Shown piece by piece: positions 1 to 64,000 of a stretch of DNA of 64,000 bases. This DNA comes from an uncultured Gammaproteobacteria bacterium (GTDB lineage: Bacteria > Pseudomonadota > Gammaproteobacteria > CAYNNN01), in NCBI GenBank assembly GCA_964398665.1, contig CAYNNN010000005.1, positions 2,025 through 66,024 of the forward strand. Direction: 5' to 3'. Each line of letters begins with the position of its first letter. Positions within the stretch are counted from its first letter, which is position 1. The notes below the pieces were generated by a model that saw only the letters and a program-made list of their open reading frames with translations, ran no database searches and had not been told where the DNA came from. The translations under genes were made by a program, and so were the position numbers.

Positions 1-2079
1 AATGATGCCAGGGGAATCACCCCGTTGCAGATCATGCAGCAAGGCCCACCACATCGGTGCGGGGTCCAGTTGCCAAATGGCGTTTATTAATTTTAACTCG
101 AAGGGATAGGGGGTTACGGTGGCCAGTAACTCTGGTGGCGTCAAGGCTTCCAGCGTGATGGCGGCTTGCCCCTCGTATTGAATGTGCTCCCGATGACAGC
201 CCAAAGCCGCCGCGACGGCATCAAACAGGCGTCCGCAGGAACTGGTCAGCGGGGAATTGAGGGCGCGGGCGAGCATCGTCGTCAGGGCCGCCAGGGGTTG
301 CTGCTGCAGGAATTGCATGAGTTCGAGGTCGGCGAATGCTGGGGCAATCGGTTCCCAGCCCAGGCGGTGCAACTGCGCCCACAGGTTGCGCCACGGTTGC
401 AGGATGGCTTGGGTCCCCCCTGGCATGGCCACGGGGGTGAAATGCCCCACGCGCTGGTAAGCTGCATAATCTGCAAGGAGAAATTCGCCGCCCCAGAAGG
501 TGCCGTCCGCACCGTAGCCCAGCCCGTCCAGGACAATGCCCAGGACGCTGCCGCCGTCGCGCGGCCAGCCATTTTCTGCCAGGCACGCGGCAACATGGGC
601 ATGATGATGCTGGACTTCGATAAGCGGGATCTGGCGTTCTTGCGCCCATTGTCGCCCCAGTTGCGTGGAGCGATAGCCGGGATGTTGATCCACAACGATG
701 GCCTGCGGCTGATGGTCGAAGAGCTGGTGATACAGGGCCAGGGTGTGGCGATATTCACGCGCGGTGCGGGCGTCTTCCAGGTCGCCCAGATGGGCGGACA
801 GTAGGGCCTGGCCATCCTGAAGCAGGGCAAAGGTGCTTTTGAGTTCGCCGCCCAGTGCGACTAAGGCAGGACTCGTGGCAAAACCTGCGGGTAGCAAGAT
901 GGATGCGGGGGCATAACCTCGGGCGCGACGTAGCAGGCGCGGTTGCTTGGCGACGATGTGCACCACCGAGTCATCGACCCGGTTGATGATGGGGCGGTTG
1001 TGCAACAAAAAGCTATCCGCGATGCCCTGCATCCGCTGGCGGGTTTCGGCTACCCCCAGACATTGAGGTTCTTCGCTCAAGTTGGCGCTTGTCATTACCA
1101 GTGGCGTATCCCACGCCTCCAGCAGCAGCGCGTGTAAGGGCGTGTAGGGGAGCATGAAGCCCAGGGTGCGTTGCTGCGGCGCGATGGCGGCGGGTAGGCG
1201 GGGAGGCGATCGTTGTGCAAGCAAGACAATCGGGGCGTGTTTGCTGTGCAACGCCGCCGTTTCGGCAGGACCAAGCACCCCATATTGCGCCACAACTGCG
1301 CTATCTCGTGCCATGAGCGCCAGCGGTTTTTGGTAGCGCTGTTTGCGTTGGCGCAACGCGGCGACAGCGGTGGCATTGTGCGCATCGCATACCAGATGCA
1401 CGCCACCCAGCCCCATCAGCGCCAGAATCTGGCCGGCACGCAGCAGGCGATTGGCGGTGTCGATGGGGTCGCGTTCGGACGCCAGGGGCGGGATGGGCTG
1501 CCCGTCGGCTGTTTCCAGCCACAGATGGGGGCCACAGACTGCGCAGGCGTTGGGTTGGGCATGGAAGCGGCGGTCGGCGGGGTCTTCGTATTCTCGTTGG
1601 CACGCTGGGCAGAGCGCAAATCCTGCCATGCTGGTATTGGCGCGGTCGTAGGGAATGCCGCACACCATGCTGAAGCGCGGGCCACAGTGGGTGCAATTGG
1701 TGAACGGGTAGCGATAGCGCCGATTCTGGGGGTCGAAAATGTCGGCACGACACGCAGCGCACAGTGCCGCGTCGGGGACCACGCCGGTATGAATGTCCCC
1801 CGTTTGGCTCGCCAGAATGTGAAAATCCGTGTGGGGGCAAGTCGCAACGAGGGGTTCGGCGTGGATGCTGTCAATGCGCGCCAGGGGTGGAACATCATCG
1901 CGCAGTTGTTGCAAGAAGGCGGCGAGGGCGGAGTCACTGCCCCAGGCTTCAATGCTGACGCCGCTGCCGTCATTGCGCACGGTCCCCGCCAGGCCGTGCG
2001 CCTGTGCCAAGCGCCAGACGTTGGGGCGAAAGCCCACACCCTGCACCAGGCCCGTGATGCGGATGCGCTGGCCGGGCAT
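1..2079 (-). CDS. hypF: Carbamoyltransferase HypF (partial, runs off left edge)
   Basis: Own translation from ATG at 2079 (overlapping hypE stop): MPGQRIRITGLVQGVGFRP acylphosphatase domain, zinc fingers (FTNCTHCGPRF, CPACQREYEDPADRRFHAQPNAC), QHHHAH, DGLGYG. Frame still open at position 1; absent from ORF track because no stop lies in the window. Confidence 0.95.
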   Translation of the reverse strand, partial: MPGQRIRITGLVQGVGFRPNVWRLAQAHGLAGTVRNDGSGVSIEAWGSDSALAAFLQQLRDDVPPLARIDSIHAEPLVATCPHTDFHILASQTGDIHTGVVPDAALCAACRADIFDPQNRRYRYPFTNCTHCGPRFSMVCGIPYDRANTSMAGFALCPACQREYEDPADRRFHAQPNACAVCGPHLWLETADGQPIPPLASERDPIDTANRLLRAGQILALMGLGGVHLVCDAHNATAVAALRQRKQRYQKPLALMARDSAVVAQYGVLGPAETAALHSKHAPIVLLAQRSPPRLPAAIAPQQRTLGFMLPYTPLHALLLEAWDTPLVMTSANLSEEPQCLGVAETRQRMQGIADSFLLHNRPIINRVDDSVVHIVAKQPRLLRRARGYAPASILLPAGFATSPALVALGGELKSTFALLQDGQALLSAHLGDLEDARTAREYRHTLALYHQLFDHQPQAIVVDQHPGYRSTQLGRQWAQERQIPLIEVQHHHAHVAACLAENGWPRDGGSVLGIVLDGLGYGADGTFWGGEFLLADYAAYQRVGHFTPVAMPGGTQAILQPWRNLWAQLHRLGWEPIAPAFADLELMQFLQQQPLAALTTMLARALNSPLTSSCGRLFDAVAAALGCHREHIQYEGQAAITLEALTPPELLATVTPYPFELKLINAIWQLDPAPMWWALLHDLQRGDSPGII

Positions 2080-3104
2080 CAGCAAATACGCGGCAACTGT
2101 TCCCCAGGCAGTCTGTCCACGATTCGCTCGCCGCCGAATGCAGTGTGCAAGATCACATGGCCAGCACCCGCTGCCACCGTGCCGATGCGGCGCGTGCCAT
2201 CGCCTTCGGGCATGCACTGCATGGCGGCGATGACGGCATCCGCCGCATCCGCCGGGACAATCGCCACCAACTTGCCTTCATTGGCCAGGTACAACGGGTC
2301 AAGCCCCAGGATTTCACATAAGCCGCGCACCGGGGTGCGGATCGGCAACGCCGTTTCCTGCAAGTGGATATCCACGCCGGAACGTTCGGCAAATTCATTG
2401 AGTATGGTAGCTACCCCGCCTCGGGTCGCATCCCGCAGGCAGTGAATGTCGGGACAGACGGCAAACATCGCGGCAATGAGCCGGTGCAGCGGGGCGCAGT
2501 CGCTGGTAATGTCGGCCTCTAGCGCCAAGTCGCCGCGTGCGTTGAGAATCGCTGCGCCATGATCGCCGAGCCAGCCGTTGACGATGACCACATCACCGGG
2601 CTGAGCGCGCCCGGCAGAAGGATTGAACCCTGCGGGAATCACGCCGACCCCGGCGGTGTTGACGAATAGCTTATCGGCACTACCGCGTTGGACTACTTTG
2701 GTATCACCGGTGACAATGTGGACACCTGCCGCATCTGCTGCGCTGCGCATGGTATGCAGGATGCGGGCAAAGGTTTCCAGCGGCAAGCCCTCTTCCAGGA
2801 TGAAGCCGCAGCTCAGATATAACGGTTTTGCGCCGCCCACGGCCAAATCATTGACCGTGCCGTTAATGGCCAGGGTGCCGATATTGCCACCCGGAAATTC
2901 CAGCGGGGTGACGACGTAGGAATCGGTGGTAAACGCGAGCCGGTCGCCGCAGGCCAGCAATGCGGCCAGCGGGATGCGGGCCTGGTCTTCGCCTTCTGCC
3001 AACAACGGGTTGGTAAAGATCCTGCGGATCAGCTGATCGACCAGCTGGTGCATGGCGGTACCGCCACTCCCGTGGGCCAAGGTGATGGTTGCCCCAGGCT
3101 TCAT
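2079..3104 (-). CDS. hypE: Hydrogenase maturation protein HypE
   Basis: ITLAHGSGG, FTTDSYVV, NGTVNDLAVGGA, RDATRGG, C-terminal LPRIC. Start placed at the ATGA overlap with hypD stop. Confidence 0.97.
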   Translation of the reverse strand: MKPGATITLAHGSGGTAMHQLVDQLIRRIFTNPLLAEGEDQARIPLAALLACGDRLAFTTDSYVVTPLEFPGGNIGTLAINGTVNDLAVGGAKPLYLSCGFILEEGLPLETFARILHTMRSAADAAGVHIVTGDTKVVQRGSADKLFVNTAGVGVIPAGFNPSAGRAQPGDVVIVNGWLGDHGAAILNARGDLALEADITSDCAPLHRLIAAMFAVCPDIHCLRDATRGGVATILNEFAERSGVDIHLQETALPIRTPVRGLCEILGLDPLYLANEGKLVAIVPADAADAVIAAMQCMPEGDGTRRIGTVAAGAGHVILHTAFGGERIVDRLPGEQLPRIC

Positions 3105-4231
3105 GCGACTGCGGCCCGCTGGCGTGCCAGCTTCCCATAACGATGATAGGCTGCACACGAACCTTCAGGCGAGACCATCAGCGCCCCCAGTGGGGTTTGT
3201 GGATTGCAACGCGGACCAAACGCGGGGCATTCCCACGGCTTCAAGACCCCACGCAAGACTTCAGCGCATTTGATATTGTCAGGATCATGGGTACCTGTTG
3301 CGCCCGTCAGGCCAAATTTCTGTTCCGCATCATAGGCGGCATAAGCCGCGCGAATCTGCACCCCGGCATCGCCGATAGCGCCTAGCCCTCTGAATTCGCT
3401 GTTGGCGCGGGTTTCGTAAACTTCCAGGATAGCCTTCAGCCCTGCGGCATTACCCGCAGGGGGTACAATGCGGGCGTACTGGTTTTCAACCACACAGCGC
3501 CCTTGTACCAACTGCCGCACCAGCATCCATAGCGCATGCAGGATGTCGAGCGGTTCAAACCCGGTAATGACCAGCGGCTTGTGGTAATCACGCACGACAA
3601 AATCGTAGGGCGACATCCCGATGACCATGCTGACGTGCCCGGGCGCAAGAAAACCGTCCAGCTTCAAGTCGGGGTCATCCAGGACCGCACGCAAGGTCGC
3701 CGGAGTTGTGATGTGGTTGCAAAACAGCGAGAAGTTGCGCAAGCCCTCCTTATGCGCCTGCAAAAGCGTCAACGCGGTGCTGGGCATGGTGGTTTCAAAG
3801 CCCAGGGCGAAAAATACCACTTCGCGCGCCGGGTGCTTGCGGGCGATCGCAAGCGCGTCGGTGGGAGAATACACCATGCGCACATCACAGCCATCGGCCT
3901 TGGCTTGCAGCAGGCTTTTGCGACTGCCGGGCACGCGCATGGCGTCGCCAAAGGTGGTGAAGATCACGCCGGGCTGTTCGGCAATCGCCACGCAATCATC
4001 AACCCGCGTCATCGGCAGCACGCAGACGGGGCAGCCGGGTCCGTGGATCATCTCGATGCGCGCGGGGAGCAGGGCTTCAATGCCATATTTGAACAGGGTA
4101 TGGGTATGACCACCGCAAAATTCCATCACGTGCAGTGGTGCACCCGGTGGCATCCGGTCGCAGACCCGCCGGATCTCCTGCACCAGGGCCTCTGCCCGCA
4201 CCGGGTCGCGGAATTCGTCCAGATATTTCAT
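3101..4231 (-). CDS. hypD: Hydrogenase maturation protein HypD
   Basis: MEFCGGHTH, GPGCPVC, GFETT, PGHVS, MVSPEGSCAAY motifs. Confidence 0.97.
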   Translation of the reverse strand: MKYLDEFRDPVRAEALVQEIRRVCDRMPPGAPLHVMEFCGGHTHTLFKYGIEALLPARIEMIHGPGCPVCVLPMTRVDDCVAIAEQPGVIFTTFGDAMRVPGSRKSLLQAKADGCDVRMVYSPTDALAIARKHPAREVVFFALGFETTMPSTALTLLQAHKEGLRNFSLFCNHITTPATLRAVLDDPDLKLDGFLAPGHVSMVIGMSPYDFVVRDYHKPLVITGFEPLDILHALWMLVRQLVQGRCVVENQYARIVPPAGNAAGLKAILEVYETRANSEFRGLGAIGDAGVQIRAAYAAYDAEQKFGLTGATGTHDPDNIKCAEVLRGVLKPWECPAFGPRCNPQTPLGALMVSPEGSCAAYHRYGKLARQRAAVA

Positions 4232-4524
4232 GGGGAACCTTTTATGTCGCTCACCAGGCTGCGCATCGCATCCAGTTCGGCCTGCATGTCACCCAGCGCT
4301 GCCAGCAGCGCGAGGGTGCGCGCGGCTTCCGCCTCGTCCAGGCGGCTCATGGCAAAGCCCACATGCACCAGCACCCAGTTACCCACACAACTTTCCGGGG
4401 GGTGTTCATCATCCACCACACAGGTGATGATGACATCACGCCTGACACCCCCGATGTCTACCGTGGCGACGAGATTTTCCCGATCGGTCAGGGCGATGAT
4501 TTGTCCGGGGATGCCTAGGCACAT
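4228..4524 (-). CDS. hypC: Hydrogenase assembly chaperone HypC
   Basis: [10 protein letters not shown]-terminus and WVLVHVGFA. Confidence 0.95.
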
Positions 4525-5297
4525 GCGCATTGCCTCTGGTGTAACCAGCCTAACCACGTCTCCATCCCCGCACCGCTGGTCGCGGAAAGGTGCATGATGT
4601 GGATATCGGGATTGACCTGCCGGGCGTACGCTTCGCACTGCGCCAGATCGAATTTGAGATAAGGCAGCAAGTCGATCTTGTTGAGGATCATCACGTCGGC
4701 GGCATGAAACATATCTGGGTATTTCAGTGGCTTGTCTTCGCCTTCCGTCACGGAGAGCACAACCACCTTATGCGCCTCGCCCAGGTCAAACGCAGCGGGG
4801 CAGACCAGATTGCCCACATTTTCGATCAATAAAATCCCCCCGGCGGACAGCGGCAGCACTTCCAGCGCGTGACCGATCATATGGGCGTCCAGGTGACAGC
4901 CTTTGCCGGTGTTGATTTGCAAAGCCGGTACACCGGTGGCGCGGATGCGATCGGCATCACGACTGGTTTGCTGATCGCCCTCAATGACGGCCAGCGGGAT
5001 GCGCCCACGCAAGCGGGTCAGCGTTTCCGTCAGCAAGGTGGTTTTACCTGCACCAGGGCTGGATACGAGGTTCAAGGCCAGGATGTGGCGCTCAGCCAGC
5101 CACGCCCGGTTCTGGGCCGCGTAGGCATCATTTTGGCCCAGAATATCTCGCTCGATTTGCACCATCCGTGCGGGCGTCAAACCCGGTGCATGGGCGTGTG
5201 CCGGCCCTTGACCATGATCATGCGTATGACCATCAGCACCGTGCGCGTGCGGTTCATGCCGGTGAGTGGGGTCGCCACAGCCGCAGATAGTACACAT
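4515..5297 (-). CDS. hypB: Nickel GTPase HypB
   Basis: MCTICGC N-terminus, His-rich tract, SSPGAGKT P-loop, [21 protein letters not shown]. Confidence 0.97.
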
Positions 5298-5650
5298 TAA
5301 ACCACCTCCAATTCTTTAACACGCAGTTCTGTCCCGCACACTGCCTGGAGTGCGTGCCCGCCGCAGTGAGGGCAGGCATCGTAACGCTGTGCCAGCGCAA
5401 CGTGTTGGGCGCAGTCCAGACACCAGGCCTGCGCCGGAACGACAATAATTTCCAGTTTGGCACCCGCTGCCAGCGAGCGCCGCATGACGGCATCGAAACA
5501 AAAGCGCAGGGACTCGATTTCTACCCCCGCCAGCGCGCCGATTTCCAGCCAGACCGTGCGCACCTGGCAAAACTGCTGCCGCGCCGCTTCTGCTTCCAGG
5601 ATGTGCAAGATACCTTCACACAGGGACATTTCGTGCATATATTCGTGCAT
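5297..5650 (-). CDS. hypA: Nickel metallochaperone HypA
   Basis: MHEMSL motif and two CxxC (CLDC, CPHC). Start could be 5638. Confidence 0.95.
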
Positions 5651-7372
5651 CTACTGGATCAATACCTGGACCAGTTCCGCACCACCGGGGTCGGTCACGT
5701 GTACCGCGCACGCGATGCAGGGGTCGAAGCTGTGGATGGTCCGCAGGATTTCGACCGGCTGCCTGGAATCATGCAGGACATGACCTTGCAGTGCGGCTTC
5801 ATAGGCACCGGGCTGGCCTTGGGCATCGCGTGGCCCGGCGTTCCAGGTACTCGGCACGACGGCCTGATAATTGGCGATCTTTTGGTTCTCGATCACGATC
5901 CAGTGCGCCAGTGCACCCCGGGGCGCTTCCATATAGCCCACACCTTGCGCCTTGGCCGGCCAGCTTGACGGCTCCCACAGGATTTCGTTAAAGGTTCTGG
6001 TATCGCCTCCCTTGATGTTGGCGATGAGATGGTCAAACCAGGTTTGCATCTGGTCGGCGATGATTTTGGTTTCCAAGGTACGCGCTGCGGTGCGCCCAAG
6101 GGTGGAATACAGCGCTGTCACCGGTGCATCCAGCGTTTTGAGCGCGTAATCCACCAGTTCTTTAGTGTGCGCATGACCGCTGGCATAGAGCATCAGCACC
6201 CGCGCCAGCGGCCCGACTTCCATCGCGTGCCCCTTCCAGCGCGGCGATTTCAGCCATGAGTAGGACTGCGCCACATCCAGTTGCGTGTAGGGCGGTTTCG
6301 GCCCGGTGTAGTTGAGTTCAGTTTCGCCTGCGTAAGGATGCAGGCCCTGGTTTTTGCCACCGTGATAGTCATACCACGAGTGAGCGACAAATTCCTGAAT
6401 CTGATCCGCAGCATTGAGATCCACCGGGTGAATCTTGCCAAGATCGCGGTTGAGGATCACACCTGAGGGGATCAGAAACGAGGCCGGGTCGTCCATGCCT
6501 TTTTCGGGGAAGTCGCCAAAGGTCATGAAGTTGCCCAAGCCTTCGCCCTGGGCAAACCAGTCTTTGTAGAAGCTGGCAATCGCCAGGGTATCGGGCACAT
6601 AGACCTGATCCACGAACATCTGCATCTTTTTAATGATATCCTGCACTTGCGCCAGGCGTTTCATGTTGAGGGCAGAATCGGAATTCAGATCGATGGGACA
6701 GGGCACACCGCCGACCAAGAAGTTGGGGTGCGGATTCTTGCCACCGAAAATCGCGTGCAGTTTCACCACGTCACGTTGCCACTGGAGCGCTTCGAGGTAG
6801 TGGGAAACCGCCATCAGGTTCGCCTCGGGCGGGAGTTTATAGGCCGGGTGCCCCCAATAGGCTTTGGCAAAAATGCCGAGCTGCCCGCCGGCAACAAATT
6901 TTTTGAGCTTGGCTTGCTGATCCGCAAAGTACCCGACCGAAGCGTTGGGCCAACGGGGGGAAATTTTCTGGGCAAGTTCGGCAGTCGCTTTAGGGTCGGC
7001 CTTGAGCGCGGACACCACGTCCACCCAGTCCAGGGCGTGCAGGTGATAGAAGTGCATCACATGGTCATGCACATATTGCGCCGCGATCATCAGGTTGCGG
7101 ATCAGTTGCGCATTAGGCGGAATTTTGTAATTGAGGGCATTTTCCACCGCCCGCACGGAGGCAATGCCGTGGACGAGGGTGCATACCCCGCAGATGCGCT
7201 GCGCATATGCCCAGGCATCACGCGGGTCGCGGCCCCGGAGGATAATTTCAATGCCACGCACCATCGTCCCGGCGGAATAGGCTTGCGCGATGGTATTGCC
7301 ATCCATCTGCGCTTCAATGCGCAGGTGGCCTTCGATGCGGGTGATGGGGTCTACAACGACACGTTCAGTCAT
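5651..7372 (-). CDS. hynL: Group 1 [NiFe]-hydrogenase large subunit (HynL-type)
   Basis: VVVDPITRIEGH, L1 RICGVC, L2 DPCIACAVH followed by a 15-aa cleavable extension. Confidence 0.95.
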   Translation of the reverse strand: MTERVVVDPITRIEGHLRIEAQMDGNTIAQAYSAGTMVRGIEIILRGRDPRDAWAYAQRICGVCTLVHGIASVRAVENALNYKIPPNAQLIRNLMIAAQYVHDHVMHFYHLHALDWVDVVSALKADPKATAELAQKISPRWPNASVGYFADQQAKLKKFVAGGQLGIFAKAYWGHPAYKLPPEANLMAVSHYLEALQWQRDVVKLHAIFGGKNPHPNFLVGGVPCPIDLNSDSALNMKRLAQVQDIIKKMQMFVDQVYVPDTLAIASFYKDWFAQGEGLGNFMTFGDFPEKGMDDPASFLIPSGVILNRDLGKIHPVDLNAADQIQEFVAHSWYDYHGGKNQGLHPYAGETELNYTGPKPPYTQLDVAQSYSWLKSPRWKGHAMEVGPLARVLMLYASGHAHTKELVDYALKTLDAPVTALYSTLGRTAARTLETKIIADQMQTWFDHLIANIKGGDTRTFNEILWEPSSWPAKAQGVGYMEAPRGALAHWIVIENQKIANYQAVVPSTWNAGPRDAQGQPGAYEAALQGHVLHDSRQPVEILRTIHSFDPCIACAVHVTDPGGAELVQVLIQ

Positions 7373-7833
7373 GGGAGTGTCCTTTCTGCAAGGGTGTGCA
7401 GAAACTGCATCAATAATTGGTATTGGGCTTCGCTTTCCTGGTGCATGGCAGTACTGGCCGCACTGATGAGGCCGCAGGTGCGTGCCATGCGGGCATTCGC
7501 AGCGGCTTCCCACGCGGGGGATTTGCTGCTTTGCTCAGGCACTACGAGCGCAGCAGCGGCACGGGCGACAAAATAGCCTGCCTGCGTCTGCCAGTCGCAG
7601 TCTGCACCGCAGCGCGTATGGCTTTCCAGCGCCGCTGCCCTGGCATTGCGCAGTGCTTGCGCCAGTTCGTCTTCGGCAGCATGCGCGTTGGCGGCAACGT
7701 CTACGACTTTGGCAATGGCAGGGTCAGCAGTGAGTGCGAGCACATTGCGGACGAACGCGGCACCGATGCGGCGTTGCTGGCCGCAGGTGAGTTTTTCCAG
7801 CGCGCTTTTGAATTCAGCGTCGTTGTTAATCAC
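7369..7833 (-). CDS. Hypothetical Ala-rich helical protein inside hydrogenase operon
   Basis: 154-aa ORF overlapping both isp2 and hynL; no family recognised. Confidence 0.7.
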   Translation of the reverse strand: MINNDAEFKSALEKLTCGQQRRIGAAFVRNVLALTADPAIAKVVDVAANAHAAEDELAQALRNARAAALESHTRCGADCDWQTQAGYFVARAAAALVVPEQSSKSPAWEAAANARMARTCGLISAASTAMHQESEAQYQLLMQFLHTLAERTLP

Positions 7834-9106
7834 CTTGCACCTCCTTTCTGGATGGCAAATGCGCCGCGATCATTTCGGTCAGCCCGACCACCGGAATGTC
7901 CATCTTATTGGCTTCCAGGCCTTCTTCAAGCTGGATGCGGCAGTTGGCGCAGGCCGTGACCAAGGTATCGACCTTAAGGGCATCAAGCTGTTTTTTCTTG
8001 CGCTGAAAGGCCTGCATCCGCACACCTTCCGCCGCTTCGTTGGCACTGACGCCGCCACCTGCGCCACAGCACCAGTTCAACGTGCCATGATCCGCCATCT
8101 CGACAAAATGGGGGGCGACCAAGTTCAGTAGGTTACGTGGTTGTTGCACTACGCCACCGCGTCGCACCAGCTGGCAAGGGTCGTGAAAAGTCATACGCGC
8201 GGTTTCTAAGCCTTCGGTTTGGAGTAGACCTTCTGCCCGCAGTTCATCCAGTACTTCAATGATATGCTTGACGGCAAAGGTGTAAGGGCGACCCATGAGG
8301 TTTGGACCTTCCCAACGCAGCGCCGTGTAGGCATGGCCGCACTCGGGGCTGATCACCGTTTTGACCTTGAGTTTTTCAGCGGCATGGACAATCCGGCTGA
8401 CCAACTCGCGGGCAATATCGGATGACCCAATCTGAATGCCTGAATTGGTCGCCTCAAAACAGTCTGTACTTAAAGTCCAGGTTTTACCGGCCTGAGTGAG
8501 AATTTTGGCTACCGCTTCCAGGTATTCGGGGTAATTCATGATCTCCATCGACGAGAGCATCAGCAGGTATTCTGCGCCCGCTTGGTCGAAGGGGACTTTC
8601 ATGCCAGTGGCTTTTTCCACATGCTTTACCTGGGCCTGCAACGCGGGCAGCTTGACGCCCATCGGACTACCGGTCTGCACGGCGCGGGTGGAGGCACCGA
8701 TCAAGCCTTCCGGCGCATGGCCGGAAGCCACCATACCTTCACGCATCTTGCGGATCATGTAGGTAATATCGTTACCCACCGGACAAACCACCGAGCAGCG
8801 GCCACAGAGCGAGCAGTTGTTGTACACCAGCTCCTGCCACTGGGCGAGTTCAGCATCGCTGACGGGTTTGCTTAAACCCAGCAGGGCCTTGAGCCGGCCA
8901 AACAGCGTGTATTCCTGCTCCCACACCCGGCGCATCGGCTCCAGCTTGTAAATCGGAGTCAGGCGCGGGTCCGGGTTTTCGGTGTAAAACAAACAGGCCT
9001 CGGCGCACATCCCGCAGTGAACGCAGGAACTGAAAAAACTTGCCATCGGGGCGTCGAGTTGTGCCTTGAACGCGTTGATGCCGCGTGCGAGTGTCAGTGC
9101 GCTCAT
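7826..9106 (-). CDS. isp2: Isp2, HdrD/DsrK-like Fe-S protein
   Basis: Two CxxCxxC ferredoxin motifs (CVHCGMC, CSLCGRC), CCG-domain motifs (PECGH, FHDPC, WCCGAGGG, TACANC); sits between hynS and hynL. Confidence 0.88.
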   Translation of the reverse strand: MSALTLARGINAFKAQLDAPMASFFSSCVHCGMCAEACLFYTENPDPRLTPIYKLEPMRRVWEQEYTLFGRLKALLGLSKPVSDAELAQWQELVYNNCSLCGRCSVVCPVGNDITYMIRKMREGMVASGHAPEGLIGASTRAVQTGSPMGVKLPALQAQVKHVEKATGMKVPFDQAGAEYLLMLSSMEIMNYPEYLEAVAKILTQAGKTWTLSTDCFEATNSGIQIGSSDIARELVSRIVHAAEKLKVKTVISPECGHAYTALRWEGPNLMGRPYTFAVKHIIEVLDELRAEGLLQTEGLETARMTFHDPCQLVRRGGVVQQPRNLLNLVAPHFVEMADHGTLNWCCGAGGGVSANEAAEGVRMQAFQRKKKQLDALKVDTLVTACANCRIQLEEGLEANKMDIPVVGLTEMIAAHLPSRKEVQGD

Positions 9107-9762
9107 GCGTTAACCCCCCGTAAGCCCATGGAAGCCCCATTGTAGTAGCGTGCCAGGATCAGCGTGAAGGCGTGGGTAAGTTTGGTGAACGGAAAAATCA
9201 CCAGCAAAAATTCCACGCTCAGGATATGCAGGCCCAACATCATCTGGGGCGAGAGCAGCCAATGGTGATAGGCCATATAGCCCGTCAAGAGCGGCAGAAA
9301 AGTCGCAGCCCACACGACATAATCCCCCGAGGTGGAGAGAAAACGTTTGACCGGGTGCTGGATGCGATGCACCAGCACTGCGACGAGCGTCAGCATCGTC
9401 ACCACGGCGAAGGCATCGACCACCGGCGTCGGCAGATTTGGCCAGCTTAGCCCGATAAAGCTCTTAAACAACGCGATATGCGCTGCGAGCAGGAAAATCA
9501 CCACGAACAGGCCGATATGGAACACGTAACCTGCGACCAGCGTAAACAGTGAGCGCTGGAAGGTGGCCTTATCGGGCACGGAGCGCCGCCAGATTTCCCG
9601 TAGCCCGCCCTGCAATGGACTGCCCTTGGCAACTGCCAGGTTCGCCTTTCTGCCCAGGGAAAGGATTTCCACGAGCCGCAGCGCCATGCCTGCGACAAAC
9701 ACCACGAGGGCGCAGGTAAACGCAGGGCCTTTGACCCAGAGCAAGAAATCAACTTCGTTCAT
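9103..9762 (-). CDS. isp1: Isp1, NarI/DsrM-like membrane b-type cytochrome
   Basis: About five hydrophobic segments with His (YVFHIG, AAHIAL, LGLHIL, KLTHAF), FPFTKLTH motif. Start taken at MNEVDF. Confidence 0.88.
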   Translation of the reverse strand: MNEVDFLLWVKGPAFTCALVVFVAGMALRLVEILSLGRKANLAVAKGSPLQGGLREIWRRSVPDKATFQRSLFTLVAGYVFHIGLFVVIFLLAAHIALFKSFIGLSWPNLPTPVVDAFAVVTMLTLVAVLVHRIQHPVKRFLSTSGDYVVWAATFLPLLTGYMAYHHWLLSPQMMLGLHILSVEFLLVIFPFTKLTHAFTLILARYYNGASMGLRGVNA

Positions 9763-10868
9763 GGTGATACCTTCTGGTTGAGTTCTGCCACGGTCACGGT
9801 CTGGTGCGCATTCACCGCATCTGTTTTGGCGCGCTGATTCATCACGCCTACCGCGACGCCTGCGGCAATGCCGCCCGCAGCGGCATAAACCGCTGTTTTG
9901 CCGGAAGCCCCAGTGGGCAAGGACAGGGCGCGGTAAAAGCCGCCAAAATCCCAGAAATTCGGCTCGGAACAACCGATGCAGCCGTGCCCCGACTCAATGG
10001 GGAAACTCGTACCGTCATTCCACTTGGTGGTGGCACAAGCGTTGTACGTGACAGGGCCTTTGCAGCCAAGCTTATAAAGACACCAGCCCGCTTTCGCGCC
10101 CGCATCGTCGAAGGTTTCCGCAAATAATCCCGCTTCATAAAAGGGCCGGCGATAGCAGCGGTCGTGGATGCTTTGCCCGTAAAACGCTTTGGGCCGCCCC
10201 AAACTGTCGAGGGCAGGCAAGCCAAAGGTGAGAAAATGCGCGATCACGCCAGTAATCACCACCGGAATCGGCGGGCAACCGGGGATATTGATGATGGGCT
10301 TATCCTTGATGAGGTCGGAAACCGAGACCGCACCGGTCGGATTGGGTTTGGCTTTGGGTAAGCCGCCAAATGCAGCGCAAGTGCCGACTGCGATAATCGC
10401 CGCTGCGCCCGCTGCGGCTTCTTGGAGCATCTCCAGGTTACTCATGCCCGCAATGGTCGAGTAACCGGGATTGCCCAGCGGGATGGAGCCATCGACGACC
10501 AACACGTACTTGCCGTGGTGTGCCTGCATTGCGGCTGCGCGGGCTGCCTCTGCGCCCTCACCGGAAGCCGCTTGCAAGGTGTGATGATAATCCAGCGAAA
10601 TCGCATCAAAGATCAGACTTTCGATGCTGGGGCTATGCGCGCGGGTGAGCGATTCCGTGCAGCCGGTACATTCCTGAAAAGACAGCCAGATCACTGACGG
10701 ACGCTGCGCAGCCTCCAGCGCAGCGGCGATCTTGGGGATCATCGCCGGGGCAAGCGCCATGCTCGATGCAAGCAGGCCGCAGAACTTCAAAAAGCCCCGC
10801 CGGGTAATACCGTGTGCCCGCAGATGCGCGCCCAAGGTTTGTGCATAGGGGTGATTAGCGTCATTCAT
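9759..10868 (-). CDS. hynS: Group 1 [NiFe]-hydrogenase small subunit with Tat signal
   Basis: TRRGFLKFC Tat motif, ECTGCTES, GTCAAFGG, PGCPP, HDRCYRR, CLYKLGCKGP, GCIGCSEP. Confidence 0.95.
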   Translation of the reverse strand: MNDANHPYAQTLGAHLRAHGITRRGFLKFCGLLASSMALAPAMIPKIAAALEAAQRPSVIWLSFQECTGCTESLTRAHSPSIESLIFDAISLDYHHTLQAASGEGAEAARAAAMQAHHGKYVLVVDGSIPLGNPGYSTIAGMSNLEMLQEAAAGAAAIIAVGTCAAFGGLPKAKPNPTGAVSVSDLIKDKPIINIPGCPPIPVVITGVIAHFLTFGLPALDSLGRPKAFYGQSIHDRCYRRPFYEAGLFAETFDDAGAKAGWCLYKLGCKGPVTYNACATTKWNDGTSFPIESGHGCIGCSEPNFWDFGGFYRALSLPTGASGKTAVYAAAGGIAAGVAVGVMNQRAKTDAVNAHQTVTVAELNQKVSP

Positions 10869-11278
10869 GCGACTTGTCCTCCACGGCTTATAAGGGTTGT
10901 GGTCATCGCGGCCAGGGCTTCCACAATATCGTCTGCTTGCGCACGCAGCAATTCGGGCACCCGCCCGATTTCGATGCAGTAACCGATACGCCGTTCACTG
11001 AGATCAAAGTGTTCGACCTGCCACACCCCGGCATAGCGGCTCTCCCGGATGCGGGTTTTGCCCAACATGTTGAGCGTGACATCGATCTCGCCTTCACCCA
11101 GAAAGGCATCCAGCGCGGCGAGTTCCTGCGGGGCAAAGGGTAGGTTTTGCAAATCAATGACATGATGGACACCACCCGTCGCCAGTGCTGTTAGGGCATG
11201 GTGAATCTCCCCCAGTATGGGACGCAAGTTCCCCGTAGCAGGCAGGTCGGTCATGACGGGTATCTCAGCAAGCGGCAT
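10865..11278 (-). CDS. HupH/HyaF-like hydrogenase accessory protein
   Basis: IDLQNLPF, LGEGEI, RIRESRYAGVWQV resemble the HupH C-terminal domain; operon position. Confidence 0.75.
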   Translation of the reverse strand: MPLAEIPVMTDLPATGNLRPILGEIHHALTALATGGVHHVIDLQNLPFAPQELAALDAFLGEGEIDVTLNMLGKTRIRESRYAGVWQVEHFDLSERRIGYCIEIGRVPELLRAQADDIVEALAAMTTTLISRGGQVA

Positions 11279-11774
11279 GAGTGACGCCTCCGTGTATGAG
11301 AGGGCGTTGAGCGGCCTGCTGCGCCCATTGTTGCAGCAAGCGTGTGGCGGCCTGACCTGCCAAAGGAATGCTGGCAGCTACTGCCGGGGTAAGCTCGGTG
11401 CCCCAACCAAACACGCCATACTGAACGCCGATCAGGGCGCGGTGCTGGGGTAACTGTCCAGTCAGGCGGCTAATATCCAATAAATCCAGCAAACCCACTT
11501 CGTGGGCACTGCGTTTGGTAGTACCAAGAAAATGATCCATCGCCGTGTTTTCGTAGCAGCACCAGGTACCAGGCGGCGCGTGCAGCTCAACCGCATCCAG
11601 CACCAGCAGATGCTCGTGGGCAGCAATTTCGTCGGCCAGCGTAAAACTCAAGGTGCCGCCATCCAGATAAGTCACGGCGGGCAGCGGCGGGTACTGTTGC
11701 GCCATAAATTTCAGCAAGTGCAAGCCGACCCCTTCGTCTTGCAATAACACGTTGCCAATACCGAGCACGAGCAT
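11265..11774 (-). CDS. Hydrogenase maturation endopeptidase (HyaD/HybD family)
   Basis: VLGIGNVLLQDEGVG, DGGT, LDAV, SAHEVGL. Confidence 0.93.
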   Translation of the reverse strand: MLVLGIGNVLLQDEGVGLHLLKFMAQQYPPLPAVTYLDGGTLSFTLADEIAAHEHLLVLDAVELHAPPGTWCCYENTAMDHFLGTTKRSAHEVGLLDLLDISRLTGQLPQHRALIGVQYGVFGWGTELTPAVAASIPLAGQAATRLLQQWAQQAAQRPLIHGGVTHAAC

Positions 11775-11805
11775 AGCGGCACCACTGTGTCAGGAATACG
11801 CCGAT

Positions 11806-11847
11806 ACTGTACCCGTTACACCCATGGATGCAATTGATCTAGATCAT
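11806..11847 (-). promoter_or_regulatory. FNR-type site (TTGATCTAGATCAT, 11834-11847) with -10-like TACAGT (11811-11806)
   Basis: One mismatch from TTGAT-N4-ATCAA. With TACAGT as -12..-7 the box centres at -41.5, the class II FNR/CRP geometry; directly upstream of the hyn operon. Confidence 0.65.
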
Positions 11848-11952
11848 GACGCAGCCCGTTCAGGACTGCGCTCCCCGGCGCGAGGCTTGGCCGATGGCAA
11901 ACGCGGAGGCTGGTTTGACTACTGATCACCTGGGCAATGGCTTGCTGAATGA

Positions 11953-12225
11953 ACCTTTGTTCTGGCACACTTGCTTCAAGGCACCTTGCAAATTGGCCCG
12001 ATCCAGGATCTCGGCCAGCAACGTGCGGGATAGAATTGACTCCGGTTGCCCTGGCAATCCAGCAACGGGTTCATCCAGCGGTTCAACCGCCGCCAGTTTA
12101 CGCTGGGGGGTCTGATGCGATCTTGAGTGCAAGCCACTGCCTCATGTGCACCTGAGCCCGCCACGCTGCACCCGCCCCGCATGGCGGGGCAGGTGCAAGC
12201 CCTAGTTAAGCCGGTCCGTATTGCC
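11953..12225 (-). mobile_element. Truncated group II intron remnant (start of RT ORF plus upstream structured RNA)
   Basis: Peptide LLAEILDRANLQGALKQVCQNKG matches the usual group II intron RT N-terminus (L.E.IL.R.NL..AL.RV..NKG), then degenerates; GC-rich hairpins lie upstream. Confidence 0.6.
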
Positions 12226-12236
12226 ATCACCCGCTA

Positions 12237-12761
12237 TTATTCAAACTTCCACAACTGACCCGTGACGTTCTGACATTTATCCATAAACGCCGCGCCATTC
12301 ATCGAGCCATTCACCTGGTTGCCCTCAAGACATTCATCTTTGCCTTCGCGGAACTGAGTGGTGAGCTTGAAATATCCATTCCCGGCGGGTGTTGCTTTCC
12401 ACAACTGACCCGTGACGTTCTGACATTTATCCATAAACGCCGCGCCATTCATCGAGCCATTCACCTGGTTGCCCTCAAGACATTCATCTTTGCCTTCGCG
12501 GAACTGAGTGGTGAGCTTGAAATATCCATTCCCGGCGGGCGTTGCTTTCCACAACTGGCCCGTGACGTTCTGACATTTATCCATAAACGCTGCGCCATTC
12601 ATCGAGCCACTCACCTGGTTGCCTTCAAGACATTCATTTTTGCTTTCGCGGAACTGAGTGGTGAGCTTGAAATAACCGTCCGGGAAGCTGGAACCTAAGG
12701 TATTGTTGCTGATTGCAAGGAGAATGATTGCAGCACAAGTCGATTTGGATAGCTTTTTCAT
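12237..12761 (-). CDS. Secreted ricin-B-like beta-trefoil protein with three near-identical 50-aa repeats
   Basis: Signal-like MKKLSKSTCAAIILLAI; three copies of GYFKLTTQFRE..ECLEGNQV.GSMNGAAFMDKCQNVTGQLW, each with QxW and a Cys pair. Confidence 0.8.
   Translation of the reverse strand: MKKLSKSTCAAIILLAISNNTLGSSFPDGYFKLTTQFRESKNECLEGNQVSGSMNGAAFMDKCQNVTGQLWKATPAGNGYFKLTTQFREGKDECLEGNQVNGSMNGAAFMDKCQNVTGQLWKATPAGNGYFKLTTQFREGKDECLEGNQVNGSMNGAAFMDKCQNVTGQLWKFE
12247..12680. repeat. Three tandem 150-bp repeats
   Basis: 12247-12389 is identical to 12397-12539; the third copy from 12541 differs at fewer than ten positions. Confidence 0.97.
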
Positions 12762-12837
12762 GAGAGAAACCCCTGTGAGGAATATAAAGAGCTGCTTTAC
12801 AATTTTCACGTTATTGCCGCAGATCATTCACAACAAC

Positions 12838-12941
12838 GCCTGACGGACCGCAGTTGAGCGGCCCCCCGAGAAAAATTGAGCCACGCAGAGTGTAGCTCAT
12901 TTTTCAAGGGGCGACAGCCGCGCGCAGCAGTGCAGTCGGCC
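12838..12941 (-). other. Degenerate attC-like site
   Basis: Minus strand ends GCTCAACTGCGGTCCGTCAGGC (R' GTTAGGC-like); internal inverted repeat ccccgagaaaaattgagc/gctcatttttcaagggg; shares an 18/20 match with 14567-14586; lies just upstream of the trefoil gene. Confidence 0.55.
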
Positions 12942-13014
12942 TGAATGAGGGGTGCTGCCGCTTTGCGCCGTCCCCGCGTTCGCACAACTCACGTATGTGC
13001 TTCAGTGCAAAGCG

Positions 13015-13116
13015 CCGGAGAGCGTTTGAGCCAAGTCGACACCCGCCGGCACAACACCCGGAGCCAAACCAAAAAAGCCCGATGGCGGGTGGTCGGCCCT
13101 GAGCGATAAGTCAGAA
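13015..13116 (-). other. Degenerate attC-like site overlapping the HAD-gene stop
   Basis: Minus strand TCTGAC TTATC GCTCAGG GCCGAC ... GTCGACTTGGCTCAAACG with paired core cacccgcc/ggcgggtg; the stop codon sits in the R'' box as in integron cassettes. Confidence 0.6.
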
Positions 13117-13479
13117 GGTGCTGTATCTTCGCTTGGCTGAATATCTGTAAATGAATTCACTTACAGTAATTGCCCTAATCCCTTTGTTCAAGCAAGCCAG
13201 TACTACATCAGAATCATCATCGAACATGATATCGACTTTATGAGCCAAACATATGTTGGCTTTCCAGTCCTGATACTTCTCTATGCTATCAGGAGGACAT
13301 ATTTCAACGGTTATTTTACTAATATCAATATGCAAAGTTGATGATGCCAGCTCCTGAGTGATTTCGTCATTTACAGTGATGATAACGCATCTTGAAAATA
13401 GGCTGGCCAAGAACGAAAAACTGTCGGGATAATCAGAGATAGTACCATCCCAATCCAAGCCAATAACATGCTCTTTCAT
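13111..13479 (-). CDS. Small HAD-superfamily-like protein
   Basis: GLDWDGT (DxDGT) and MFDDD motifs; lower GC than flanks. Confidence 0.7.
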   Translation of the reverse strand: MKEHVIGLDWDGTISDYPDSFSFLASLFSRCVIITVNDEITQELASSTLHIDISKITVEICPPDSIEKYQDWKANICLAHKVDIMFDDDSDVVLACLNKGIRAITVSEFIYRYSAKRRYSTF

Positions 13480-13503
13480 GCTGTAAGTCTTCTTGAGCCT
13501 ATC

Positions 13504-13620
13504 TCACTCTCTGCCGCGCTTGGGTGTGCGACGGCGCCTTGGATTGGGGGTGATGAGGGGCGAGATGCCGCGTTGACGTAATCGGGCACACAGTGCAGCA
13601 ACGTCATAACCAGTTATTGG
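13504..13620 (-). pseudogene. IS5-family transposase fragment
   Basis: GYDVAALCARLRQRGISPLITP resembles the IS5 C-terminal DKGYD...LR.RGI.P.IP segment; rest of enzyme absent. Confidence 0.55.
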
Positions 13621-13627
13621 GATAGAT

Positions 13628-14461
13628 TCATGGCTGATGTTCTGAAAGCTCATCTTCAATTCGCTTGACTGCAAGGTCAAGATAATTTTTATCAATGTCA
13701 AAACCCACGAAGCGCCGCCGAAGGCGGGCGCTGAGTACTCCGGTCGTGCCACTACCGCAGAAAGGATCAAATACTAAATCTCCAGGATTTGAGGACGCAC
13801 GAATAACGCGATCAAGCAAAGCCTCGGGCTTTTGCGTTGGATGCTTGCCGAAACGCTTTTCGCGCGGCGCGGGCGGTGTGATTGACCACAACGATTGCAT
13901 TTGCTTGCCGTGATTATCACGTTTCATCTCGTCGTAATTAAAGAGGTGCTTTGCTTTCTCGCCTTTACGCGCCCACAAAATTGTTTCGGTGGCGTGCGTG
14001 AAATAGCGACAGGCCAAGTTTGGCGGTGGGTTTATTTTGAACCAAGCAATATCGTTAAGAATCTTGTAGCCGAGAGTTTGCATCGCAAACCCGACGCTGT
14101 AGATGTTGTGCGCTGTGCCAGAAACCCAAATGGTTCCGTTTGGCTTTAACAGACGATAGCACTCGCGCAACCAATCTGTATTGAAACTGTGGATTTCTTC
14201 GAGTGAAGGAGCTTCATCCCACTTTCCTTTATTAACACTCACCATCTGGCCGTTTTGACAAGTGATCCCACCGTTTGACAAAAAGTAGGGCGGATCGGCA
14301 AAGATTACGTCGAATTTTTCGCTGCGCGATTGGCGCAGCATTGCAAGTGCGTCCCCTTGATACAAGCGAATGCCGCGCTCTTCATTCACGAAGAAAGGTT
14401 TTGGCGTGGATTCCAAAACCGCTGTGATTTTCCATTGGGTATCTTCCGTTAATTCAAGCAT
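13628..14461 (-). CDS. Beta-class N6-adenine DNA methyltransferase, DpnA (M2.DpnII)-like
   Basis: DVIFADPPYFLSNGGITCQNGQMVSVNKGKWD, HPTQKPE, DPFCGSGTT with motif IV before motif I. Confidence 0.9.
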   Translation of the reverse strand: MLELTEDTQWKITAVLESTPKPFFVNEERGIRLYQGDALAMLRQSRSEKFDVIFADPPYFLSNGGITCQNGQMVSVNKGKWDEAPSLEEIHSFNTDWLRECYRLLKPNGTIWVSGTAHNIYSVGFAMQTLGYKILNDIAWFKINPPPNLACRYFTHATETILWARKGEKAKHLFNYDEMKRDNHGKQMQSLWSITPPAPREKRFGKHPTQKPEALLDRVIRASSNPGDLVFDPFCGSGTTGVLSARLRRRFVGFDIDKNYLDLAVKRIEDELSEHQP

Positions 14462-14561
14462 AGTGACTTTCTGGGAACCAATAGTGATTCTATTCTATCC
14501 GAAAGTACACCTTAATTCGATCGTACATCTGCCGCGCGAGTACTTGCCACATCGCGCATCG

Positions 14562-14676
14562 GCCCAACGGGCCGCAGTTGAGCAGCTGCGTCATTTTGCT
14601 GGGGCAACATACTGGCAGCCAACAGCTAGCAAACGCATTGCAGCTTTGGAGTCTAGCTGCTATCAAGAAAGTGCGC
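14562..14676 (-). other. Degenerate attC-like site
   Basis: Minus strand ends GCTCAACTGCGGCCCGTTGGGC (GTTRRRY); internal pairing agctgc/gcagct and tttgct/agcaaa. Far end poorly defined. Confidence 0.5.
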
Positions 14677-14730
14677 GAAGGTGCGCACGGTTCTTTTCCT
14701 GCCCCGACGTGTCTTGCTGACCACATTCGT

Positions 14731-14795
14731 ATCTGACAGGCGTCACTTCCCCGGCTGCAACAGGAACCATTCCTGTTGCAGCGCCGCCGTTACTG
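14731..14795. other. attC-like hairpin with perfect 13-bp stem
   Basis: gctgcaacaggaa (14754-14766) / ttcctgttgcagc (14770-14782), flanked by ATCTGAC and GTTACTG. Confidence 0.4.
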
Positions 14796-14862
14796 GTCGG
14801 ACTCGCCACGGGTAGAGCAGTTACGGTTGCCAGCCGTTTTAGGTTCAGCGCTGCATTGTGGA

Positions 14863-14928
14863 GCCCAAGCGCCCGCGTTGCGCCAACGCGTTAGCTCAGT
14901 GCGGTCGCCCCTACAGCGAGTTGTTATG
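14863..14928 (-). other. Degenerate attC-like site
   Basis: Minus strand starts GCATAAC AACTC GCTGTAG GGCGACC (typical R''/L'' arrangement) and ends CGCTTGGGC. Confidence 0.55.
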
Positions 14929-14956
14929 CGCGAACACACCGTGACACGCCAGCCCG

Positions 14957-15067
14957 TTTATTGCCACGTACTGCATTGAGAACAAATGCCCGCTGCTGTT
15001 TCAGGATAAGGATTTCCTGCCTTTCGTTGAGCACATGGGCCTCCTGCCCGCCATCAAGATCGCATGA
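14957..15067 (+). pseudogene. C-terminal fragment of a PIN-domain (VapC-type) toxin
   Basis: Own translation FIATYCIENKCPLLFQDKDFLPFVEHMGLLPAIKIA* resembles VapC C-termini (IAT.CIE...LL..D.DF.PF..HLGL); no N-terminal part or start. Confidence 0.6.
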
Positions 15068-15149
15068 CGCTGGAAGTGAGCCACAGACCCACCGCAGGCG
15101 GGGCTGTTGGCTCACTGGGGTGGTCATATCCATCCCGATGGATTTGGGG

Positions 15150-15527
15150 TCATATTTCGGCCACAATGCCCCAGATTTCCAGCGTGGGGGGTAGCAGCCC
15201 CAACGCTGCACCAAGCGCCAGCGCTTCGGCTACGCCGATACCGTGGGACGAGGTGGGTGTAGCCAGCAGCGCCAGCTCCTCGCGCTGGAGTTTGAGCCAG
15301 GTTCCGGGAGGATACTGGGGGGCGATGACCGCATCCAGTAAAATCGCGTGGTCCACACCCTGAAAATGCTCAAGCAAGGTCATACCGGGACGGTCGAGCT
15401 TGATCAGCGTCAGATCCCCACGCGCAAGGGCTGCCCGCACGGATGGTGCCACAGGACAGTCCGTCGCCTGCCAACCCAACAGGTCGGCACCAAAGGGCGA
15501 GCCAACGGCGATAAGTATGCTTTTTAT
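15150..15527 (-). CDS. Hydrogenase maturation protease (group 3b associated); start codon appears to be ATA
   Basis: ILIAVGSPFGADLLG, ILLDAV, SSHGIGV. The in-frame ATA at 15527-15525 overlaps the large-subunit TAA. Confidence 0.8.
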   Translation of the reverse strand: MKSILIAVGSPFGADLLGWQATDCPVAPSVRAALARGDLTLIKLDRPGMTLLEHFQGVDHAILLDAVIAPQYPPGTWLKLQREELALLATPTSSHGIGVAEALALGAALGLLPPTLEIWGIVAEI

Positions 15528-16822
15528 GTGCGCGTTACCTTCAGCCGCAAAAAATGGGTTGCGCAGGAAATGCACGGGTCATAGTTGCGAATGACCTGTT
15601 CGGCCCGTAATTTTATCTCGATATCACTGCGATCCAGCCCAAGCGCATGGATCGCGTGGTGTAAATCCTGTTCCATCCGCGCCTGATTCTGGCTGGTGGG
15701 AGGAACGATCCGGGCAGCGCCTACCGTGCCATCTGCATTCAATTCATAGCGGTGCCAGAGGGTTCCGCGTGGCGCCTCGGTACAGCCAAAGCCAGTGGCA
15801 GCACGCGGGGTGACCGGCAGGTGCGGCTGATCTGACGGGGTATAGGCGTCCAGAAGCCGGATAGCTTCTTCAAGGCTATAGGCAAGTTCCAGCGCTCTTG
15901 CCGCCATGCTGTGAAACATGTTGCGACTGGGAAAGCGGATGCCCTGATCTTCCAGCAGCGCCAACAAGCGCGGCGGTAATTGGGCGTGGCACAGATTCAC
16001 CCGCGCCAGCGGCCCGACCAGATAGGGTCTGCCCTGCAAATGCGCGTGCAGTGCGGTGGAATGCGGTACTTGAAATTCATGGAAATGCTGTGCGTAAGCA
16101 TTGATGGGGATATCCAGGCCGTCGCTGGAGATGATCCGACCTTCATTGAGCGGATATTCGTTGGGGTGGGCCAGGGCAACGGAGACAAAATCTTGTTGAT
16201 CCGTCGGCACCGGGAGACGTGCAACCCAGCATACGAGATCATCGGCATCGGCTTGTGCCGCCGCCAGGGCCTGCCGCAATGCCCGCATTTCATTCAGCGC
16301 GGGCGCAGCGTAAAACCCACCCACACAGGCATTGACCGGATGCACGGAGCGCCCGCCGATCACATGCATGATGCGGTTGCCCAACCCCTGCAATTTCAGT
16401 CCACGCTTAACCACCTCGGGAAAGGCTTGCGCCAGGGCCAATGCAGACTCAAACCCCAAAAAATCTGGTGCAGCCAGAAGATGGATGTGCAGCGCATGGC
16501 TTTGCAGCCACTCACCGCAGTACAACAGCCGGCGCAACGCCCGTACCCACGGGCTGATGGGCACATCAAAGGCCATTTCCGCCGCCTGTACCGCGCTCAT
16601 TTGATAAGCCACCGGGCAAATCCCGCAAATACGGGCGGTAATATCCGGCACTTCCTGGAAACTTCGCCCTTCCAGCAGCTTCTCGAACAACCGGGGCGGC
16701 TCAAAGATATGCAACTTCAGCTGGGTGATGTCCCCATTGCTGATCTCAAGCGCCAGCGCACCTTCACCTTCCACACGTGCCAGCACGGGAATCTGAATGC
16801 TGACATTACGCGCTACCGGCAT
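15524..16822 (-). CDS. hyhL: Group 3b [NiFe]-hydrogenase large (alpha) subunit
   Basis: ARVEGEG, L1 RICGICPVAY, EWLQSHALH, L2 YDPCISCATH plus short extension. Confidence 0.92.
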   Translation of the reverse strand: MPVARNVSIQIPVLARVEGEGALALEISNGDITQLKLHIFEPPRLFEKLLEGRSFQEVPDITARICGICPVAYQMSAVQAAEMAFDVPISPWVRALRRLLYCGEWLQSHALHIHLLAAPDFLGFESALALAQAFPEVVKRGLKLQGLGNRIMHVIGGRSVHPVNACVGGFYAAPALNEMRALRQALAAAQADADDLVCWVARLPVPTDQQDFVSVALAHPNEYPLNEGRIISSDGLDIPINAYAQHFHEFQVPHSTALHAHLQGRPYLVGPLARVNLCHAQLPPRLLALLEDQGIRFPSRNMFHSMAARALELAYSLEEAIRLLDAYTPSDQPHLPVTPRAATGFGCTEAPRGTLWHRYELNADGTVGAARIVPPTSQNQARMEQDLHHAIHALGLDRSDIEIKLRAEQVIRNYDPCISCATHFLRLKVTRT

Positions 16823-17465
16823 AAATGACCCCCCGAGGTCCGTAACAACCATAGCAACCACGGCCAAAAGCCGGGCAAATGGCCCCACATCCGCCCTGCG
16901 TCACCGGTCCCAGGCAAGGCGCGCCGGCAGCAACCACCACGCACACATTGCCGCGCCGCTTGCATTCTGCGCAGACTTTTTCCTGTAATGCCGGTGGATG
17001 GGTTCCGTGGAGCAAGCTGGCAATCGCCTGCAACACCTGTTGGGTACTGACCGGGCAGCCCCACAATGCCAGGTCAACCCTGACCTGTGAAGCAATAGGT
17101 TTGGCCGTTGCAAGACTGTCAAGATAGTGCGGCTGGGCATAAATGGCCTGATGCCAGGCGCCTGCATCGTGGAGATTGCGCAGCGCCTGCACCCCGCCTG
17201 CGGTGGCGCACGCACCGATGGTGATCAGGTAGCGGCTGTTGGCGCGGACCTGCTGGATGCGCACCAAATCATGCGCGGTATTGAGACTGCCTTCCACAAA
17301 AGCGAGGTCCACCGGCGCTGTTTCGGCCAACAGCCCGGCTTCGGCAAAATGCACGATATCCACCCGTGCGGCCAGTTGCAGCAAGTCCATCCCTGCATTC
17401 AGGAAGGCGAGCTGGCAGCCATCGCAGGAGGAAAATTTATGAACTGCAACCGTGAGTTTGCCCAT
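16806..17465 (-). CDS. hyhS: Group 3b hydrogenase small (delta) subunit, short C-terminus
   Basis: KFSSCDGCQL, VEGS, GACATAGG, WGCP, CAECK, CLGPVTQGGCGAICP, CYGCYGP. Confidence 0.9.
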   Translation of the reverse strand: MGKLTVAVHKFSSCDGCQLAFLNAGMDLLQLAARVDIVHFAEAGLLAETAPVDLAFVEGSLNTAHDLVRIQQVRANSRYLITIGACATAGGVQALRNLHDAGAWHQAIYAQPHYLDSLATAKPIASQVRVDLALWGCPVSTQQVLQAIASLLHGTHPPALQEKVCAECKRRGNVCVVVAAGAPCLGPVTQGGCGAICPAFGRGCYGCYGPRGVIYAGSA

Positions 17466-17466
17466 A

Positions 17467-18300
17467 TTAAAAGCCTTTGACGCCCAATAGCGCGCTTATT
17501 TCAGGCAAGGGAAATACCGGGCCGTCCTTACAGACGAACCGACTACCCAATTGGCAGTGGCCGCAGTGCCCGACCGCGCAGTGCATATTGCGCTCCAGGC
17601 TCAACCAAATCCGCGCGGCAGGCATTTGGCGGGCGAGCAGGCGCTGGCTGGCAGCATGCATCATCACCTCCGGTCCACACAGCAGCGCCACCGCATTGGC
17701 CGGGTCAAAATCCGCCTTGGCCAGCAAATCAGTCACAAAGCCTACATCGAACGCCCAATGCGGTGCCGCTACATTCGCCGCCAGGAGGACTTGGGTATCG
17801 GGCAAGCGCCGCCAGGTCTCATAGCGGGCACGCCAGATGAGATCATTAGCCTGTTTGACACCTTGCAAGATGACCAGACGTTTGAACTCCGCACGGCGCT
17901 GGAGCACATAGTTGATCACGGACATGACCGGCGCACAGCCCAGCCCGCCGGTAATCAGCACCAGATCACGATTTGCTGCGGCGTGCAGCGGCCAACCCCG
18001 ACCAAATGGCCCGCGCACCCCCAACCGGTCACCGGGTTGTAACGCCGCCATTGCCGTCGTGACCCGCCCGACCCTGCGGATCGTATGTTCAAAATATGTA
18101 GCCTGTGCAGGGTCGGACACGATGGAAACAGGGACTTCGCCCACGCCGTACTGATACAGCATGTTGAACTGCCCCGGCGTGAATCGGTAGCTGTCTCTTA
18201 TTTCAGGATCAGTGAATTGCAGCCTCAAGGTAAAAATGTCGGGCGCTTCCTGGGTGTACGCCACGATCCCGGCTTCCCGGGGCAGATAGGCGTTGTTCAT
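17467..18300 (-). CDS. hyhG: Group 3b hydrogenase gamma subunit (FAD/NAD(P)-binding, 2Fe-2S)
   Basis: PGQFNML, GEVPVSI, RGPFGRG, GGLGCAP, LCGPE, ERNMHCAVGHCGHCQ, VCKDGPV. Confidence 0.92.
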   Translation of the reverse strand: MNNAYLPREAGIVAYTQEAPDIFTLRLQFTDPEIRDSYRFTPGQFNMLYQYGVGEVPVSIVSDPAQATYFEHTIRRVGRVTTAMAALQPGDRLGVRGPFGRGWPLHAAANRDLVLITGGLGCAPVMSVINYVLQRRAEFKRLVILQGVKQANDLIWRARYETWRRLPDTQVLLAANVAAPHWAFDVGFVTDLLAKADFDPANAVALLCGPEVMMHAASQRLLARQMPAARIWLSLERNMHCAVGHCGHCQLGSRFVCKDGPVFPLPEISALLGVKGF

Positions 18301-19421
18301 ATGTCCCCGCCGCAGATGGCTTGCACTTCTGCGGTCAGATCAATACCGACCGGACACCAGGTGATGCAACGTCCGCAGCCGGTACAGCCACTGCGGCCAA
18401 ACTGTTCGTGCCAGCCCGCCAGCTTATGGGTCAGCCACTGCCGATAATGGTGCGGGTGGTTATCCCGCACCTGCCAGCCGTGCAAGTAGCTATGACCCTG
18501 CTGGAAACAAGAATCCCAGCGCCGTTCGTGGACGCTGCTCAGACCATCGAGGCTGGGCTGGGTTATTGCCTGATGGCAGAAACAAGTCGGGCAGACGCTG
18601 GTGCAGTTGCCGCAGGCGAGGCAGCGTGCGCCTACCGTCTGCCATTGGGGATGTTCAAGGTGGGCAAACAGCGGCGGCTTGCTGGGTAAACTGCGCTGCT
18701 GTTGGGTGGCAGCCTGCATCCGCTGCTGCGCGTCTGCATACTGCTGCGGGGTTGCAGGCGTCAACGGCAGCAAGGCAGCAAGCTGTTGCCCCGCCACGGA
18801 ACCGGTTCGCACCACGAATCCTGGGGCAATTTCGCTCAACAGCAGATCATAACCTGCGCGGATTTCCGGCCCATCCCCGGTCGAGACGCAAAAGCAGGTC
18901 GCTGCGGCGTGGGTGCAATTCACCCCGATGAGCAGCAGGTTGGCGCGGCGCGCCTGGTAATGAGGGTCGCACTGTGCGCCCTGTAAAAAATGCTGGTCCT
19001 GCAAGGCCAGGGCCGCAAGGTCGCACGCCCGCACACCAAGCAGGGCGATTTTGGGCGCGACAGGGTCGGTGGCCTGGAAGTGCAGGCTGGCTTCAGCGCG
19101 GTGGGCGGTCCACAGCGTTTCCTGGGGCGCAAAAGTGTAAGGCTTGATGGCGGAAGCACCGTTTGCCCAATCAAACCAATAGGGTGTACCCGTCTGGTGT
19201 AGGCGGTAACTACCTGGCTGCTGGGTATCCTGCCAGCCGGCGGGTAGCTGAGTGCTATCGGTCAGCGGCGCAAAGACGATGGTACCGTGGCAGATTTGCG
19301 GGCCAACGCAGGCATATCCGCTGGTATGCAACGCAGCCAGCAGGGCAGGAAAATCCGCCCTGGCAAGGAAATGCAGGGCGTTTGGGACGATCTCGGGCGG
19401 CAATTCCACGCAGTACCCCAT
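18297..19421 (-). CDS. hyhB: Group 3b hydrogenase beta subunit (4Fe-4S)
   Basis: GVRACD, CFC, CLACGNCTSVCPTCFC, RRWDSCF, YRQWLTHK, CTGCGRCITWCPVGID. Confidence 0.92.
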   Translation of the reverse strand: MGYCVELPPEIVPNALHFLARADFPALLAALHTSGYACVGPQICHGTIVFAPLTDSTQLPAGWQDTQQPGSYRLHQTGTPYWFDWANGASAIKPYTFAPQETLWTAHRAEASLHFQATDPVAPKIALLGVRACDLAALALQDQHFLQGAQCDPHYQARRANLLLIGVNCTHAAATCFCVSTGDGPEIRAGYDLLLSEIAPGFVVRTGSVAGQQLAALLPLTPATPQQYADAQQRMQAATQQQRSLPSKPPLFAHLEHPQWQTVGARCLACGNCTSVCPTCFCHQAITQPSLDGLSSVHERRWDSCFQQGHSYLHGWQVRDNHPHHYRQWLTHKLAGWHEQFGRSGCTGCGRCITWCPVGIDLTAEVQAICGGDI

Positions 19422-19481
19422 CGCTCGACGTTCAGGTTATTCAGCGCGCGCTCAAGCTGGACGTTCTCACACCACGGTGAG

Positions 19482-19524
19482 AGTGTACACAATACCTGAC
19501 TCATCGCGTGATGATCGGGATCAA
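19482..19524 (-). promoter_or_regulatory. FNR-type site (minus strand TTGATCCCGATCAT, 19524-19511) with -10-like TACACT (19487-19482)
   Basis: One mismatch from TTGAT-N4-ATCAA; box centre about -42.5 relative to the hexamer; upstream of the group 3b operon. Confidence 0.6.
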
Positions 19525-19565
19525 CGCCGCCTATACATGATCCGAGCGGGAAGCGCGCGATCGTT

Positions 19566-20360
19566 TCAGGGCACTGCGGGGGCGAGTAACTGAATCTCCC
19601 AGCCCTGCTGTTGCAGGCGCAGTTGTAAATCCAGGGCCGTAGCCCGATCCGGCAGCGGGCCAACCCGCAGGCGCCACAGCCCGGCCCCGGCAGTCAGGCG
19701 GGCTTGCCAGGGCGGCGGCAATTGCATCTGGAGTTGCGTCTGCAAGGCCGCAGCCCGACCACGGGCACCGAAGGCCCCGGCCTGCAAATACCAGCCGTCA
19801 TCTGCTGCCAGCATCGTGTCAGCGCGTTCCCCCTGCGGAGAGGCCAGCGGTACCACCCCGCTTTCCGGCACGGTCAGGGCCTGCACCTCGACAGCACCCG
19901 TCCCGGTGATGCCCAGCTTGGCGGCGGCCACATAGGACAGATCAATCAGGCGATCTGCGACAAACGGTCCCCGGTCATTGACCCGCACCACCACCGCCTT
20001 GCCGCTCGCCAGGTTGGTCACACGCACATAGGTCGGCAGGGGCAAGGATTTATGTGCAGCCGTCATGCCCAGCATGTCGTAGGGTTCGCCGCTGGAGGTG
20101 GGCTTGCCATGAAACGCCTTGCCATACCAGGAGGCAGTGCCGCGTTCGACATAACCGACGGCACTGGGCATGACTCGATAGGCTTTGCCCCAGACTACAT
20201 AATCCTTGTTGCCGTAACGGCTCAGGGGTTCTGCCTTGGGGACAGCATCGGGGATTGCGGCCAGGTCTATCGGATCACTGGGCGGGCCATCACGCCCGCC
20301 CGACTGCGGTCCGGCACAACCGGCCAGACACACGGCCAACAGGAGGCTAGTGCCCCGCAT
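19566..20360 (-). CDS. rlpA: Septal ring lytic transglycosylase RlpA (lipoprotein, DPBB plus SPOR)
   Basis: Lipobox LAGC, GTASWYG, TAAHKSLPLP, VRVNDRGPF, RLIDLSY, C-terminal LQAGAF SPOR domain. Confidence 0.93.
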   Translation of the reverse strand: MRGTSLLLAVCLAGCAGPQSGGRDGPPSDPIDLAAIPDAVPKAEPLSRYGNKDYVVWGKAYRVMPSAVGYVERGTASWYGKAFHGKPTSSGEPYDMLGMTAAHKSLPLPTYVRVTNLASGKAVVVRVNDRGPFVADRLIDLSYVAAAKLGITGTGAVEVQALTVPESGVVPLASPQGERADTMLAADDGWYLQAGAFGARGRAAALQTQLQMQLPPPWQARLTAGAGLWRLRVGPLPDRATALDLQLRLQQQGWEIQLLAPAVP

Positions 20361-23300
20361 ACTCCAGCGCCTGCAAGGCCACCGTCCCAATCTGGTAGCC
20401 CTGCTGTTGCGCCAGATTGCGGATGAAATCCACCTGCTGCTTGGTCATTTCTCCAAACGAGAAATGTTGCGCGTAACCCGATACGCCCAGCAGGGTGGTC
20501 TCGGCCACGCAACCATAAACATGATCCACCGGTAGCCGGGTACCCTGCAATTTCAGGCCCTGAGCACCCGGCAACCGGGCCAGTCCCCCCGAAAGAATCT
20601 GGATGTGCGGATAGGCGTCAAATACGCTGTTGGCCACGTCCTTGGGCGTGGCAATATCGCAGATCACCACCACGCGCCTGGACAGATGCTGGGGGTAGAT
20701 CACCGGCCGAGCCGAGTTGGTACACGATACGATCACCGGGCAATCGGCCAAGTCAGTCAACTGGTCGGAGAGCTGAACCCAGCGCGCCCCGCCCAGTTCG
20801 GATTCGACCTGGGCGCGCAGGAAGGCCCCGATGGCCTCGGGCGGCGTGGCCTGCTGCATGAGCCGGGCATATGTCTGGGTCGTCGCCAAGGCTGCTGCCA
20901 GCCCGGATACCGGACCGCCGCGCTGCAAGGCCACCCAGGCATCGGCATACAGGGTATCCGCCACTTCACGCAGACCCTCGTCCTGCGCATTGCGACCGAA
21001 CAACCGGATCAGCGGCGAGTATTCAGCCAGGACCCGCGCACAGATCGAGCCAATGTTACCCTTGGCACCCACAACGGCAATAGGTGTTTCAGCCAGGATC
21101 AGGCCCTGGGCCTGTGCTGCACTGAGCGCCCCTTCAATGCCCAATGCAGCGGTGTAGGCATTGCCGGAAGTGAGGGCCAGCCCCGTTTCCGCGACAGCGG
21201 TGCAATTGAGGGTGACGATGGAGGTGTAGCCGCCAAAGCCGACCACCTTGCAACCGTGCTTGTGCGCCAGTTGCACGGCCTCGTCGATCTTGTACAGCAG
21301 CAGCTCGCGCTCTTCGGTGCGCATCATGGCCTCAAACAGCGCCCCGGTCAGCGGCAGGCCGATGATGGACAGATGCACCTGCGCTCCCGTGGCGGTGGTA
21401 ATGCGCATCTGCTGGGCGATGGCAATTTTGGAATACGGGAATAACTGGCGCAACAAAGGTTCGCGCAGGGCTTCCGGCACTTCGGCAAAGGAAGGTTCCA
21501 GTTGCAGCAGGGCGTCCAGATCTTCCAGGTGTCCGATATGCGCCACCCGAGGTTCATCACCGGGGGTCGTGTCGGTGTTAGGCGGCTGGCGGTCGCGCCA
21601 ATCCTGCACCGGCTCGCCTGGGTCGGTCTCGGCACCCACGACATAGCGCAACAACCGCCCGGCATTGGCATGACGGAAGATTTGGCACACATCGGCAAAT
21701 GCCGCAATGACCCGCTCCATTTCAGCCTCGGTAATCAACGCCGAGGGCAGGAAACGAATGGTGTTGCGGGTTTTGGTTGGTGCGATGCGGATTTGCTTGA
21801 CATTGAGCAAATAACCTGCAATCAGCATGTTGACCATTTCCATGCCATGCTGGGCGATCAGGCGCAGCATGAACGAGGGCGAATGTTGCTGGGGCGCCAG
21901 CTCAACACCCAGCATCAGGCCGGCCCCGCGCACTTCACGGATCACATCGGGATAATCCACGGCCAGTTGCCGCAATTTACCCAGAAACAACTGGCCACTG
22001 CGGGCACAGGTGGCCAGGATGTCTTCTTCTTGCAACAATTCCAGGGTACGCAGCGCCATCAGACAGCCCAGACGGTCTTCGGCAAAGGTTGAGCCGTGCA
22101 TATAGCCAAAATCGTCCTGATAACGACGTTCGCTGACCATCATGGCACTGACTTTGGTCAAACCACCGCCCAGACTCTTGGAAAAGGTGTAGTAATCTCC
22201 CCGCAGGCCAGAGAGTTCCGCTGCCGTGAAGGTACCCGTCCGGCCCATGCCGCACTGGATTTCATCCACCACGATGGGAAAACCGTACTCGTCCGCCAAC
22301 TGGCGTGCCGCCTGTAAAAACTCCGGCTTGACCGGGTGCATCCCGCCCTCGCCCTGAATCGGCTCCAGAAACAGGGCAGCGACCGGGTACCAGGGCTTGG
22401 CAGTGAGCGTGACGGCCCCCGCAGCATCCAGGGCAAACAGATAGATGGTCTGGCGCTCCGCCTCAATGGCTGCCTGCAAGGCGCCTGGCTCATGTCGAAT
22501 CCAGCGGGTGCGCAAGCCCATCCAGTGGAAAGGATGGCGGAAATCCGGGGACGCGGTCATGCTCAGGGCGCCGGTGGTCATGCCGTGGAACGCATGGGTC
22601 AGGGCCAGAAACAGCGGTTCCTGAGCCAGCACCTGACCATTGTGCGCCACCACGGCCTGATAGACTGCGGCCAGATCGGCACAGACCACGCCCAGCAGGG
22701 CAGCGGCTTCGGTATACAAGGTCGGCTGCACGGCTACCTGCCCCTTGTGATACTGGTCCAGCATCAGGGCGGCGAGGTTGTCCAGGTATTTTTCCTGCTG
22801 CAAGCCCTTGTTGCGCAGTTCCAGCTTGGCATGTTTGACCGCTGCTTCGACGGCCTCGGTGCCCGTGCTGGCCAAAGTGGCCACAAAGTGCTGCCCGGTC
22901 GCCTGATGCAGGCGCTCCGACAAGGCCCGGCCCAACTTGCCAGCGGCAATATTATTGCTGTGCTGCGCATTGATCGGCACCCCTTCGGCCAACAGCATCT
23001 GCATGTGCTGCACCAGCTCCGGGTGATTGTGACCCAGAATGGTGGAACCATAACCACCAACCATATCGAGGATTTCAACCTCCTGTCCCTGGATTTCGTA
23101 GTACAGATAATTCCCCTGGGCACGGGTATAGTGCTTGTCGGCCCCAATCACGGCGATGCGTCCGGCAATACCCCGACGGGCATAATGGCCATACAGCGCG
23201 GTATCGGGCAGCAATGCGGCTGCATCCGCTGTTGGCAGCGTCACAGTGCCCAGCAACTGGCCGATGCGTTCGGCCAGTTGGGCAATGGTTGGAGTTTCAA

Positions 23301-26300
23301 ACAGGGCACGGATCGGCAGTTCCACACCCAACTTGTCGCGCAGCTCGACGATCAGCCGGACCGCCAATTGTGAATACCCCCCGATTTCAAAGAAGTTTTC
23401 ATCAATGCCGATGTGATCGTTTTTCAGGATGTGCTGCCAGATGGCCAGAATGCGCTGCTCCAGGACATTACGCGGTGCGGCCAGGGCCTGAGGCCGGGTG
23501 GTCGTCACCGCAGGCAGGGCACGCCGGTCCACCTTGCCGTTGGAGGACAACGGTAAATTTTCCAGCAGCATGTAGAACTTCGGCACCATGTAGGCGGGCA
23601 GGCGCGCTTCCAGGTAACTACGCAGCTGGGTCAGGGTGAACTGACTGACCTGCGGCCCGCTGGCCCGGCGCAGGTAATGCACCGAATCCTGCAAGGCAGC
23701 AGCATACTGCGGGCTATGGAACTGCACCCCGCTGCGTTTGCCGCTGCGCCACAGCAGCTGGCTTTCCAGGCGGATAATCTCGCTCCCAATGGGCAGACGT
23801 ACACTGAGCGCAAACCGCTGGCCGGGTACCAGGTCGGCGGGTAAATCCAGTAGCTGTGCCCCGGCAGGCGCCAGACTGAGCAGCAAAGCTTCCGCTTCGC
23901 CCCCATCCCAACGCACCCGGCAGGGTTCCTGAGCGGGCAGACTCACGCTGTCCGGGTCAGCCAGCGGTCCACCCATGACCACACCGGCCTCGCTTTCCAT
24001 GACATAGGCCAGACTACGGCGCAGGTCGGTCAGCGCTGCTTCACCCTCCAGCTGCACGCACAACTGTTTTTGGGCCACCCAAAGAATTTCACCGTGATAT
24101 TCCCCCTGGGCCTCCAGCCCCGGCAAGTGCAGGCGCAGGCGCACATATTGGCGCGAATGCCACTCGCACAATTGCGTAGTCAGGGTCAGCGTCTGGGCCG
24201 AGAGCGCAGTCGCCTGCGCGGCAAACCAGGCCCCGGCATGGTCTTCCAGTTCACAGGCCACGGCGATTTCAGCCCGGGCCAGGTCCAGCAGGGAGACCAC
24301 GTAAGCCACCAGCTGTTTTTCGCCTGCCGCTTCGGTAACGGAAACCACGCATTCCTTGACCGCCGGATGCTGGGACAACACCGCCTCGATTTCGCCCAGT
24401 TCAATCCGGTAGCCCTGGATTTTGACCTGAAAATCTTCCCGGCCCAAAAATTCGATATTGCCGTCGGGCCAATAGCGGCCCAAATCTCCGGTGCGATATA
24501 GACGTTCCCCAGTATGGGGATTGCAGATGAAGCGGGCAGCGGTTTTCTCCGGATCGCGCCAGTAGCCCAGCGCCACCCCTACCCCGCCAATGTACAACTC
24601 ACCGGGCACCCAGGTCGGACAGGGCAAATACTGGCTATCCAGCACGTGGAAAGTCTGATTCACCATCGGGCGGCCATAAGGAATGCTGACCCAGTGCGGC
24701 TCCACCCGGGTTACATGATAGGCGATCGACCAGATCGAGGCTTCGGTGGCCCCACCCAAGCTGAAGAATTGCACCTGCGGAGCCAGCGTCCAGAGCGTGT
24801 CAGGCAGCTTCAGCGGAATCCAGTCGCCACTGAGCATCACCAGCCGCAACGAAGGGGGCAGGCTCAGGCGATGACCCTGGACATACTCCAGCAGGATCTT
24901 CATCAGGGCCGGGGCGGTGTTCCAGACGGTCACCTGATGCCGGACGGCCAGTTCCAGCCAATGGGCCGGATCACGCTGCCGCTGCGGGTCGGGCAGTATC
25001 AAGGCCCCGCCTGCGCCCAGGAGTCCGAAAATGTCGTACACCGACAGGTCAAAGGACAGCGAGGACAGGGCCAGCACCCGGTCGCTGTCCTGGACCCGGA
25101 ACCGGGTATTGACATCCACCACCGTGTTGATGGCACCTTGATGGTCGATCATCACGCCTTTGGGCGTGCCGGTCGAACCCGAGGTGAAGATGGTATAGGC
25201 CAGCGCATCCAGCCGCTGAACCGGCTCCAGCTCATCCCCCAGCTCTGCGGCAAACGGGTGAGCGTCCAGGGCAAAGACCTGCACCGTCTCGGGCCAGGTC
25301 AGCCGGGAAACCACCCAGCTCTGGCTCAGGACAAAGCGGGTATCGGTATGGGCCAGCAGATAATCGATCCGGGTCTGAGGCAGGGCCGGATCGATGGGTA
25401 AATAAGCCCCGCCGGCTTGCAGAATGCCCAGGACGGCGACAATCTGCTCCCAACCTTTTTCCGTGACCACGGCCACCAGTTCACCCGGCACCACCCCGCG
25501 CGCCCGCAAGGCCCGCCCAATCCGGTTGGTCTCCTGCCACAACTCCCCGTAACACCAGGTGCGATCGGCGGCAATCACGGCAATCTGGCTCGGGCGCAGT
25601 CTCGCCTGCAAGCCGACGCCTTCCTGCAACCGCAGGCCCGGTAGCGGCGCAGCCGTGGCATTGACCTGCGCCCGCTGCTCCAGTTGAGCAAGCGGTGTCA
25701 GTTGTGGCAGGGACTGCCAGCGGGCTTCATCCTGAGCCAGCCGGTGCAGGTAAGCCTGATAGGCGGCAAACATTTCATCCAGCAAACCCGCCGGGAACAA
25801 GGCTTCCACCGCATCCCAGCTATAAACCAGGTCAGCGCCGTCTTCCAGCACCTGATGATCCAGCCAGACTTGCGGGGTCTGGGACACGCTGTACACCCGC
25901 TGGCCCAGCCAGTCCACCGCTGAATCTGCCCCGGTCTGTAACCCCAGGGCACTGGTGAACACTACCGGCAGACTGACGTTCTGACGGCCCTCCAGGCGCG
26001 CCCATTCTTGCAGGATGCTCAGGCCATTGACCTGGCGATGCGCCAAATCCTGCCACAACTGCCGCTGTACCCGCTCGGCCCGTTCTTCAAAACTGGCCGC
26101 ATGACGCAAATCCACCGCCAGCGGCAGCAGGGCGGTAAAATCACCGACCAGTTGCTCCACTTCGGGATGGGCCGGAATCCGGTTGAATGTGGTCAGATTC
26201 AGGGTAAAGTGCGGGCGTTTGCTCCAGGTCGCCAGCACACAGGCAAACGCCGTGGCCAGCAACACCGAGGGCGTGAGATTGCCCTGCTGCCCACGCTGTT

Positions 26301-29300
26301 TCAGCGCCTGCCACAGCGGCGCGGCCAAGCGGCCCTGGCGTCGGACAAAGTGAGGCTTGCCTACGGTGGCCGGTGGACGCGCCAGCGGCAGTTCCGGCGC
26401 AGGTGGCAATTCTGCCAGCCGGGCGCGCCAGTATGCCAGCGCCGTCTGGTAGTCTGCCCGGCCCTGCCAGCTCCGCTCGGCCAGCACATAGTCACGAAAG
26501 CTCAGGCCCAGCGGCGCCAGCGCCTGGGTCGGGTTGGCATATAGCTCGCCCCACTGGCGAAACAGCAGTAACAAGCTCCAGACATCTGCAATCAGCAGGT
26601 CGATGCTGACATGCACCCGGGTCAAATCCTCGGGCAGGATGCTGGCACGAATTTCAAACAGCGGCCACAAGGCGGTGTCATAAACCTGATGCGACATCCG
26701 CGTCCGCACCGCTTCCAGGGCGGTGCTGCGTACCGCCCGATCGGCGTGGCGCAGATCGGCCACTGCTATCGCGTAAGGCGCAACTTCCGGCAGCATGCGC
26801 TGCTGGCCGTGGGCGTCCACCACCAGGCGCAAGGCCCCGTGGTGTTGAATCAGACGCTGCCAGGCCGCTTCCAGACGTGCGACATCAAGACCGGCGTGCT
26901 CGAATTCCGCATAAAAATGGCAGGCGACTCCACCCAATTCCAGGCTTTCGACCCGCCCCAGCCAGTAAGCGGTCTGGATTTCGTTGAGCGGAAACGGTTG
27001 CGCCTGCTGCGCCCGATCAGGCTGCAAGGTCAGTGCCTGACGCTCGACACCACTGGCCGCCAGGGCCTGCGCGGCCAACTCCCCTATCGTGGCAGCATTG
27101 CCCAGCAAACTCACCGGCAAGGTCCGGCCCAGATGCTGTTCCAAATCGCCCAGCAGCCGCAGGGCCGTCACTGAATCCACCCCCAGCGCCCCCAGCACGC
27201 TGCTGGCCTGCACCGTTGCAACCGGTACGTGCAGGCGCTCTGCGACTCGGCCCACAAGCCAGGCAGTGAGCTGGCCTGCGGCGGTCTCCAGTGCAGCCTG
27301 CACCGGTTCTGCGTCAGGTCCGGCCGACGTGGCCGGGACATCCCAGGCCCAGGCCAGATCCAACTGGCCCTGAAGATAGTCCTGCCTGGCACGTTGCCGT
27401 TGCACCTTGCCACTGGAAGTCTTGGGCAGGCCGCCAAAATTCAGCAGGACCAGTTGCTGGAGCTGCAATTCATGTTGCTCGGCCACTGCCCGGCGTACCG
27501 CCGTCAGGAGTTCTTCCGGATGTGGGGCCAGGGCGCTGCTGCTATCGCCGACCGCACGAAACTGACGCTTTTTCAAATCGCGCTGATAACGCCGATCCAC
27601 CTCGGCGACCATGATCAGTTGCGGTTCTCCGGCCGCACTGTCCACGGCAAAAGCAATGCTGTTGCCCACACCAATGGGCAGATAGCCACTGCTGCCCACC
27701 AATTCGCGCAGGGTCTCGTCCAGCGTCCATTCCAGATCCTGGGGATAATGATTGCGGCCCCGGATGATCAGCACATCTTTCAGGCGCCCGGTGATGAACA
27801 GCTCCCCGTCATGGATGAAACCCAGATCCCCGGTGCGCATGAACGGCCCTTCCCCGGTATCGCTCAAGTGCGCCCGGAACGTGCGTTCGGTCTCATCCTC
27901 ACGGCCCCAGTAGCCCTGAGCGACATGGCGGCCCTGCACCCAGATTTCCCCCACCCGGTTGCGCGGGGTGCGGGTCCGTTCCTCCGGATCGGCCAGGACA
28001 ACCTGCTCAAACCCCAAGGCACAGCCATTGCCCACAAAAGTCTGGCTCCCGCTGCTCAGGGTCGTCAGCATGACCTTGCCGGCCCGCAAGCCATCAGCCA
28101 CCACACCCTGATGCACTGGCCCCGCGCCCGGTTTACCCCCCGTCACCAGCAAGGTCGCTTCGGCCAGCCCATAGCTGGGATAGAACGCTTCCCGGCTAAA
28201 ACCCAAAGGCGCGTAAGTCTTGGCAAAGCGATCCAGACTCTTGGGATTGACCGGCTCGGCACCGGTGAGCAAAAAGCGCCAGGTCGACAAGTCCAGGCCC
28301 GCCTGGGCAGCCGGGTCTATTTCATCCACACACAGATCAAAGGCAAAATTGGGGGCGATAGAGGCCGTGGCCCGAAACCGGCTCATGGCCGTCAGCCAGC
28401 GCAGCGGTTTTTGCAAAAAGGCAGCCGGGGGCATGAAGATACAGCGCATGCCCCGGTACAATGGGAATAGCAACAGGCCAATCAGGCCCATATCGTGAAA
28501 CAGGGGCAGCCAGCCGCACCCGACATCCTGTTCGGTCAGGCCAAAACCGTCCTCCATCATCCGCAGGTTGGTCAGCAGATTGGTATGACTGACCATCACG
28601 CCCTTGGGCGCCCCGGTTGACCCCGAGGTGTATTGCAGCAAGGCTAGGTCATCACCTTGCAGCCTGGGCATGGCCCAGCGCTCGGCATCCGTCAGGACAA
28701 CCTGATCCGTCACCAGCCAGTGCAGGGCCTTGAGCGCCGGCACTTCATCCAGCATCGGCTCCAGGGTTTGTTGAATGCCACGGGTAGTCAACACGGCCGC
28801 CGGCCGGGCATCCTGAATGATGGCACTGAGGCGGCGCAGATTGCGGTTCCGCCGGGGTGGATAGGCCGGAACGGCGATCACGCCGGCATATAGACAGCCA
28901 AAGAACGCACTGATGAACTCCAGTCCGGAGGGGTAAAACAGCAGGGCACGTTCCCCTGCCAGACCCAGACCCTGCAATTGCGCAGCGATGGCGCGGGCCT
29001 GCTTGTCCAGCAATGCATAATCAATCGGCTGGCCATCCCCCTCACCGTCGGGCAGGAACCGGTAGGCTTCCGCTTCGGGACGCAATTTGGCCCGAGTGCG
29101 CAACACATCCACCAGGGTCTCGTAAGCCAGGCCCTTGTTGCCATACTCAAACAGCATCAGACGGACTTTGGGCAGGAAGCGTTCCTGCGGCGGATACACC
29201 GGCTTGTCGATAAAGGCATCCACCCGCGCCTGGGTGATGGCATTCTTGACCAGTTCCACATCCTGGCCATAAGCCGTCACCAACACCCGTTTGGTGCGCG

Positions 29301-29547
29301 GGTAATGCTCATAGACATGGGCCAGCAATTCGATACCCTGAATGCCGGGCATGCGCTGGTCAGATAGCACCAGGGCTATTTCAGCCGTATCCGTACTCAG
29401 GTAGGTGAGCAGCTCCAGGGCCTCTTCCCCGCTGGCGGCGGTGACGATTTGATAATCCTCAGCGAAATGTTCGGTCAGAATGCGGGCCAAGGATTCCCGC
29501 ACCCCCTCTTCATCGTCCACCAGCACGATATAAGGCTGATTGTCCAC
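20347..29547 (-). CDS. 3066-aa hybrid megasynthetase: REC - FAAL - ACP - Cy - A(Cys, with PilZ-like insert) - PCP - class III aminotransferase - acyl-ACP-reductase-like
   Basis: REC (VLVDD, SDQRMP, VTAY, DKP); FAAL (LQYTSGSTG, WLPLFHDMGL, YGLAEATL); ACP (GVDSV); Cy (FPLNEIQTAY, DLLIAD); A (FDLSVYD, LSGDWIP, GGATEASIWS, GKVDR); PCP (IGGYS); PLP enzyme (VDEIQCGMGRTG, FSKSLGGG); Rossmann reductase (GFGGYTS, TSGN, VVGAKGNIG). Confidence 0.9.
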   Translation of the reverse strand: MDNQPYIVLVDDEEGVRESLARILTEHFAEDYQIVTAASGEEALELLTYLSTDTAEIALVLSDQRMPGIQGIELLAHVYEHYPRTKRVLVTAYGQDVELVKNAITQARVDAFIDKPVYPPQERFLPKVRLMLFEYGNKGLAYETLVDVLRTRAKLRPEAEAYRFLPDGEGDGQPIDYALLDKQARAIAAQLQGLGLAGERALLFYPSGLEFISAFFGCLYAGVIAVPAYPPRRNRNLRRLSAIIQDARPAAVLTTRGIQQTLEPMLDEVPALKALHWLVTDQVVLTDAERWAMPRLQGDDLALLQYTSGSTGAPKGVMVSHTNLLTNLRMMEDGFGLTEQDVGCGWLPLFHDMGLIGLLLFPLYRGMRCIFMPPAAFLQKPLRWLTAMSRFRATASIAPNFAFDLCVDEIDPAAQAGLDLSTWRFLLTGAEPVNPKSLDRFAKTYAPLGFSREAFYPSYGLAEATLLVTGGKPGAGPVHQGVVADGLRAGKVMLTTLSSGSQTFVGNGCALGFEQVVLADPEERTRTPRNRVGEIWVQGRHVAQGYWGREDETERTFRAHLSDTGEGPFMRTGDLGFIHDGELFITGRLKDVLIIRGRNHYPQDLEWTLDETLRELVGSSGYLPIGVGNSIAFAVDSAAGEPQLIMVAEVDRRYQRDLKKRQFRAVGDSSSALAPHPEELLTAVRRAVAEQHELQLQQLVLLNFGGLPKTSSGKVQRQRARQDYLQGQLDLAWAWDVPATSAGPDAEPVQAALETAAGQLTAWLVGRVAERLHVPVATVQASSVLGALGVDSVTALRLLGDLEQHLGRTLPVSLLGNAATIGELAAQALAASGVERQALTLQPDRAQQAQPFPLNEIQTAYWLGRVESLELGGVACHFYAEFEHAGLDVARLEAAWQRLIQHHGALRLVVDAHGQQRMLPEVAPYAIAVADLRHADRAVRSTALEAVRTRMSHQVYDTALWPLFEIRASILPEDLTRVHVSIDLLIADVWSLLLLFRQWGELYANPTQALAPLGLSFRDYVLAERSWQGRADYQTALAYWRARLAELPPAPELPLARPPATVGKPHFVRRQGRLAAPLWQALKQRGQQGNLTPSVLLATAFACVLATWSKRPHFTLNLTTFNRIPAHPEVEQLVGDFTALLPLAVDLRHAASFEERAERVQRQLWQDLAHRQVNGLSILQEWARLEGRQNVSLPVVFTSALGLQTGADSAVDWLGQRVYSVSQTPQVWLDHQVLEDGADLVYSWDAVEALFPAGLLDEMFAAYQAYLHRLAQDEARWQSLPQLTPLAQLEQRAQVNATAAPLPGLRLQEGVGLQARLRPSQIAVIAADRTWCYGELWQETNRIGRALRARGVVPGELVAVVTEKGWEQIVAVLGILQAGGAYLPIDPALPQTRIDYLLAHTDTRFVLSQSWVVSRLTWPETVQVFALDAHPFAAELGDELEPVQRLDALAYTIFTSGSTGTPKGVMIDHQGAINTVVDVNTRFRVQDSDRVLALSSLSFDLSVYDIFGLLGAGGALILPDPQRQRDPAHWLELAVRHQVTVWNTAPALMKILLEYVQGHRLSLPPSLRLVMLSGDWIPLKLPDTLWTLAPQVQFFSLGGATEASIWSIAYHVTRVEPHWVSIPYGRPMVNQTFHVLDSQYLPCPTWVPGELYIGGVGVALGYWRDPEKTAARFICNPHTGERLYRTGDLGRYWPDGNIEFLGREDFQVKIQGYRIELGEIEAVLSQHPAVKECVVSVTEAAGEKQLVAYVVSLLDLARAEIAVACELEDHAGAWFAAQATALSAQTLTLTTQLCEWHSRQYVRLRLHLPGLEAQGEYHGEILWVAQKQLCVQLEGEAALTDLRRSLAYVMESEAGVVMGGPLADPDSVSLPAQEPCRVRWDGGEAEALLLSLAPAGAQLLDLPADLVPGQRFALSVRLPIGSEIIRLESQLLWRSGKRSGVQFHSPQYAAALQDSVHYLRRASGPQVSQFTLTQLRSYLEARLPAYMVPKFYMLLENLPLSSNGKVDRRALPAVTTTRPQALAAPRNVLEQRILAIWQHILKNDHIGIDENFFEIGGYSQLAVRLIVELRDKLGVELPIRALFETPTIAQLAERIGQLLGTVTLPTADAAALLPDTALYGHYARRGIAGRIAVIGADKHYTRAQGNYLYYEIQGQEVEILDMVGGYGSTILGHNHPELVQHMQMLLAEGVPINAQHSNNIAAGKLGRALSERLHQATGQHFVATLASTGTEAVEAAVKHAKLELRNKGLQQEKYLDNLAALMLDQYHKGQVAVQPTLYTEAAALLGVVCADLAAVYQAVVAHNGQVLAQEPLFLALTHAFHGMTTGALSMTASPDFRHPFHWMGLRTRWIRHEPGALQAAIEAERQTIYLFALDAAGAVTLTAKPWYPVAALFLEPIQGEGGMHPVKPEFLQAARQLADEYGFPIVVDEIQCGMGRTGTFTAAELSGLRGDYYTFSKSLGGGLTKVSAMMVSERRYQDDFGYMHGSTFAEDRLGCLMALRTLELLQEEDILATCARSGQLFLGKLRQLAVDYPDVIREVRGAGLMLGVELAPQQHSPSFMLRLIAQHGMEMVNMLIAGYLLNVKQIRIAPTKTRNTIRFLPSALITEAEMERVIAAFADVCQIFRHANAGRLLRYVVGAETDPGEPVQDWRDRQPPNTDTTPGDEPRVAHIGHLEDLDALLQLEPSFAEVPEALREPLLRQLFPYSKIAIAQQMRITTATGAQVHLSIIGLPLTGALFEAMMRTEERELLLYKIDEAVQLAHKHGCKVVGFGGYTSIVTLNCTAVAETGLALTSGNAYTAALGIEGALSAAQAQGLILAETPIAVVGAKGNIGSICARVLAEYSPLIRLFGRNAQDEGLREVADTLYADAWVALQRGGPVSGLAAALATTQTYARLMQQATPPEAIGAFLRAQVESELGGARWVQLSDQLTDLADCPVIVSCTNSARPVIYPQHLSRRVVVICDIATPKDVANSVFDAYPHIQILSGGLARLPGAQGLKLQGTRLPVDHVYGCVAETTLLGVSGYAQHFSFGEMTKQQVDFIRNLAQQQGYQIGTVALQALEYAGH

Positions 29548-29578
29548 GTAAGCACTCCCCCTAATACTAATAATGAAT

Positions 29579-31081
29579 TCAACGCCCGCCGTGCGCTATC
29601 AGCGGCAAGGTCAGAACAAACCGGGTTTCACCAGGACGAGAACGCACCTGCAGACTGCCCTGATGACCCTCCTCGATGATGCGCTTGGCATCGAACAATC
29701 CCAGCCCCGTGCCCTTCTTGCCGCTTTTGGTCGTGACAAACGGCTTGAAAATTTCCGCCTGCAAGGCGGCCGGAATGCCTTCCTTGCCGTTGTCCAGAAT
29801 TTCTGCGCTGATCTGCCCGGAACCCGCCTGGGTCGTCAGGGTGATTTCCCCCCCTTCCCCAACGGCATCAATGGCATTTTCGATCAAGTAGACAAAGCAG
29901 TACATCAGGTCCACCGGGAACCCCGACAGCGGCGGCAATTCGGCAAATTGCGAGTTGATCTTGATCCCCTTGAGCCGAAAGGACAGCATGTCCAGGGCAC
30001 TGCCAATCACCTGATTCAGGTTGATATGATCGGAGGGTTTGGCACGCTCCGGCTGGGCGGCATTCAGCACCATGAAGATTTCCTTGGAAAGCTGGGTCGC
30101 ATTGCTGCCCGTGTTACGCAACTGCGCCCCCACCTGCACCACCACGCGCACCAGCTCCAGCCAGCGGTCCAGCGGCCCCAGCAATTCCGCCAGCATCTGC
30201 AACTGGGGGGCCGTGAGCAAATGTCTGGCCGCCAGACTGTAATGCTCCCGCTTCAACCCCAGGCCCGCGCCCTGCGCAGCCGCCTGCAACCTGGCAGCCG
30301 CCTGCAGGATTTCCAGCGAAGTCGGCAGACGCTGAACCAGGGCTTGTTCAAATACCGCCTGCAATACTGCCAATCCCGCCTGCAACTCGGTCTCAGTCTG
30401 CGTGCCCAGCCACGGGATACCCGTCGTGAGCAGCCAACGCACATCCTGGGTCAGATTGGGCTGGGCGCTTTCTATCGCCACTGCCGGATTCTTCAACCGG
30501 TGGGACAGGCTGGACAGCAGGCGGCTGGTGATGGTGGCACGTTCACTCTGAATCAGCTTGACCTGCGTTTCCCGCAGGCTGGCCAAGGCCTGGGAAAGTT
30601 CGCTGGTGCGTTTTTCCAGATCACGTTTGTATTGCTGTTCCTTGCGCTGATAGAAATATTTCTCGCAGGCATGTTTGACCTTGAGGCGCATCTCCATTTC
30701 TGGCGCCCCCTTGACGATATAAGACTCAAACCCGTAACTGACGATCTCGGAAATGTTGTGTTCATCATCATGGCCGGTGTGCATGATGATGGGCACGTGC
30801 GGGAATTTGCGCCAGATGCGTCGGGAAGCCTCAAAGCCTGACATGGTGGGCATTTTGGCATCCATCACCACGCAGGCAATGTCGTCAGTCATGCTGTCTA
30901 GGGCTTCCTCGCCGCTGGAGGCCAGGGAGACCTCGTAATCCTGGAAGACCTTGCGCAAAATGGCCAGGGCTGCATCCGAATCATCCACCAGCAGCAACCC
31001 GACCCGTGTTTCACCCTCGGGCAAAAACGCCGCCGCCGCAGGGGCCGGATGTCCTGCTGCGCAAGGCGCTTCAGTTACCAT
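29579..31081 (-). CDS. Hybrid REC-histidine kinase (cytoplasmic)
   Basis: REC LLVDD, VMDAKMP, HTG, VKG; H-box SHRLKNP; N-box LIENAIDA; DNG; FKPFVTTK; GTGLGL. No hydrophobic segment. Confidence 0.88.
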   Translation of the reverse strand: MVTEAPCAAGHPAPAAAAFLPEGETRVGLLLVDDSDAALAILRKVFQDYEVSLASSGEEALDSMTDDIACVVMDAKMPTMSGFEASRRIWRKFPHVPIIMHTGHDDEHNISEIVSYGFESYIVKGAPEMEMRLKVKHACEKYFYQRKEQQYKRDLEKRTSELSQALASLRETQVKLIQSERATITSRLLSSLSHRLKNPAVAIESAQPNLTQDVRWLLTTGIPWLGTQTETELQAGLAVLQAVFEQALVQRLPTSLEILQAAARLQAAAQGAGLGLKREHYSLAARHLLTAPQLQMLAELLGPLDRWLELVRVVVQVGAQLRNTGSNATQLSKEIFMVLNAAQPERAKPSDHINLNQVIGSALDMLSFRLKGIKINSQFAELPPLSGFPVDLMYCFVYLIENAIDAVGEGGEITLTTQAGSGQISAEILDNGKEGIPAALQAEIFKPFVTTKSGKKGTGLGLFDAKRIIEEGHQGSLQVRSRPGETRFVLTLPLIAHGGR

Positions 31082-31093
31082 CGCAACCCCCGC

Positions 31094-32365
31094 CTAGAAG
31101 TGATAATTCAGACGGAGCTGAACCAGACTGTCATCGCGGGAGCTATAGAGGTAATCAATCTCGTCCTGGTTAAAAAACAGCAGGGCATCCAGATTCAGTT
31201 TCCAGGCTTCGCCCAGGCGCCGGCTACCTTCCAGCTTGATCAGATCCCCATGCCCGTCGAGGTCATGCCCCCAGGCCAGCAATGCGGAAGTATCGGCCGC
31301 ATCATTCAGACCCAGACGCAGGCCGACAAACAGATCGTTGGCAAAAGCCGAATTGGCCAGTTCATCGCGGTCATCGTACAAATATTCCACCAGCAGGTTC
31401 AGTTCGGCCCCGGCGATCCCGGCATCGCTGAAGGCATATTCAAAGCCCCCGGTGAAGGCGAAATAATCATTTTCCAACCCCAACAAATCTTCCTGACCAC
31501 TCCGGTGGATGGCTTCCAGCTTCCACAGCCAGCTCTCGTTGGCCCAGAGTACCTCCAGCCCGGTCTGGTCAATCTGCTCGTAATAAGGCGCCAGCACAAA
31601 GCGTGCATCGGGGGTGACGGCAATACGGAAACTGGGGTCGCGGCTGGTGCCGCTAAAATGCGACAACGCCAGTTCCAGATCGCCCAGCAGCAGGTGATAG
31701 CGAGCAGCAAAATCCACATGCTGTTGTTTGTCAGGATCTTCATACTGGGTCAGGTCGGTGTCCACGTACGGCTCAAACCGTAGCCGACCCTCGGCGCCCG
31801 GAAAGGTGCGTTCCCGGAAATAAGGCAGGACAAACAGGCTCAAGGTACCCGACCCCTGCGCCCAGTCCAGGCGCACCATCGGCTGGCCCAGCTTGTCCTC
31901 GCCTTCCGGAAATTCAACCAGATCAGTCTGGTTGACGATATCCACCAGATGCTGAAACTCCGTGACGCCCCAGAAAACCTTCCCGACCCCAAGCTGAAGA
32001 TTCAGATCACTACCCAGCGCCCGACTCCAGCTCAGTTCCCGGATATCGGCATGACTACGTTCGGAATCAGCGCTATCCAGACGCACAAACGGTCTGAAGA
32101 CCCAGCGACCCGAGGCAGCCGTATATTGATATTCCGGCTCGGCCTGAAATCCCAGGCTGTGCTCTTCTTGATCCGGGTACAGCGGGTCTTCAAAGAACAG
32201 CCGACCTTCCAGCCCTACATAACCCGACCAGCCCGACTTGGATGCCGCATCATCGGCAACCCGCTTGTCCTTGTGCGCGACCTCAAGCGCATCAGCCCAA
32301 ACGGACCCGGCCCCCACCAGTAACCCAAGCGCCAGCGCCAGCCAGCCCCCCTGTCGTTGCAACAT
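31094..32365 (-). CDS. Outer-membrane beta-barrel of the MMPL/LolA-like-associated type
   Basis: Signal peptide, DIREL, GVGKVFWGVTE...LVDIVNQTD, alternating beta-strands, terminal LNYHF. Confidence 0.75.
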   Translation of the reverse strand: MLQRQGGWLALALGLLVGAGSVWADALEVAHKDKRVADDAASKSGWSGYVGLEGRLFFEDPLYPDQEEHSLGFQAEPEYQYTAASGRWVFRPFVRLDSADSERSHADIRELSWSRALGSDLNLQLGVGKVFWGVTEFQHLVDIVNQTDLVEFPEGEDKLGQPMVRLDWAQGSGTLSLFVLPYFRERTFPGAEGRLRFEPYVDTDLTQYEDPDKQQHVDFAARYHLLLGDLELALSHFSGTSRDPSFRIAVTPDARFVLAPYYEQIDQTGLEVLWANESWLWKLEAIHRSGQEDLLGLENDYFAFTGGFEYAFSDAGIAGAELNLLVEYLYDDRDELANSAFANDLFVGLRLGLNDAADTSALLAWGHDLDGHGDLIKLEGSRRLGEAWKLNLDALLFFNQDEIDYLYSSRDDSLVQLRLNYHF

Positions 32366-32418
32366 GACACACTCCCCCAAGCATTTTAATTATCATTGCA
32401 AATTGGCATGCAGACCGA

Positions 32419-33825
32419 TCAGGAACCGCGTTCCAGCGCATTCGGGCTGAATTGCTCCGCTGTCAGGCCGGAACGGAACTGATAGTTTTTCCACAGCAGC
32501 CGCGTGGTCTTGCTATTCTGGCGATTTTGCATCAGATATTCCTCAGCCCGCCAGTAACGCCCCAGATATTGTTGATATTTATTGATTTCCAGAGTCTTCA
32601 GCAAGTCGCCCTTGCGATCATAGTAGCTGACCTTGCGCAGCAACAGATCCTGTTGGTCGATCCAGCGTTCCTGCCGGGTATAACCCGACTTGGCATCTAC
32701 CGGATAGGCATCCACCACAAAGCAGGTCCTGTCACCACACGCCTCCTCACGCAAGAATTTATATTGATATTTTTCGACTTCCTGAGTGCTCAGATCCTCA
32801 TAGGCAAATTCACTGCCCACAAAGGAGCCGGATTTATTGGCTGAGCTGATGCGCTTGACCCGCTTCAGGGCCGGCAGGTACAGCCACTGGTCATCAGCGT
32901 CAGTCTTGTGGCTATGCGTCAACAGGGCTGTTCCGGCAATGTCCGCCGGGCGGTTGAACAACACCAGGCTTTTATCGCCATCACCGGCAGCCTCCAGCGT
33001 GCTGTAGCTGATATAGCGCGTAACCTCATCGCCATTGGGATTACTCAGAACCATGATGATGTCGGCACGAAAATCTCCAAACCCGGTATCGCGGCGGTCG
33101 GCCTCCTGCACGATGGCCAGGCCCTTGGCTTCGGGGTCCATCCCCGGCGTCAATACCTGTGCCAGGGCCGTGATCGGCGGCGCCGCCACCGCAGCCGCCG
33201 TGGCTACGGCGGGTACTGGCTCAGGCGCCGGTTTTTCCACCGGCTGCTCAGCCACCCGTTCTGCGGGTTTGGGTTTGGCCACAACCTCCGCCGGCTTTTC
33301 CACCACTGACTTTTCCACCGCTGGTGTGCTCACAGGCACCGGGTCAGCAGTCACCGTGCGCGGGGCCGGCTTAGGCTTGGGTTTGGGCTTGGCGCGCACA
33401 GGCTCGGGGGCCACTTCGGCGGCTTCAACCGCTTCCTCTGCCACTGGCTGCGCCTTGGGCTTGACCCGCGATTTTTGCGCCTTGGGCGTTTTGCTCGCCG
33501 GCGCCACTGCCTCAAATTGCACCGCCAGGGTATGGGCCTTGTTCACCGCCTGAAAAGTGTAACTGGTGACTGCGCCGACTTCAGCCCCGTCCACCGACAC
33601 CGACTGCACCTGATAACCAGGGTCAGGCAATATCACGAAAGCCCGGTCATGACCCGCCTCGACGGGAATATCCCCTTTAGGGGTCACACTGCCCCCGGCG
33701 CCCGCCACAGCGGTGATGACATGCGTTCTGGCCGGCGCAGCTTCCTTGACCGGTTCCGAAGTACAGGCCACCAGACCCAACAGGGCGCCGGCCCAGAAAA
33801 GCTGTCGTAGTTTGTCATACACCAT
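32419..33825 (-). CDS. Lipoprotein: InlB-B-like repeat, Pro/Ala/Lys linker and LolA-like (lipoprotein-sorting) domain
   Basis: Lipobox LVAC; C-terminal GTALL, DDQWLYLPALKRVKRISS, SFVGSEFAYEDL, YYDRKGDLLK. Confidence 0.82.
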   Translation of the reverse strand: MVYDKLRQLFWAGALLGLVACTSEPVKEAAPARTHVITAVAGAGGSVTPKGDIPVEAGHDRAFVILPDPGYQVQSVSVDGAEVGAVTSYTFQAVNKAHTLAVQFEAVAPASKTPKAQKSRVKPKAQPVAEEAVEAAEVAPEPVRAKPKPKPKPAPRTVTADPVPVSTPAVEKSVVEKPAEVVAKPKPAERVAEQPVEKPAPEPVPAVATAAAVAAPPITALAQVLTPGMDPEAKGLAIVQEADRRDTGFGDFRADIIMVLSNPNGDEVTRYISYSTLEAAGDGDKSLVLFNRPADIAGTALLTHSHKTDADDQWLYLPALKRVKRISSANKSGSFVGSEFAYEDLSTQEVEKYQYKFLREEACGDRTCFVVDAYPVDAKSGYTRQERWIDQQDLLLRKVSYYDRKGDLLKTLEINKYQQYLGRYWRAEEYLMQNRQNSKTTRLLWKNYQFRSGLTAEQFSPNALERGS

Positions 33826-33864
33826 AATTCACCTGCTCCCCGCTGTTCTACAGTCTAATCAAAA

Positions 33865-36800
33865 TCAGCCCACCTGGGGTCTGGACAGCCATTTGGCCTG
33901 GGTCGCTTCCAGCCACAGCACCAGAGGTGCCAGCATCAGCATATCCAGGGCCAGTGCCAGAACGAACGTCATGGCCGTCAACATGCCCATATCAGAGTTC
34001 ACGGCGAAACCGGAACTGGCGAGAATCAGGAAGCCCCCGGCCAGAATGATGGAGGTAAATAACATGGATGGCCCGACATGCAGGAAAGTCTCGCGGATGG
34101 CCTGATGAGCGGCCAGACGGCGGCGCCGGGCGGCAGCATAATGGGCCATGAAATGTACGGAGTCATCCACCACGATACCCTGCGTCATGGAAAACACCAC
34201 GGCACTGGCCAAACCGACCTGCCCGACCAGATAACCCCAGATGCCAAAGGCCAGCAAGGCCGGGAAAATATTCGGCACCAGGCTGACCAGCCCCAGGGAA
34301 ATGCTGCGCAAGGCAATCAGCATGATCCCGGATACCAGGAACAGGGCCAGAACGTTGCCGTTGAGCATGCTGTTGATGTTGCGTTCGGATATCTTGGCAA
34401 ACATCAGGGACGGGCTGGCACCTCGGGCGTGCATGATCGGCGGGACATTCTCCTGGAGCCATTCATAAGCGCGCTGCTCCAGGGCAATGAGCTGGGCATT
34501 GCTGACATTGCGCAAGGTGACGGTAAAACGGGTGGCGGACTCATCCAGATTGATCTGGTTATTTAAATCCAGTCCACGGGGCAATGACAGCTTGTACAGC
34601 AGCAGATACTGCGCGGCGGTATTGCGATCTTCGGGAATCCGGGCATAAAACGGGTCGTTATTGTGCATGTTGGCGTTGAGACGCTTCACGATATCCGTGA
34701 TGGCGCTGACGTGCATGACGCCTTCCTGCTTGCGATACCAGGTAGCAAACTGCTCAATCCGGTTGAGATACAAGGGGTCGTTGATTCCACCCGGTTCACC
34801 GGTTTTCAGCGAATACTCAATACTGTCCATGCCGGTGAGATTATCGCGGATGAAATCCGTCTCGACCCGAAACCGGTAGCTGTGGTCAAAGTATTCGACA
34901 AAATTGTCATCCAGGACGATCAGCATGACGCCGGCCGCCACCAGCGGCATCAGGGTCAGGGAACCTACCAGGATGGGCCGCTGACGCCGGATGGTAAAAT
35001 CGGCCCAACGGTTCAATTGCCTGTCCAGCCAGGGCTGCTTGCGCGGATTCCTCGGGGGCCGAAATGGCAGCAACATCATCAGAGCCGGCAGGAACAGCAT
35101 GGAATAAATCAGGGCGTACGCCACGCCGACGGCAACGATGTTGCCCAAATCCCGCAGCGGTGGGGCATCGCTGTAGTTCATGCTGAGAAAACCGATGGCA
35201 TTGGTCAGGGTGGTCAGAAATACCGGCATCAGATTCAGACGCATCGCGGTGATCAGGGCTTCGCGCTTGCTGTCCCCCTGACGCAATTGATGGAAGAATG
35301 CGGTCAGAAAGTGCAGGCTGTCACCCACCGCCACGGTCAGGATGATCGTGGGGGCCGCCGCAGAAGGGGTGGACAAGGCCGCGCCAAACCAGCCAAAAAT
35401 CCCCATCGCACTGAGCGAGGCCGCTGCGATAATCACGCAGATCGCAAGCACACCGGTCACCGAACGCAGCAGCACCCCGGCCAGCAGGACCACAAACAGC
35501 AGCATGACCGGATACAGATGCTCCATATCCCGCAAGGTGGCCTCCAGAAAGGCCGCATCCTGCATCACCATGCCACTCAGATAGATCGGGATGTTAGGAT
35601 ATTTAGCCTGAAACTGACGCACCAGTTGCTGGGAGTATTCGACGATCTGGCGGTTCTCGTCTGTGGATTTGCCCGGCAGTTGCAGGCTGACATTAATCCC
35701 GGTGACATGCCCAGACGGTGAAACCAGCCGATTCAGCAGCAGCGGTTCGGCCAGGGCAATTTTCCGCGCTGTATCAAGTTGCTCCGGGGTGAATTGAGCA
35801 GCACCCGAGGCCAGATCCCGGACGATCAGCTCATCTTCACGGGCCTGGGTATGCTGGAAGTTGGTCACGGAGTCCACCCGACTGGAATAGGGTATCTTCC
35901 AGGCCGCCTCCGTCAGCCACTCTACGGCGGTCAGCGTTTCCTGAGTAAATACATCGCCCTGAGGCGCCTTGACCACAAACAGGGCGTTGTAGTTTTTTGC
36001 ATAGGTATGTTCCAGGGCATCAAAAGCCCGCAATTCGGGGTTGGCGTCGCTGAAATAGACCCGATAATCATCCGTGAAGCCGATGTAATGCAAGCCGGCA
36101 ATGCTGCCCGCACCCAGGGCCAGGGTCAGCAACAAAAATAGCCAGGGATACGCTGTCACCCAGCGGCCCAGCCACTCACCCCAACTGACGCCGGGTATTT
36201 CGGGCACGGGCGTAGTACCGTGCGTGGCCGTGGTCGAACTGCGTTCTGACGCAAGTTCCGATGTTGTCGCAGGTGACGTGGACACAACCGGCGCAGTGTC
36301 GGTTCTGGAGGCTTCGCGTGGCTTGACGGTGGGCAGTACCTGCGGGGTGGCCTCGTTGACCGCCTTTTGCAGCGAAGCTTCAAACTCGCGTTTGACCTGG
36401 ATGAGATTGCGCAGGCGGGCCACCAGTTCCAGCGGACGCACCGGCTTGATCAGATAATCGTTGGCCCCGGCTTCAAAGACGCGCAACAGGGTCTGTTCGT
36501 CCTGGTCGGAAGTGATGACCACGATGGGCAGACGCTGACGTGCCGGGTCAGGCAACTGACGCACGGTCGCAGTCAGCACATCGCCATCCATGTTCCCCTC
36601 CAGTCGCAAATCCGTCAGGATCAGGTCATAGGGTCGCGCCTTGATCGCAGCCAGCGCGCTGAGGGCATCGGTGAAATGCTCCACCGTATAATGCTGTTCC
36701 TTCAGGGCCTTCTGAATGGCATACGCATAAGTGCGGCTGTCTTCCACCAGACAGATCAGACCCTGACTTTCTTGTGCCGCCCGCGTTTGAGACAGGCTGT

Positions 36801-37230
36801 CATAAGTGCGCTTGATCCGCAGCAGATTATTGACACGGGCAATTAATTCCTGGGTATTGGCCGATTTGGCCAGATGGTCGTTGGCACCAGCTTCAAAGAC
36901 CCGCACCAGGGTTTCCCCTTCACGGTCTCCCGTCAGCACCAGAATCGGCAGGCGACGTACCGCATCATCACGGGCCGCGCGTACCATCTTGATCAGGTCA
37001 TCACCCTGCTCGACGCCGGGGGCCAGCCCCAGGTCCGTCACCAGCAGGTCAAAGCGGCTCAGACACAAGGCCGCATAGGCTTCACGGGCATCGGTAAAAT
37101 GTTCAACCGTCAGCCCGAGCATACGCAATGTCTGCGTGATGGCGTAAGCGGCCGTCTTGCTGTCTTCGACCAGGCAAACCCGTCCGCCGGTCTGGGAAGG
37201 TTGCGCAGTCGCATTCCGGGAAGTATTCAT
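33865..37230 (-). CDS. MMPL/RND-family transporter with two N-terminal receiver domains
   Basis: REC1 (LVEDS, VTDL, LTG, LAK) and REC2 (LVEDS, LTDL, ITS, IKP), then a 12-TM MMPL pattern with two periplasmic loops and TM4/TM10 motifs VAVGDSLH and GIVVDDSVH; one open frame. Confidence 0.88.
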   Translation of the reverse strand: MNTSRNATAQPSQTGGRVCLVEDSKTAAYAITQTLRMLGLTVEHFTDAREAYAALCLSRFDLLVTDLGLAPGVEQGDDLIKMVRAARDDAVRRLPILVLTGDREGETLVRVFEAGANDHLAKSANTQELIARVNNLLRIKRTYDSLSQTRAAQESQGLICLVEDSRTYAYAIQKALKEQHYTVEHFTDALSALAAIKARPYDLILTDLRLEGNMDGDVLTATVRQLPDPARQRLPIVVITSDQDEQTLLRVFEAGANDYLIKPVRPLELVARLRNLIQVKREFEASLQKAVNEATPQVLPTVKPREASRTDTAPVVSTSPATTSELASERSSTTATHGTTPVPEIPGVSWGEWLGRWVTAYPWLFLLLTLALGAGSIAGLHYIGFTDDYRVYFSDANPELRAFDALEHTYAKNYNALFVVKAPQGDVFTQETLTAVEWLTEAAWKIPYSSRVDSVTNFQHTQAREDELIVRDLASGAAQFTPEQLDTARKIALAEPLLLNRLVSPSGHVTGINVSLQLPGKSTDENRQIVEYSQQLVRQFQAKYPNIPIYLSGMVMQDAAFLEATLRDMEHLYPVMLLFVVLLAGVLLRSVTGVLAICVIIAAASLSAMGIFGWFGAALSTPSAAAPTIILTVAVGDSLHFLTAFFHQLRQGDSKREALITAMRLNLMPVFLTTLTNAIGFLSMNYSDAPPLRDLGNIVAVGVAYALIYSMLFLPALMMLLPFRPPRNPRKQPWLDRQLNRWADFTIRRQRPILVGSLTLMPLVAAGVMLIVLDDNFVEYFDHSYRFRVETDFIRDNLTGMDSIEYSLKTGEPGGINDPLYLNRIEQFATWYRKQEGVMHVSAITDIVKRLNANMHNNDPFYARIPEDRNTAAQYLLLYKLSLPRGLDLNNQINLDESATRFTVTLRNVSNAQLIALEQRAYEWLQENVPPIMHARGASPSLMFAKISERNINSMLNGNVLALFLVSGIMLIALRSISLGLVSLVPNIFPALLAFGIWGYLVGQVGLASAVVFSMTQGIVVDDSVHFMAHYAAARRRRLAAHQAIRETFLHVGPSMLFTSIILAGGFLILASSGFAVNSDMGMLTAMTFVLALALDMLMLAPLVLWLEATQAKWLSRPQVG

Positions 37231-37323
37231 GAGTTGGACGCCAGACTCGCAGCGGTGATGGGCGAATATACCCGGAAGCCACGTCTTGTTGCTAGTATGC
37301 CCCGAGATTTCAGGTTCAATTGC

Positions 37324-38016
37324 TTATACTGTATCATAAAAACAACAAGGCCAGGATTGACGGGACAGGGATACGCTGGCGACCTCAGTCCCCTGCACCG
37401 CCACAGCCCCCGCGTAGCCCGGTGGCATATCCAGCGTGTGCAGGGTCCAGGGCTGCACCTGACCGGCGCTATCCGCCTGGACACAGGTAAACCCGGTACC
37501 GGGTCGGTGCAGGGGCCACGTCAGTCGGGACTCGACTCCGGCCCAACCCACGCCCGCCGCTTTCAACAGCGCTTCATGCCAACACCAATACTGGTAAAAA
37601 GCATGCCGGTCCGGTGGCAGCGTCTCGGGCATCCACAAGCGCCGTGCCAACGGCAACCAGTCCAGCTGCCCATCGACCATTTCCACATCCACACCCACCG
37701 CCCGATCCGGGCTGACTGCGGCCAGCAGCACTGCCCCGGCATGGGATACATTGAAATGCAGCGCCTGCGGACTGGCCAGACCCGGTTTGCCATAAGGCCC
37801 ATACACCAGCGGCACGTCCTGCGGGGCACAGTGCAGATAACCTGCCAGCAAATGTCGCACGTAGGCCCGTGCCACCGCATAGCGCCACTGGTCGGAGGCC
37901 CGGCGCAGCCGCGCCAGATGCAGCCGTTCCGCAGGCACCAGCCAGGGCCAGGCCCAGGCAGCCTGATCGGCGGTATAAGCCAGCGTGGCCAGCCAAAGCT
38001 GCACAGTGGCCATCAC
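37324..38016 (-). CDS. Sfp-type 4'-phosphopantetheinyl transferase
   Basis: YGKP, FNVSHAG, VGVDVE, YWCWHEALLKAAGVG. Confidence 0.9.
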   Translation of the reverse strand: MMATVQLWLATLAYTADQAAWAWPWLVPAERLHLARLRRASDQWRYAVARAYVRHLLAGYLHCAPQDVPLVYGPYGKPGLASPQALHFNVSHAGAVLLAAVSPDRAVGVDVEMVDGQLDWLPLARRLWMPETLPPDRHAFYQYWCWHEALLKAAGVGWAGVESRLTWPLHRPGTGFTCVQADSAGQVQPWTLHTLDMPPGYAGAVAVQGTEVASVSLSRQSWPCCFYDTV

Positions 38017-38753
38017 AGGGTGGCCAGTTCGGCACGCAGGGCGGCCAGCACCGCCGCCTCTGAATCATGGAGGAAAAAATGCCCTCCGGCAAATCGACGC
38101 ATTTGCAACGGCATCTGGGTTTGTACCTGCCAGGCCGCCAATTCTGCCCCGGTCACCTTGGGGTCAGTTTCCCCGCCCCAGGCGGTGATGGGTATTGCCA
38201 GCGGGGGTTCGGCACGATAGCCGTAGGTCTCACATAGGGCAAAATCGGCCCGCAGCATGGGCAACAGCAACTGCATCAGTTCGGCGTTGGCCAGCACGGC
38301 CTCCGGTGTCCCGGCCTGGGCGCGCAAATCGGCGATGAACTCTGCATCCGGCCAGGCGTGAACCATCGGGGTACGTTGGGGCAGTTGCGGGGCACGCTGG
38401 CCCGAGACGATCAGCTTGAGCATCTGGGTGTGGCGCAGACGACGCAGGTAACGGGCCACCTCGAAGGCAACAAAAGCCCCCAGGCTATGACCATAAAATA
38501 CCAACGGTCCCAAAGGCAGTAGTGCCGTTGCCAACGGGGCCACCACCCGCTCCAGCTGCCGCACGGGCAATTCCGTCAGGCGTCCCCCCCGGCCCGGCAA
38601 TTGCACCACCCGCATTTCCACATCGGCAGGCAACTGCGCTTGCCAGGTGACAAAGGCACTCGGCCCACCGCCGGCATAGGGAAACACGATCAGGCGCAGG
38701 CGCGGTCTGGGCAAGGCCTGACCCACCAGCCAGCGGGACTGGGTCGTGCTCAT
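38013..38753 (-). CDS. Type II thioesterase
   Basis: FPYAGG, QLPGRG, GHSLG nucleophile, LRADF, GGHFF. Confidence 0.92.
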   Translation of the reverse strand: MSTTQSRWLVGQALPRPRLRLIVFPYAGGGPSAFVTWQAQLPADVEMRVVQLPGRGGRLTELPVRQLERVVAPLATALLPLGPLVFYGHSLGAFVAFEVARYLRRLRHTQMLKLIVSGQRAPQLPQRTPMVHAWPDAEFIADLRAQAGTPEAVLANAELMQLLLPMLRADFALCETYGYRAEPPLAIPITAWGGETDPKVTGAELAAWQVQTQMPLQMRRFAGGHFFLHDSEAAVLAALRAELATL

Positions 38754-39373
38754 CGCTCTGACCGCGTTTCAGCAAACAAACCCAGCAGCATGGCCTGCTG
38801 CACCAGCTCGGCAACGGAACTGGCCTGCATTTTGTGCATCACCCGTCCCCGATGCACTTCCACCGTCTTGGCACTGACGTTGATGCGCTCGGCCATCTCC
38901 CGATTGCTCAAACCCTGACAAACCAGCTGCATGATCGTCACTTCACGTTCCGTCAGCTCCGCATGGCGTTCTGCCAGCACCTGCCGTTGTACTACCGACT
39001 CCCGCAGGCTGGCATCCCGATGCAGGGCTGCTGCCACGCGCGCCAGCAATTGTGCGGAATTGGCCGGCTTTTGCAAAAAATCGAAGGCACCTTGTTTCAT
39101 CAACTCGACTGCCACCGGCACATCGCCATGCCCGGTCAGAAAAATGACTGGTAACGTATAACCGGCAGCCTGCAAACGTTGTTGCACCTGCTGGCCATCG
39201 AATTCCGGCATCCGCAAATCCAGAACCAGGCAACCGGCGGCTGTGGGGGGCACAGCCGCCAGAAAGGCGACTCCACCCGGAAAGGCCAGGGCCGTGAAGC
39301 CGGAGGATTCCAGCAAGAAACACAGCGAGCTTCTTACTTCAGGCTCATCATCAATAACATATACTGTAGCCAC
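38750..39373 (-). CDS. FixJ/TtrR-type REC-LuxR response regulator
   Basis: YVIDDE, LDLRMP, LTGHG, LQKP, LTERE, KTVEVHR. Start taken at GTG 39373. Confidence 0.9.
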   Translation of the reverse strand: MATVYVIDDEPEVRSSLCFLLESSGFTALAFPGGVAFLAAVPPTAAGCLVLDLRMPEFDGQQVQQRLQAAGYTLPVIFLTGHGDVPVAVELMKQGAFDFLQKPANSAQLLARVAAALHRDASLRESVVQRQVLAERHAELTEREVTIMQLVCQGLSNREMAERINVSAKTVEVHRGRVMHKMQASSVAELVQQAMLLGLFAETRSER

Positions 39374-39386
39374 GGTCGGATTAGCC

Positions 39387-39824
39387 CTATTGCCAGCGTG
39401 CCATCGCCGCGCCATCACCTGACCGGGGTTCCAGCCAGGTCCGGCCCTCGGCCGTGATGGCCTGTTTCCAGAAGGGCGCCTCGGTTTTCAACGCATCCAC
39501 AAGGAACTCGCAGGCCGCAAAGGCTTCCGCCCGATGCACCGCACTCACCCCCACCCAGACGATCGGCGCTCCCACGGCCAGGGTCCCCACCCGATGAATC
39601 AGCCGAACGGCCAGTAATGGCCAACGCTGCCGGGCCGCAGCAACCAATTGTTCCAAAGCTTGTTCGGTCATGGGTGAGTAATGCGCCAGATGCAGCGCCT
39701 GCACGGGCGGGTGGCCATCCGCCCGCACCACGCCGACAAAGCTGGCCACTGCACCCCCGCCGGTTTGCAGCAGGGCCTGCCATTCTGCATTCAGATCAAA
39801 CGGCTCTGTCTGAACACGCACCAT
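39387..39824 (-). CDS. moaE: Molybdopterin synthase catalytic subunit
   Basis: SFVGVVR, IHRVGTL, HRAEAFAACEFLVDALKTEAPFWK. Confidence 0.92.
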   Translation of the reverse strand: MVRVQTEPFDLNAEWQALLQTGGGAVASFVGVVRADGHPPVQALHLAHYSPMTEQALEQLVAAARQRWPLLAVRLIHRVGTLAVGAPIVWVGVSAVHRAEAFAACEFLVDALKTEAPFWKQAITAEGRTWLEPRSGDGAAMARWQ

Positions 39825-39842
39825 CACAACCTCCCGCAAGGC

Positions 39843-40094
39843 TCAACCACCCGTAAAAGGGGGTAACCAGGCAATTTCGTCCCCCGGTTGCAAGCGGGTT
39901 TCCGCACCGGCAACGGCATGATTGACGGCAACCCGCACCCCCCGCTCCGGGGCCAGCGCCGCCTGCCAGGCCGCACCCCGTGCCGATAACCAGGCACGCA
40001 ACGCGGCCACATCGCTGATTTCCGCAGGCAGCCAGACGGTTTCATCCGGATGTAACTCGCCGAGTCTGCCGAGATAACGCAATTGAACCTGCAT
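39843..40094 (-). CDS. moaD: Molybdopterin synthase sulfur carrier
   Basis: VAVNH, GDEIAWLPPFTGG ubiquitin-like GG end; next to moaE. Confidence 0.9.
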   Translation of the reverse strand: MQVQLRYLGRLGELHPDETVWLPAEISDVAALRAWLSARGAAWQAALAPERGVRVAVNHAVAGAETRLQPGDEIAWLPPFTGG

Positions 40095-40349
40095 GGACTG
40101 ATAATCATGGGACAACGGGCTGATCATAGCGCAGCCCTGGCATTTTGATGCAGGGCTGAACGGGCAGCGACAGCATCAATAAATACAACACACTGAAATA
40201 GAAAGATTAACAGCTTGGTCAACTGCTTCAGCACGTCAATCGCACCCATCAGGCCTTCGGGTTTCTCGATGACGGATTAGGGAACCGGTCCAGACGCCGG
40301 CCACACCGGTCGTCAGCCGGGCAGGTGTGGCATCGGGTAGTCCTGACGG

Positions 40350-40529
40350 CTAGCGCACCGGCCCGCGCTCATCAAACAGGGGGGTCTGCGCTTCCGGCGG
40401 GTGGTCATCACGCCCGCTACCGAACTCCAGCGTGGTGGCCGTCAGATACAGGGCGACGAGGACGGCAGCCAAAATGCCCCACTTGGCCAGGGTGACCAGA
40501 CTCTGGATCAGTTTTCTGACCGTGTGCAT
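40350..40529 (-). CDS. Possible small single-pass membrane protein (59 aa)
   Basis: [29 protein letters not shown] hydrophobic segment; otherwise unsupported. Confidence 0.4.
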
Positions 40530-40679
40530 GACGAAACCTCGGATGACGGTGACAGCAGGCGCAGTGTAAGCGAAGCAACCTGCCCTGTCATGGACGGGGC
40601 GACGAGTTGTATCCGAGCGCCGCCCGCAGGTGCAGGCGGGCACATGGTAGGATACGGGCTTTACCCCAAGGAATCGCGC

Positions 40680-42098
40680 ATGAGTTTTGAGGCCAGACCC
40701 ACCGATGCCAACCCTGCGGCCAAGCTGTGGGGCGGACGGTTCAGCAGCGCCACGGCGGCCAGTGTCGAGCGTTTTACGGCTTCGGTCAGCTACGACCGTC
40801 GCCTGGCCACCTATGATATTCAAGGTTCTCTGGCCCATGCGGCGATGCTGGCGCGGGTGGGGGTCCTGACCCAGGATGAGCTGGATACCCTGACGCAAGG
40901 TTTATATGCCATTGCAGCCGAGATCAGCACAGGTCAGTTTGTCTGGGATGAAGCCCTGGAAGATGTCCATATGAACATTGAGGCACGGCTGACGGAACGT
41001 GTCGGTGCGGTGGGGAAAAAACTGCATACGGCCCGCTCGCGCAACGACCAGGTGGCCACGGATTTGCGCCTGTATGTGCGCGCCGAACTGGACGCCCTGC
41101 GGACGGAACTGCGCCATGTGCAAGCCGCCCTGCTGACATTGGCTGAACGGGAGGCCGAAACCCTGATGCCGGGGTTCACGCATCTGCAACCAGCGCAGCC
41201 GATCACGGTCGGCCATCATCTGCTGGCCTGGTTTGAAATGTTCCAGCGCGATCAGGAACGCCTGGGCGACTGCCGCAAGCGCGTCAATCGCTGCCCATTA
41301 GGCGCGGCAGCGCTGGCCGGGACGCCGCATCCCATCGACCGCTGGCATACTGCTGCGGCTCTGGGCTTTGAACAACCGGCAGAAAATTCGCTGGATGCCG
41401 TCAGCGACCGGGATTTCGTCATCGAATTCACTTCCGCACTGGCACTGATCATGATGCACCTGTCACGCTGTGCCGAAGAACTGATTCTCTGGAATTGCCC
41501 GCTGTTTGGCTTTGTAGAGCTGCCGGATGCCTTTTGTACCGGGTCTTCCATCATGCCCCAGAAGAAAAATCCGGATGTGCCGGAACTGATCCGGGGTAAG
41601 GCAGGCCGCGTGTTTGGGCACCTGATGGCATTACTGACCCTGATGAAAGGCCAACCGCTGGCCTATAACCGCGATAATCAGGAAGATAAGGAAGCCCTGT
41701 TTGATGCTGTGGATACCACGCGGGCATGCGTGCAACTGTATGCCGAACTGGTGCCAGCGCTGCGGTTTCGCCCGGAACGTCTGGAAGCAGCGCTGAGTAT
41801 GGGCTATGTCACCGCAACGGAGCTGGCCGATTTTCTGGCCACCCAGGGCATACCCTTTCGTCAGGCTCATGAGATCACCGGGCAGATTGTCCGCCACGCC
41901 ATTGCAGCCGGGCAACCGCTGGAGGCGCTCACGCTGGAGACCCTGCGCCAGTATGCCCCGCAACTGGGGATGGAAGTGTTTGCCCACCTGACGCCCAGGG
42001 CCGCCGTCATGGCACGCGACCACTATGGCGCCACCGCACCTGGTCAGGTGCGGGCAGCCCTGGTGCGGGCACGGGAGCGGCTTGAGGCTCATCCGTGA
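40680..42098 (+). CDS. argH: Argininosuccinate lyase
   Basis: [45 protein letters not shown]. Confidence 0.97.
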
Positions 42099-42997
42099 AT
42101 CTGGTTTGGACCCTGGTGCTGGGCTACGCGCTGCTGATGACCGGGCTGGCCGCAGCACTGGCCTGGCTGTGCTGGCGGACCTGGCAACGCCTGAACGCAG
42201 AACGGCTGGAGCTGAAAGCGCGCCTGACCGCCTATATCCGGGAACGCGGTCAGGCCGAGATGGCGGCCTTCAAACAGCATCAAAGCGCGCTGGGACATTT
42301 ATGGCATGCCAATCTGCTGGGCGAACTGGCCTGTCAGCTGGCCCATGAAATCACCCAGCCACTTTCGGCAATCGTAAACTATACCCAGGGTTGTGTCCGG
42401 CGCCTGAATCAGCCGGAGGCCCGCCCGGAGGCCCTGATCTGGCCTTTGGAACAAGCAGCGCGGCAAGCAGAACTGGCCGGGGAAATTCTGCAGCAATTTC
42501 GCCAGCGCCTGCAGCGCCAACCCGCAGAGCTGCAACGCATGGACCTGAACTATATCAGTTGTCAGGTGGCAGTGCTCATGGAAACCAGCTTGCAGGCCCA
42601 TCCGGGGGTTTACCTGAAGCTGGATTTGACCGGACGACTACCCGCCGCCTGGGGTGATCCTCTCCAGGTACAGCAGGTGGAAATCAATCTGGTGCGCAAC
42701 AGCTTGCAGGCCCTGGCGACCCGTCCGGCAGGACAGCCCGGCATCATTACCCTGCAAACCCTGCGCACGCCGGAAGGCTTGCAGGTACGCATCAGTGACA
42801 ACGGGCCGGGGCTACCGGCAGACCTGACTGCCGAACAATTATTTGAAGCCTTTTTTAGCACCAAGACCGGGGGTCTGGGCCTGGGTCTGACAATCAGCCG
42901 CAGCCTGATCAAGGGCTTGGGTGGCCAACTCTGGGCCGAACCGATGCCCAGCGGCGCCTGTTTCTGTTTCACCCTGCCGCTGGCACCCGTCGAGTAG
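42095..42997 (+). CDS. FixL/TtrS-type histidine kinase with one TM and no evident sensor domain
   Basis: [35 protein letters not shown]. Confidence 0.85.
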
Positions 42998-43072
42998 TAC
43001 CGGCTGGCATTTGCCCGCAGGCTGGCGCATCATAGCGGCATCCGTTTAGCCAGTGATTAGTTGATTCCTGCG

Positions 43073-43966
43073 ATGCAATACCGAGACTATTACCAGATCA
43101 TGGGCGTGGCCCGTGATGCCAGTAACGACGACATCAAGCGTGCCTATCGCAAGCTGGCGCGCAAGTATCACCCGGACGTCAGCAAGGAACCGGATGCCGA
43201 AACCCAGTTCAAGGCTGTCAATGAAGCCTATGAAGTGCTGAAGGATGCGCAAAAACGTGCAGCCTATGACCAACTGGGCAATCAGTGGCAGTCCGGGCAG
43301 GATTTCCGGCCCCCGCCGGACTGGCAGACCCGCGCCGGCCAGCAGCATTGGCGTTTCAATCCGGAAGAGGCTGGTGGCTTCAGCGATTTTTTCTCCAGCC
43401 TGTTTGGTCAGGGCACAGCTGGTGCCGAACCTGCCGGGCCGCAGTACCGGGGCCAGGTGAGCCTGAGTCTGGAGGAAGCCTATCAGGGTACGACCCGGAC
43501 CCTGGAAATTCCCCAGCACCACCGTGACGCAAGCGGTCGGCGCAGTACCCGGACGCTACGGGTCAAGATTCCGGCGGGCGTCATGCCGGGGCAAACCATC
43601 CGGGTGGGCAGCGGGCCCGAGGAAGTCCATCTGGAAGTCCAGCTCCAGCCCCATCCGCTGTTTACCCTGGAGGGCCGGGATGTCTCCCTGACCCTGCCGG
43701 TAACGCCCTGGGAGGCGGTGCTGGGTGAAACGGTGCCGGTGCCGACCCTGGGCGGAACCGTGGAACTGAAGTTGCCTGCCAACGCCCAAAGTGGGCAGAA
43801 GTTGCGTCTCAAGGGCCGGGGCCTGCCGGGCAAGACGCCCGGCGACCAGTACCTCACGCTGCAAATCATGACCCCGCCCGCTCTGGACGAAGCCGCCCGC
43901 GAGCTCTATCGCAAGCTGGCAGCGGCCTTGCCGTTCAACCCACGTAGCCATTTGGCGCGCTCTTAA
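43073..43966 (+). CDS. cbpA: Curved-DNA-binding DnaJ-class co-chaperone
   Basis: J domain with HPD, no zinc finger, C-terminal PVTPWEA and LRLKGRGLP. Confidence 0.85.
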
Positions 43967-43979
43967 GCAGGTCAGATCC

Positions 43980-45104
43980 ATGCAGATCATCGCTGATGAA
44001 CAGATTCCCCTGGTTGCCGAAGCCTTCGCCAGTCTGGGCACCGTCACGCAGGTGCCACACCGGGCTCTGACTGCGGCCTTGCTGGCCCAAACGCAGGCAG
44101 AAGTGTTGCTGGTACGCTCGGTAACATCCGTGGATGCGCGCTTGCTGGCCAATACGGCGGTACGCTTTGTCGGCACTGCCACCATCGGCACGGATCATCT
44201 GGATACGGATTATTTACAACAGCAGGGCATCCATTATGCCAGCGCGCCGGGCTGCAATGCCGAAGCCGTAGCCGAATATGTGTTAAGCGCCCTGTGTGTG
44301 CTGGCAACCCGGCAGGGCTTTGAACTGCCCGCCCGCACCGTGGGCATCGTCGGTTATGGCAATACCGGGCGTGCCCTGGCTGCCAAGCTGGCGGTACTGG
44401 GGGTGCAAGTCTTGCGCAATGACCCGCCCCTGGCCCAGCGTCACCCCGAAGCGGCCGGTTTTTGTGATCTGGACACGCTGCTCAAGCAGGCCGATATCAT
44501 CAGCCTGCACGTACCCCTGACGCGCCAGGGACCACATCCGACCTACCATCTGTTTGATGCCGAACGCCTCAGCGCCATGCGGCCGGGCAGCATGCTGATT
44601 AATACCTCACGGGGAAGCGTGGTGGACAATGGCGCCCTGCTGACCCAGTTGCAGCAGCATCATCTGCGCGCCGCCGTGCTGGATGTCTGGGAGGGTGAAC
44701 CCAGACCCAACCCGGCCCTGCTGGCAGCCGTCACCCTGGGTACGCCACACATCGCCGGTTACAGTCAGTTGGGCAAACTCCGGGCTACCGCCCAGTTGTA
44801 TCAGGCCCTGGGCGCATTTCTGGAACAACCGCCCCAGTGGCACCTGCCGCCCTTGCCAGTACAAACCCTGAGTTTTTCAGACCCCCCCGCGCTGGAAGCG
44901 GTGCTGGGAGCTGCGTATGACATCAGCGCCGATGACCGGCGTCTGCGCGCAATGCTGACGCTGCCAGAAGCCGAACGCGGCGCGGCCTTTGAGCAGTTGC
45001 GCAAAAGCTATCCGTTTCGGCCCGAGTACAGCGCGTTCAGGGTCACGGCCCGGGGTGCGCTGCGCAATACCCTGTTGCGGCTGGGCTTCCTCAGTCAGAT
45101 GTGA
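43980..45104 (+). CDS. pdxB: Erythronate-4-phosphate dehydrogenase
   Basis: IIADEQIP, LVRSVT, TATIGTDH, APGCNA, GIVGYG, ADIISLHVP, TPHIAGYS. Confidence 0.93.
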   Translation: MQIIADEQIPLVAEAFASLGTVTQVPHRALTAALLAQTQAEVLLVRSVTSVDARLLANTAVRFVGTATIGTDHLDTDYLQQQGIHYASAPGCNAEAVAEYVLSALCVLATRQGFELPARTVGIVGYGNTGRALAAKLAVLGVQVLRNDPPLAQRHPEAAGFCDLDTLLKQADIISLHVPLTRQGPHPTYHLFDAERLSAMRPGSMLINTSRGSVVDNGALLTQLQQHHLRAAVLDVWEGEPRPNPALLAAVTLGTPHIAGYSQLGKLRATAQLYQALGAFLEQPPQWHLPPLPVQTLSFSDPPALEAVLGAAYDISADDRRLRAMLTLPEAERGAAFEQLRKSYPFRPEYSAFRVTARGALRNTLLRLGFLSQM

Positions 45105-46320
45105 GCGCCAGACGTTCAGCCAGCAATTCTATCCAGTGCCGTACCGGGCGCGTCGTCCCGCTTTGCAGATGGGTCAGGCAGCCGATATTGGCCGTTACGA
45201 TGACCGCTGGATCATGTGCTTGCAAGGCGTCCAGCTTGCGTCGCTGCAAGGCGCCGGCCAATTGCGGTTGCAGCAAGGCATAAGTCCCTGCCGAACCACA
45301 GCATAGATGTGCGTCAGCCACAGGAACCAGCGTATAACCGGCCTGGGTCAGCAACGCTTCAACCACACCGCGCACTTTCTGGCCGTGTTGCAGGGTGCAG
45401 GGTGGGTGCCAGGCAACGCGTACCGGTTGGGCCAGCGGGCGTAACAGCGGCCAGAGCTGCTGCTGGCGGGCGCTGATCACCTGAGCCAGATCCTGGGTCT
45501 GGGCTGCCACCGCATGAGCCGCTTCCGTGCCCAGCAGATGGCCATAATCCTTGACCGTCACACCGCAACCGGACGCAGTGCTGACGATGCCGACCGCACC
45601 CGCCTGCAGGGCCGCTTGCCAGCGCGTGACGTTGGCCTGCATGGTGGCTCGCCCGGCCGCTTGAAAATTCAGGTGAAAACTGACTGCGCCACAACACCCT
45701 TCGGCAGGCAGGCATTCAATGCCCAGCGCGGCCAGGACACGGGTGGCTGCGGCATTGATGTTGGGTGCCAGCGCATCCTGCACGCAGCCGCGCAACAGCA
45801 ACATCCGGGTCTGGGGAGCCGTGGGCGGAGCCACGGACGGGGGTTTGGGGACATAGGCCGGGATTTTACGGCTGAGCACGCTGCTGTGGGGCAACCCGCT
45901 TCGCACCGCTTGGCCCAGACGTAGCAGCGGGGTAAAGCGGCGTGGATAAGGCAAAAGCGCACTCAGGGCCGCCCGCTGCATCCAGGCCCAGGGGCTGCGG
46001 CCGACCTGACGTTCCACAATATCACGGCCAATATCCAGCAATTGCCCATAGCGTACCCCGGAAGGGCAAGTGGTTTCACAATTGCGACAGGTCAGGCAGC
46101 GATCCAGATGCTGTTGGGTTCTGACAGTGGCCGGCTGGCCTTCCAGGACTTGCTTGATCAGGTAAATCCGGCCTCGGGGTGAGTCCAGTTCGTTGCCCAG
46201 CAGCTGATAAGTCGGGCAGGTAGCCAGGCAAAAACCGCAGTGGACACAACTGCGCAGGATGGATTCGGCCTCCTGGCCGGCCGGGGTCGTGCGAAATTCG
46301 GGGCTGAGCTGGGTCTGCAT
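45091..46320 (-). CDS. glcF: Glycolate oxidase Fe-S subunit
   Basis: MQTQL, CVHCGFC, ELDSPRGRIYL, CLTCRNC, CCGA, HPPCTLQH, CCGSAGTY. Confidence 0.93.
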   Translation of the reverse strand: MQTQLSPEFRTTPAGQEAESILRSCVHCGFCLATCPTYQLLGNELDSPRGRIYLIKQVLEGQPATVRTQQHLDRCLTCRNCETTCPSGVRYGQLLDIGRDIVERQVGRSPWAWMQRAALSALLPYPRRFTPLLRLGQAVRSGLPHSSVLSRKIPAYVPKPPSVAPPTAPQTRMLLLRGCVQDALAPNINAAATRVLAALGIECLPAEGCCGAVSFHLNFQAAGRATMQANVTRWQAALQAGAVGIVSTASGCGVTVKDYGHLLGTEAAHAVAAQTQDLAQVISARQQQLWPLLRPLAQPVRVAWHPPCTLQHGQKVRGVVEALLTQAGYTLVPVADAHLCCGSAGTYALLQPQLAGALQRRKLDALQAHDPAVIVTANIGCLTHLQSGTTRPVRHWIELLAERLALTSD

Positions 46321-46413
46321 GGGCCATGCGCATCAGGAAGAACCCCGCTAGGGTGCCCAAGCTTTGCGGCCAGTGCAAGGCCAGCACTGCTGGGGCTTTC
46401 CCGGTTACCCGGC

Positions 46414-47700
46414 TCAGGGCGTGCTGAATGACCAGGCGCTCAGGTCGCCGGACTCAAAGCCATCACCAAAAAGGGTGGGCACTGTAACAAAGTCGGCCGC
46501 AATGGCCGTGGTGCCGGTGCCACTGTCACCCTCGCGCAGGGTACGCGCATTGTCACGCTGGCTGGCAATACCGGTGGCCTGACCGTTATAGGTGATGCTG
46601 GGGTTGGAAAAATGGGCAACGCGGGTACAGCCCTGGGTACATTGGCTGGAATAGGACATCACGGTGCGAAAACTGCCATTGACATAATGGCCAAATGACC
46701 AGGGATAGGAAGCACTGCCCGCCGCCGGACCGTTGGCCGGGTCGTGTTCCAGGCCGAGATTATGGCCATGTTCATGCGCATAGGTAAGGTTGCCCACCGC
46801 ACAACCGCGCGCGGTCACCTGAAAGGCGCTGGCAGCAAAACTGGTGCTGGGATTACGCATCACGTAGCCCACGCCGCAAAAGCCACCCCCATCCTCCACC
46901 AGCAGACTGACCAGATCGGCCCCGACATTGGCGCGCAGGGTAGCCACGGTACCGTCATTGGCTACCCAGGTCAGGTCGGTGCTGGTATTGCCGCTGTCGT
47001 CATGGTCGGCCAGCCCGGTGTACACCAGATTGAACTGGGCGGGGACGTTACTGTTGCCAAAGGCAGTGTTGGCATTGTCCACCGCTGCCTGGGCAGTGGC
47101 TTCGATATTGGCCACCCCACCGGCCGCATCCCGCGCCTGCGGGGTATACAGCACCATGACATCAATCAGGGCATTGGCCGCCCCGACCCGGCTGGTTCCG
47201 GAAGGGGTCATGGCAGAGGCGGCATGATCAGGGTCAGGGGCTTCCAGGGCGCCGCCACAGGTGGGAAATTGGGCCTGATCCAGTTGCCGCAACTGGTAGC
47301 CGCCGGTAACCGGAAGCAGCTCATAGACATGCTTCGGGGCCAGCAGCAGCCCGTACAGCACACCTTTCTTGTAGGTCAGCGTCACCTGCCCGGTCTGGTC
47401 CTGGGCGGCGGGGTACTGACCACGCCAGACATAATCCCCACCACTGCGGGCCTGGACTGTTTGCCGCAAGGCGCTCAGGACAGTGCCATCGGGCAGGGGC
47501 AGCTCGATCCGGGCGCTGTTGCCGGCCGCCAGCGCCGTAGCCGCATCCACCTGTAGGCTATGGGCGCTGACGACGGCCGGGGCCAGTTGGGGATTGAGAT
47601 CGGCTGCCCCGACGATGTGATACAACGCATCGGCCCCGGCGGGGCGCAACAACCCGCTGATCAAGCCAAAACCGATAGCACCAGGACCCAGGCGTCGCAT
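46414..47700 (-). CDS. Secreted M12-type (reprolysin-like) metzincin with C-terminal FxDGFE tail
   Basis: HEHGHNLGLEHD zinc motif, RTVMSY Met-turn, prodomain-like N-terminus, ends LFGDGFESGDLSAWSFSTP. Start uncertain. Confidence 0.85.
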   Translation of the reverse strand: MRRLGPGAIGFGLISGLLRPAGADALYHIVGAADLNPQLAPAVVSAHSLQVDAATALAAGNSARIELPLPDGTVLSALRQTVQARSGGDYVWRGQYPAAQDQTGQVTLTYKKGVLYGLLLAPKHVYELLPVTGGYQLRQLDQAQFPTCGGALEAPDPDHAASAMTPSGTSRVGAANALIDVMVLYTPQARDAAGGVANIEATAQAAVDNANTAFGNSNVPAQFNLVYTGLADHDDSGNTSTDLTWVANDGTVATLRANVGADLVSLLVEDGGGFCGVGYVMRNPSTSFAASAFQVTARGCAVGNLTYAHEHGHNLGLEHDPANGPAAGSASYPWSFGHYVNGSFRTVMSYSSQCTQGCTRVAHFSNPSITYNGQATGIASQRDNARTLREGDSGTGTTAIAADFVTVPTLFGDGFESGDLSAWSFSTP

Positions 47701-47764
47701 ATTCAATGATTCCACGATGGCAGAAGGGAAACTGTAACGTGAACGGCGCCAGGCGGCAAGCCAC

Positions 47765-49936
47765 TTACGGGTATAGCTCTCGCAGCGGGCTGGGCAGGTT
47801 GATGCCATAGCCTTGGGCATAATCAATACGCATGGTCTGCAATTTCAGGATGATGTCGGTATTCTCCGCATACTCGGCGATGGTCTTTAGCCCCATCAGA
47901 TGCCCTATCTGGTTGATGGCCTCGACCATGGCACAATCCACATTGTCATCCAGGATGTCGCGCACGAAACTGCCGTCAATTTTCAGGTAATCTACCGGCA
48001 GGTTGCGCAGATAGCTGAATGAGGACAATCCAATGCCGAAATCGTCCAGCGCAAAGCTACATCCTAGGGCGCGCAGTTGCTGCATGAACAGGCTGGCGCG
48101 GGCCAGATTGCCGATGGCGGCCGTTTCGGTAATCTCGAAACACCAGCGGGCGCCGGATAACCCAGCGTCCCGCAATTGATCCTGAATGAACTCCAGCATC
48201 CCCTCGTCACTGATGGAAGTGCCGGAAAGATTTACCGCACACAGCGGCGGCACCTGACCCAGTTGGAGCAATCGGCGCTGAAACTGGGCGACCTGGCGCA
48301 CCACCCAGCGATCAATCTGGGGCATGAGCCGGTAGCGTTCCGCCGCAGGAATGAAGCTGTCCGGCGGCACCATCCGCCCGTGGTCATCCCGCAGACGCAA
48401 CAGGATTTCATGGTGATGAGGCCGGACCCCCTTTGGCAGGGCGAGATCAAGAATGGACTGATAATAAAGTTCAAATTCGTTGCGCTCCAGCGCACCGGAA
48501 ATGCGGGAGGCCCAGTCCATTTCCCGGCGCCGGCGCAAGCTTTCATCGCTGCTTTCCTGATAGACATGAACCCGGTTCCCGGTTTCCTTGGCGGTATAGC
48601 AGGCCACATCAGCAGCGCTCATGAGTTCGGAGAGGCTGCTGCTATGGGGATTGATCAGCACAAAACCAATGCTGACGGCGACTTCAAAGCGCCGTTCCTT
48701 CCAAGTAAAGCGAAATTCCCGCACCGCGCTGCGCAGGTTTTCCGCCACCAGCAGGCCCTGCTCCTGCGGGCAATGATCCAGTAACACACCGAACTCATCG
48801 CCGCCCAGGCGGGCGACCAGGTCACTGTGCCGCACTTTGGCCTGAAACAGGGCGCTGAGCTGACAGAGCAGGCGGTCGCCCGCGATATGACCGCAGGTGT
48901 CATTGACAATTTTGAAATAATCCAGATCCAGATACAACAGACTATGGGTTTTGCCATCACGTTGCGCGCCGCCCAGGGCCAATTCTACCCGGCGTTCAAA
49001 CTCACGCCGGTTGGCCAGGCCCGTGAGCGGGTCATGGGTCGCCTGCCAGGCCAGCCGGTTGGCCATATCGCGGGCCAGAGTGACATCGTGGAACGCAAAC
49101 ACCGCACCGGTGATTTGGTGATGCGCCGTGTGGATGGGCGCTGCCGAACCTTCGATGGCAAGTCGGTCACCATCCTGGCGGACCAGGGTCAACTGATGCA
49201 CCCGGCGCAGCAGGCGACGTTCCCGCAATACCTGAGTCAGCGGGCATTCCAGTGGCTGACCGGAGCTTTCATGGAGTAAATGAAACGCTTGATCCACCGA
49301 CTGACCCAGCAGTTCGGCGGCGGTATAGCCCAGCATCTTCTCGGCGGCCGGGTTCAGATAACTGATACGGCCTTCCAGGTCGGCACTCACAATGCCCTCG
49401 GCGATGGCTTCCAGGGTAATGCGGGATTTTTCCTTTTCCTCAAACAGCGCACGCTCGGCCTGATAGGAACGCAAGGCCGTAACCAGTGTGGAAAACAGCT
49501 TCTGGGCCGTCAGTTCGGTCTTGGCCTTGTAGTCGTTGATGTCGTACTGGATGATGACCTGCCGTTCCGGGGCCTGGCCGGGCTGCCCGGTACGCAGAAT
49601 GATGCGGACAAAGTTATTTTTCAACTCGTTGCGGATGAATTCCACCAGACGCAGGCCCGCATCGTCACGATCCATGACCACGTCCAGCAGGGCTACGGCC
49701 AAATCGGGATGGGCCCGCAACAAGGTTTGTGTCTCGGCCATCGAGTGCGCACTGAGCAAGTCCAGCCCGCGCCCGGCGAATTGAAAGCCATGCAGGGCCA
49801 GCCGGGTGACGTGATGGACATCCACCTCATCGTCTGCGATCAGAACCTTCCAGGGGCTGAGCGGGGCAGTGGCCGTGGGTGCTGGCGCCTCTTCATCGGC
49901 AAACAGGTTTTCTTCGTCGGGGTTATCAGGCGTCAT
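47765..49936 (-). CDS. REC-PAS-GGDEF-EAL c-di-GMP enzyme
   Basis: REC LIADDE, LLDVVM, LRTG, KAK; PAS NPAAEKMLGY; RHSD I-site and GGDEF; EILLRL, EITE, DDFGIG, KIDGSFV, AEY, QGY. Confidence 0.92.
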   Translation of the reverse strand: MTPDNPDEENLFADEEAPAPTATAPLSPWKVLIADDEVDVHHVTRLALHGFQFAGRGLDLLSAHSMAETQTLLRAHPDLAVALLDVVMDRDDAGLRLVEFIRNELKNNFVRIILRTGQPGQAPERQVIIQYDINDYKAKTELTAQKLFSTLVTALRSYQAERALFEEKEKSRITLEAIAEGIVSADLEGRISYLNPAAEKMLGYTAAELLGQSVDQAFHLLHESSGQPLECPLTQVLRERRLLRRVHQLTLVRQDGDRLAIEGSAAPIHTAHHQITGAVFAFHDVTLARDMANRLAWQATHDPLTGLANRREFERRVELALGGAQRDGKTHSLLYLDLDYFKIVNDTCGHIAGDRLLCQLSALFQAKVRHSDLVARLGGDEFGVLLDHCPQEQGLLVAENLRSAVREFRFTWKERRFEVAVSIGFVLINPHSSSLSELMSAADVACYTAKETGNRVHVYQESSDESLRRRREMDWASRISGALERNEFELYYQSILDLALPKGVRPHHHEILLRLRDDHGRMVPPDSFIPAAERYRLMPQIDRWVVRQVAQFQRRLLQLGQVPPLCAVNLSGTSISDEGMLEFIQDQLRDAGLSGARWCFEITETAAIGNLARASLFMQQLRALGCSFALDDFGIGLSSFSYLRNLPVDYLKIDGSFVRDILDDNVDCAMVEAINQIGHLMGLKTIAEYAENTDIILKLQTMRIDYAQGYGINLPSPLRELYP

Positions 49937-52900
49937 GGCGCACCGCGTGCAAGGGTAAGGGAATCTTCAGCGTAAAGTGGGTGCCCAGGCCAGGCTGGCT
50001 GCGGCAGGCAATTTCGCCGCCCAGCGTCCGGGTGACCAGATTATAGGTGATATGCAGCCCCAGGCCGCTACCCCCCGTGCCACGGCGGGTGGTGAAGAAT
50101 GGCTCGTAGATGCGTTTGAGATGGGCGTCCGCAATCCCTTTGCCGTTATCACTCACCTGCAACACCAGCCGTTCTTCGGGACGACGGCGCACCAGTTCAC
50201 GCGGGCCGGTACCGGGTTGCGGCACAGGATAGACATTGCGCACCCAATCCTCTTCAAAGCCCACTTCAATCTGGATCTGGCGCGGGGGCGGCTGGTCTTC
50301 AAAACCGTGCAACACGGCATTGGAAATTAAATTGGTGAGGATTTGGGCAAATACCCCCGGATAACTGGTGATGTACAGGGGTTCCGGGCAAGTGAGCATG
50401 ACCTCAACCTGATTTTTCCGCAGCAGCGGACTCAAGCTGAGCAGAATTTCTTCCAGATAGGGCTTGAGACCAAATTCCCGCTGCGCCTCGCTGGACTGAT
50501 CCACGGCCACCTGCTTGAAACTATGCACCAGATTGGCCGCCCGCTGCATATTGTGTTGCAACATCTGGAAACCTTCCTCGGCCAGTTTCAGGAATTCCTC
50601 CAGCTCGGAGCGCTTCATTTTCCCGGCATTGAAGCTGCCCGTCAGGGTCAGAATGCGCTCATGCAGAAAGCTGGCGGTAGTCACGGCATTACCCAGCGGG
50701 GTATTGATCTCGTGGGCCACACCGGCCACCAGCCCCCCCAGGGAAGCCATTTTCTCGGACTGAACCAGGCGCTCCTGCGTTTCTTTCAACAACCGCAGGG
50801 CATTGCTCACCTCCTCCTTTTCCTTGCGCAAGGCCAGGGTACGTTCGGAAACCTGCAAGTTCAGAAAATTGCTGGCATAGCCGAGCGTAAAGGGCAGATC
50901 CACGGCCCAGCGCAGCAGCAAAGGCAGCAAAAAGAGCGCGGTAAAGACGCTGGTCAGAATCGCCACGCTGGTATACATCGCCAGACCCCAGATATTCGCC
51001 AGATCCGTGAGAAACAGCGGCAACAGGCTCAACAGCAGGACCACCACGGCCAGGACCACGCCGGAACCGGTGGTGCTCAGGGTTTGCTTCAACGCTTCAT
51101 TCAGGTCTTCGCTACGTTCGTATTCAACCCGAAAGCGGGCAGCCAGATAGATGCAGTAATCCACACCCAGCCCCATGGCGATGCTGAGCGTGACCAGATT
51201 GCCAAAATGCAGGTTGCCGCCCCAGTTGCCAACACTGCTGAAATAACCGCCCAGGCCGTATTGGGTAATCAACGTGATGCTGACCATCAGCATGATCAGG
51301 GTTGCCATGAGCAGAGAACGAAACATCCAGGTGATCACACCCCCGACCAGCAAGGCGGTCAACAAGGGATTGAGCAGCCAGTTTTCGGCGCTGATTTCGC
51401 GGCTGGCTTCCGTGGTACCGGCAAACCCGCCGATGCCGACTTCAGGCCGCAGTTGGGGCAAACCCAGCGCCACCGGGCGAAACTGGGGGTCGTCCCGGTG
51501 GAGCTTGATATAGGTCCGGATCCGCTCCAGGGTCGCATGGACGGACTTCGGGTCCAGGGTTTTGATATAGCCGATGATCTGGGCATTGCCATAGTCATAG
51601 TCCACTACCGAACTGAAATCACCCGAGTCCGCACCCATGGCGTAGGTAAAAATATATTGCTCGACCAGCTCAGGATCGTCCGGCAGGCGCCAATAGGCCG
51701 GATCGTTGTTGTGCAGGCTCTGATTCAGCAGGCGCAGATACTGGCTGAATGACACCGTATACCCGACATTGGGGTCCTGATGCAGAAAACTTTCCAATTC
51801 ATCAATTGCTTGTAGCACTTCAAGCCGCTTGAATGCGCCGGGTTCCCTGCCCAGAAGCGGGATGTTGAACGACACCACGCCCGGCATCATCCGGTTGAGC
51901 TGATTCAAGTCCTGAATCAGCGGACTGCTGGGCTTGAAGGCCGCCTCCGGGTAATGAATGCCCAATTCCAGGCGCGGGATGAACAGCGCTGAAACGCCAA
52001 CCAAACCCAGGCTCAAACCGACCGGCAGCCACTTCCAGGGCCCGGTCAGCAACTTCAACACACCCTGCCCCAGACGGGCCTCCCAGGTGCGTACCGTGTG
52101 ATCTGCGGGTAACGGTTTGTGGGACACCCACATGACCAGCAGCAGGGGCAGCAGGGTGGTGGTGGTCAACAACAGGCTGAACATGCCGAACATGCCGAAG
52201 TAGGCGTAATCCCGGTAAAAGGAAATGTCCACCCAGGCGAGACTAAAGAAGCCTACCACATCGGTCAGGATGGCCATGCTGGCCGGGAACAGGGTATGCC
52301 GGATCGCCCGTTGCGCAGCCAGTTGCGGGGGCTGGGTATGCAGCTCATCACCATAACGGCGCATGATCTGCACGGCATGACCAATGCCGATGGCAAAGAT
52401 CAGCACCGGAGTCAGCACCATCATGGTGGTCAGCTCAAAGCGGGTCAGTCCCATCAGGCCCAGGGTCCAGAGGATGCTGATGCTGACTGTCAGCACCGGC
52501 AACAAGGCCAGCCGCCAGGAACGGGATTCGGCATACAACACGGCCAGGACCAGCAGCAGGGAGAGCAGGAACCAGTGCCAATGCTGGGCCAGATTGACCA
52601 GCATTGAAGCCAGAAAATAAGGTTCTCCGGAAACATAGACCTGCAAGCGATCATCGGCACGCGTCTGGGCCAGCAAGGCCTGAAAGGCCAGCACCCAGGT
52701 ATAATACTGGTTCTTGATGCTGCTATCGAAGTCGGCAATGATGAAAGTGGCTTTACGGTCTTCTGAAAGCAGCATGGGCCGCAGGATGGGGTTGGTTTCC
52801 AGCCCCGTACGCAACACCGTCAAAGCTGCTTCGGCTGCCACCGGATCATCGGGCAGACCCTCGCGGGGCAGCAGGCGGCGGATATCCAGACCATCCTCGG

Positions 52901-53282
52901 TGCCCCGGATATAGCGCACCTTCTTGGCGGCGATGGAAATGAAATTCTCTGGCCGGGCGCCGGGCAGGGCCGCCAGGTGCTGATGGAGCTGGCGCACCGC
53001 ATTGATGAACCAGGGCTGATAGATATCCCCTTCACGCACCGCCAGGCCAATGACCACCAGGTTACCCATGCCAAAAGTCTGTTCTACATAATTGTTGGTC
53101 TGCACATGGGGGTTGCGTAGCGGGAGCAGGGAATCCGGATCGTTGCGGATGATGATCCGGGGAATCTGGGTCAGCGCCAGCCCGGTCAGGATGATGACCA
53201 GCCCCAGCAACCAGAACCGTCCCCGCACCGCAGCGGCCGCGTAGCGTTCTGGCCAGGCCGGGGTCGGCGCACTAGAAGGCAT
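49926..53282 (-). CDS. MMPL/RND-family membrane protein fused to a C-terminal histidine kinase
   Basis: About 790 aa MMPL-like (TM motifs AIGIGHAVQ, GLGVDY), then QVSERT coiled coil, SEKMASLG, VAHEINTPLG, NLISNA, DNGKG, EPFFTT, GSGLGL; one open frame. Confidence 0.9.
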   Translation of the reverse strand: MPSSAPTPAWPERYAAAAVRGRFWLLGLVIILTGLALTQIPRIIIRNDPDSLLPLRNPHVQTNNYVEQTFGMGNLVVIGLAVREGDIYQPWFINAVRQLHQHLAALPGARPENFISIAAKKVRYIRGTEDGLDIRRLLPREGLPDDPVAAEAALTVLRTGLETNPILRPMLLSEDRKATFIIADFDSSIKNQYYTWVLAFQALLAQTRADDRLQVYVSGEPYFLASMLVNLAQHWHWFLLSLLLVLAVLYAESRSWRLALLPVLTVSISILWTLGLMGLTRFELTTMMVLTPVLIFAIGIGHAVQIMRRYGDELHTQPPQLAAQRAIRHTLFPASMAILTDVVGFFSLAWVDISFYRDYAYFGMFGMFSLLLTTTTLLPLLLVMWVSHKPLPADHTVRTWEARLGQGVLKLLTGPWKWLPVGLSLGLVGVSALFIPRLELGIHYPEAAFKPSSPLIQDLNQLNRMMPGVVSFNIPLLGREPGAFKRLEVLQAIDELESFLHQDPNVGYTVSFSQYLRLLNQSLHNNDPAYWRLPDDPELVEQYIFTYAMGADSGDFSSVVDYDYGNAQIIGYIKTLDPKSVHATLERIRTYIKLHRDDPQFRPVALGLPQLRPEVGIGGFAGTTEASREISAENWLLNPLLTALLVGGVITWMFRSLLMATLIMLMVSITLITQYGLGGYFSSVGNWGGNLHFGNLVTLSIAMGLGVDYCIYLAARFRVEYERSEDLNEALKQTLSTTGSGVVLAVVVLLLSLLPLFLTDLANIWGLAMYTSVAILTSVFTALFLLPLLLRWAVDLPFTLGYASNFLNLQVSERTLALRKEKEEVSNALRLLKETQERLVQSEKMASLGGLVAGVAHEINTPLGNAVTTASFLHERILTLTGSFNAGKMKRSELEEFLKLAEEGFQMLQHNMQRAANLVHSFKQVAVDQSSEAQREFGLKPYLEEILLSLSPLLRKNQVEVMLTCPEPLYITSYPGVFAQILTNLISNAVLHGFEDQPPPRQIQIEVGFEEDWVRNVYPVPQPGTGPRELVRRRPEERLVLQVSDNGKGIADAHLKRIYEPFFTTRRGTGGSGLGLHITYNLVTRTLGGEIACRSQPGLGTHFTLKIPLPLHAVRHDA

Positions 53283-55197
53283 AACGCACCCCCAGGGTCA
53301 AGCCGGAACCGCGCCCGGCAAATTGACCCAGCAGACTGTCCTCGGTGCCAAAATATAGATTACTTTCCAGGGTATAGGTCAACTGGTCGCTGCTATCATA
53401 ACTGAGCTGGAACTGATCCCAGTAGCCGCCATCGGCATCAGCCAGCAACAGATTGCTCAGGCGCAGGCGTTCATTCAGAGCGCTGGTGGCCAGATACAGG
53501 CTGAAAAAATTCTGATACCGGGCGCCGGCCCGTAACCCGTTGCTCAGATTCACGGTTGCAAAATCGGCGCTGACCCGGCGATAAGCCTCCCCCGTCACCG
53601 GATTGAGCACGGTAGCCCCCAGGCTGTCCTGGGCGGCGCTGGGGGCATCCACATAGTCCAGGTTGATGAACTGGATAAACTGCACGCTGGTAAACAGGTT
53701 GCGCAGAAATGTCCTGTCCAGGCCAATGACATAACGCAAATAATCTGCCGGTTCCTGACGCAGGCCCGCCGCCAGGTCGCCCACTGCCGCGTAACCAAAA
53801 TCCACCACCGGCTGGCGGTCATCCAGGTTCAGCAGTACCTCACCCCGCAGCACGACCGGCCCCCAGCGCGTTTCCAGTTGGCTGTCGAAACTGCCCCCCA
53901 GGCTGTGAACCCGGTGCAATCGCTCGGTAAATACCAGACTGAGCGCATCCCCTGCGGGCGTCTGGTCTGAGGCATTGCTGGGATGAGCCGGGCTACCCGA
54001 GTAAATCTGCCCATCCGCGCCCTGAAAGCCGGTGATGGACAGCGGCGCACCGCTGGCATTGGGCTGGCGGGCATAAACCGGCGTCACGGGCTGACCGCCG
54101 GCCTCGTAGTGCAGGCCGACCTGAGGGTCGTTACTCCAATGATAATAATAATTCAGGGAATAACGGGTGGGGCCGGATTTACCCTTCCAGCGCAGACCCA
54201 GATTGCTGGCTTCCAGGGTCAGGGAATTGGGGTAACGGCGCTGATAACGGCTGGTCAGCCCGGCAAAGTTCAGATTGGTCTCAAAGGTAGCCAGGGCCGT
54301 TATTTCAAAGAGAGAGTCCGTCCGGCCATCTCCAGCGCTGAGCAAGGCCGCTTCATAGGCAGCGCTGGGCAGTTTGAGCTGACCGATGGCCTGGGTAATG
54401 GCCGGATTCAACCCGACGCCCGGCATCAGCACCCCGGTGTTGAACACAGTCTGGGCGGCCCACTGGCCGGGGGCAGGCTGACCCAATTGCTGGCTCAGAC
54501 CGCTGGCCAGCGTACCCAGACGGCCCGCCAGCGGCGCAAACCCGTAAACCGGGCCGGTGATGGCATCTATTCCCTTGAATACAAATGGATGACCTACATC
54601 ACCCCCGGCATCCAGCCCCGGATATTGGTTAGCCTTGACATCCGGGACCCAGACCCATTGCAGCGCCTGTTCCTCACCCAGACGCCACTCGCCTTTGGCC
54701 ATCCAGAGCGTGACCCGAAAATCTTCAAAGGTGTTTTGATAGAATTCCCGAAAATCACTGGGATTAATAATATCCAGCAGCTTGATCCCGTCTGCCGTGC
54801 CCCAGACGACCTGCTGTTTGCCCAGGCGCAGGCTGAAGTTCTCCTGCGTCCAGTCCAGATAGGCTTCCCGCAATGGATCGGCGGTCGTGCCCCGGCGCGG
54901 ATAGGCGTAACGCTGCGCCAGCGCTTGGTGGGGACATACCCGCTTGCTCAGTGGGTCGTCATCCTGACAATAATCCCAGGTCGCATCGTAGTAGAGCCGG
55001 GGTTGCAGATGCAGTTGCAACTGTTCGTTGAAGGTATAGTTGGCAAACAGGTCCAGGGACCACTCGCTGCGGCTGAGGTCTCGGCCCGCTTGCCAGCGCA
55101 TGGTGGTCTCGTTGCGGGCCAGACCCGTCAGCGCCCATTCGCCCGCATGACCATCCGCAGCAACCAGCAGGGCACAGCTCAATATCAGCAGTCGCAT
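53272..55197 (-). CDS. DUF1302-like outer-membrane beta-barrel
   Basis: Signal peptide, LREAYLDW, LGKQQVVWGTADG, DIINPSD, terminal VRYAF. Confidence 0.78.
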   Translation of the reverse strand: MRLLILSCALLVAADGHAGEWALTGLARNETTMRWQAGRDLSRSEWSLDLFANYTFNEQLQLHLQPRLYYDATWDYCQDDDPLSKRVCPHQALAQRYAYPRRGTTADPLREAYLDWTQENFSLRLGKQQVVWGTADGIKLLDIINPSDFREFYQNTFEDFRVTLWMAKGEWRLGEEQALQWVWVPDVKANQYPGLDAGGDVGHPFVFKGIDAITGPVYGFAPLAGRLGTLASGLSQQLGQPAPGQWAAQTVFNTGVLMPGVGLNPAITQAIGQLKLPSAAYEAALLSAGDGRTDSLFEITALATFETNLNFAGLTSRYQRRYPNSLTLEASNLGLRWKGKSGPTRYSLNYYYHWSNDPQVGLHYEAGGQPVTPVYARQPNASGAPLSITGFQGADGQIYSGSPAHPSNASDQTPAGDALSLVFTERLHRVHSLGGSFDSQLETRWGPVVLRGEVLLNLDDRQPVVDFGYAAVGDLAAGLRQEPADYLRYVIGLDRTFLRNLFTSVQFIQFINLDYVDAPSAAQDSLGATVLNPVTGEAYRRVSADFATVNLSNGLRAGARYQNFFSLYLATSALNERLRLSNLLLADADGGYWDQFQLSYDSSDQLTYTLESNLYFGTEDSLLGQFAGRGSGLTLGVRYAF

Positions 55198-55206
55198 CCG
55201 GCCCCC

Positions 55207-56190
55207 CTAACGCTCGGTCCGTTCCAGATGGGCGATACTCCAGGTATCGTCCGGTAAATCGGCATTCCAGGCACTGGTCTCGGGTGGAATGACCGCCATG
55301 CTTTCATGGCCACTGGCCAGCGTTTTGCCATACCACATCACCCAGTACACAGCGCGGAGGTCAGCCACATCCGCACTGCCGGGATGCTGGCGCATCGGGC
55401 GCCAATCCCGGTCGATGATCTTGACCAGCTGGCCGTTTTTGTAGCTCAGGGTGCGATAATCGGCAAAGCTTTCCTGATCCACCCAGGAAATCCGGTAGTC
55501 GTACCAATAATCCTTGAAGGTGGTCGTACTCTTGATGACATAACAGGGCCGGGGTGCAAAATCCTCGTGTGCCTGCGGTTGATAGGCCATGAAAACCTGC
55601 TGTTGCTCCGGCGGAATGCTGATGACATGCAGACGCCCGCCCCCTTCCTGCGCCTGCGCAAACGGCTCGACCCGCAGTAGTTCATGGGTCTCATGCTCCG
55701 GGCGGCGCAAGGATACATCATCAAAGTTCCAGTCGGTGCCCGCATAAGCATCATCATGATTAGGCTGGGTAAATCGCCTTGGCTTGCGTAGGGCGGGCAA
55801 CCAGACGACCAGCTCCTGGCTACGGCTGCTGTCCAGAAAATCCGAGATTAAAAATGCCGTCCCGTTGACGGCTGCCGGATAGCGGAAGATGGCGATATCC
55901 TGCGCCAACAACGGGGAATTTTCCGGAAACGCATTGCGCAGGAAACGCTCCAGGGTACGAAACCGGTATTTGCCTTCGCCGTTACGATAGACCAGATAGG
56001 GAATGCTGGCGCCCTGTTTGCGGATGGCATAATTGCGCACGGCCCGGAAGTGGTTGACATACCAGACCTGGGCCATGATGTTGGCTGGACTGGGCGCAGC
56101 GTCAGGATAGGCCACATCCACCGCAGGCGCCCCGTTGGCAACCCCGCTGCCCAGCCACAGCAACAGGGTCATCATGAGAATGGCTTGCAT
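55207..56190 (-). CDS. LolA-like / DUF1329-type periplasmic lipid-carrier-like protein
   Basis: Signal peptide, GTAFL, WLPALRKPRRF, GTDWNFDDV, YKNGQLVK. Confidence 0.78.
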   Translation of the reverse strand: MQAILMMTLLLWLGSGVANGAPAVDVAYPDAAPSPANIMAQVWYVNHFRAVRNYAIRKQGASIPYLVYRNGEGKYRFRTLERFLRNAFPENSPLLAQDIAIFRYPAAVNGTAFLISDFLDSSRSQELVVWLPALRKPRRFTQPNHDDAYAGTDWNFDDVSLRRPEHETHELLRVEPFAQAQEGGGRLHVISIPPEQQQVFMAYQPQAHEDFAPRPCYVIKSTTTFKDYWYDYRISWVDQESFADYRTLSYKNGQLVKIIDRDWRPMRQHPGSADVADLRAVYWVMWYGKTLASGHESMAVIPPETSAWNADLPDDTWSIAHLERTER

Positions 56191-56486
56191 AATAATTCCC
56201 CCACACTCCAAATAGCTTAGTCGCTTTGGGCGTAGTTGCAAGCCAGGGTGGACCGGTCATCATGCCGCGTGGCGGCCCGATTCCAGGGCCAGACACCACC
56301 CGGGATGGTGGCGGCCACAGCCAACGCACCGCAAGGCACGCGGGCGGGGCTACGCCGGGACTTGGCATAACCGGCAGCCGGGTGGTCAGCCGGGGCGCAT
56401 CTCACGTCCCCCGTGTTGACTTGATGGTCACCCTGAGTCAGGCAGGCGGGCACCTCCAGGATCGGGGGACTTGCTGCCGGTCCGGC

Positions 56487-57671
56487 TCACGGCATTGAAC
56501 GCAGCCGTTCAACTTGCTGACGGCGTTTTTGTTCCTGCTTCTCGCGCTTGTCCTTCTTCTGGCCGGGGTCACCCCAGCCGATGGCGTCATAAATGCGCGT
56601 GAGCAAGTCCGCCACGGCCAGACGCTCCGCCGAGTCAGCACCCGCCTGTTGAGCCTGTTCCAGCAAGCCATTTATTTTGCCGATAAACTCACTGCGCTTG
56701 TTTTTTTGTGCCATCTCATCCTGTTGCTGATAGCGGGTAAACGCCTCCTCCAGTTGTACCCGTTGCCGACCCAGCGGGGACAAGGTAGCGAGTAGGGCCT
56801 GTTTTCGCGCCTCTTCGGCCTGCTGATGCTTCAGTTCGGCTTGGCGTTGTTGTTGCGCGCGCAACTCCGCGAGCTGCTTCGCCAGGGCCTGTTGCTGCGT
56901 TTCGTCTTTATGAAACAGCCCGTAACCGGCCCGGGTTTTCGCGCCAATCCCGTCTATCGTCAGGGCCGCAACCAACATTTGTTTGGCTAACGGCAACCAG
57001 TCGGCAGGGCCTTCAAGCACAAACAAAAAGCTGCCCTGCACCGCGATTTGGGCGTTCGGAATGGGGCTGTCTAAATCACTGGCCGGTACCGCACCTTCTT
57101 TGCCGTAGTAATCCAGATGATGGGTAGTCACGACCTCCTCGACAAAGGGCTTGTTGCTGTTGGTAGACTGCGGCACCCACCAGGCATCGTGAAAGCTGAT
57201 CAAACCCGCCAGACCATCCGGATCATCTTTGCTGGGCGCGGCACCGAACAGCTCATCGCAGTGGTCGGGATAGTGTTGGCCAAATGCACTGCGCCGCACC
57301 TGGGCATTGACCACGCCTTTGACACTGGAACCGGGGATGTAGGGCATCCCGTAGCTATGGCTGATGGCACAGCCAGTTTCCAGCATCCCGCCGCCGGTCA
57401 GGCCGATGAACAACCGGGTTTCCAGCGTTAGCACCACCGTTGCAAAGCGCTGGCAGTCAGCGGCTTGGGTTAGCCACCGATTATAAGCCTGCTGGTAAAA
57501 CTCACTGGCCTGGATCTTGCAAATGTCCTGGATGTGCTGGGTTTTAAGCTCCTTATTCTGTTCATCGTGCTGACTCAGCCCGCGCTGAATCAACAAGCCG
57601 GGGTGGGCATCTTTGGCATCTTTGGCCTTTGCATAATGGTGACGTAGCGCTTGGCGCATTAACTCGGTCAT
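56487..57671 (-). CDS. cmr6: Type III-B RAMP Cmr6 with helical C-terminal extension
   Basis: PYIPGSSVKG, FHDAWW, VVTTHH, PIP, GIGAKTRAGYG glycine loop. Confidence 0.92.
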   Translation of the reverse strand: MTELMRQALRHHYAKAKDAKDAHPGLLIQRGLSQHDEQNKELKTQHIQDICKIQASEFYQQAYNRWLTQAADCQRFATVVLTLETRLFIGLTGGGMLETGCAISHSYGMPYIPGSSVKGVVNAQVRRSAFGQHYPDHCDELFGAAPSKDDPDGLAGLISFHDAWWVPQSTNSNKPFVEEVVTTHHLDYYGKEGAVPASDLDSPIPNAQIAVQGSFLFVLEGPADWLPLAKQMLVAALTIDGIGAKTRAGYGLFHKDETQQQALAKQLAELRAQQQRQAELKHQQAEEARKQALLATLSPLGRQRVQLEEAFTRYQQQDEMAQKNKRSEFIGKINGLLEQAQQAGADSAERLAVADLLTRIYDAIGWGDPGQKKDKREKQEQKRRQQVERLRSMP

Positions 57672-58075
57672 GATTGCACCCCGTTTGCAGTCTCACCGGT
57701 AGCACCCACCCGCAACACGCCTTGGGCGTAGCGCTTGAGCCAGCCGCTGGCTTCCAGGGCGCGGCGGGTCAGCAACAGCGTTTGCGCCAGATCCGCAGCA
57801 ATAACAGCTTGATGTAACAGCTCAGCGCTGGCTGTGTTTGTAACGCCGGTTGCTTGCAACACTTGGCGCAGGTCATCAAGCACTGCCCGATGCGCGTCTG
57901 TGCCTTTGCTTTTAGCCAGCAAAAACCCGGTTGCTTGCGCCAGGCCATTTTGCAAAATCATGCCGGGCAGCTTGTGCAGCAGGGCCCCATATTCTTTTTT
58001 GAAGGTCGCATCTTCGCGGGCACTGACGCGCTGGTACGCCGCCTGGGCAACCCGATGGGTACGAATCTTGGGCAT
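57668..58075 (-). CDS. cmr5: Type III-B small subunit Cmr5
   Basis: LPGMILQNGLAQATGFL, WLKRYAQG; between cmr4 and cmr6. Confidence 0.9.
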   Translation of the reverse strand: MPKIRTHRVAQAAYQRVSAREDATFKKEYGALLHKLPGMILQNGLAQATGFLLAKSKGTDAHRAVLDDLRQVLQATGVTNTASAELLHQAVIAADLAQTLLLTRRALEASGWLKRYAQGVLRVGATGETANGVQS

Positions 58076-58076
58076 G

Positions 58077-58949
58077 TCACACCCCCTGCGGCAAGTAGCG
58101 CACCAAGCCTCGGCCTACCCCGGCTTTACCGCCCAATTGCAGCAGGGTGCCGCTTGCGGGTAGGGCCTGAGCCAACTGAGTCGCTGGATGGGTATCTTTG
58201 GGATTGCGGGATTCCGTTAGGGCATAAACCCCCCACAACACCGATTCGGCAGGCAGATTTTCCTCATACCACAAAGCACTGCGCTTGACTGTGCCGGTAT
58301 TATGGTCAATCGCAATCCGGGTGCGGATTTCGGTCGCGGTTTCGGCTAAAAAGCCCAAAATCTCGTCAGAAACTACGGCAAAGCGCTCCTTGAGTGCGGC
58401 TTGCGCCTTGACATCATCGGGATAAACCATTTGGGCAACGTGCTGTGCCCAGGCGGTCACAATCCCGGCGGGCTGGGCGGTCAGATCCAGGTCTTCCAGC
58501 ACCAGCGTCTGGTTCAATAAATTCACCGAACCTTCGGCCACTTGCGCGCCGTTCGCAGGCGGCGTGGGCAAGGTCGGCGGCGGTGTCTGGCCTGCCAGCC
58601 TCAAGTCTTGGGCATAATGGCGCAAGATAAATGGCGACGTGACAAAGCACACCACGCCCGCCAGGCTGCGCACCGGCAACAGCAACAAATGCGCATCGCC
58701 CACTGCCAGCGCCCCGGCGAAAGCGTCTTCATTACTGTTGATGAATTCCGGGCCAAAGAGCGTGTGAGCTTCCTTTGGGCTAGTCGTTGTCACTTGTTGG
58801 CGCAACACCCCGCGCAGGCTGGATCCCGGCACGATGGGCAACTGCGTGGCCCGTGCGCGGGCAATCGGTAAATCTACGACTCCGGCAGATTGCCCGGTGC
58901 CGCAATGCAGCGCTGAAAGCGCATGAAGATGAAATAATTGAGCTTGCAT
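58077..58949 (-). CDS. cmr4: Type III-B RAMP Cmr4
   Basis: LHCGTG, VDLPIAR, PGSSLRG, DAHLLLLPVRS, LWYEENLP, QLGGKAGVGRG. Confidence 0.95.
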   Translation of the reverse strand: MQAQLFHLHALSALHCGTGQSAGVVDLPIARARATQLPIVPGSSLRGVLRQQVTTTSPKEAHTLFGPEFINSNEDAFAGALAVGDAHLLLLPVRSLAGVVCFVTSPFILRHYAQDLRLAGQTPPPTLPTPPANGAQVAEGSVNLLNQTLVLEDLDLTAQPAGIVTAWAQHVAQMVYPDDVKAQAALKERFAVVSDEILGFLAETATEIRTRIAIDHNTGTVKRSALWYEENLPAESVLWGVYALTESRNPKDTHPATQLAQALPASGTLLQLGGKAGVGRGLVRYLPQGV

Positions 58950-58956
58950 AACCATC

Positions 58957-60126
58957 CTATTTCGAGTCAGAAGAAAGCACCGGCTTCCAGGCGGCTGGCA
59001 ACACCAGCCCGAAACCATCTAGGCGGTCTTGAGCCGCATCACAGACACTGCCCAACCACAGCCGTTGCAGGACTGCCGGTTCCGGGTCATTCAGACATTC
59101 AAACCAATAAACCGCCCCCGCAGGCACCAGCTTGCGGGTCTGACGCGGTGCCCAGGCCGCCAAATCCCAGCCCGATTGCGGCTGCCAACGTTCCACCGCC
59201 GCCGCCACCAGCCGCAGCTGCACTTCGGGCAGGCCGGGTGGACTGCCACACCCCTTCGCATCCAGCCAAGCAGGCCGAAACCCCGCTTCAAACAGCCCCG
59301 GCGTCAGCAAGGTCAGACTCAACCCCCCTTGCTGCACAATGGCTTCCAGCCAACCATCAGGCGGCGTGGGCCACAGCGCGTCCGCTTCAGGGTGCAAAGC
59401 CGCCAGCCGTTGTTCACCGCCCAAACGCACCAGATCGGGCGCTAAGGGCTGACCAAAACAGGCCAGCAATTGCACTGCGGGTCGGGCAGGTTCCTTGGCC
59501 GCTTCGGGTTTAGGCCATTCTGCGGCCAGATCCAGGCCCTCGGTTTGAAACAGGCGGCCCTCAAGCGCGGCCCGCCGCTGCGCGTCCAGGGCTACGTGAG
59601 TCCGTCGGTCGCCAGGGGGTGGGGTATAGCCTTGTTTCAAGTCGGGCGCCTGTCCTCGCCGCCAGGCCAGCAGGTCTTGCCAGCGCCACCAGGTCGGGCC
59701 TTTGCCGCTTTTTTCACGTTCGTCCTGCACCAGGCGCACCGGGAGCAGGCCCTTGGGGAGATCACAGCCGCAGCCTGCGGGTAAGCCTTGCGGCTGGGCA
59801 CGCACACAACGCACGGTATCCCCTTGGCCAAAATACAGCGCATCCGCCGGTTTAGGCACCAGCACGTCCTGGCCTCGCAAGAGTAACGGCCCCGCCACCG
59901 ACAGTTGCAGCAATTCCGGGCTAAAGGCTTGCGCGCGGGCACGTGCCCACGCGGTGCGTAAACACCCTGCAATTGTGGACGGTGGCGGCAACCGGGCCGG
60001 GTCGGCGCGGGTCTGGCCCACGCTGGGCTTGCCCGAACGCACGATGACGGGTGCCAGGGGCGCCAAACTCACCACCGAGTGGGATGCCACTTGCTTTAGT
60101 ATTTCGCTAATCGCTTGCTGATTCAT
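58957..60126 (-). CDS. cmr3: Type III-B RAMP Cmr3
   Basis: PPPSTIAG, RTHVAL, GRLF, LGGEQR, LLTPG, SGWD, VPAGAVYW, GFG. Confidence 0.92.
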   Translation of the reverse strand: MNQQAISEILKQVASHSVVSLAPLAPVIVRSGKPSVGQTRADPARLPPPSTIAGCLRTAWARARAQAFSPELLQLSVAGPLLLRGQDVLVPKPADALYFGQGDTVRCVRAQPQGLPAGCGCDLPKGLLPVRLVQDEREKSGKGPTWWRWQDLLAWRRGQAPDLKQGYTPPPGDRRTHVALDAQRRAALEGRLFQTEGLDLAAEWPKPEAAKEPARPAVQLLACFGQPLAPDLVRLGGEQRLAALHPEADALWPTPPDGWLEAIVQQGGLSLTLLTPGLFEAGFRPAWLDAKGCGSPPGLPEVQLRLVAAAVERWQPQSGWDLAAWAPRQTRKLVPAGAVYWFECLNDPEPAVLQRLWLGSVCDAAQDRLDGFGLVLPAAWKPVLSSDSK

Positions 60127-60127
60127 C

Positions 60128-61948
60128 TTACCCCCGTCCTTCCAGATCGCTGGCGGTGCGGGCCGACAGCCAGCGCGCCAGGATCAACATATCGGCCAAC
60201 GTATTCAAGCCCTGTTGCCGGGCGCGTTTAACCAGCCGCTTGTGTAAGTCTTCATTGATTTTTTGCCCCTGAGCGCGGGCACGATCCAGCATCCGCAGTA
60301 ATTCCGCATTGCGCATCCCCTGGGCCATCTCAGTTTTCTCCTCACGCAGCCACGCCAGACGCAAGTCAATGGCACGCAGGTCGTAGGCCACCCGGCTAGG
60401 TAGTTCCTCGTTGGCAAACGCCTGGGTAAAACTCGCCAGATCTTCCAGGGCCACGCTGTCACCCCATTGGGTGCGCCACCGCAACTCGCCGCCAGAGCGG
60501 ATACCTAACTGAATGGCCAGGGCATTGCGCTGCTGGCTTTCAGGCAGGCTATTGCCTTTGGCCAATTTTTCGGCGCGCTCGGCGCGATCCCGCAAGCTCC
60601 AGAACGGCTCGATGATGTGGCCTATCCCGATACCCACCGACAAGGTCGGTTGTTCCGCGTCGGCTACGCCCAAATCGGTTGCCACTGCGCGCAAGTCTTG
60701 CTTGAACGCATCGGCCAGGGCCTTGGCGCACGCCTGCGCCGATTGCAGCGGCACGAGTGCCAGCACATCATCGCCCCCGGCGTAAATCGCATGGCCGCGA
60801 TGCTTACGCACAATCGCCCGCACCTGACAGGCAAAGCCATGCAGGTCGCGGGAAATGCGCTGCGAATCCTGCGCCGTTTTGGCCTGGGTCAGCAACTTGC
60901 CCATGCGGTCGCCATCGGCCAGCAACACCGCCGCATACGGGACTGGATTACCCACTTGCTCACCCCAGCGGTTGCGTTCTTGGGCCAGGTTTTTCAGGGT
61001 ACGCTGCAACAACGTGATCGCATCGCTGGCTTCTGCGTCCTGATCAAGATGCGCTTTACTCAGGGCGTTGGCCAAGCGAAAATCAAACAACAGCCCGCCA
61101 TCGTAGGGGAAATTTTTATAGCTGCCTTGATTACCCTGGACGCGGGTTGCCAGCTCCAACCCTACCAGCGGCTCATAAACTTCACGGAGTTGCGCAAGCT
61201 GCGACGCCAGGAGTGTTTCCAGCCAGCTATCGGCAGCGATGCGGGTATAAGCAGTAAATTGCTCACTCTCCCCCGCCAAGCGCTTGATAAGGCCGAGTGT
61301 ATCCAACCGTTCACCGTCGGATAAACCCAATTTGCGCCGGGCGCGGTGGCGCTCACACCACTCGGGCAGGACGGTTTCCAAGGCCCCGTCCAGCGAAGAT
61401 TTGGGCAGACCAAACTCCACCGGCTGGCATGCCTCAAAGTCACGGGTCGCTTTACGGGCAGCCAACACACTCCCCAACTGCTCGCTTTGCCGGGGATAGT
61501 CGGCTGCTGATGCGACTTCGACCCAGGCGGCAAAACTTTCCAGAATGTCATGGATTTGCGCGCCCCAAACATCATCACGCAACCCGCTGGGCAAGTTGCG
61601 CCGCGCTTCCTCGCCCAACGCATGGATGCGCACAGCCGCCGCCTGCTGGGCGCGTTCACACAAAGCCCGCACCGCTTCAGCATCCGGCAAGGGCAGTATT
61701 GCACGCAAGATATTGGCAATATTGGCGTCATCATCCCGGATATGTTCCTGCGGCACTAAATCCTGATCAGGATTGGCCAAATGCGGAAAAATCAGACAGC
61801 CGGGTGCCTGTTGATGCAGCACCCGCGCAGCGGCGCGTGCCGCTTCAGACAACAGCCAGGAACCGCACCATAAATCCCGGGTGCGCCGCGCAGCAGCAAT
61901 CAGGCTTTGCACCGGCCCCAAGGCCAGCGTGACCAGATAAGTAGGCAT
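60128..61948 (-). CDS. cas10: Cas10/Cmr2 without HD domain
   Basis: Starts directly with LGPVQSLIAAARRTRDLWCGSWLLS; ADGDRMG and YAGGDD palm motifs; 606 aa. Confidence 0.95.
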   Translation of the reverse strand: MPTYLVTLALGPVQSLIAAARRTRDLWCGSWLLSEAARAAARVLHQQAPGCLIFPHLANPDQDLVPQEHIRDDDANIANILRAILPLPDAEAVRALCERAQQAAAVRIHALGEEARRNLPSGLRDDVWGAQIHDILESFAAWVEVASAADYPRQSEQLGSVLAARKATRDFEACQPVEFGLPKSSLDGALETVLPEWCERHRARRKLGLSDGERLDTLGLIKRLAGESEQFTAYTRIAADSWLETLLASQLAQLREVYEPLVGLELATRVQGNQGSYKNFPYDGGLLFDFRLANALSKAHLDQDAEASDAITLLQRTLKNLAQERNRWGEQVGNPVPYAAVLLADGDRMGKLLTQAKTAQDSQRISRDLHGFACQVRAIVRKHRGHAIYAGGDDVLALVPLQSAQACAKALADAFKQDLRAVATDLGVADAEQPTLSVGIGIGHIIEPFWSLRDRAERAEKLAKGNSLPESQQRNALAIQLGIRSGGELRWRTQWGDSVALEDLASFTQAFANEELPSRVAYDLRAIDLRLAWLREEKTEMAQGMRNAELLRMLDRARAQGQKINEDLHKRLVKRARQQGLNTLADMLILARWLSARTASDLEGRG

Positions 61949-61960
61949 CAGGCAAGCTCC

Positions 61961-63214
61961 TTAAAAAAACTGCATGAACGCTGATAGGACATCTTCGCCC
62001 CGACCCTGCATCGGCTTGATCAACTGCGCTAGCCGTTGCTCCTCAGTCTGATTGGCAGGCCAAGCCATTGGTCGTGTCGGCTGGGTTTTGAACTTCAGCG
62101 GCTGGCTCAAGGCTTGTTCCCACCCCGGCAATAACAAGGCTGCCGGACACCATTCCTGACCATTCCAGTAGGATCGCAGGATCAAGGGGCTGGCCATGCG
62201 ATCCACAGCCCCAGCCGGTTCCAAGGTGTGATCGGTTGGGTCGCTGTTGCTTTGGAAATGAAACACGATGGGCAAGCCAAATGCGGCCCGAGGAAACACA
62301 TTCCCCGCAGGATGTGTGGGCGCATGTAGGGGCGCGTTTATGGCCGACAGCCGTCGAATCGCATCGGCTTCGGGCCAACGGCTCCGGCCCGGTCGATTCG
62401 CACTCTGCCCCGCATTACGGCCCTCGTTCACACCTTGCCGGAAGATTTTCAGCCGGTTGACTGCTGTCCGCCAGGCGGCATTGGCTGAAGTCTCAGCCCG
62501 TCGCAACACCAGCCATCCGCCCCGATCTTCCACTTCCTCAGGCGTCACCCGCTCCAGACCCATAACCTGCACTGCACCCAAACCGCGCCGCGTCCGGGCA
62601 CCCAAACCGCCAAAACTCGCCCACCAGCGTAGGGCTTTTTGAACCCCCTGGCGTTGCTCATCCGTCAGGCAATGATCCAGTTGTAGCAACAAAGAAAACT
62701 TTAGCACTCCTTTCCCTTCGTCTTTTTCAATGGCCAACTGATTGGGCGCGACATCCACACTGCGCTTGTCCGCAGTGAGCTTACCTTGCGCCGAAAATAG
62801 CGCGTAGGCATTGGCCCAACCAGCATTATCAGGGATCGTTCTAAACTGACCATGCTTATCAGGCCGACTATCACGCTTGTATGTGAATGCCGGTTCTAAC
62901 GTAATGTTAGATACATCCGCCACCCTAACCCGCACCCGGCTGGCCGTCGGCTTTTTAGCCCCAATCCCACCCCAAATCGCTATTTCATCCGCAAACATTG
63001 CTCGTGGCGACTCAAACGGCCCGCAGGCCACACGCCACCAAAACCGCAACTGGCCGCGAAGCGCGGAAGGCCGGATCGGCAACGCGGTATCCACCTTCCC
63101 AGCTTGCACCCCGCCGCCATACAGCGGTGTTACCAGCGTGCAGTCATAAGTGGTCGCCGTTGCCTGGGGCGGCTGATAGTGCTCTTCCGGCACCTGTAAC
63201 CGTGGTTGTCTCAT
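61961..63214 (-). CDS. cmr1: Type III-B RAMP Cmr1
   Basis: VTPLYGGG, LRGQLRFWWR, FGGLGARTRRGLG, RAAFGLP, RMASPL. Confidence 0.92.
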   Translation of the reverse strand: MRQPRLQVPEEHYQPPQATATTYDCTLVTPLYGGGVQAGKVDTALPIRPSALRGQLRFWWRVACGPFESPRAMFADEIAIWGGIGAKKPTASRVRVRVADVSNITLEPAFTYKRDSRPDKHGQFRTIPDNAGWANAYALFSAQGKLTADKRSVDVAPNQLAIEKDEGKGVLKFSLLLQLDHCLTDEQRQGVQKALRWWASFGGLGARTRRGLGAVQVMGLERVTPEEVEDRGGWLVLRRAETSANAAWRTAVNRLKIFRQGVNEGRNAGQSANRPGRSRWPEADAIRRLSAINAPLHAPTHPAGNVFPRAAFGLPIVFHFQSNSDPTDHTLEPAGAVDRMASPLILRSYWNGQEWCPAALLLPGWEQALSQPLKFKTQPTRPMAWPANQTEEQRLAQLIKPMQGRGEDVLSAFMQFF

Positions 63215-64000
63215 GATTTTCCTCCTTCATACAAATCCATGCGCACAAAGGGCGCATATTTTTTCGCCCGGTCGCGCAACAACTGACCCACAACATCACC
63301 GCTGCGCTGACGCTGGAGTAATGCCTCGTATTCAGGCTTATCCGCAATCTGCCAGACCAGCAGGCGCCAGCCCTCGACCGACACCAGATAGCGATCCCGG
63401 GTATGCGCCCCCGGTTTGAGCCAGTAAAACCCCTGCCCCCAGTTGTCGTGGATGCCGATTTGCAACTGCGCGGGGCTGGCCGCCACCCGCGCCAGGTACG
63501 CATCGGGCTTGGTCCCCTCAATGCCGCGCATCTGCACCAGGTCCTCCAGGGCAAGCCGTGATAGATAAGGCACCAGCGCCGTGGGCTTGTGCAATTCTTC
63601 CCACAATAATAGACCGACCGGCGACAGCGTGACTTCGGCGCCCTCACGCTCAAACAGCGGCTCCAGGGCGGTCCGTGCATCGTAGGGAATCGCCTTTTCC
63701 CAGTCCGCCAATGGCATGGCCGAATCGCGCTGAATCACTTCAAAGACCGCCCGATGCGTTTCCAGCGGGGTACGGGCAAACTCGACGGGCATCATTGGCA
63801 AGGCAATCAGTGCGGTAGATTGCTCAAAAATGTATTTCGCCGGGACATGCTTCAGCATCCCGATCAACACGGTATAAGGCACTAAGCTCTTGAAGCCCCC
63901 GGTCGGGTTCAACACGCACTGCGCCGGGCCGTGACTATCAATTTCGTGGAGCACCTTCTGGGTAAAATTCAGCACCCCGGCACGTCGGAACTTCGCCGCA
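63211..64000 (-). CDS. CARF (APE2256-like) protein with probable C-terminal RelE-like domain, Cami1-like (partial, start beyond right edge)
   Basis: LNPTGGFK and YIFE CARF motifs; frame open to 64000 (AAKFRRAGVLN); C-terminal YWLKPG...RYLV...LLVWQI resembles a RelE-type fold. Confidence 0.65.
   Translation of the reverse strand, partial: AAKFRRAGVLNFTQKVLHEIDSHGPAQCVLNPTGGFKSLVPYTVLIGMLKHVPAKYIFEQSTALIALPMMPVEFARTPLETHRAVFEVIQRDSAMPLADWEKAIPYDARTALEPLFEREGAEVTLSPVGLLLWEELHKPTALVPYLSRLALEDLVQMRGIEGTKPDAYLARVAASPAQLQIGIHDNWGQGFYWLKPGAHTRDRYLVSVEGWRLLVWQIADKPEYEALLQRQRSGDVVGQLLRDRAKKYAPFVRMDLYEGGKS

Follow-up and report, generated by a model that had tools for sequence, protein, structure and literature searches.

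A probable biosynthesis and export operon with five receiver domains

The window, a 64,000-nucleotide stretch of DNA from an activated-sludge bacterium, carries two gene modules, A and B, on the same strand and 9 kb apart. Using Pfam and NCBIfam, we reproduced the domain content that a first-pass annotation had assigned to both, and the three kinases and six REC domains that it counted are all where it had placed them. The acidic pocket, acceptor Asp, Thr and Lys are kept in all six RECs. Module A is a single eight-gene operon on the minus strand (20347-39418), with 4-nt overlaps and gaps of 12-93 nt. The operon opens with a REC-LuxR/FixJ-type response regulator gene (38750-39418; Response_reg, GerE), which the first-pass annotation had omitted from the module. 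This gene overlaps by 4 nt that of a type II thioesterase (38013-38753; PF00975, E 7e-44), which in turn overlaps by 4 nt the gene for an Sfp-type phosphopantetheinyl transferase (37324-38016; PF22624, PF01648). Next come an 1121-aa REC-REC-HAE3/MMPL RND transporter (33865-37230; two Response_reg domains, MMPL, Patched-SSD and TIGR00921) and a LolA-like (TP_0789-like/DUF1329) lipoprotein (32419-33825; PF17131, E 2e-63) with the lipobox LVAC, an Ig-like N-domain and a Pro/Ala/Lys-rich linker. The following 428-aa protein (31094-32380) has no Pfam matches. However, it has a signal peptide and a C-terminal YHF, its AlphaFold2 model from a 50-sequence alignment is an 18-strand outer-membrane beta-barrel (pLDDT 89.8), and its top PDB match in Foldseek is AlgE (E 6e-10). 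The last two genes encode a soluble 500-aa REC-histidine kinase (29579-31081; Response_reg, HATPase_c) with the H-box SHRLKNP and neither a sensor domain nor a transmembrane segment, and a 3066-aa megasynthase (20347-29547).

The megasynthase is composed of REC (residues 7-119), FAAL (143-730), ACP (near 790), a Condensation-type domain (851-1192) with the heterocyclization (Cy) motif DLLIAD, an adenylation (A) domain (1314-1771) followed by an insert of ~220 aa, PCP (2031-2095), a class III aminotransferase (2140-2619) and a C-terminal thioester reductase that resembles acyl-ACP reductase (AAR) and the N-domain of PigE. Other motifs present are FDLSVYD/WNTAP/GGATEASIWS, FSKSLGGG and GCVAET. 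Read by eye, the specificity code of the A domain is Cys-type at 9 of 10 positions against the Cys consensus DLYNLSLIWK. The top PDB matches of the Cy-A region are FmoA3, BmdB and PchE, with FmoA3 (6LTA) best overall and matches to Cys-type modules ranging from E 1e-163 to 1e-206; those of the C-terminus are PigE and AAR. The Cys-specific Cy-A-PCP modules of BmdB (7LY7), PchE (7EMY) and HMWP2 share the DxxxxD motif and Cys-type code with the megasynthase, but here a FAAL-ACP in cis primes the module, a receiver precedes it, and its A domain is interrupted.

Because both the Cy motif and the Cys-type code are present, module A is likely to make an acyl-thiazoline-type lipid, as had been suggested earlier. 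The domain order refines this proposal and predicts 2-alkyl-thiazoline-4-methylamine as the product, by reductive release followed by transamination. We infer that the ACP receives a fatty acid from FAAL, that the Cy domain couples the fatty acyl group to cysteine and closes the thiazoline, that the AAR/PigE-like domain frees the thioester as an aldehyde, and that the fused aminotransferase turns this aldehyde into the amine. The route from thioester to aldehyde to amine by a PLP enzyme would be common to module A, myxochelin B (MxcG R domain and MxcL) and PigE of prodigiosin MAP biosynthesis (PDB 4PPM). The reductase is of the AAR/PigE type and has the conserved GC(V/M)AET cysteine, like PigE. 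In module A, however, aminotransferase and reductase are fused in cis at the end of the assembly line; their order, aminotransferase then reductase, is the reverse of that in PigE; and, unlike in either pathway, they would act on a fatty-acyl-thiazoline.

A degenerate PilZ insert in the adenylation domain

The insert in the A domain (23623-24255; residues ~1753-1974) lies between core motifs a8 and a9. Scanned on its own, it matches PilZ at residues 1871-1946 with 25.4 bits against a cut-off of 22.5. It is homologous to canonical tandem-PilZ inserts at the identical site in P0243, P0244, P0247, P0249-P0251 and the Chromatiaceae ortholog L172, and eight or more further NRPS or PKS-NRPS clusters have homologous tandem inserts. 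Thus, the PilZ ancestry of the inserts described as PilZ-like in the first-pass annotation holds, but their binding motifs do not: the family consensus, DxSxxG and RRxxxR...[DN]xSxxG, has given way in the window copy to ALSAQT and RRSLAY...SLAPAG, and RxxxR and [DN]xSxxG are lost in both PilZ units. L172, by contrast, keeps canonical c-di-GMP-binding motifs in unit 2. Since the motifs of both window units are degenerate, the suggested c-di-GMP feedback on the synthetase is doubtful here, and the insert is probably the decayed remnant of a c-di-GMP gate. Interrupted A domains of the a8-a9 type, such as TioS A-M-A (PDB 5WMM), carry their insertion at the same site within the mobile A_sub lobe, but the inserts described here are receptor domains rather than tailoring enzymes. 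Tandem-PilZ-interrupted A domains form an undescribed subclass.

Relatives of module A link the synthetase to the pump

We found the module A cluster in identical order, at 73-80% identity, in locus L004, including orthologs of the REC-FAAL protein (75% identical) and, at the matching position, of the REC-kinase (77%). Looser versions in which the synthetase adjoins an MMPL pump are present in L170, L172, L174 and L177, and overall at least six loci have a member of the synthetase family beside such an RND pump. Among 80 loci of the module A pump type, from many phyla, 70 have the LolA-like gene after the pump gene, and 57 keep the barrel gene after the LolA-like gene. Consistent with the earlier proposal of export through this trio, the adjacency of synthetase and pump suggests that the product is probably taken out of the inner membrane by the pump, the LolA-like lipoprotein and the AlgE-like barrel.

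Orthologs lacking the REC or the insert fix the boundaries of both. The L170 synthetase aligns to window residues 144-1752 and 1975-3054; the alignment skips the REC and the insert, which are therefore likely to be lineage-specific regulatory additions. REC-MMPL fusions occur in five related clusters (P0123, P0124, P0125, P0128 and P0129) and in none of 80 GTDB-representative relatives of the pump. In the window, synthetase (one REC), pump (two RECs), LuxR-type regulator and soluble REC-kinase would all be phospho-acceptors, so we propose that a phosphorelay jointly gates transcription, production of the lipid and its export. Because the REC-kinase is without a sensor, an outside kinase would have to feed it.

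Module B joins an RND pump to a histidine kinase and probably to a c-di-GMP enzyme

Module B (47765-56190, minus strand) comprises a periplasmic LolA-like protein (55207-56190; PF17131, E 2e-17) that, read from the ATG at 56190, has a type I signal peptide, a DUF1302 outer-membrane barrel (53272-55197; PF06980, E 9e-13), an 1118-aa fusion of an MMPL/HAE3-type RND transporter and a complete histidine kinase (49926-53282) and a REC-PAS-GGDEF-EAL protein (47765-49936) in which the GGDEF motif, the RxxD I-site, EIL and DDFG are all present. The NCBIfam HAE3 matches of the pumps score below curated cut-offs. The LolA-like/DUF1302/MMPL trio is common in sulfur oxidizers; the barrel is kept in 59 of 80 loci and the LolA-like protein in 58, so that here, too, pump and carrier stay linked across many phyla. 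A complete kinase was gained in about 15 lineages, seen as about 15 clusters of fused homologs at 50-55% identity.

None of the fusions is an assembly error, as MMPL-kinase, REC-MMPL and REC-FAAL proteins recur in relatives and part of the window is matched by independent contigs. Logan contigs from two independent studies cover 37000-56900 with zero differences, and the MMPL-kinase ORF is uninterrupted on single contigs in both.

In an AlphaFold2 model of the MMPL-kinase, TM12 continues through a helical linker into the DHp and CA domains. We infer that the RND pump of module B still transports a hydrophobic cargo, and that its transport or substrate-bound state is relayed through this helix to the kinase; the kinase would then phosphorylate the neighboring REC-PAS-GGDEF-EAL protein to set the c-di-GMP level. 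This last step had been proposed before and is most likely: the two genes overlap by 11 nt, and the pairing is found in 3 of 8 contexts, with orthologs following the MMPL-kinase genes in L003 (44%) and L009 (58%). The REC-PAS-GGDEF-EAL protein is thus the probable cognate regulator, although the MMPL-kinase has no adjacent response regulator in the other 5 of 8 contexts. The suggestion that module B imports a lipid fared less well, as RND pumps are unlikely, on mechanistic grounds, to work as importers.

Transporter-kinase sensors are known in the SSS-family proteins CbrA/CrbS and in flux-sensing BceAB-BceS. The Amt-histidine kinase Ks-Amt5 (PMC5764959) is a further example, and in each a histidine kinase responds to the substrate or transport state of a membrane transporter module, as it would in the MMPL-kinase. 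The MMPL-kinase differs in its transporter, a 12-TM RND/MMPL lipid pump partnered by a periplasmic carrier and a barrel, and in its probable output, a c-di-GMP enzyme, and full-text literature searches returned no description of an RND-kinase fusion. Since pure sensors derived from transporters exist, Ks-Amt5 among them (PMC5764959), the module B MMPL might be a non-transporting receptor, and the fused receivers of the module A pump and synthetase might likewise be inert relics with no gating role; the acidic pocket of REC2 is degenerate in P0124 and P0125. We consider this distinctly unlikely. The proton-relay residues (T340-D341 in TM4 and D708-Y709 in TM10) do not vary among fused and unfused pumps, the window and L001 both still have carrier and barrel genes beside the MMPL-kinase, the kinase residues H857, N988, D1045/G1047 and G1071/G1073 are invariant across 15 fused homologs, and every window REC keeps its phospho-acceptor residues.

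Modules A and B are found apart in the other loci and genomes compared

Modules A and B had been proposed to form one sender-receiver circuit, in which A exports a lipid, B receives the same lipid in the manner of Dispatched and Patched and sets c-di-GMP, and the PilZ-like insert feeds back on the synthetase. The proximity of the modules on one strand, the signalling domains on both pumps and on the synthetase, the PilZ descent of the insert with the canonical motifs of L172, and a module A kinase without its own sensor all fit such a circuit. However, housekeeping genes that lie on both strands fill the 9-kb gap, among them argH, pdxB and a gene for a CbpA/DnaJ-type chaperone (DnaJ and DnaJ_C), and the PilZ motifs of the window are degenerate. 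Furthermore, in tests that used short peptide patterns and drew on short contigs and incomplete metagenome-assembled genomes, B was found without A and A-type clusters without B. No synthetase lies within 10 kb of MMPL-kinase loci in any of seven other contexts; A-type clusters elsewhere lack an MMPL-kinase and have their own kinases instead, such as the hybrid kinase with an Hpt domain in L170; and GTDB species representatives with the fused MMPL-kinase (n = 2) and with the A-type synthetase (n = 8) do not overlap. A search of 5.8 billion proteins found no B ortholog in the closest A-bearing relative: the best non-self MMPL-kinase match is only 55% identical, although the database includes a MAG whose module A is 76% identical. 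Finally, no A-type synthetase lies near any of the loci with the unfused module B trio, and because this trio is common in sulfur oxidizers, the cargo of B is probably something common. The two pumps belong to different bacterial HAE3/MMPL subfamilies and are about 21% identical to each other. Like Dispatched and Patched, eukaryotic members of the RND superfamily, both are lipid-handling RND proteins, and both have weak sterol-sensing-domain/Patched-SSD matches (module A pump, E 4e-7 to 3e-8; MMPL-kinase, E 8e-6 to 4e-7), but we found no sign that they share a ligand or act as sender and receiver. Collectively, these data make a single circuit very improbable.

The modules could instead be cross-wired without a shared ligand: the MMPL-kinase, 10 kb from the REC-kinase operon, or the third kinase of the window, a small membrane histidine kinase among the housekeeping genes between the modules (42095-42997, plus strand; HisKA, HATPase_c), would feed the orphan receivers of module A. 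B would then sense envelope-lipid status and switch A, and the product of A would not be the cargo of B. Module A has five RECs against one sensor-less kinase, two further kinases lie within 14 kb, and in unrelated loci the small kinase has homologs that are paired with LuxR-type regulators. Cross-wiring nonetheless seems unlikely to us, as covariation and synteny give it no support, the gene of the MMPL-kinase overlaps that of a regulator of its own, and other A-type clusters bring kinases with them.

We favor, with reasonable though not high confidence, two independent modules that operate as proposed above, each a signalling-decorated form of the widespread trio of HAE3/MMPL pump, LolA-like carrier and outer-membrane barrel. 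AmeABCD of Castellaniella defragrans (PMC6394551) and Sama_1588-1591 of Shewanella amazonensis (bioRxiv 10.1101/072470) are HAE3-type RND cassettes with DUF1302 and DUF1329/LolA-like partners; as in modules A and B, pump, periplasmic LolA-fold protein and barrel are encoded together. Such cassettes are thought to carry hydrophobic compounds or an envelope component outward (PMC6394551; bioRxiv 10.1101/072470). In contrast to them, modules A and B both have three transport proteins and no fourth one of the COG4447/Ycf48-like kind, the barrel of module A is AlgE-like with 18 strands rather than DUF1302, and the pumps are fused to two receivers (A) or a histidine kinase (B), fusions absent from those papers. 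The first-pass annotation knew of no described system with this architecture; both fusion designs are indeed apparently undescribed, but we found no link that would join A and B as one system. The two modules are separate variants, each with added signalling and apparently undescribed, of transport and NRPS systems that are already known.

Two gene modules with fused receiver and kinase domains

Every large ORF in 20347-56241 of the window lies on the minus strand, save a 5-kb block inside the gap between modules A and B. Pfam and NCBIfam searches reproduced the domain list that the first-pass annotation had drawn up for both modules. They also bore out six REC domains, all of which have the acidic pair, acceptor Asp, Thr and Lys, and three kinases, the third of them a small membrane kinase at 42095-42997.

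Module A is an operon of eight genes (20347-39418, minus strand). The synthetase (3066 aa) opens with a REC domain (residues 7-119), followed by a FAAL domain (143-730; FadD32-type models, E ~1e-130), an ACP and a condensation-family domain (851-1192). Next come an A domain (1314-1771) whose C-terminal lobe is interrupted by an insert of ~220 residues, a PCP (2031-2095), a class III aminotransferase (2140-2619) and a C-terminal domain resembling cyanobacterial acyl-ACP reductase and the PigE N-domain (PDB 4PPM, 6JZQ). Upstream lie seven further genes, separated by 12-93 nt or overlapping by 4 nt, that encode a soluble REC-kinase, a 428-aa protein, a LolA_like lipoprotein, a REC-REC-MMPL pump, a PPTase, a TE-II and a REC-LuxR regulator. 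The regulator, left uncounted in the first-pass module A, is a member of the operon. The REC-kinase carries an SHRLKNP motif and a HATPase_c domain (E 4.5e-18). The 428-aa protein had no Pfam match; AlphaFold2 (50-sequence alignment, pLDDT 89.8) modelled it as an 18-strand barrel, and Foldseek returned the alginate porin AlgE as the top PDB match of the model. The synthetase ORF runs at its 3' end into an RlpA-like gene (DPBB and SPOR; 19566-20390), beyond which are Fe-S and hydrogenase-type subunits, indicating that module A ends at 20347. A Gly/Ala/Arg-rich ORF at 39415-39783 (122 aa), with no Pfam match, was dropped as a gene.

Module B (47765-56190, minus strand) encodes a LolA-like protein, a DUF1302 barrel, an MMPL-kinase (49926-53282) and a REC-PAS-GGDEF-EAL protein (47765-49936), with an 11-nt overlap at each of the last two junctions. 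Directly downstream on the same strand is a gene for a secreted reprolysin-like (M12B) metalloprotease (46414-47826), whose true start is probably near 47703, before the signal peptide. On the other side, 250 nt past module B, begin RAMP-superfamily (type III CRISPR-like) genes (56487-60126).

The fusion ORFs are real, as they recur in homologs and, for the MMPL-kinase, in Logan contigs from two independent studies. Fused homologs of the MMPL-kinase form ~15 clusters (50-55% identity), and H857, N988, D1045/G1047 and G1071/G1073 (the H, N, G1 and G2 boxes) are unchanged in 15 homologs. REC-MMPL fusions were found in five other clusters, and a locus in another genome, L004, also has the REC-FAAL start (75% identity). 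Logan contigs from two activated-sludge studies matched 37000-56900 without one difference, and in each study the MMPL-kinase ORF lay on one contig.

Module A belongs to a family of synthetase-pump clusters

L004 has the gene set and order of module A at 73-80% identity. In a second locus, L170, the synthetase aligns with residues 144-1752 and 1975-3054 of the window synthetase; the alignment leaves out 1-143 and 1753-1974, indicating that L170 lacks both the REC domain and the insert. After its synthetase come genes for a TE-II, an MMPL with one REC, a LolA-like protein, a barrel and an Hpt-containing hybrid kinase. When GTDB representatives were scanned for the aminotransferase-reductase didomain, a single-protein query gave 0 matches and an alignment including L170 gave 14 loci. 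The scan identified a Chromatiaceae MAG (L172), whose A-type synthetase (L172:2087-11125) has no REC domain and lies beside an acyl-CoA-dehydrogenase-like gene and an MMPL that is not fused, and a Sulfuricurvum MAG (L174) with an A-type synthetase, TE-II, PPTase, LolA-like protein, barrel and MMPL. In two Deltaproteobacteria MAGs (L173 and L177) a PKS module takes the place of the FAAL and primes the same Cy-A-PCP-aminotransferase-reductase end. The synthetase adjoins the pump in at least six loci, and this is the chief evidence that the trio of RND pump, LolA-like carrier and barrel exports the product. The window and L004 hold the most signalling-decorated versions of this cluster.

Two further observations concern the pump. 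At L005:10001-23423 the neighbour of a REC-REC-MMPL (47% identity) is a large PKS, accompanied by a trans-acting FabD/NMO gene, and here a receiver-fused pump is paired with another kind of lipid synthase. The module A pump subfamily is also fused to cyclic-nucleotide-binding and rhodanese domains (protein clusters P0192, P0215 and P0231; ~1140 aa); cytoplasmic regulatory domains have therefore been gained several times by this family.

The synthetase is predicted to make a thiazoline amine

Module A had been proposed to make an acyl-thiazoline-type lipid, and the motifs of the synthetase fit this proposal. Its condensation-type domain lacks HHxxxDG and has DLLIAD (DxxxxD) at residue 983. The nearest solved relatives of the Cy-A region in the PDB are the heterocyclising modules FmoA3, BmdB and PchE. 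The specificity residues of the A domain, read by eye as DLYNMSLIWK, agree at 9 of 10 positions with the Cys consensus DLYNLSLIWK. Thus, both hallmarks of an NRPS module for Cys heterocyclisation, DxxxxD in place of HHxxxDG and the Cys code, are present. Further downstream, the PLP lysine of the aminotransferase (FSKSLGGG) and the reductase cysteine (in GCVAET) are retained, as they are in L170, and the reductase matches TIGR04058 (E 6e-18) and a PigE model (E 5e-27). The synthetase accordingly has the parts of a PigE/AAR-type release system, an AAR-like Rossmann domain and a class III aminotransferase, which retain the catalytic Cys and the PLP lysine, respectively. The product would be released reductively and then transaminated, the chemistry of myxochelin B and PigE. 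The Cy motif, the Cys code and the aminotransferase and reductase residues point to a 2-alkyl-thiazoline bearing an aminomethyl group, and our refined prediction for the module A product is 2-alkyl-thiazoline-4-methylamine.

A probable, decayed PilZ insert interrupts the adenylation domain

The insert in the A domain scored 25.4 bits against PF07238 as an excised piece and 20.5 bits in the whole protein (cut-off 22.5), and is homologous to strong PilZ inserts (E 1e-12). Searching 5.8 billion proteins with it recovered one other protein, P0243, an ordinary NRPS of several modules whose a8-a9 site likewise carries two strong PilZ domains. Of 11 matches in a HMMER search of 1.84 billion cluster representatives, we checked seven. 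In all of them PilZ splits an NRPS or PKS-NRPS A domain, or a fragment of one, at the a8-a9 site; P0248 has a single PilZ unit there and the other six have a tandem pair. The consensus of the family has D[LIV]SxxG for unit 1 and, for unit 2, RRxxxR with [DN][IL]SxxG. P0243, three further proteins (P0247, P0249 and P0251) and L172 have RRxxxR and [DN][IL]SxxG, and the tandem insert of L172 has a canonical unit 2 (RRTNFR and DISRDG). In the window insert, unit 1 reads ALSAQT and unit 2 reads RRSLAY...SLAPAG; unlike PilZ receptors for c-di-GMP, the insert lacks the RxxxR and [D/N]xSxxG binding motifs. Among the other A-type synthetases, the L174 insert is degenerate and L170, L173 and L177 have none. 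With degenerate motifs in both of its PilZ-like units, canonical c-di-GMP binding by the window insert is unlikely, and by its sequence the window synthetase is probably a decayed member of a PilZ-interrupted A-domain class. The family member best suited to a test of c-di-GMP gating is the L172 synthetase. Literature searches for PilZ in A domains and for REC-FAAL fusions gave nothing relevant.

Both pumps sit in carrier-barrel trios

Both window pumps match PF03176 (E 5e-29 and 2e-40) and TIGR00921 (E 5e-41 and 1e-31, each under the curated cut-off), and the LolA-like proteins match PF17131 (E 2e-63 in module A, E 2e-17 in module B). The module B barrel matches PF06980 (DUF1302; E 9e-13); module A has no DUF1302 match, its barrel being AlgE-like and 18-stranded by AlphaFold2 and Foldseek. 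Similar cassettes are AmeABCD (PMC6394551) and those in cofitness data (bioRxiv 10.1101/072470). Modules A and B share with AmeABCD a 12-TM HAE3/MMPL pump and an adjacent LolA-fold (DUF1329/PF17131) protein; its DUF1302 barrel is matched in module B and replaced by the AlgE-like barrel in module A. Unlike AmeABCD, which has a fourth protein, AmeC, neither module has a gene for a COG4447/Ycf48-like beta-propeller; none was found in Pfam scans of all genes in 16806-57671.

Relatives of the module A pump were unfused in all 80 GTDB-representative loci among the matches listed, with a LolA_A homolog next in 70, a barrel as well in 57 and an NRPS neighbour in 0 of the 80. The matches listed came from Nitrospirota, Nitrospinota, Desulfobacterota, Gammaproteobacteria, Myxococcota and others. 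Relatives of the module B pump (80 loci) were nearly all from sulfur oxidisers; LolA_B and DUF1302 genes lay upstream in 58-59, and only two, L008 and L009, carried the kinase fusion. Module B trio relatives (L010-L087) included Chromatiaceae, Sedimenticola, Thiodiazotropha, Thiosymbion, Sulfurimonas, Sulfurovum and Magnetococcales, a sample possibly skewed toward kin of the query. The cargo of this trio may be tied to a sulfur-oxidising lifestyle. Separately, a cluster of 35 members (P0095; 1045 aa) has DUF1329/LolA-like and MMPL domains in a single polypeptide, a Rosetta-stone hint of physical interaction between carrier and pump.

The MMPL-kinase as a putative sensor upstream of c-di-GMP

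The putative proton-relay residues of the module B pump (T340-D341 in TM4, D708-Y709 in TM10) are the same in all fused (15) and unfused (37) pumps compared, suggesting that the fused MMPL-kinases probably still transport. In the AlphaFold2 model (pLDDT 74.6), 12 TM helices and two periplasmic domains are followed by a low-confidence helical linker that leads from TM12 (762-803) to the DHp (844-930) and CA domains. As in two-component histidine kinases, the phospho-acceptor His and the N, G1 and G2 boxes are present. The adjacent GGDEF-EAL protein retains its GGDEF motif, RxxD I-site and EIL and DDFG motifs, and in two other MMPL-kinase loci, L003 and L009, its ortholog follows the MMPL-kinase gene. 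We infer that the MMPL-kinase senses flux or occupancy and so sets c-di-GMP. The kinase could have been part of an ancestral fusion, later split off by gene fission in unfused pumps, but no separate kinase gene was found adjoining unfused B-type pumps. We therefore rejected fission and conclude that the kinase domain was gained. A PPTase gene at L009, 9 kb from the MMPL-kinase, was considered as a lead to carrier-protein chemistry and dropped, as HtpG and Usp genes lie between. Literature searches for MMPL-kinase fusions gave nothing relevant.

Modules A and B do not co-occur in the other contigs and genomes examined

The first-pass annotation had joined the modules in one circuit, in which B receives the lipid that A makes and exports. 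No synthetase lay within reach in seven other MMPL-kinase contexts (L001, L002, L003, L008, L009, L169 and short ones), and the MMPL-kinase was not seen in other A-type clusters. Among GTDB species representatives, two genomes have the fused kinase and eight the didomain synthetase, with no genome in both sets. The top non-self match of the MMPL-kinase was only 55% identical, though a MAG with a 76%-identical module A is in the searched database. Between the modules lie argH and genes for the small kinase, a CbpA/DnaJ-type chaperone (with DnaJ and DnaJ_C domains), PdxB, a GlcF-like Fe-S protein and the secreted reprolysin-like protease. Absence of A-B co-occurrence in other genomes was the first-pass annotation's own refuting condition, and it is what we observed, as judged from the surroundings of homologs on other contigs and from four pattern scans of GTDB representatives, a set that includes incomplete MAGs. 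With no such co-occurrence and housekeeping genes in the gap, the integrated sender-receiver circuit is unsupported. Nor was the joint inheritance of both RND proteins expected of a Dispatched/Patched-like pair seen in contigs or GTDB representatives. In its fullest form, the proposal would make the MMPL-kinase a true lipid-flux transceptor, the first directly signalling RND pump, turning lipid movement through the envelope into a c-di-GMP output, with the module A thiazoline-amine as its cue in this bacterium and a phospho-switched synthetase and exporter completing a bacterial analogue of Dispatched/Patched; we consider this highly improbable. As a weaker possibility, an outside kinase may feed the sensor-less relay of module A.

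Implications of two separate signalling variants

The window thus holds two separate and apparently undescribed signalling variants, a putatively REC-gated NRPS with a REC-REC-RND pump and an RND-kinase probably leading to c-di-GMP. Control of natural-product synthesis is usually regarded as transcriptional. If functional, the fused receivers of module A would put both a nonribosomal assembly line and the exporter dedicated to it under two-component control that is direct and post-translational, and 2-alkyl-thiazoline-4-methylamine offers a small, testable predicted structure. The PilZ insert, canonical in the Chromatiaceae ortholog, decayed in the window and absent from others, provides a natural comparison set for c-di-GMP gating of adenylation domains. 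The RND-kinase family, which has ~15 lineages and pairs with a c-di-GMP enzyme in three cases, would bring lipid pumps into the small set of transporter-derived sensors, and is a tractable entry to the cargo of the very widespread pump/carrier/barrel trio.

What the first reader, a model, noticed from the sequence alone, without database searches (positions are those of the whole stretch)
20347..29547. Self-contained 3066-aa lipo-thiazoline assembly line with unusual domain order
Seen: FAAL-ACP loading, one Cy domain (DLLIAD), an A domain whose pocket residues read about DLYNMSLIWK, PCP, then two tailoring domains; no thioesterase or canonical R domain. Known: that code is Cys-specific in yersiniabactin/pyochelin-type enzymes, and Cy plus Cys gives a thiazoline. 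Inference: the product is a small 2-alkyl-thiazoline lipid, more like a signal or metal ligand than a peptide antibiotic.
Basis: partly seen in the sequence, partly recalled or inferred. Interest (0 to 1): 0.82.

Follow-up and report, generated by a model that had tools for sequence, protein, structure and literature searches.

The report
Signal-wired lipo-thiazoline amine synthetase
One 3066-residue enzyme of an uncultured sludge gammaproteobacterium is predicted to join a fatty acid to cysteine, close a thiazoline ring and release the product as an amine; it also carries two signalling domains not reported in such enzymes, so it is an uncharacterised variant built from known parts.

Summary
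ORF 20347..29547 (-) is a real, intact 3066-aa gene, reproduced without a difference in contigs from two independent sludge studies.

It reads FAAL-ACP-Cy-A-PCP with a DLLIAD Cy motif and the cysteine code DLYNMSLIWK. There is no TE and no SDR-type R domain.

- The two "tailoring" domains are the release machinery. They form a class-III transaminase plus AAR-type thioester reductase pair, collinear with TamH (33% identity, end to end). TamH has been shown to release carrier-bound acyl chains as aldehydes and aminate them. The predicted product is therefore a 2-alkyl-thiazolin-4-yl-methanamine, not a bare alkyl-thiazoline.
- An apparently intact receiver (REC) domain sits at the N-terminus.
- A ~215-aa YcgR-like PilZN-PilZ double barrel is inserted between A8 and A9. 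Relatives keep canonical RRxxxR and D/NxSxxG motifs. This copy has lost them.

About 20 full-length relatives exist, all metagenomic and unnamed. All six flanked loci keep an MMPL transporter beside the synthetase. Four keep the LolA-like carrier, the ~400-aa barrel-like protein and a type II thioesterase as well. This points to an exported lipid.

No characterised cluster of this architecture was found in the searchable literature. Verdict: new variant of known kinds. Chemistry and regulation are inferred, not shown.

The parts
29173..29547 (-). Receiver (REC) domain, residues 1-125. Acidic pair D11/D12, acceptor D63 (LSDQRMP), T91, K115.
   Evidence: Pfam Response_reg E 1.7e-16, 60.8 bits against a cut-off of 30.2. 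Residues located. Among the relatives examined only P0005 also has it.
27343..29130 (-). Fatty acyl-AMP ligase (FAAL) loading domain, residues 140-735.
   Evidence: Best NCBIfam models are FAAL families: PRK05850, FadD32, FAAL21 and FAAL28. Closest solved structures are FAALs: 7r7e-g at E 5e-161, 3kxw, FadD32, FadD23, FadD28 and 3pbk.
27043..27285 (-). Acyl carrier protein, residues ~755-835, with Ser792 in GVDS.
   Evidence: Pfam PP-binding finds two stretches in the protein. Motif located.
25678..27006 (-). Heterocyclisation (Cy) domain, residues 848-1290. Motifs FPLNEIQTAY852, DLLIAD983, VVFTS1195, SQTPQVWLD1222.
   Evidence: Pfam Condensation. Motifs. Closest solved relatives are BmdB, FmoA3, PchE, EpoB and HMWP2 Cy domains.
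24295..25650 (-). Adenylation domain, N-terminal part up to QLVAYVV (residues 1300-1751). Carries nine of the ten code residues, DLYNMSLIW.
   Evidence: TIGR01733 E 2e-172. Code extracted.
23650..24294 (-). YcgR-like PilZN-PilZ double beta-barrel inserted between A8 and A9, residues ~1752-1966. The c-di-GMP motifs are degenerate in this copy: RRxxxR is deleted and SLAPAG replaces D/NxSxxG.
   Evidence: Pfam PilZ 29.4 bits (cut-off 22.5) for the insert alone; 11 of 13 family inserts match, best E 2.7e-20. Alignment. AF2 model pLDDT 83.7 with two barrels. Foldseek top hits are MotI/DgrA, VCA0042, PlzA, YcgR and MrkH.
23503..23649 (-). Adenylation domain C-terminal part: A9 (LPAYMVP at 1983) and A10 (NGKVDR at 2003, code residue K2005).
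23248..23475 (-). Peptidyl carrier protein, residues ~2025-2100, with Ser2059 in GGYS.
   Evidence: Pfam PP-binding at 2031-2095. Motif located.
21673..23220 (-). Class-III (omega) transaminase domain, residues 2110-2625. Motifs DEIQCGMGRTG at 2428 and PLP lysine K2457 (FSKSLGGG).
   Evidence: Pfam Aminotran_3 E 4e-67. Closest solved relative is the aldehyde-aminating CrmG 5dds, E 6e-87, aligned end to end. Collinear with TamH homologues.
20350..21510 (-). AAR / PigE-N / TamH-type thioester reductase domain, residues 2680-3066. Motifs GAKGNIG at 2827 and Cys3013 (YGCVAET).
   Evidence: PDB hits PigE 4ppm at E 4e-16 and acyl-ACP reductase 6jzq at E 8e-13. Cys3013 aligns with chain position 294 of AAR. 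NCBIfam PigE and AcACP_reductase. The Cys and the glycine motif are invariant in 12 aligned family members.
29579..31081 (-). REC plus histidine-kinase ATPase protein (500 aa), 31 nt upstream of the synthetase. Candidate phosphodonor.
   Evidence: Pfam Response_reg and HATPase_c. NCBIfam histidine-kinase models.
31094..32380 (-). Conserved 428-aa secreted protein, probably an outer-membrane beta-barrel. It has a signal peptide and ends in ...RLNYHF.
   Evidence: No family hit. Sequence. Weak DUF1302-like motif. AF2 model is all-beta with ~18 strands, pLDDT 62.8. Foldseek top hits are AlgE and porins. Homologues sit beside the synthetase in L001, L002 and L058.
32419..33825 (-). LolA-like (TP_0789/DUF1329-type) periplasmic lipid carrier.
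   Evidence: Pfam LolA_like E 2e-63. Conserved beside the synthetase.
33865..37230 (-). MMPL / HAE3-type RND transporter with two N-terminal REC domains.
   Evidence: Pfam Response_reg x2 and MMPL. TIGR00921 HAE3, with a weaker HpnN-like match. An MMPL gene lies beside every homologous synthetase with flanks.
37324..38016 (-). Sfp/HetI-type 4'-phosphopantetheinyl transferase.
   Evidence: Pfam AASDHPPT_N and ACPS. NCBIfam HetI.
38013..38753 (-). Type II (editing) thioesterase.
   Evidence: Pfam Thioesterase E 7e-44. Conserved in L001, L002, L003, L047 and L058.
38750..39418 (-). LuxR/GerE-type response regulator at the head of the co-directional gene row.
   Evidence: Pfam Response_reg and GerE. 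GerE-type regulators also lie beside the synthetase in L001 and L058.

Best explanation
The gene encodes a single-module lipo-NRPS, predicted to work as follows.
1. The FAAL adenylates a fatty acid and loads it on the ACP.
2. The A domain loads L-cysteine on the PCP.
3. The Cy domain acylates the cysteine amine and cyclodehydrates it to a 2-alkyl-thiazoline-4-carbonyl thioester.
4. The C-terminal AAR-type reductase takes the chain onto Cys3013 and reduces it with NAD(P)H to the thiazoline-4-carbaldehyde.
5. The adjacent PLP transaminase converts the aldehyde to (2-alkyl-4,5-dihydrothiazol-4-yl)methanamine.

The cluster supplies the PPTase and an editing thioesterase. A REC-REC-MMPL transporter, a LolA-like carrier and a probable outer-membrane barrel then move this cationic lipid across the envelope.

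Output is probably switched at the protein level by phosphorylation of the N-terminal REC domain. In relatives, c-di-GMP binding to the PilZN-PilZ insert probably does the same. In this copy the insert has lost the binding motifs.

Shown by sequence: domain identities, order, catalytic motifs and conserved gene neighbourhood. Inferred: every chemical step, the chain length, the export route and the regulation.
For: - Domain map and motifs.
- Cysteine code DLYNMSLIWK, kept as DLYN[LM]SLIW or a close variant across the family.
- The Cy-A-PCP part is closest to BmdB, FmoA3 and PchE.
- The TR domain is homologous to PigE-N and to acyl-ACP reductase, with the catalytic Cys aligned.
- The TA domain is closest to CrmG.
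- TA-TR is collinear over ~920 residues with Pseudoalteromonas TamH homologues (33% identity, E 2e-152).
- PtTamH was shown to turn TamA-ACP-bound C12 acyl chains into C12 amine and to refuse acyl-CoA (PMC9594044). PigE reduces a thioester before transamination (PMC8341465 abstract).
- There is no TE or SDR-type R domain to compete for release.
- Natural FAAL-ACP-TA-TR and PKS-ACP-TA-TR fusions show that TA-TR is a recurrent terminal unit.
- Conserved neighbours: an MMPL gene in all six flanked loci, a type II thioesterase in five, the LolA-like carrier and the ~400-460-aa barrel-like protein in four.
- Barrel prediction.
- REC residues appear intact.
Against: - Nothing was measured: no product, no substrate assay and no expression data.
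- The thiazoline-4-carbaldehyde is an alpha-imino aldehyde and may racemise, oxidise or hydrolyse. The free amine could attack C2 and rearrange the ring.
- Fatty-acid chain length is unknown.
- TamH-type reductases have been tested only on plain acyl-ACPs, not on heterocyclic acyl-PCPs.
- The PilZ motifs are lost in this copy.
- REC is present in only 2 of ~24 relatives, so regulation through these domains is not a family trait.
- The barrel model has only moderate confidence (pLDDT 62.8, 4 sequences).
Confidence: 0.6

Rival explanations
1. Release stops at the aldehyde, or goes on to the alcohol. The product would then be a 2-alkyl-thiazoline-4-carbaldehyde or -methanol, comparable to aeruginaldehyde and aerugine from the pyochelin pathway (my own knowledge). 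The transaminase would be inactive on it or serve another substrate.
For: The reductase motifs are intact. AAR-type enzymes release aldehydes (PMC9594044). No transaminase of this family has been tested on a heterocyclic aldehyde.
Against: The TA domain keeps its PLP lysine and the DEIQxGxGRTG motif. It is fused next to TR in every relative. Its closest solved relative, CrmG, aminates an aldehyde borne on a heteroaromatic (bipyridine) ring (function from my own knowledge). In TamH both steps are coupled.
Confidence: 0.15
2. The ring is not kept. Either the Cy domain only condenses, or the thiazoline opens or rearranges after release. The real product would be an open-chain N-acyl-2-amino-3-mercaptopropylamine, or a 2-alkyl-imidazoline thiol formed when the new amine attacks C2.
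For: Thiazolines are imino-thioethers open to attack by amines and water (general chemistry; inference). No oxidase domain is present to fix the ring as a thiazole.
Against: All Cy signature motifs, including DxxxxD, FTS and QVxLD, are present. FTS and the Cy7 motif are found in nearly all family members, while my strict DxxxxD pattern missed five. The closest solved relatives are cyclising domains.
Confidence: 0.12
3. The A domain activates another residue (Ser, Thr or a modified Cys/Ser), giving an oxazoline or another ring.
For: The second-best solved relative, FmoA3, does not load cysteine; by my recollection it loads alpha-methyl-serine (for the match only).
Against: The code DLYNMSLIWK equals or nearly equals the codes of the A domains in proteins that their sources name yersiniabactin synthetases. 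It is DLYN[LM]SLIW in 17 of 22 family members and a close variant in the rest.
Confidence: 0.05
4. Biological role rival: the amine-thiazoline lipid is a metal ligand (an N,N-bidentate chelator, for copper or nickel for example) rather than a surface lipid or signal.
For: Thiazoline N plus a primary amine form a chelating pair (inference). In the Sulfuricurvum-type locus the synthetase lies directly behind CusF, multicopper oxidase, OEP and SCO1 genes. In the window it lies next to NiFe hydrogenase genes.
Against: The metal genes are not conserved in the other loci. No TonB-dependent receptor or uptake system is in the cluster. The conserved partners are lipid exporters.
Confidence: 0.15

Closest known systems
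PtTamA + PtTamH, tambjamine YP1 pathway of Pseudoalteromonas tunicata (PMC5939613, PMC9594044)
   Same: An FAAL-type adenylation domain with its ACP loads a fatty acid. A class-III transaminase fused N-terminally to an AAR-type thioester reductase releases the carrier-bound chain as an aldehyde and aminates it. The window's residues 2100-3066 are collinear with TamH homologues at 33% identity. The GxxGxxG motif and the catalytic Cys are kept.
   Different: All parts are here in one polypeptide, with a complete Cy-A-PCP module between loader and releaser. The released chain is therefore a thiazolinyl acyl group, not a plain fatty acyl. There are no pyrrole or bipyrrole genes. The protein also has a REC domain and a PilZ insert.
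Cys-specific heterocyclisation modules: BmdB (bacillamide), PchE/PchF (pyochelin), HMWP2 (yersiniabactin)
   Same: Cy-A-PCP order, the DxxxxD Cy motif and a DLYN[LM]SLIWK code. BmdB is the closest solved structure at E 8e-222.
   Different: The donor is a fatty acyl-ACP rather than an aminoacyl or aryl carrier. There is a single module and no oxidase. Release is by TA-TR rather than by TE or a downstream module. The A domain is interrupted by a PilZN-PilZ module rather than by a methyltransferase or epimerase.
PigE (prodigiosin MAP branch; PDB 4ppm) and cyanobacterial acyl-ACP reductase (PDB 6jzq)
   Same: The reductase fold and the catalytic cysteine. PigE also couples thioester reduction to transamination (PMC8341465).
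   Different: PigE has the reductase in front of the transaminase; here the order is TA then TR, as in TamH. AAR is a free-standing enzyme that feeds alkane synthesis.
MxcG/MxcL of myxochelin B biosynthesis (my own knowledge, not checked here)
   Same: An NRPS product released reductively as an aldehyde and then transaminated to an amine.
   Different: MxcG uses a canonical SDR-type R domain and MxcL is a separate enzyme. Here the reductase is AAR-type and both activities are fused to the synthetase.
YcgR / MotI(DgrA) / PlzD(VCA0042) two-domain c-di-GMP receptors
   Same: The insert's model has two beta-barrels and its best structural matches are these proteins. Relatives' inserts carry RRxxxR and D/NxSxxG.
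   Different: The module is embedded in the C-terminal subdomain of an adenylation domain instead of standing alone. The window's copy lacks both binding motifs.
HpnN-type / HAE3 MMPL lipid exporters with LolA-like partners (hopanoid transport; aryl-polyene clusters from my own knowledge)
   Same: An inner-membrane MMPL/RND protein is paired with a LolA-like periplasmic protein next to a lipid biosynthetic gene.
   Different: This transporter carries two N-terminal receiver domains. A dedicated barrel protein is conserved with it. The cargo is unknown.

Membership tests
NRPS heterocyclisation (Cy) module specific for cysteine | DxxxxD replaces the HHxxxDG motif of C domains | tested here: met
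   DLLIAD at 983-988.
NRPS heterocyclisation (Cy) module specific for cysteine | Further Cy core motifs: FPLTxxQxAY, FTS and SQTPQVxLD | tested here: met
   FPLNEIQTAY852, VVFTS1195 and SQTPQVWLD1222. FTS and the Cy7 motif are found in nearly all relatives; the strict Cy1 pattern matched only about half.
NRPS heterocyclisation (Cy) module specific for cysteine | A-domain code of the DLYN(L/M)SLIWK type | tested here: met
   DLYNMSLIWK. The same or a one-residue variant occurs in proteins that their sources name yersiniabactin synthetases.
NRPS heterocyclisation (Cy) module specific for cysteine | Cysteine activation and thiazoline formation in vitro | not testable with these tools
   Needs ATP-PPi exchange and product analysis.
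Fatty acyl-AMP ligase (FAAL) | Best matches are FAAL families and structures rather than acyl-CoA ligases | tested here: met
   NCBIfam PRK05850, FadD32, FAAL21 and FAAL28. PDB 7r7e-g, 3kxw, FadD32, FadD23, FadD28 and 3pbk.
Fatty acyl-AMP ligase (FAAL) | Transfers to a carrier protein, not to CoA | tested here: inconclusive
   An ACP follows directly in the same chain. The FAAL-specific insertion was not mapped residue by residue and activity was not tested.
TamH-type transaminase-thioester reductase (TA-TR) release pair | N-terminal class-III PLP transaminase fused to a C-terminal AAR-type reductase, collinear over the whole length | tested here: met
   33% identity over ~920 columns to the 942-aa P. 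citrea TamH homologue, E 2e-152.
TamH-type transaminase-thioester reductase (TA-TR) release pair | Nucleotide motif GxxGxxG and catalytic cysteine equivalent to AAR C294 / TamH C887 | tested here: met
   GAKGNIG at 2827. Cys3013 aligns with chain position 294 of 6jzq and with the Cys of PigE. Both are invariant in 12 relatives. Residue roles are taken from PMC9594044.
TamH-type transaminase-thioester reductase (TA-TR) release pair | PLP-binding lysine | tested here: met
   K2457 in FSKSLGGG, found by motif, with DEIQCGMGRTG at 2428.
TamH-type transaminase-thioester reductase (TA-TR) release pair | Carrier-protein-dependent conversion of a thioester to an amine | not testable with these tools
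   Biochemical assay needed.
PilZ / YcgR-like c-di-GMP receptor | PilZ beta-barrel fold, two-barrel YcgR-like arrangement | tested here: met
   Pfam PilZ 29.4 bits against a cut-off of 22.5. AF2 pLDDT 83.7. Foldseek top hits are MotI, VCA0042, PlzA, YcgR and MrkH, probability 1.00.
PilZ / YcgR-like c-di-GMP receptor | RxxxR motif before the barrel | tested here: not met
   The window's row has a 4-residue gap and no arginine where relatives have RRxxxR.
PilZ / YcgR-like c-di-GMP receptor | D/NxSxxG motif | tested here: not met
   SLAPAG in the window, against DFSSSG, NISSSG, DISRDG and similar in relatives.
Response-regulator receiver domain | Acidic pocket, phospho-acceptor Asp, and conserved Thr/Ser and Lys | tested here: met
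   D11, D12, D63, T91 and K115.
Response-regulator receiver domain | Phosphorylation by a cognate kinase changes enzyme output | not testable with these tools
   A REC-kinase gene lies 31 nt upstream, but no functional data exist.
Canonical NRPS terminal reductase (SDR-type R domain) or type I thioesterase | NAD_binding_4/SDR fold, or an alpha/beta-hydrolase TE at the C-terminus | tested here: not met
   No such Pfam hit in the 3066 residues. The only thioesterase is the separate type II enzyme at 38013-38753.

The most novel reading that the evidence does not exclude
This family may be the first assembly line whose catalysis is gated directly by bacterial signalling. Phosphorylation of a receiver domain fused to the FAAL (this protein and P0005) and c-di-GMP binding to a YcgR-like module inside the mobile C-terminal subdomain of the A domain (relatives with intact RRxxxR and D/NxSxxG) would switch production of an exported cationic thiazoline lipid on and off. 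The receiver-bearing MMPL exporter would be switched in parallel. The window's copy would have exchanged c-di-GMP control for phospho-control.
Probability: 0.3. Interest if true: 0.85.

Novelty: new variant of a known kind. Interest (0 to 1): 0.62.

Why it matters
Three things would follow if the reading holds.
- A TamH-type transaminase-reductase pair would be established as a general chain-release device of NRPS and PKS lines, giving primary amines. That is useful for pathway prediction and for engineering amine-terminated products.
- A small, conserved and so far unnamed gene cluster would be defined: synthetase, PPTase, editing thioesterase, MMPL, LolA-like carrier and barrel. It occurs in sulfur- and hydrogen-oxidising bacteria of sludge, vents and sediments and would make an exported thiazoline-amine lipid of unknown role.
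- Receiver and PilZ domains built into the synthetase offer a directly testable case of post-translational, second-messenger control of non-ribosomal synthesis. I found no report of this.

Tried and rejected
- Looked for a TE or SDR-type R domain in the protein: none.
- Considered that the transaminase acts on a beta-keto thioester, as in the iturin/mycosubtilin AMT domains. Rejected because there is no KS and the TA sits after the PCP, fused to a reductase exactly as in TamH.
- Considered that the C-terminal domain is a shikimate or glutamyl-tRNA-reductase-like tailoring dehydrogenase (Pfam Shikimate_DH, E 0.002, below cut-off). Rejected in favour of AAR/PigE-N homology with an aligned catalytic Cys.
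ArgH is at most 68% identical to any named species, all Gammaproteobacteria.
- Six literature searches looked for a characterised FAAL-Cy-TA-TR cluster, for PilZ or REC in NRPSs, or for alkyl-thiazoline lipids. Apart from the TamH and PigE papers found, they returned nothing relevant. The search for aryl-polyene MMPL/LolA export gave only one marginal hit, so that analogy rests on my own knowledge.
- Asked whether the 428-aa protein belongs to DUF1302. Only one short motif is shared and there is no Pfam or NCBIfam hit, so it is called a probable barrel from the fold model alone.

Full report

The window has an uninterrupted ORF at 20347..29547 on the minus strand, 3066 aa with a GTG start. A purine-rich stretch (GGGGAG) precedes the start, 31 nt after the stop of the upstream gene.

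The same 10 kb (20000-30000) is found with 0 differences and no joints in contigs from two independent studies of activated-sludge metagenomes. One run has a single 27.6-kb contig. Two runs of the other study have overlapping contigs that tile it. The gene is therefore not an assembly chimera.

The organism is an uncultured gammaproteobacterium. Its argininosuccinate lyase is at most 68% identical to that of any named species, and all of those are Gammaproteobacteria.

**2. Domain map**

Sources: Pfam, NCBIfam, segment BLAST, motifs.

- **REC, 1-125.** D11/D12, acceptor D63, T91 and K115 are present.
- **FAAL, 140-735.** Best models are FadD32 and FAAL21/28-type. The closest structures are all FAALs.
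- **ACP.** Ser792.
- **Cy, 848-1290.** Motifs FPLNEIQTAY, DLLIAD983, VVFTS and SQTPQVWLD.
- **A, 1300-2015.**
- **PCP.** Ser2059.
- **Class-III transaminase, 2110-2625.** Motif DEIQCGMGRTG and K2457.
- **C-terminal NAD(P)-binding domain, 2680-3066.** Motif GAKGNIG and Cys3013.

There is no thioesterase and no SDR-type reductase domain.

Seventeen of 22 relatives carry DLYN[LM]SLIW, the other five a close variant. So do the A domains of proteins that their sources name yersiniabactin synthetases.

The closest solved module is the Cys-activating Cy-A-PCP of bacillamide synthetase BmdB (E 8e-222). FmoA3 and PchE follow.

**3. What the two "tailoring" domains are**

The last ~390 residues match PigE (PDB 4ppm, its N-terminal domain, E 4e-16) and cyanobacterial acyl-ACP reductase (6jzq, E 8e-13). 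Cys3013 aligns with position 294 of the AAR chain. NCBIfam gives the same two families.

The transaminase is closest, end to end, to CrmG (E 6e-87).

Residues 2100-3066 as a block are collinear with the 942-aa TamH homologue of Pseudoalteromonas citrea and its relatives (33% identity, E 2e-152).

PtTamH has been characterised (PMC9594044, read). It is an N-terminal omega-transaminase fused to a C-terminal AAR-type thioester reductase with GxxGxxG and a putative catalytic Cys887. It converts TamA-ACP-bound C12 acyl chains to the C12 amine and does not accept acyl-CoA. PigE likewise reduces a thioester before transaminating (PMC8341465 abstract).

These domains are therefore the chain-release machinery. 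The chain is released by reduction to an aldehyde, which is then aminated. Domain order (TA, TR) is the reverse of reaction order, as in TamH.

**4. Predicted chemistry (inferred)**

1. Fatty acyl-AMP is formed and the acyl chain is loaded on the ACP.
2. The Cy domain N-acylates Cys-S-PCP and cyclodehydrates it to 2-alkyl-thiazoline-4-carbonyl-S-PCP.
3. The chain is transferred to Cys3013 and reduced by hydride to 2-alkyl-thiazoline-4-carbaldehyde.
4. Transamination gives (2-alkyl-4,5-dihydrothiazol-4-yl)methanamine.

No oxidase domain is present, so a thiazole is not expected. Ring opening or rearrangement to an imidazoline thiol after amination is chemically conceivable and cannot be excluded.

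**5. The extra domains**

A8 (GREDFQVK at 1702) and A9 (LPAYMVP at 1983) are 281 residues apart. In relatives without the insert they are ~70 apart.

The ~215 inserted residues (~1752-1966) match Pfam PilZ at 29.4 bits against a cut-off of 22.5. Eleven of 13 family inserts match, best E 2.7e-20.

An AlphaFold2 model (pLDDT 83.7) shows two beta-barrels, each followed by a helix. Its best structural matches in the PDB are the two-domain c-di-GMP receptors MotI/DgrA, VCA0042/PlzD, PlzA, YcgR and MrkH, all at probability 1.00.

In the alignment, seven or eight relatives carry canonical RRxxxR and D/NxSxxG in the second barrel. Examples are GRRQEFR...DFSSSG, VRRTNFR...DISRDG and LRHDYR...NISSSG. 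The window's protein has a 4-residue deletion with no arginine at the first motif and SLAPAG at the second. The fold is therefore kept, but c-di-GMP binding is unlikely in this copy.

The REC domain is present only here and in the closest relative, P0005 (56% identity).

I found no paper describing REC or PilZ domains in an NRPS. The library searched does not include most subscription journals.

**6. The family and its neighbourhood**

About 20 full-length relatives (42-56% identity, ~2870-3113 aa) exist. All come from metagenomes or MAGs, and none carries a name beyond "amino acid adenylation domain-containing protein".

Variants keep the terminal Cy-A-PCP-TA-TR block but are primed differently:
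- by a further Cy-A module (P0010, P0032);
- by PKS modules (P0054, P0060, P0067, P0075);
- or they stand alone (P0059).

Among species-representative genomes, the FAAL-primed form is in a Chromatiaceae MAG and in Sulfuricurvum. PKS-primed forms are in "Deltaproteobacteria" MAGs.

A profile of the TR domain finds 937 representatives at E <= 1e-30 among 1.84 billion. Most are ~950-aa TamH-like didomains. Only about a dozen 50%-identity clusters are 2500 aa or longer. A few are single-chain FAAL-ACP-TA-TR proteins or highly reducing PKS modules ending in ACP-TA-TR. The TA-TR pair is thus a recurrent terminal unit, and the Cy-A-PCP-bearing form is rare.

In every locus with enough flank an MMPL transporter lies beside the synthetase. 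Four of the six also keep the LolA-like (TP_0789/DUF1329-type) protein and an unannotated ~400-467-aa protein. Five keep a type II thioesterase, and two or three a PPTase.

In the window these genes form one co-directional row from 39418 to 20347:
- LuxR-type response regulator;
- type II thioesterase;
- PPTase;
- REC-REC-MMPL (HAE3/HpnN-like);
- LolA-like carrier;
- the 428-aa protein;
- REC-histidine kinase;
- the synthetase.

The 428-aa protein has a signal peptide and a C-terminal ...NYHF. Its model is all-beta with ~18 strands (pLDDT 62.8) and resembles AlgE and porins. Together the genes suggest an inner-membrane pump, a periplasmic carrier and an outer-membrane barrel for a lipid.

**7. 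Comparison with the known**

The protein works like TamA plus TamH with a BmdB/PchE-type cysteine heterocyclisation module spliced between them. It meets the sequence-level criteria of each of these families (see the membership table).

It does not meet the motif criteria of a c-di-GMP-binding PilZ domain, although its relatives do. It has no canonical R or TE domain.

Reductive release followed by transamination is known for myxochelin B, with a different type of reductase and a separate aminotransferase (my own knowledge). No characterised pathway combining FAAL loading, a Cy module and TA-TR release was found.

**8. Verdict**

The finding is a new variant of known kinds. It is a rare, conserved and uncharacterised cluster for an exported thiazoline-amine lipid. 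Signalling domains built into the synthetase and its exporter are its most unusual and most testable aspect. All chemistry, export and regulation are inferred from sequence, so overall confidence in the full mechanism is about 0.6.

Noticed in passing
window 47765-56241 (-): A second lipid-handling gene set: LolA-like (55207-56241), DUF1302 barrel (53272-55197), an MMPL domain fused to a histidine kinase (49926-53282) and a REC-PAS-GGDEF-EAL protein (47765-49936). It could sense a lipid and set c-di-GMP levels. It lies ~8 kb from the synthetase cluster, separated by housekeeping genes.
   Followed up: partly
window 56487-63999 (-): Type III-B CRISPR genes: RAMP proteins, Cmr3 and Cas10/Cmr2.
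   Followed up: no
P0252, P0254, P0340, P0366; P0245, P0250, P0320 (protein representatives): Single-chain FAAL-ACP-TA-TR proteins (1513-1688 aa), and highly reducing PKS modules ending in ACP-TA-TR (KS-AT-DH-ER-KR in P0245 and P0320). The TamH-type pair serves as a terminal release unit of several assembly-line types.
   Followed up: partly
L002 1900-9850 (the matching part of L047 was not examined): In the Sulfuricurvum-type locus the synthetase lies directly behind copper genes (SCO1/SenC, multicopper oxidase, OEP, CusF) and a two-component pair. This is not seen in the other loci.
   Followed up: no
L058/L059 3083-23761: A hydrothermal-vent relative has an acyl-CoA dehydrogenase and a second MMPL gene beside the synthetase. 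An IS200-type Y1 transposase lies between the export genes and the synthetase. Neighbours are sulfur-metabolism genes: DsrE, rhodanese and a sulfate transporter.
   Followed up: no
window 19566-20390 (-): An RlpA-like lipoprotein gene (DPBB plus SPOR domains) follows the synthetase. With the listed TTG start it overlaps the synthetase's last 44 nt, and its lipobox (LAGC) lies just after the synthetase stop codon.
   Followed up: no
window 40401-42098 (+): The argininosuccinate lyase ORF is listed as 565 aa, but homologues are 460-470 aa and cover about 80% of it. The true start is probably ~100 codons downstream.
   Followed up: no
L002 18610-19038; JGI contig of P0016, locus coordinates 18869-19306: A small DUF8292-type gene (142-145 aa) directly follows the synthetase in two relatives. 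I did not check whether the window has one.
   Followed up: no

Follow-up and report, generated by a model that had tools for sequence, protein, structure and literature searches.

To our knowledge, nearly all known control of NRPSs is transcriptional. The mobile C-terminal subdomain of the adenylation (A) domain, A_sub, has to rotate as the enzyme moves between adenylation and thiolation. The PilZ fold normally senses c-di-GMP, and mutating the arginines of the RxxxR motif abolishes binding in YcgR, Alg44 and BcsA. Some PilZ proteins, including the eponymous PilZ of Pseudomonas and Xanthomonas and PlzA and PlzE of V. cholerae, have lost RxxxR and D/NxSxxG, do not bind c-di-GMP, and act via protein contacts. 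Besides methyltransferases, ketoreductase and oxidase inserts are known in A domains. A domains interrupted between core motifs a8 and a9 make up families 1, 2 and 5 in the review of Lundy, Mori and Garneau-Tsodikova (2020, PMC8341866), for example TioS (A8-M-A9, PDB 5WMM). All seven families in that review carry methyltransferases, and the review makes no mention of PilZ or c-di-GMP. Our search of the literature on PilZ within NRPS adenylation domains, or on c-di-GMP together with interrupted adenylation, returned no paper describing such a design. PilZ-interrupted A domains apparently constitute an undescribed group.

The interrupted synthetase

The window (the whole stretch of DNA that was analysed, 64,000 nucleotides) encodes a synthetase with the domain order REC, FAAL, ACP, Cy, A (with a PilZ-PilZ insert), PCP, class III aminotransferase and acyl-ACP-reductase-like, as assigned with Pfam and NCBIfam and, at the C-terminus, by a PDB sequence search. 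The host is a wastewater-sludge bacterium. The interrupted A domain is Cys-type and is part of a Cy-A-PCP module. The features of interest, in window positions and residues of the synthetase, are the following.

20347..29547, minus strand: whole synthetase gene, 3066 aa (ORF list and translation)
24295..25608, minus strand: A domain through a8, aa 1314-1751 (Pfam AMP-binding, 491 bits; TIGR01733, 573 bits)
23968..24294, minus strand: PilZ unit 1, aa 1752-1860 (by predicted fold, from AF2 and Foldseek, and by homology; no Pfam match of its own)
24190..24207, minus strand: remnant of D/NxSxxG in unit 1, ALSAQT, aa 1781-1786 (Asp to Ala, Gly to Thr, Ser kept)
23923..23973, minus strand: linker between the barrels, GGPLADPDSVSLPAQEP, at the RRxxxR site of the relatives; here Arg-free and net acidic by charge count
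23629..23967, minus strand: PilZ unit 2, aa 1861-1973 (PF07238), whose helix continues into the a9 helix
23860..23877, minus strand: remnant of D/NxSxxG in unit 2, SLAPAG, aa 1891-1896 (Asn/Asp to Ser, Ser to Ala, Gly kept)
23503..23628, minus strand: remainder of A_sub, with a9 LPAYMVP and a10 NGKVDR, which holds the catalytic Lys (positions verified; alignment with relatives and solved A domains)
23263..23457, minus strand: PCP, aa 2031-2095, with attachment site GGYS (Pfam PP-binding)

The insert lies in A_sub between a8 and a9, with QLVAYVV ending at aa 1751 on one side and QLRSYLEARLPAYMVP starting at aa 1974 on the other. It is 222 aa long (aa 1752-1973, window 23629-24294). An earlier note on this DNA, made from the sequence alone, had placed an insert of about 213 aa at 23650-24290; the insert is indeed there, and its extent is slightly larger than was claimed. 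The same note had called this the usual site of methyltransferase insertion. The distance from a8 to a10 is 300 aa, compared to 88-90 aa in the uninterrupted A domains of relatives, a net gain of about 210 aa. Motifs a2 through a8 are intact at verified positions (LQAGGAYLPIDP, FTSGSTGTPKG, FDLSVYD, SLGGATE, GELYIGGVGVALGYW, YRTGDLG and GREDFQVKIQGYRIELGEIE). Since all of the core motifs from a2 to a10 are present and intact, the domain belongs with the a8-a9 interrupted A domains and, judged by its motifs, is catalytically intact.

The insert is a genuine and long-standing part of the gene. Across 23300-24700 the sequence is matched without a difference by a 27.6-kb contig from another study, which excludes an assembly artefact. 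Contigs of four metagenome runs confirm the sequence of the region, with no variants in the insert and a few in the PCP-side flank in one of the four runs. With GC3 at 0.72 in the insert and 0.73 in the whole gene, a recent horizontal insertion is ruled out. Insert peptides used as queries against 185,579 species genomes hit ordinary A domains, generically and only in a7-a8; they found no close ortholog of the insert and did not return the window's own genome either. An exact look-up of the window protein in the contig collection gave no record. A search for RNA runs returned none.

PilZ identity of the two units

Several lines of evidence indicate that the insert is two genuine tandem PilZ domains. 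PilZ is the only Pfam family that matches the insert at E <= 10, which rules out a methyltransferase or another catalytic tailoring domain, as the earlier note had anticipated for the methyltransferase. Unit 2 alone scores 24.4 bits on PF07238 and the whole insert 29.7 bits, both above the gathering cut-off of 22.5. Unit 1 of the window copy has no PF07238 match of its own in the Pfam search. It is the most diverged unit, and it can be aligned with unit 1 of PilZ-scoring relatives, nine of which score 30-45 bits on PF07238. Sequence matches of the insert to PDB chains were at chance level (best E 0.26, to herpesvirus processivity factors) and were discarded.

The two units are related to each other, although this is evident only at the level of the family. 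When each unit is represented by a profile of 13 family members, the two profiles match with 99.9% probability (E 4.9e-32, 102 columns). Within the 3066-aa synthetase alone, BLASTP finds 24% identity over 38 aa with an E of 0.11, which is not significant. The earlier note had described two similar units on the basis of short strings (VRLRLHLPG, YHGEILWV, LCVQL, FALSVRLPIG, LESQLLWR, SGVQF, ALSAQT and SLAPAG). Every one of these strings is present, and the similarity of the units holds for the family profiles but is barely visible in this protein by itself.

Structure prediction, which had been proposed as a check together with Foldseek, also points to the PilZ fold in both units. The AF2 model of A_sub with the insert (pLDDT 79.7) has two predicted barrels, each with six strands and a helix according to DSSP, and unit 2 is modelled with a pLDDT of 82-94. 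Unit 1 modelled alone (pLDDT 90.9, pTM 0.81) is predicted to be a six-stranded barrel with a C-terminal helix. Its top 42 Foldseek matches in the PDB are all PilZ domains (TM 0.55-0.76), including Alg44 (4rt0; TM 0.70, rmsd 2.8). The top matches of the model of A_sub with the insert are the two-barrel c-di-GMP receptors MotI (5vx6), PlzA (7mie), VCA0042 (2rde), YcgR (5y6f) and MrkH (5kgo). The alignments behind the models contain 13-14 sequences, canonical PilZ relatives among them. The arrangement of the barrels and domains relative to each other is uncertain in the model (pTM 0.50), and pLDDT is low at model residues 169-182, in the linker between the barrels. Taken together, Pfam for unit 2, homology for unit 1 and predicted fold for both agree with the two PilZ-like barrels first read from the sequence.

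A family of PilZ-interrupted A domains and the loss of c-di-GMP motifs

The window copy is a member of a family. A PilZ pair occurs at the same a8-a9 site in 39 other synthetases, mostly cyanobacterial, and the window insert can be aligned over its full length with these tandem members. The family as a whole consists of rare NRPS and PKS-NRPS A domains interrupted between a8 and a9 by one or two PilZ domains. Most of the relatives have RRxxxR in the linker between the barrels and D/NxSxxG on the barrels. In a tree of the inserts, the window copy groups with P0014 and P0009 (1321 aa), and in these nearest relatives the RxxxR of unit 2 is already weakened and non-canonical. The members of this clade may use the PilZ pair differently rather than not at all. 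In the three relatives whose neighbourhoods were inspected, no c-di-GMP enzyme is encoded adjacent to the synthetase gene, and thus the gene neighbourhood does not support c-di-GMP as the ligand.

The earlier note had called RxxxR and DxSxxG degenerate, and a tally of the motif columns in the 39 tandem relatives and the window copy confirms this. ALSAQT and SLAPAG align exactly with the DxSxxG positions of the relatives. In unit 1, these columns hold Asp in 36 relatives and Asn in three, Ser in all 39, and Gly in 38 (Ser in the other). In unit 2, they hold Asn (31), Asp (4), Glu (2), Gln (1) or Ser (1), then Ser (32) or Gly (7), then Gly in all 39. Neither unit of the window copy has (D/N)xSxxG. 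Canonical RxxxR is found in 30 of the 39 relatives and in neither unit of the window copy, in which the corresponding region has a single Arg in unit 1 (LARAE) and none in unit 2 (DPDSVSLP). The second Arg of the linker is Arg in 39 of 39 relatives and Ser in the window copy. Compared to the 39 relatives, the window copy alone lacks the unit 2 Arg that is otherwise invariant, the Asp/Asn of unit 1 and the Ser/Gly position of unit 2, and it is one of the two sequences in the tally in which the unit 1 Gly is missing. The ratio of insert identity to flank identity is also lowest in the window copy (0.38, with 0.44-0.73 in the other members of the 40), as a raw ratio that ignores kinship. On these residues, canonical c-di-GMP binding has most likely been lost in the window copy.

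Possible roles of the PilZ pair and comparison with known systems

We think that the window copy is probably a PilZ pair that still folds but is blind to c-di-GMP. Its ancestor was probably a second-messenger gate, and the pair would have been retained as a module for structure or docking. We infer an ancestral gating role because the relatives resemble receptors of the YcgR/MotI type in having RRxxxR in the linker and D/NxSxxG on the barrels. In the ancestral state, c-di-GMP would clamp the two barrels and thereby alter the freedom of A_sub. With the motif residues replaced and the linker acidic, the window copy would no longer bind c-di-GMP in the canonical way. The PilZ fold may have been kept because the pair is built into A_sub, and its present role would be structural or in docking. 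The surrounding phosphorelay may have taken over control of the pathway. A REC domain is fused to the N-terminus of the synthetase, and the operon around the gene is rich in REC domains: a REC-kinase, a REC-LuxR regulator and a REC-REC-MMPL exporter. The kept fold, as modelled, also fits a retained function of the pair.

A rather unlikely alternative is that the PilZ pair has been repurposed as an active surface for protein-protein or inter-domain docking, with the synthetase's own REC, the REC-kinase and the exporter as candidate partners. REC is on the same polypeptide, and 31 nt separate the end of the upstream REC-kinase gene from the synthetase gene. The fold appears to be kept despite fast sequence change, and PilZ proteins without the motifs (the eponymous PilZ, for example) work by contacting other proteins. 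However, these partners are candidates only, and close orthologs are missing, so that no conserved surface can be defined.

It seems still less likely that the pair senses c-di-GMP or another nucleotide non-canonically and so gates the A domain in the manner presumed for the relatives. The fold is fully kept in the models of both units, unit 2 keeps its motif Gly and unit 1 its Ser, and P0014 and P0009 likewise have no canonical unit 2 RxxxR. In addition, a paralogous MMPL operon 18 kb away encodes a REC-PAS-GGDEF-EAL enzyme. On the other hand, the linker motif has lost both of its Arg, and the linker has a net acidic charge; in YcgR, Alg44 and BcsA, mutation of these Arg abolishes binding. 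Moreover, at motif columns with little or no variation among the 39 relatives, the window copy alone stands apart. The earlier note had proposed an allosteric or interaction module that binds c-di-GMP either non-canonically or not at all; of the two, lost binding is likelier because the other family members keep the motifs.

We give little credence to a scheme in which the family are c-di-GMP gates, the window copy is an escape variant, and its vestigial pair docks the fused, phosphorylatable REC, which controls the movement of A_sub. If this docking to REC were true, the assembly line would be switched post-translationally by a two-component phosphorelay and not by a second messenger. The idea that the insert is beta-rich by chance, or chimeric through misassembly, which could draw on the missing Pfam match of unit 1, the insignificant PDB-chain matches and the insignificant repeat similarity within the protein, is refuted by unit 2 scoring above the Pfam threshold, the full-length alignment with 39 PilZ-bearing relatives, the exclusively PilZ fold matches and the identical independent contig.

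Returning to the c-di-GMP-blind pair that we favor, the main interest lies in the family, and the window member is chiefly a natural control. If a receptor-type domain in the moving lid of an A domain gates that domain, substrate loading would be under direct post-translational control by a second messenger. The window copy suggests that a PilZ pair can lose its ligand-binding residues and still keep its fold, with the rest of the A domain intact, and it could serve as a natural loss-of-binding (negative) control in assays on its canonical relatives. The presence of REC on the same synthetase, in an operon crowded with receivers, makes a swap of regulatory inputs directly testable.

Compared to described systems, the window synthetase resembles TioS-type A domains, in which A_sub likewise accommodates a foreign domain between a8 and a9 and the A motifs stay intact; the fold matches include 5wmm, which aligns through the A_sub flanks. 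However, the inserts of the TioS type are catalytic tailoring domains, whereas the window insert has two copies of a receptor-type fold that is not catalytic. YcgR (5Y6F), MotI/DgrA (5VX6), PlzA (7MIE), VCA0042/PlzD (2RDE) and MrkH (5KGO) also have tandem beta-barrels, and their matches span both units (223-245 columns). TM over both barrels is 0.27-0.41, low because the orientation of the barrels relative to each other differs. The family relatives share RRxxxR in the inter-barrel linker with receptors of the YcgR/MotI type, but they fall outside that type in that their N-terminal barrel is a true PF07238 domain with DxSxxG and not PilZN/YcgR_N. In addition, the pair does not stand free but forms part of an enzyme domain, and in the window copy the motifs are lost.

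The single barrels of the cellulose synthase BcsA (4P00, 9FP0) and of Alg44 (4RT0) match unit 1 with TM 0.64-0.70, and these proteins are similar in concept, with a PilZ module built into a biosynthetic machine as a post-translational gate. Their PilZ domains are C- or N-terminal fusions to polysaccharide synthases and have intact motifs, whereas the window module is internal to a peptide synthetase and has degenerate motifs. In the loss of RxxxR and D/NxSxxG from a PilZ fold, the window pair resembles the non-binding PilZ proteins; those proteins are small and free-standing, whereas the window pair is embedded in a synthetase.

Architecture and gene neighbourhood of the synthetase

The insert lies in the A domain of a large synthetase that is embedded in an operon with signalling and transport genes.

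Features of the window (all on the minus strand; synthetase domains by Pfam and NCBIfam)
Window 20347-29547, minus: synthetase, one very long gene, 3066 aa
aa 7-119 (window 29191-29529), minus: receiver (REC) domain, Pfam Response_reg 60.8 bits
aa 143-730, minus: fatty acyl-AMP ligase (FAAL)
Between the ligase and the condensation-family domain, minus: carrier protein
aa 851-1192, minus: condensation-family domain
From aa 1314, minus: adenylation (A) domain
aa 2031-2095, minus: carrier protein (PCP) after the A domain
aa 2140-2619, minus: class III aminotransferase
C-terminal end, minus: Rossmann domain
Window 29579-31081, minus: REC-histidine kinase, immediately upstream of the synthetase gene
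Window 33865-37230, minus: REC-REC-MMPL, MMPL/RND-type transporter (Pfam Response_reg twice, MMPL, Patched/sterol-sensing)
Window 37324-39418, minus: phosphopantetheinyl transferase, type II thioesterase and REC-LuxR (GerE) response regulator
Window 47765-56241, minus: second, paralogous MMPL operon (LolA-like protein, DUF1302 barrel, and the next two genes)
Window 49926-53282, minus: MMPL domain fused to histidine kinase
Window 47765-49936, minus: REC-PAS-GGDEF-EAL

The core motifs of the A domain (a2-a10) were all located in the sequence and are normal, including the a10 lysine, and the pocket residues, read by eye, are near the Cys code. The condensation-family domain contains FPLNEIQTAYWLGR and DLLIAD, which we take to be the heterocyclisation signatures of Cy domains. 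The N-terminal REC is apparently intact (DD pair, acceptor Asp in LSDQRMPG, Thr in VLVTAYG, Lys in IDKP), and its fusion to a FAAL-NRPS is unusual. At the other end (window 20350-23130, minus), the PCP is followed by the aminotransferase and then an acyl-ACP-reductase-like domain. Matches in this region include PDB entries 6jzq (long-chain acyl-ACP reductase; E 8e-13) and 4ppm (annotated 'Aminotransferase'; E 4e-16) and NCBIfam PigE (E 1e-76), and the pair looks like a PigE-type system (reductive release, then transamination) with the domain order reversed.

The transporter of this operon has two receiver domains ahead of its transporter part. Besides the synthetase, REC-histidine kinase, transporter, phosphopantetheinyl transferase, thioesterase and REC-LuxR genes, the operon includes genes for a LolA-like and a putative barrel protein. 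Because the phosphopantetheinyl transferase, thioesterase and REC-LuxR genes lie upstream in the same direction as the synthetase gene, the biosynthetic cluster looks self-contained. Of the window genes scanned, the GGDEF-EAL gene alone encodes a c-di-GMP enzyme. It is 18 kb away in the other operon, and no c-di-GMP enzyme is adjacent in the neighbourhoods of three related synthetases that were examined (0/3). Thus, the gene neighbourhood neither supports nor excludes c-di-GMP as a ligand. Read by eye, an ORF at window 56487-57671 (minus) resembles a type III CRISPR RAMP (Cmr6-like) protein and has a long charged C-terminal tail.

Position and authenticity of the insert

The insert comprises 222 aa (window 23629-24294) between QLVAYVV, ending at aa 1751, and QLRSYLEARLPAYMVP, starting at aa 1974. 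The a8-to-a10 spacing is 300 aa, compared with 88-90 aa in uninterrupted A domains of the relatives described below, a net insertion of ~210 aa. The earlier note had placed about 213 aa after QLVAYVV, at the usual methyltransferase site; the size agrees, the strings it quoted were all found at the places given, and the flanking motifs confirm the a8-a9 position, which embedded methyltransferases also occupy (PMC8341866).

The insert is not an assembly chimera, since a 27.6-kb contig from a separate sludge study is identical to the window over 23300-24700 and three more runs contain shorter identical pieces of this region. Recent acquisition is also ruled out, because GC3 of the insert (0.72) matches that of the remainder of the gene (0.73). 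Identical pieces of this gene, which belongs to a sludge organism, occur in two runs (X7, X8) labelled as hot springs or soil metagenomes (word share 0.25), which could reflect cross-sample carry-over or a wider habitat. A strain variant in one run has five differences over 23300-23587, in the PCP-side flank.

PilZ identity of the two units

From the sequence of the synthetase alone, PilZ identity is demonstrable for unit 2 (aa 1861-1973) only. The sole Pfam match of the insert scanned alone was PilZ (29.7 bits, E 8e-7, cut-off 22.5), located on unit 2. Unit 1 (aa 1752-1860) alone had no Pfam match even at E <= 10, its similarity to unit 2 was not significant by BLASTP, and the insert had no significant match among PDB sequences.

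Large protein collections yielded synthetases that share this exact insertion site. Thirty-nine with a two-unit insert were extracted and aligned across the insert and the entire A_sub, the mobile C-terminal A-domain subdomain. Unit 1 scores 30-45 bits against PF07238 in nine of these relatives, and the family profiles of units 1 and 2 match each other with 99.9% probability (E 4.9e-32). The relatives come, among other named hosts, from Oscillatoria princeps, Allocoleopsis franciscana PCC 7113 and genome bins of Symploca and Coleofasciculus, and their source annotation goes no further than 'amino acid adenylation domain-containing protein' or a similar label. At least two further database proteins have just one PilZ unit at the site: P0008, a fragment of 171 aa, and P0011, with 744 aa and an a8-a10 spacing of 193 aa. 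In-place duplication may have given rise to the tandem; alternatively, loss may have produced the single form. In a PKS-NRPS hybrid clade (P0005, P0013, P0016), the pair is inside A domains with eroded-looking core motifs (a10 e.g. PDGEINH, PDGKINT, PDGRVNT; a3 region atypical). These A domains may be inactive and kept for another reason.

The earlier note had proposed two PilZ-like barrels, to be checked by structure prediction and structure search. For aa 1686-2015, AlphaFold2 with 13 aligned sequences as input gave a model of mean pLDDT 79.7, with six strands then a helix in each unit and a low-confidence inter-unit linker. Its best PDB matches (223-245 columns) were the two-barrel c-di-GMP receptors MotI/DgrA, PlzA, VCA0042, YcgR and MrkH, followed by A-domain structures, among them the methyltransferase-interrupted TioS domain 5WMM, that match via the flanks. 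Unit 1 modelled alone gave pLDDT 90.9 and pTM 0.81; the 42 best PDB hits of this model are PilZ domains without exception (BcsA, MotI, Alg44, MapZ, YcgR and others; TM 0.55-0.76), and those beyond fall to low probability. Both units are predicted to adopt the PilZ fold from these models and matches, the models having been built from small alignments in which canonical relatives are included. Pfam (unit 2), homology to the relatives and the predicted fold of both units all agree with the proposed barrels.

Motif loss, possible function and known systems

Four motif elements were compared between the insert and the 39 tandem relatives.

Motif positions in the relatives and in the window copy
Unit 2, second Arg of RxxxR: relatives R 39/39; window copy S
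Unit 2, full RxxxR (usually RRxxxR, inter-barrel linker): relatives 30/39; window copy absent
Unit 2, D/N position: relatives N 31, D 4, E 2, Q 1, S 1; window copy S
Unit 2, Ser position: relatives S 32, G 7; window copy A
Unit 2, Gly position: relatives G 39; window copy G
Unit 1, D/N position: relatives D 36, N 3; window copy A
Unit 1, Ser position: relatives S 39; window copy S
Unit 1, Gly position: relatives G 38, S 1; window copy T
Unit 1, single conserved Arg: relatives R 39 (full RxxxR in only 2); window copy R

The inter-barrel linker of the window copy, GGPLADPDSVSLPAQEP, is acidic and without Arg. Judged by these columns and this linker, the window copy is the only one of the 40 family members with key residues lost in both units. 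The earlier note's interpretation, two PilZ-like units at a8-a9 with degenerate RxxxR and DxSxxG, is supported, the degeneracy being borne out by the comparison. We are close to certain of PilZ identity and motif loss jointly; the window copy is a further, unusually degenerate member of the PilZ-interrupted A domains. In the insert tree it clusters with P0014 and P0009, relatives in which the unit 2 RxxxR is already weakened; the PilZ-bearing A domain of P0009 is likewise preceded by a Cy domain. Its insert-to-flank (A_sub) identity ratio, uncorrected for phylogeny, is 0.38 versus 0.44-0.73 for the others, making it the most diverged of the 40.

A_sub switches between the adenylation state and the thiolation state by a turn of ~140 degrees. 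In YcgR-type receptors, the linker RxxxR and a barrel motif bind c-di-GMP, clamping the two barrels, and mutating the motif arginines abolishes binding. We postulate that the PilZ pair in canonical relatives is a c-di-GMP-operated clamp carried on A_sub. In the window copy, canonical binding would have been lost; the pair might persist by virtue of its structural integration and act as a scaffold or docking surface, with alternative regulatory input perhaps supplied by the surrounding operon. We favour this composite, a pair blind to c-di-GMP that is kept for a structural or docking role, with somewhat better than even confidence. An actively repurposed docking module, which overlaps this reading and would fit a diverged pair of intact predicted fold, seems rather unlikely. 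Non-canonical ligand sensing, in a pair that keeps the unit 1 Ser and the unit 2 Gly and has lost the linker arginines, we consider unlikely. Set against the fold matches and the identical independent contig, an insert that is not PilZ, or is an artefact, is highly improbable.

As a probably c-di-GMP-blind member, the window copy could be a useful natural loss-of-binding control and is a candidate for changed regulatory input. It is somewhat less interesting than the family, as it is probably unable to demonstrate c-di-GMP control itself.

Our full-text literature search, in which subscription journals were mostly uncovered, found no paper tying PilZ to adenylation domains or peptide synthetases. 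A catalogue of interrupted A domains in bacteria, published in 2020, contains methyltransferase families only and mentions neither PilZ nor c-di-GMP (PMC8341866). The nearest known PilZ systems are the two-barrel receptors and the PilZ domains fused to enzymes in BcsA and Alg44; the window copy lacks the motifs of the binding class. The closest published kind is the a8-a9 type of interrupted A domain, whose insert is a tailoring enzyme, whereas that of the window synthetase is not.
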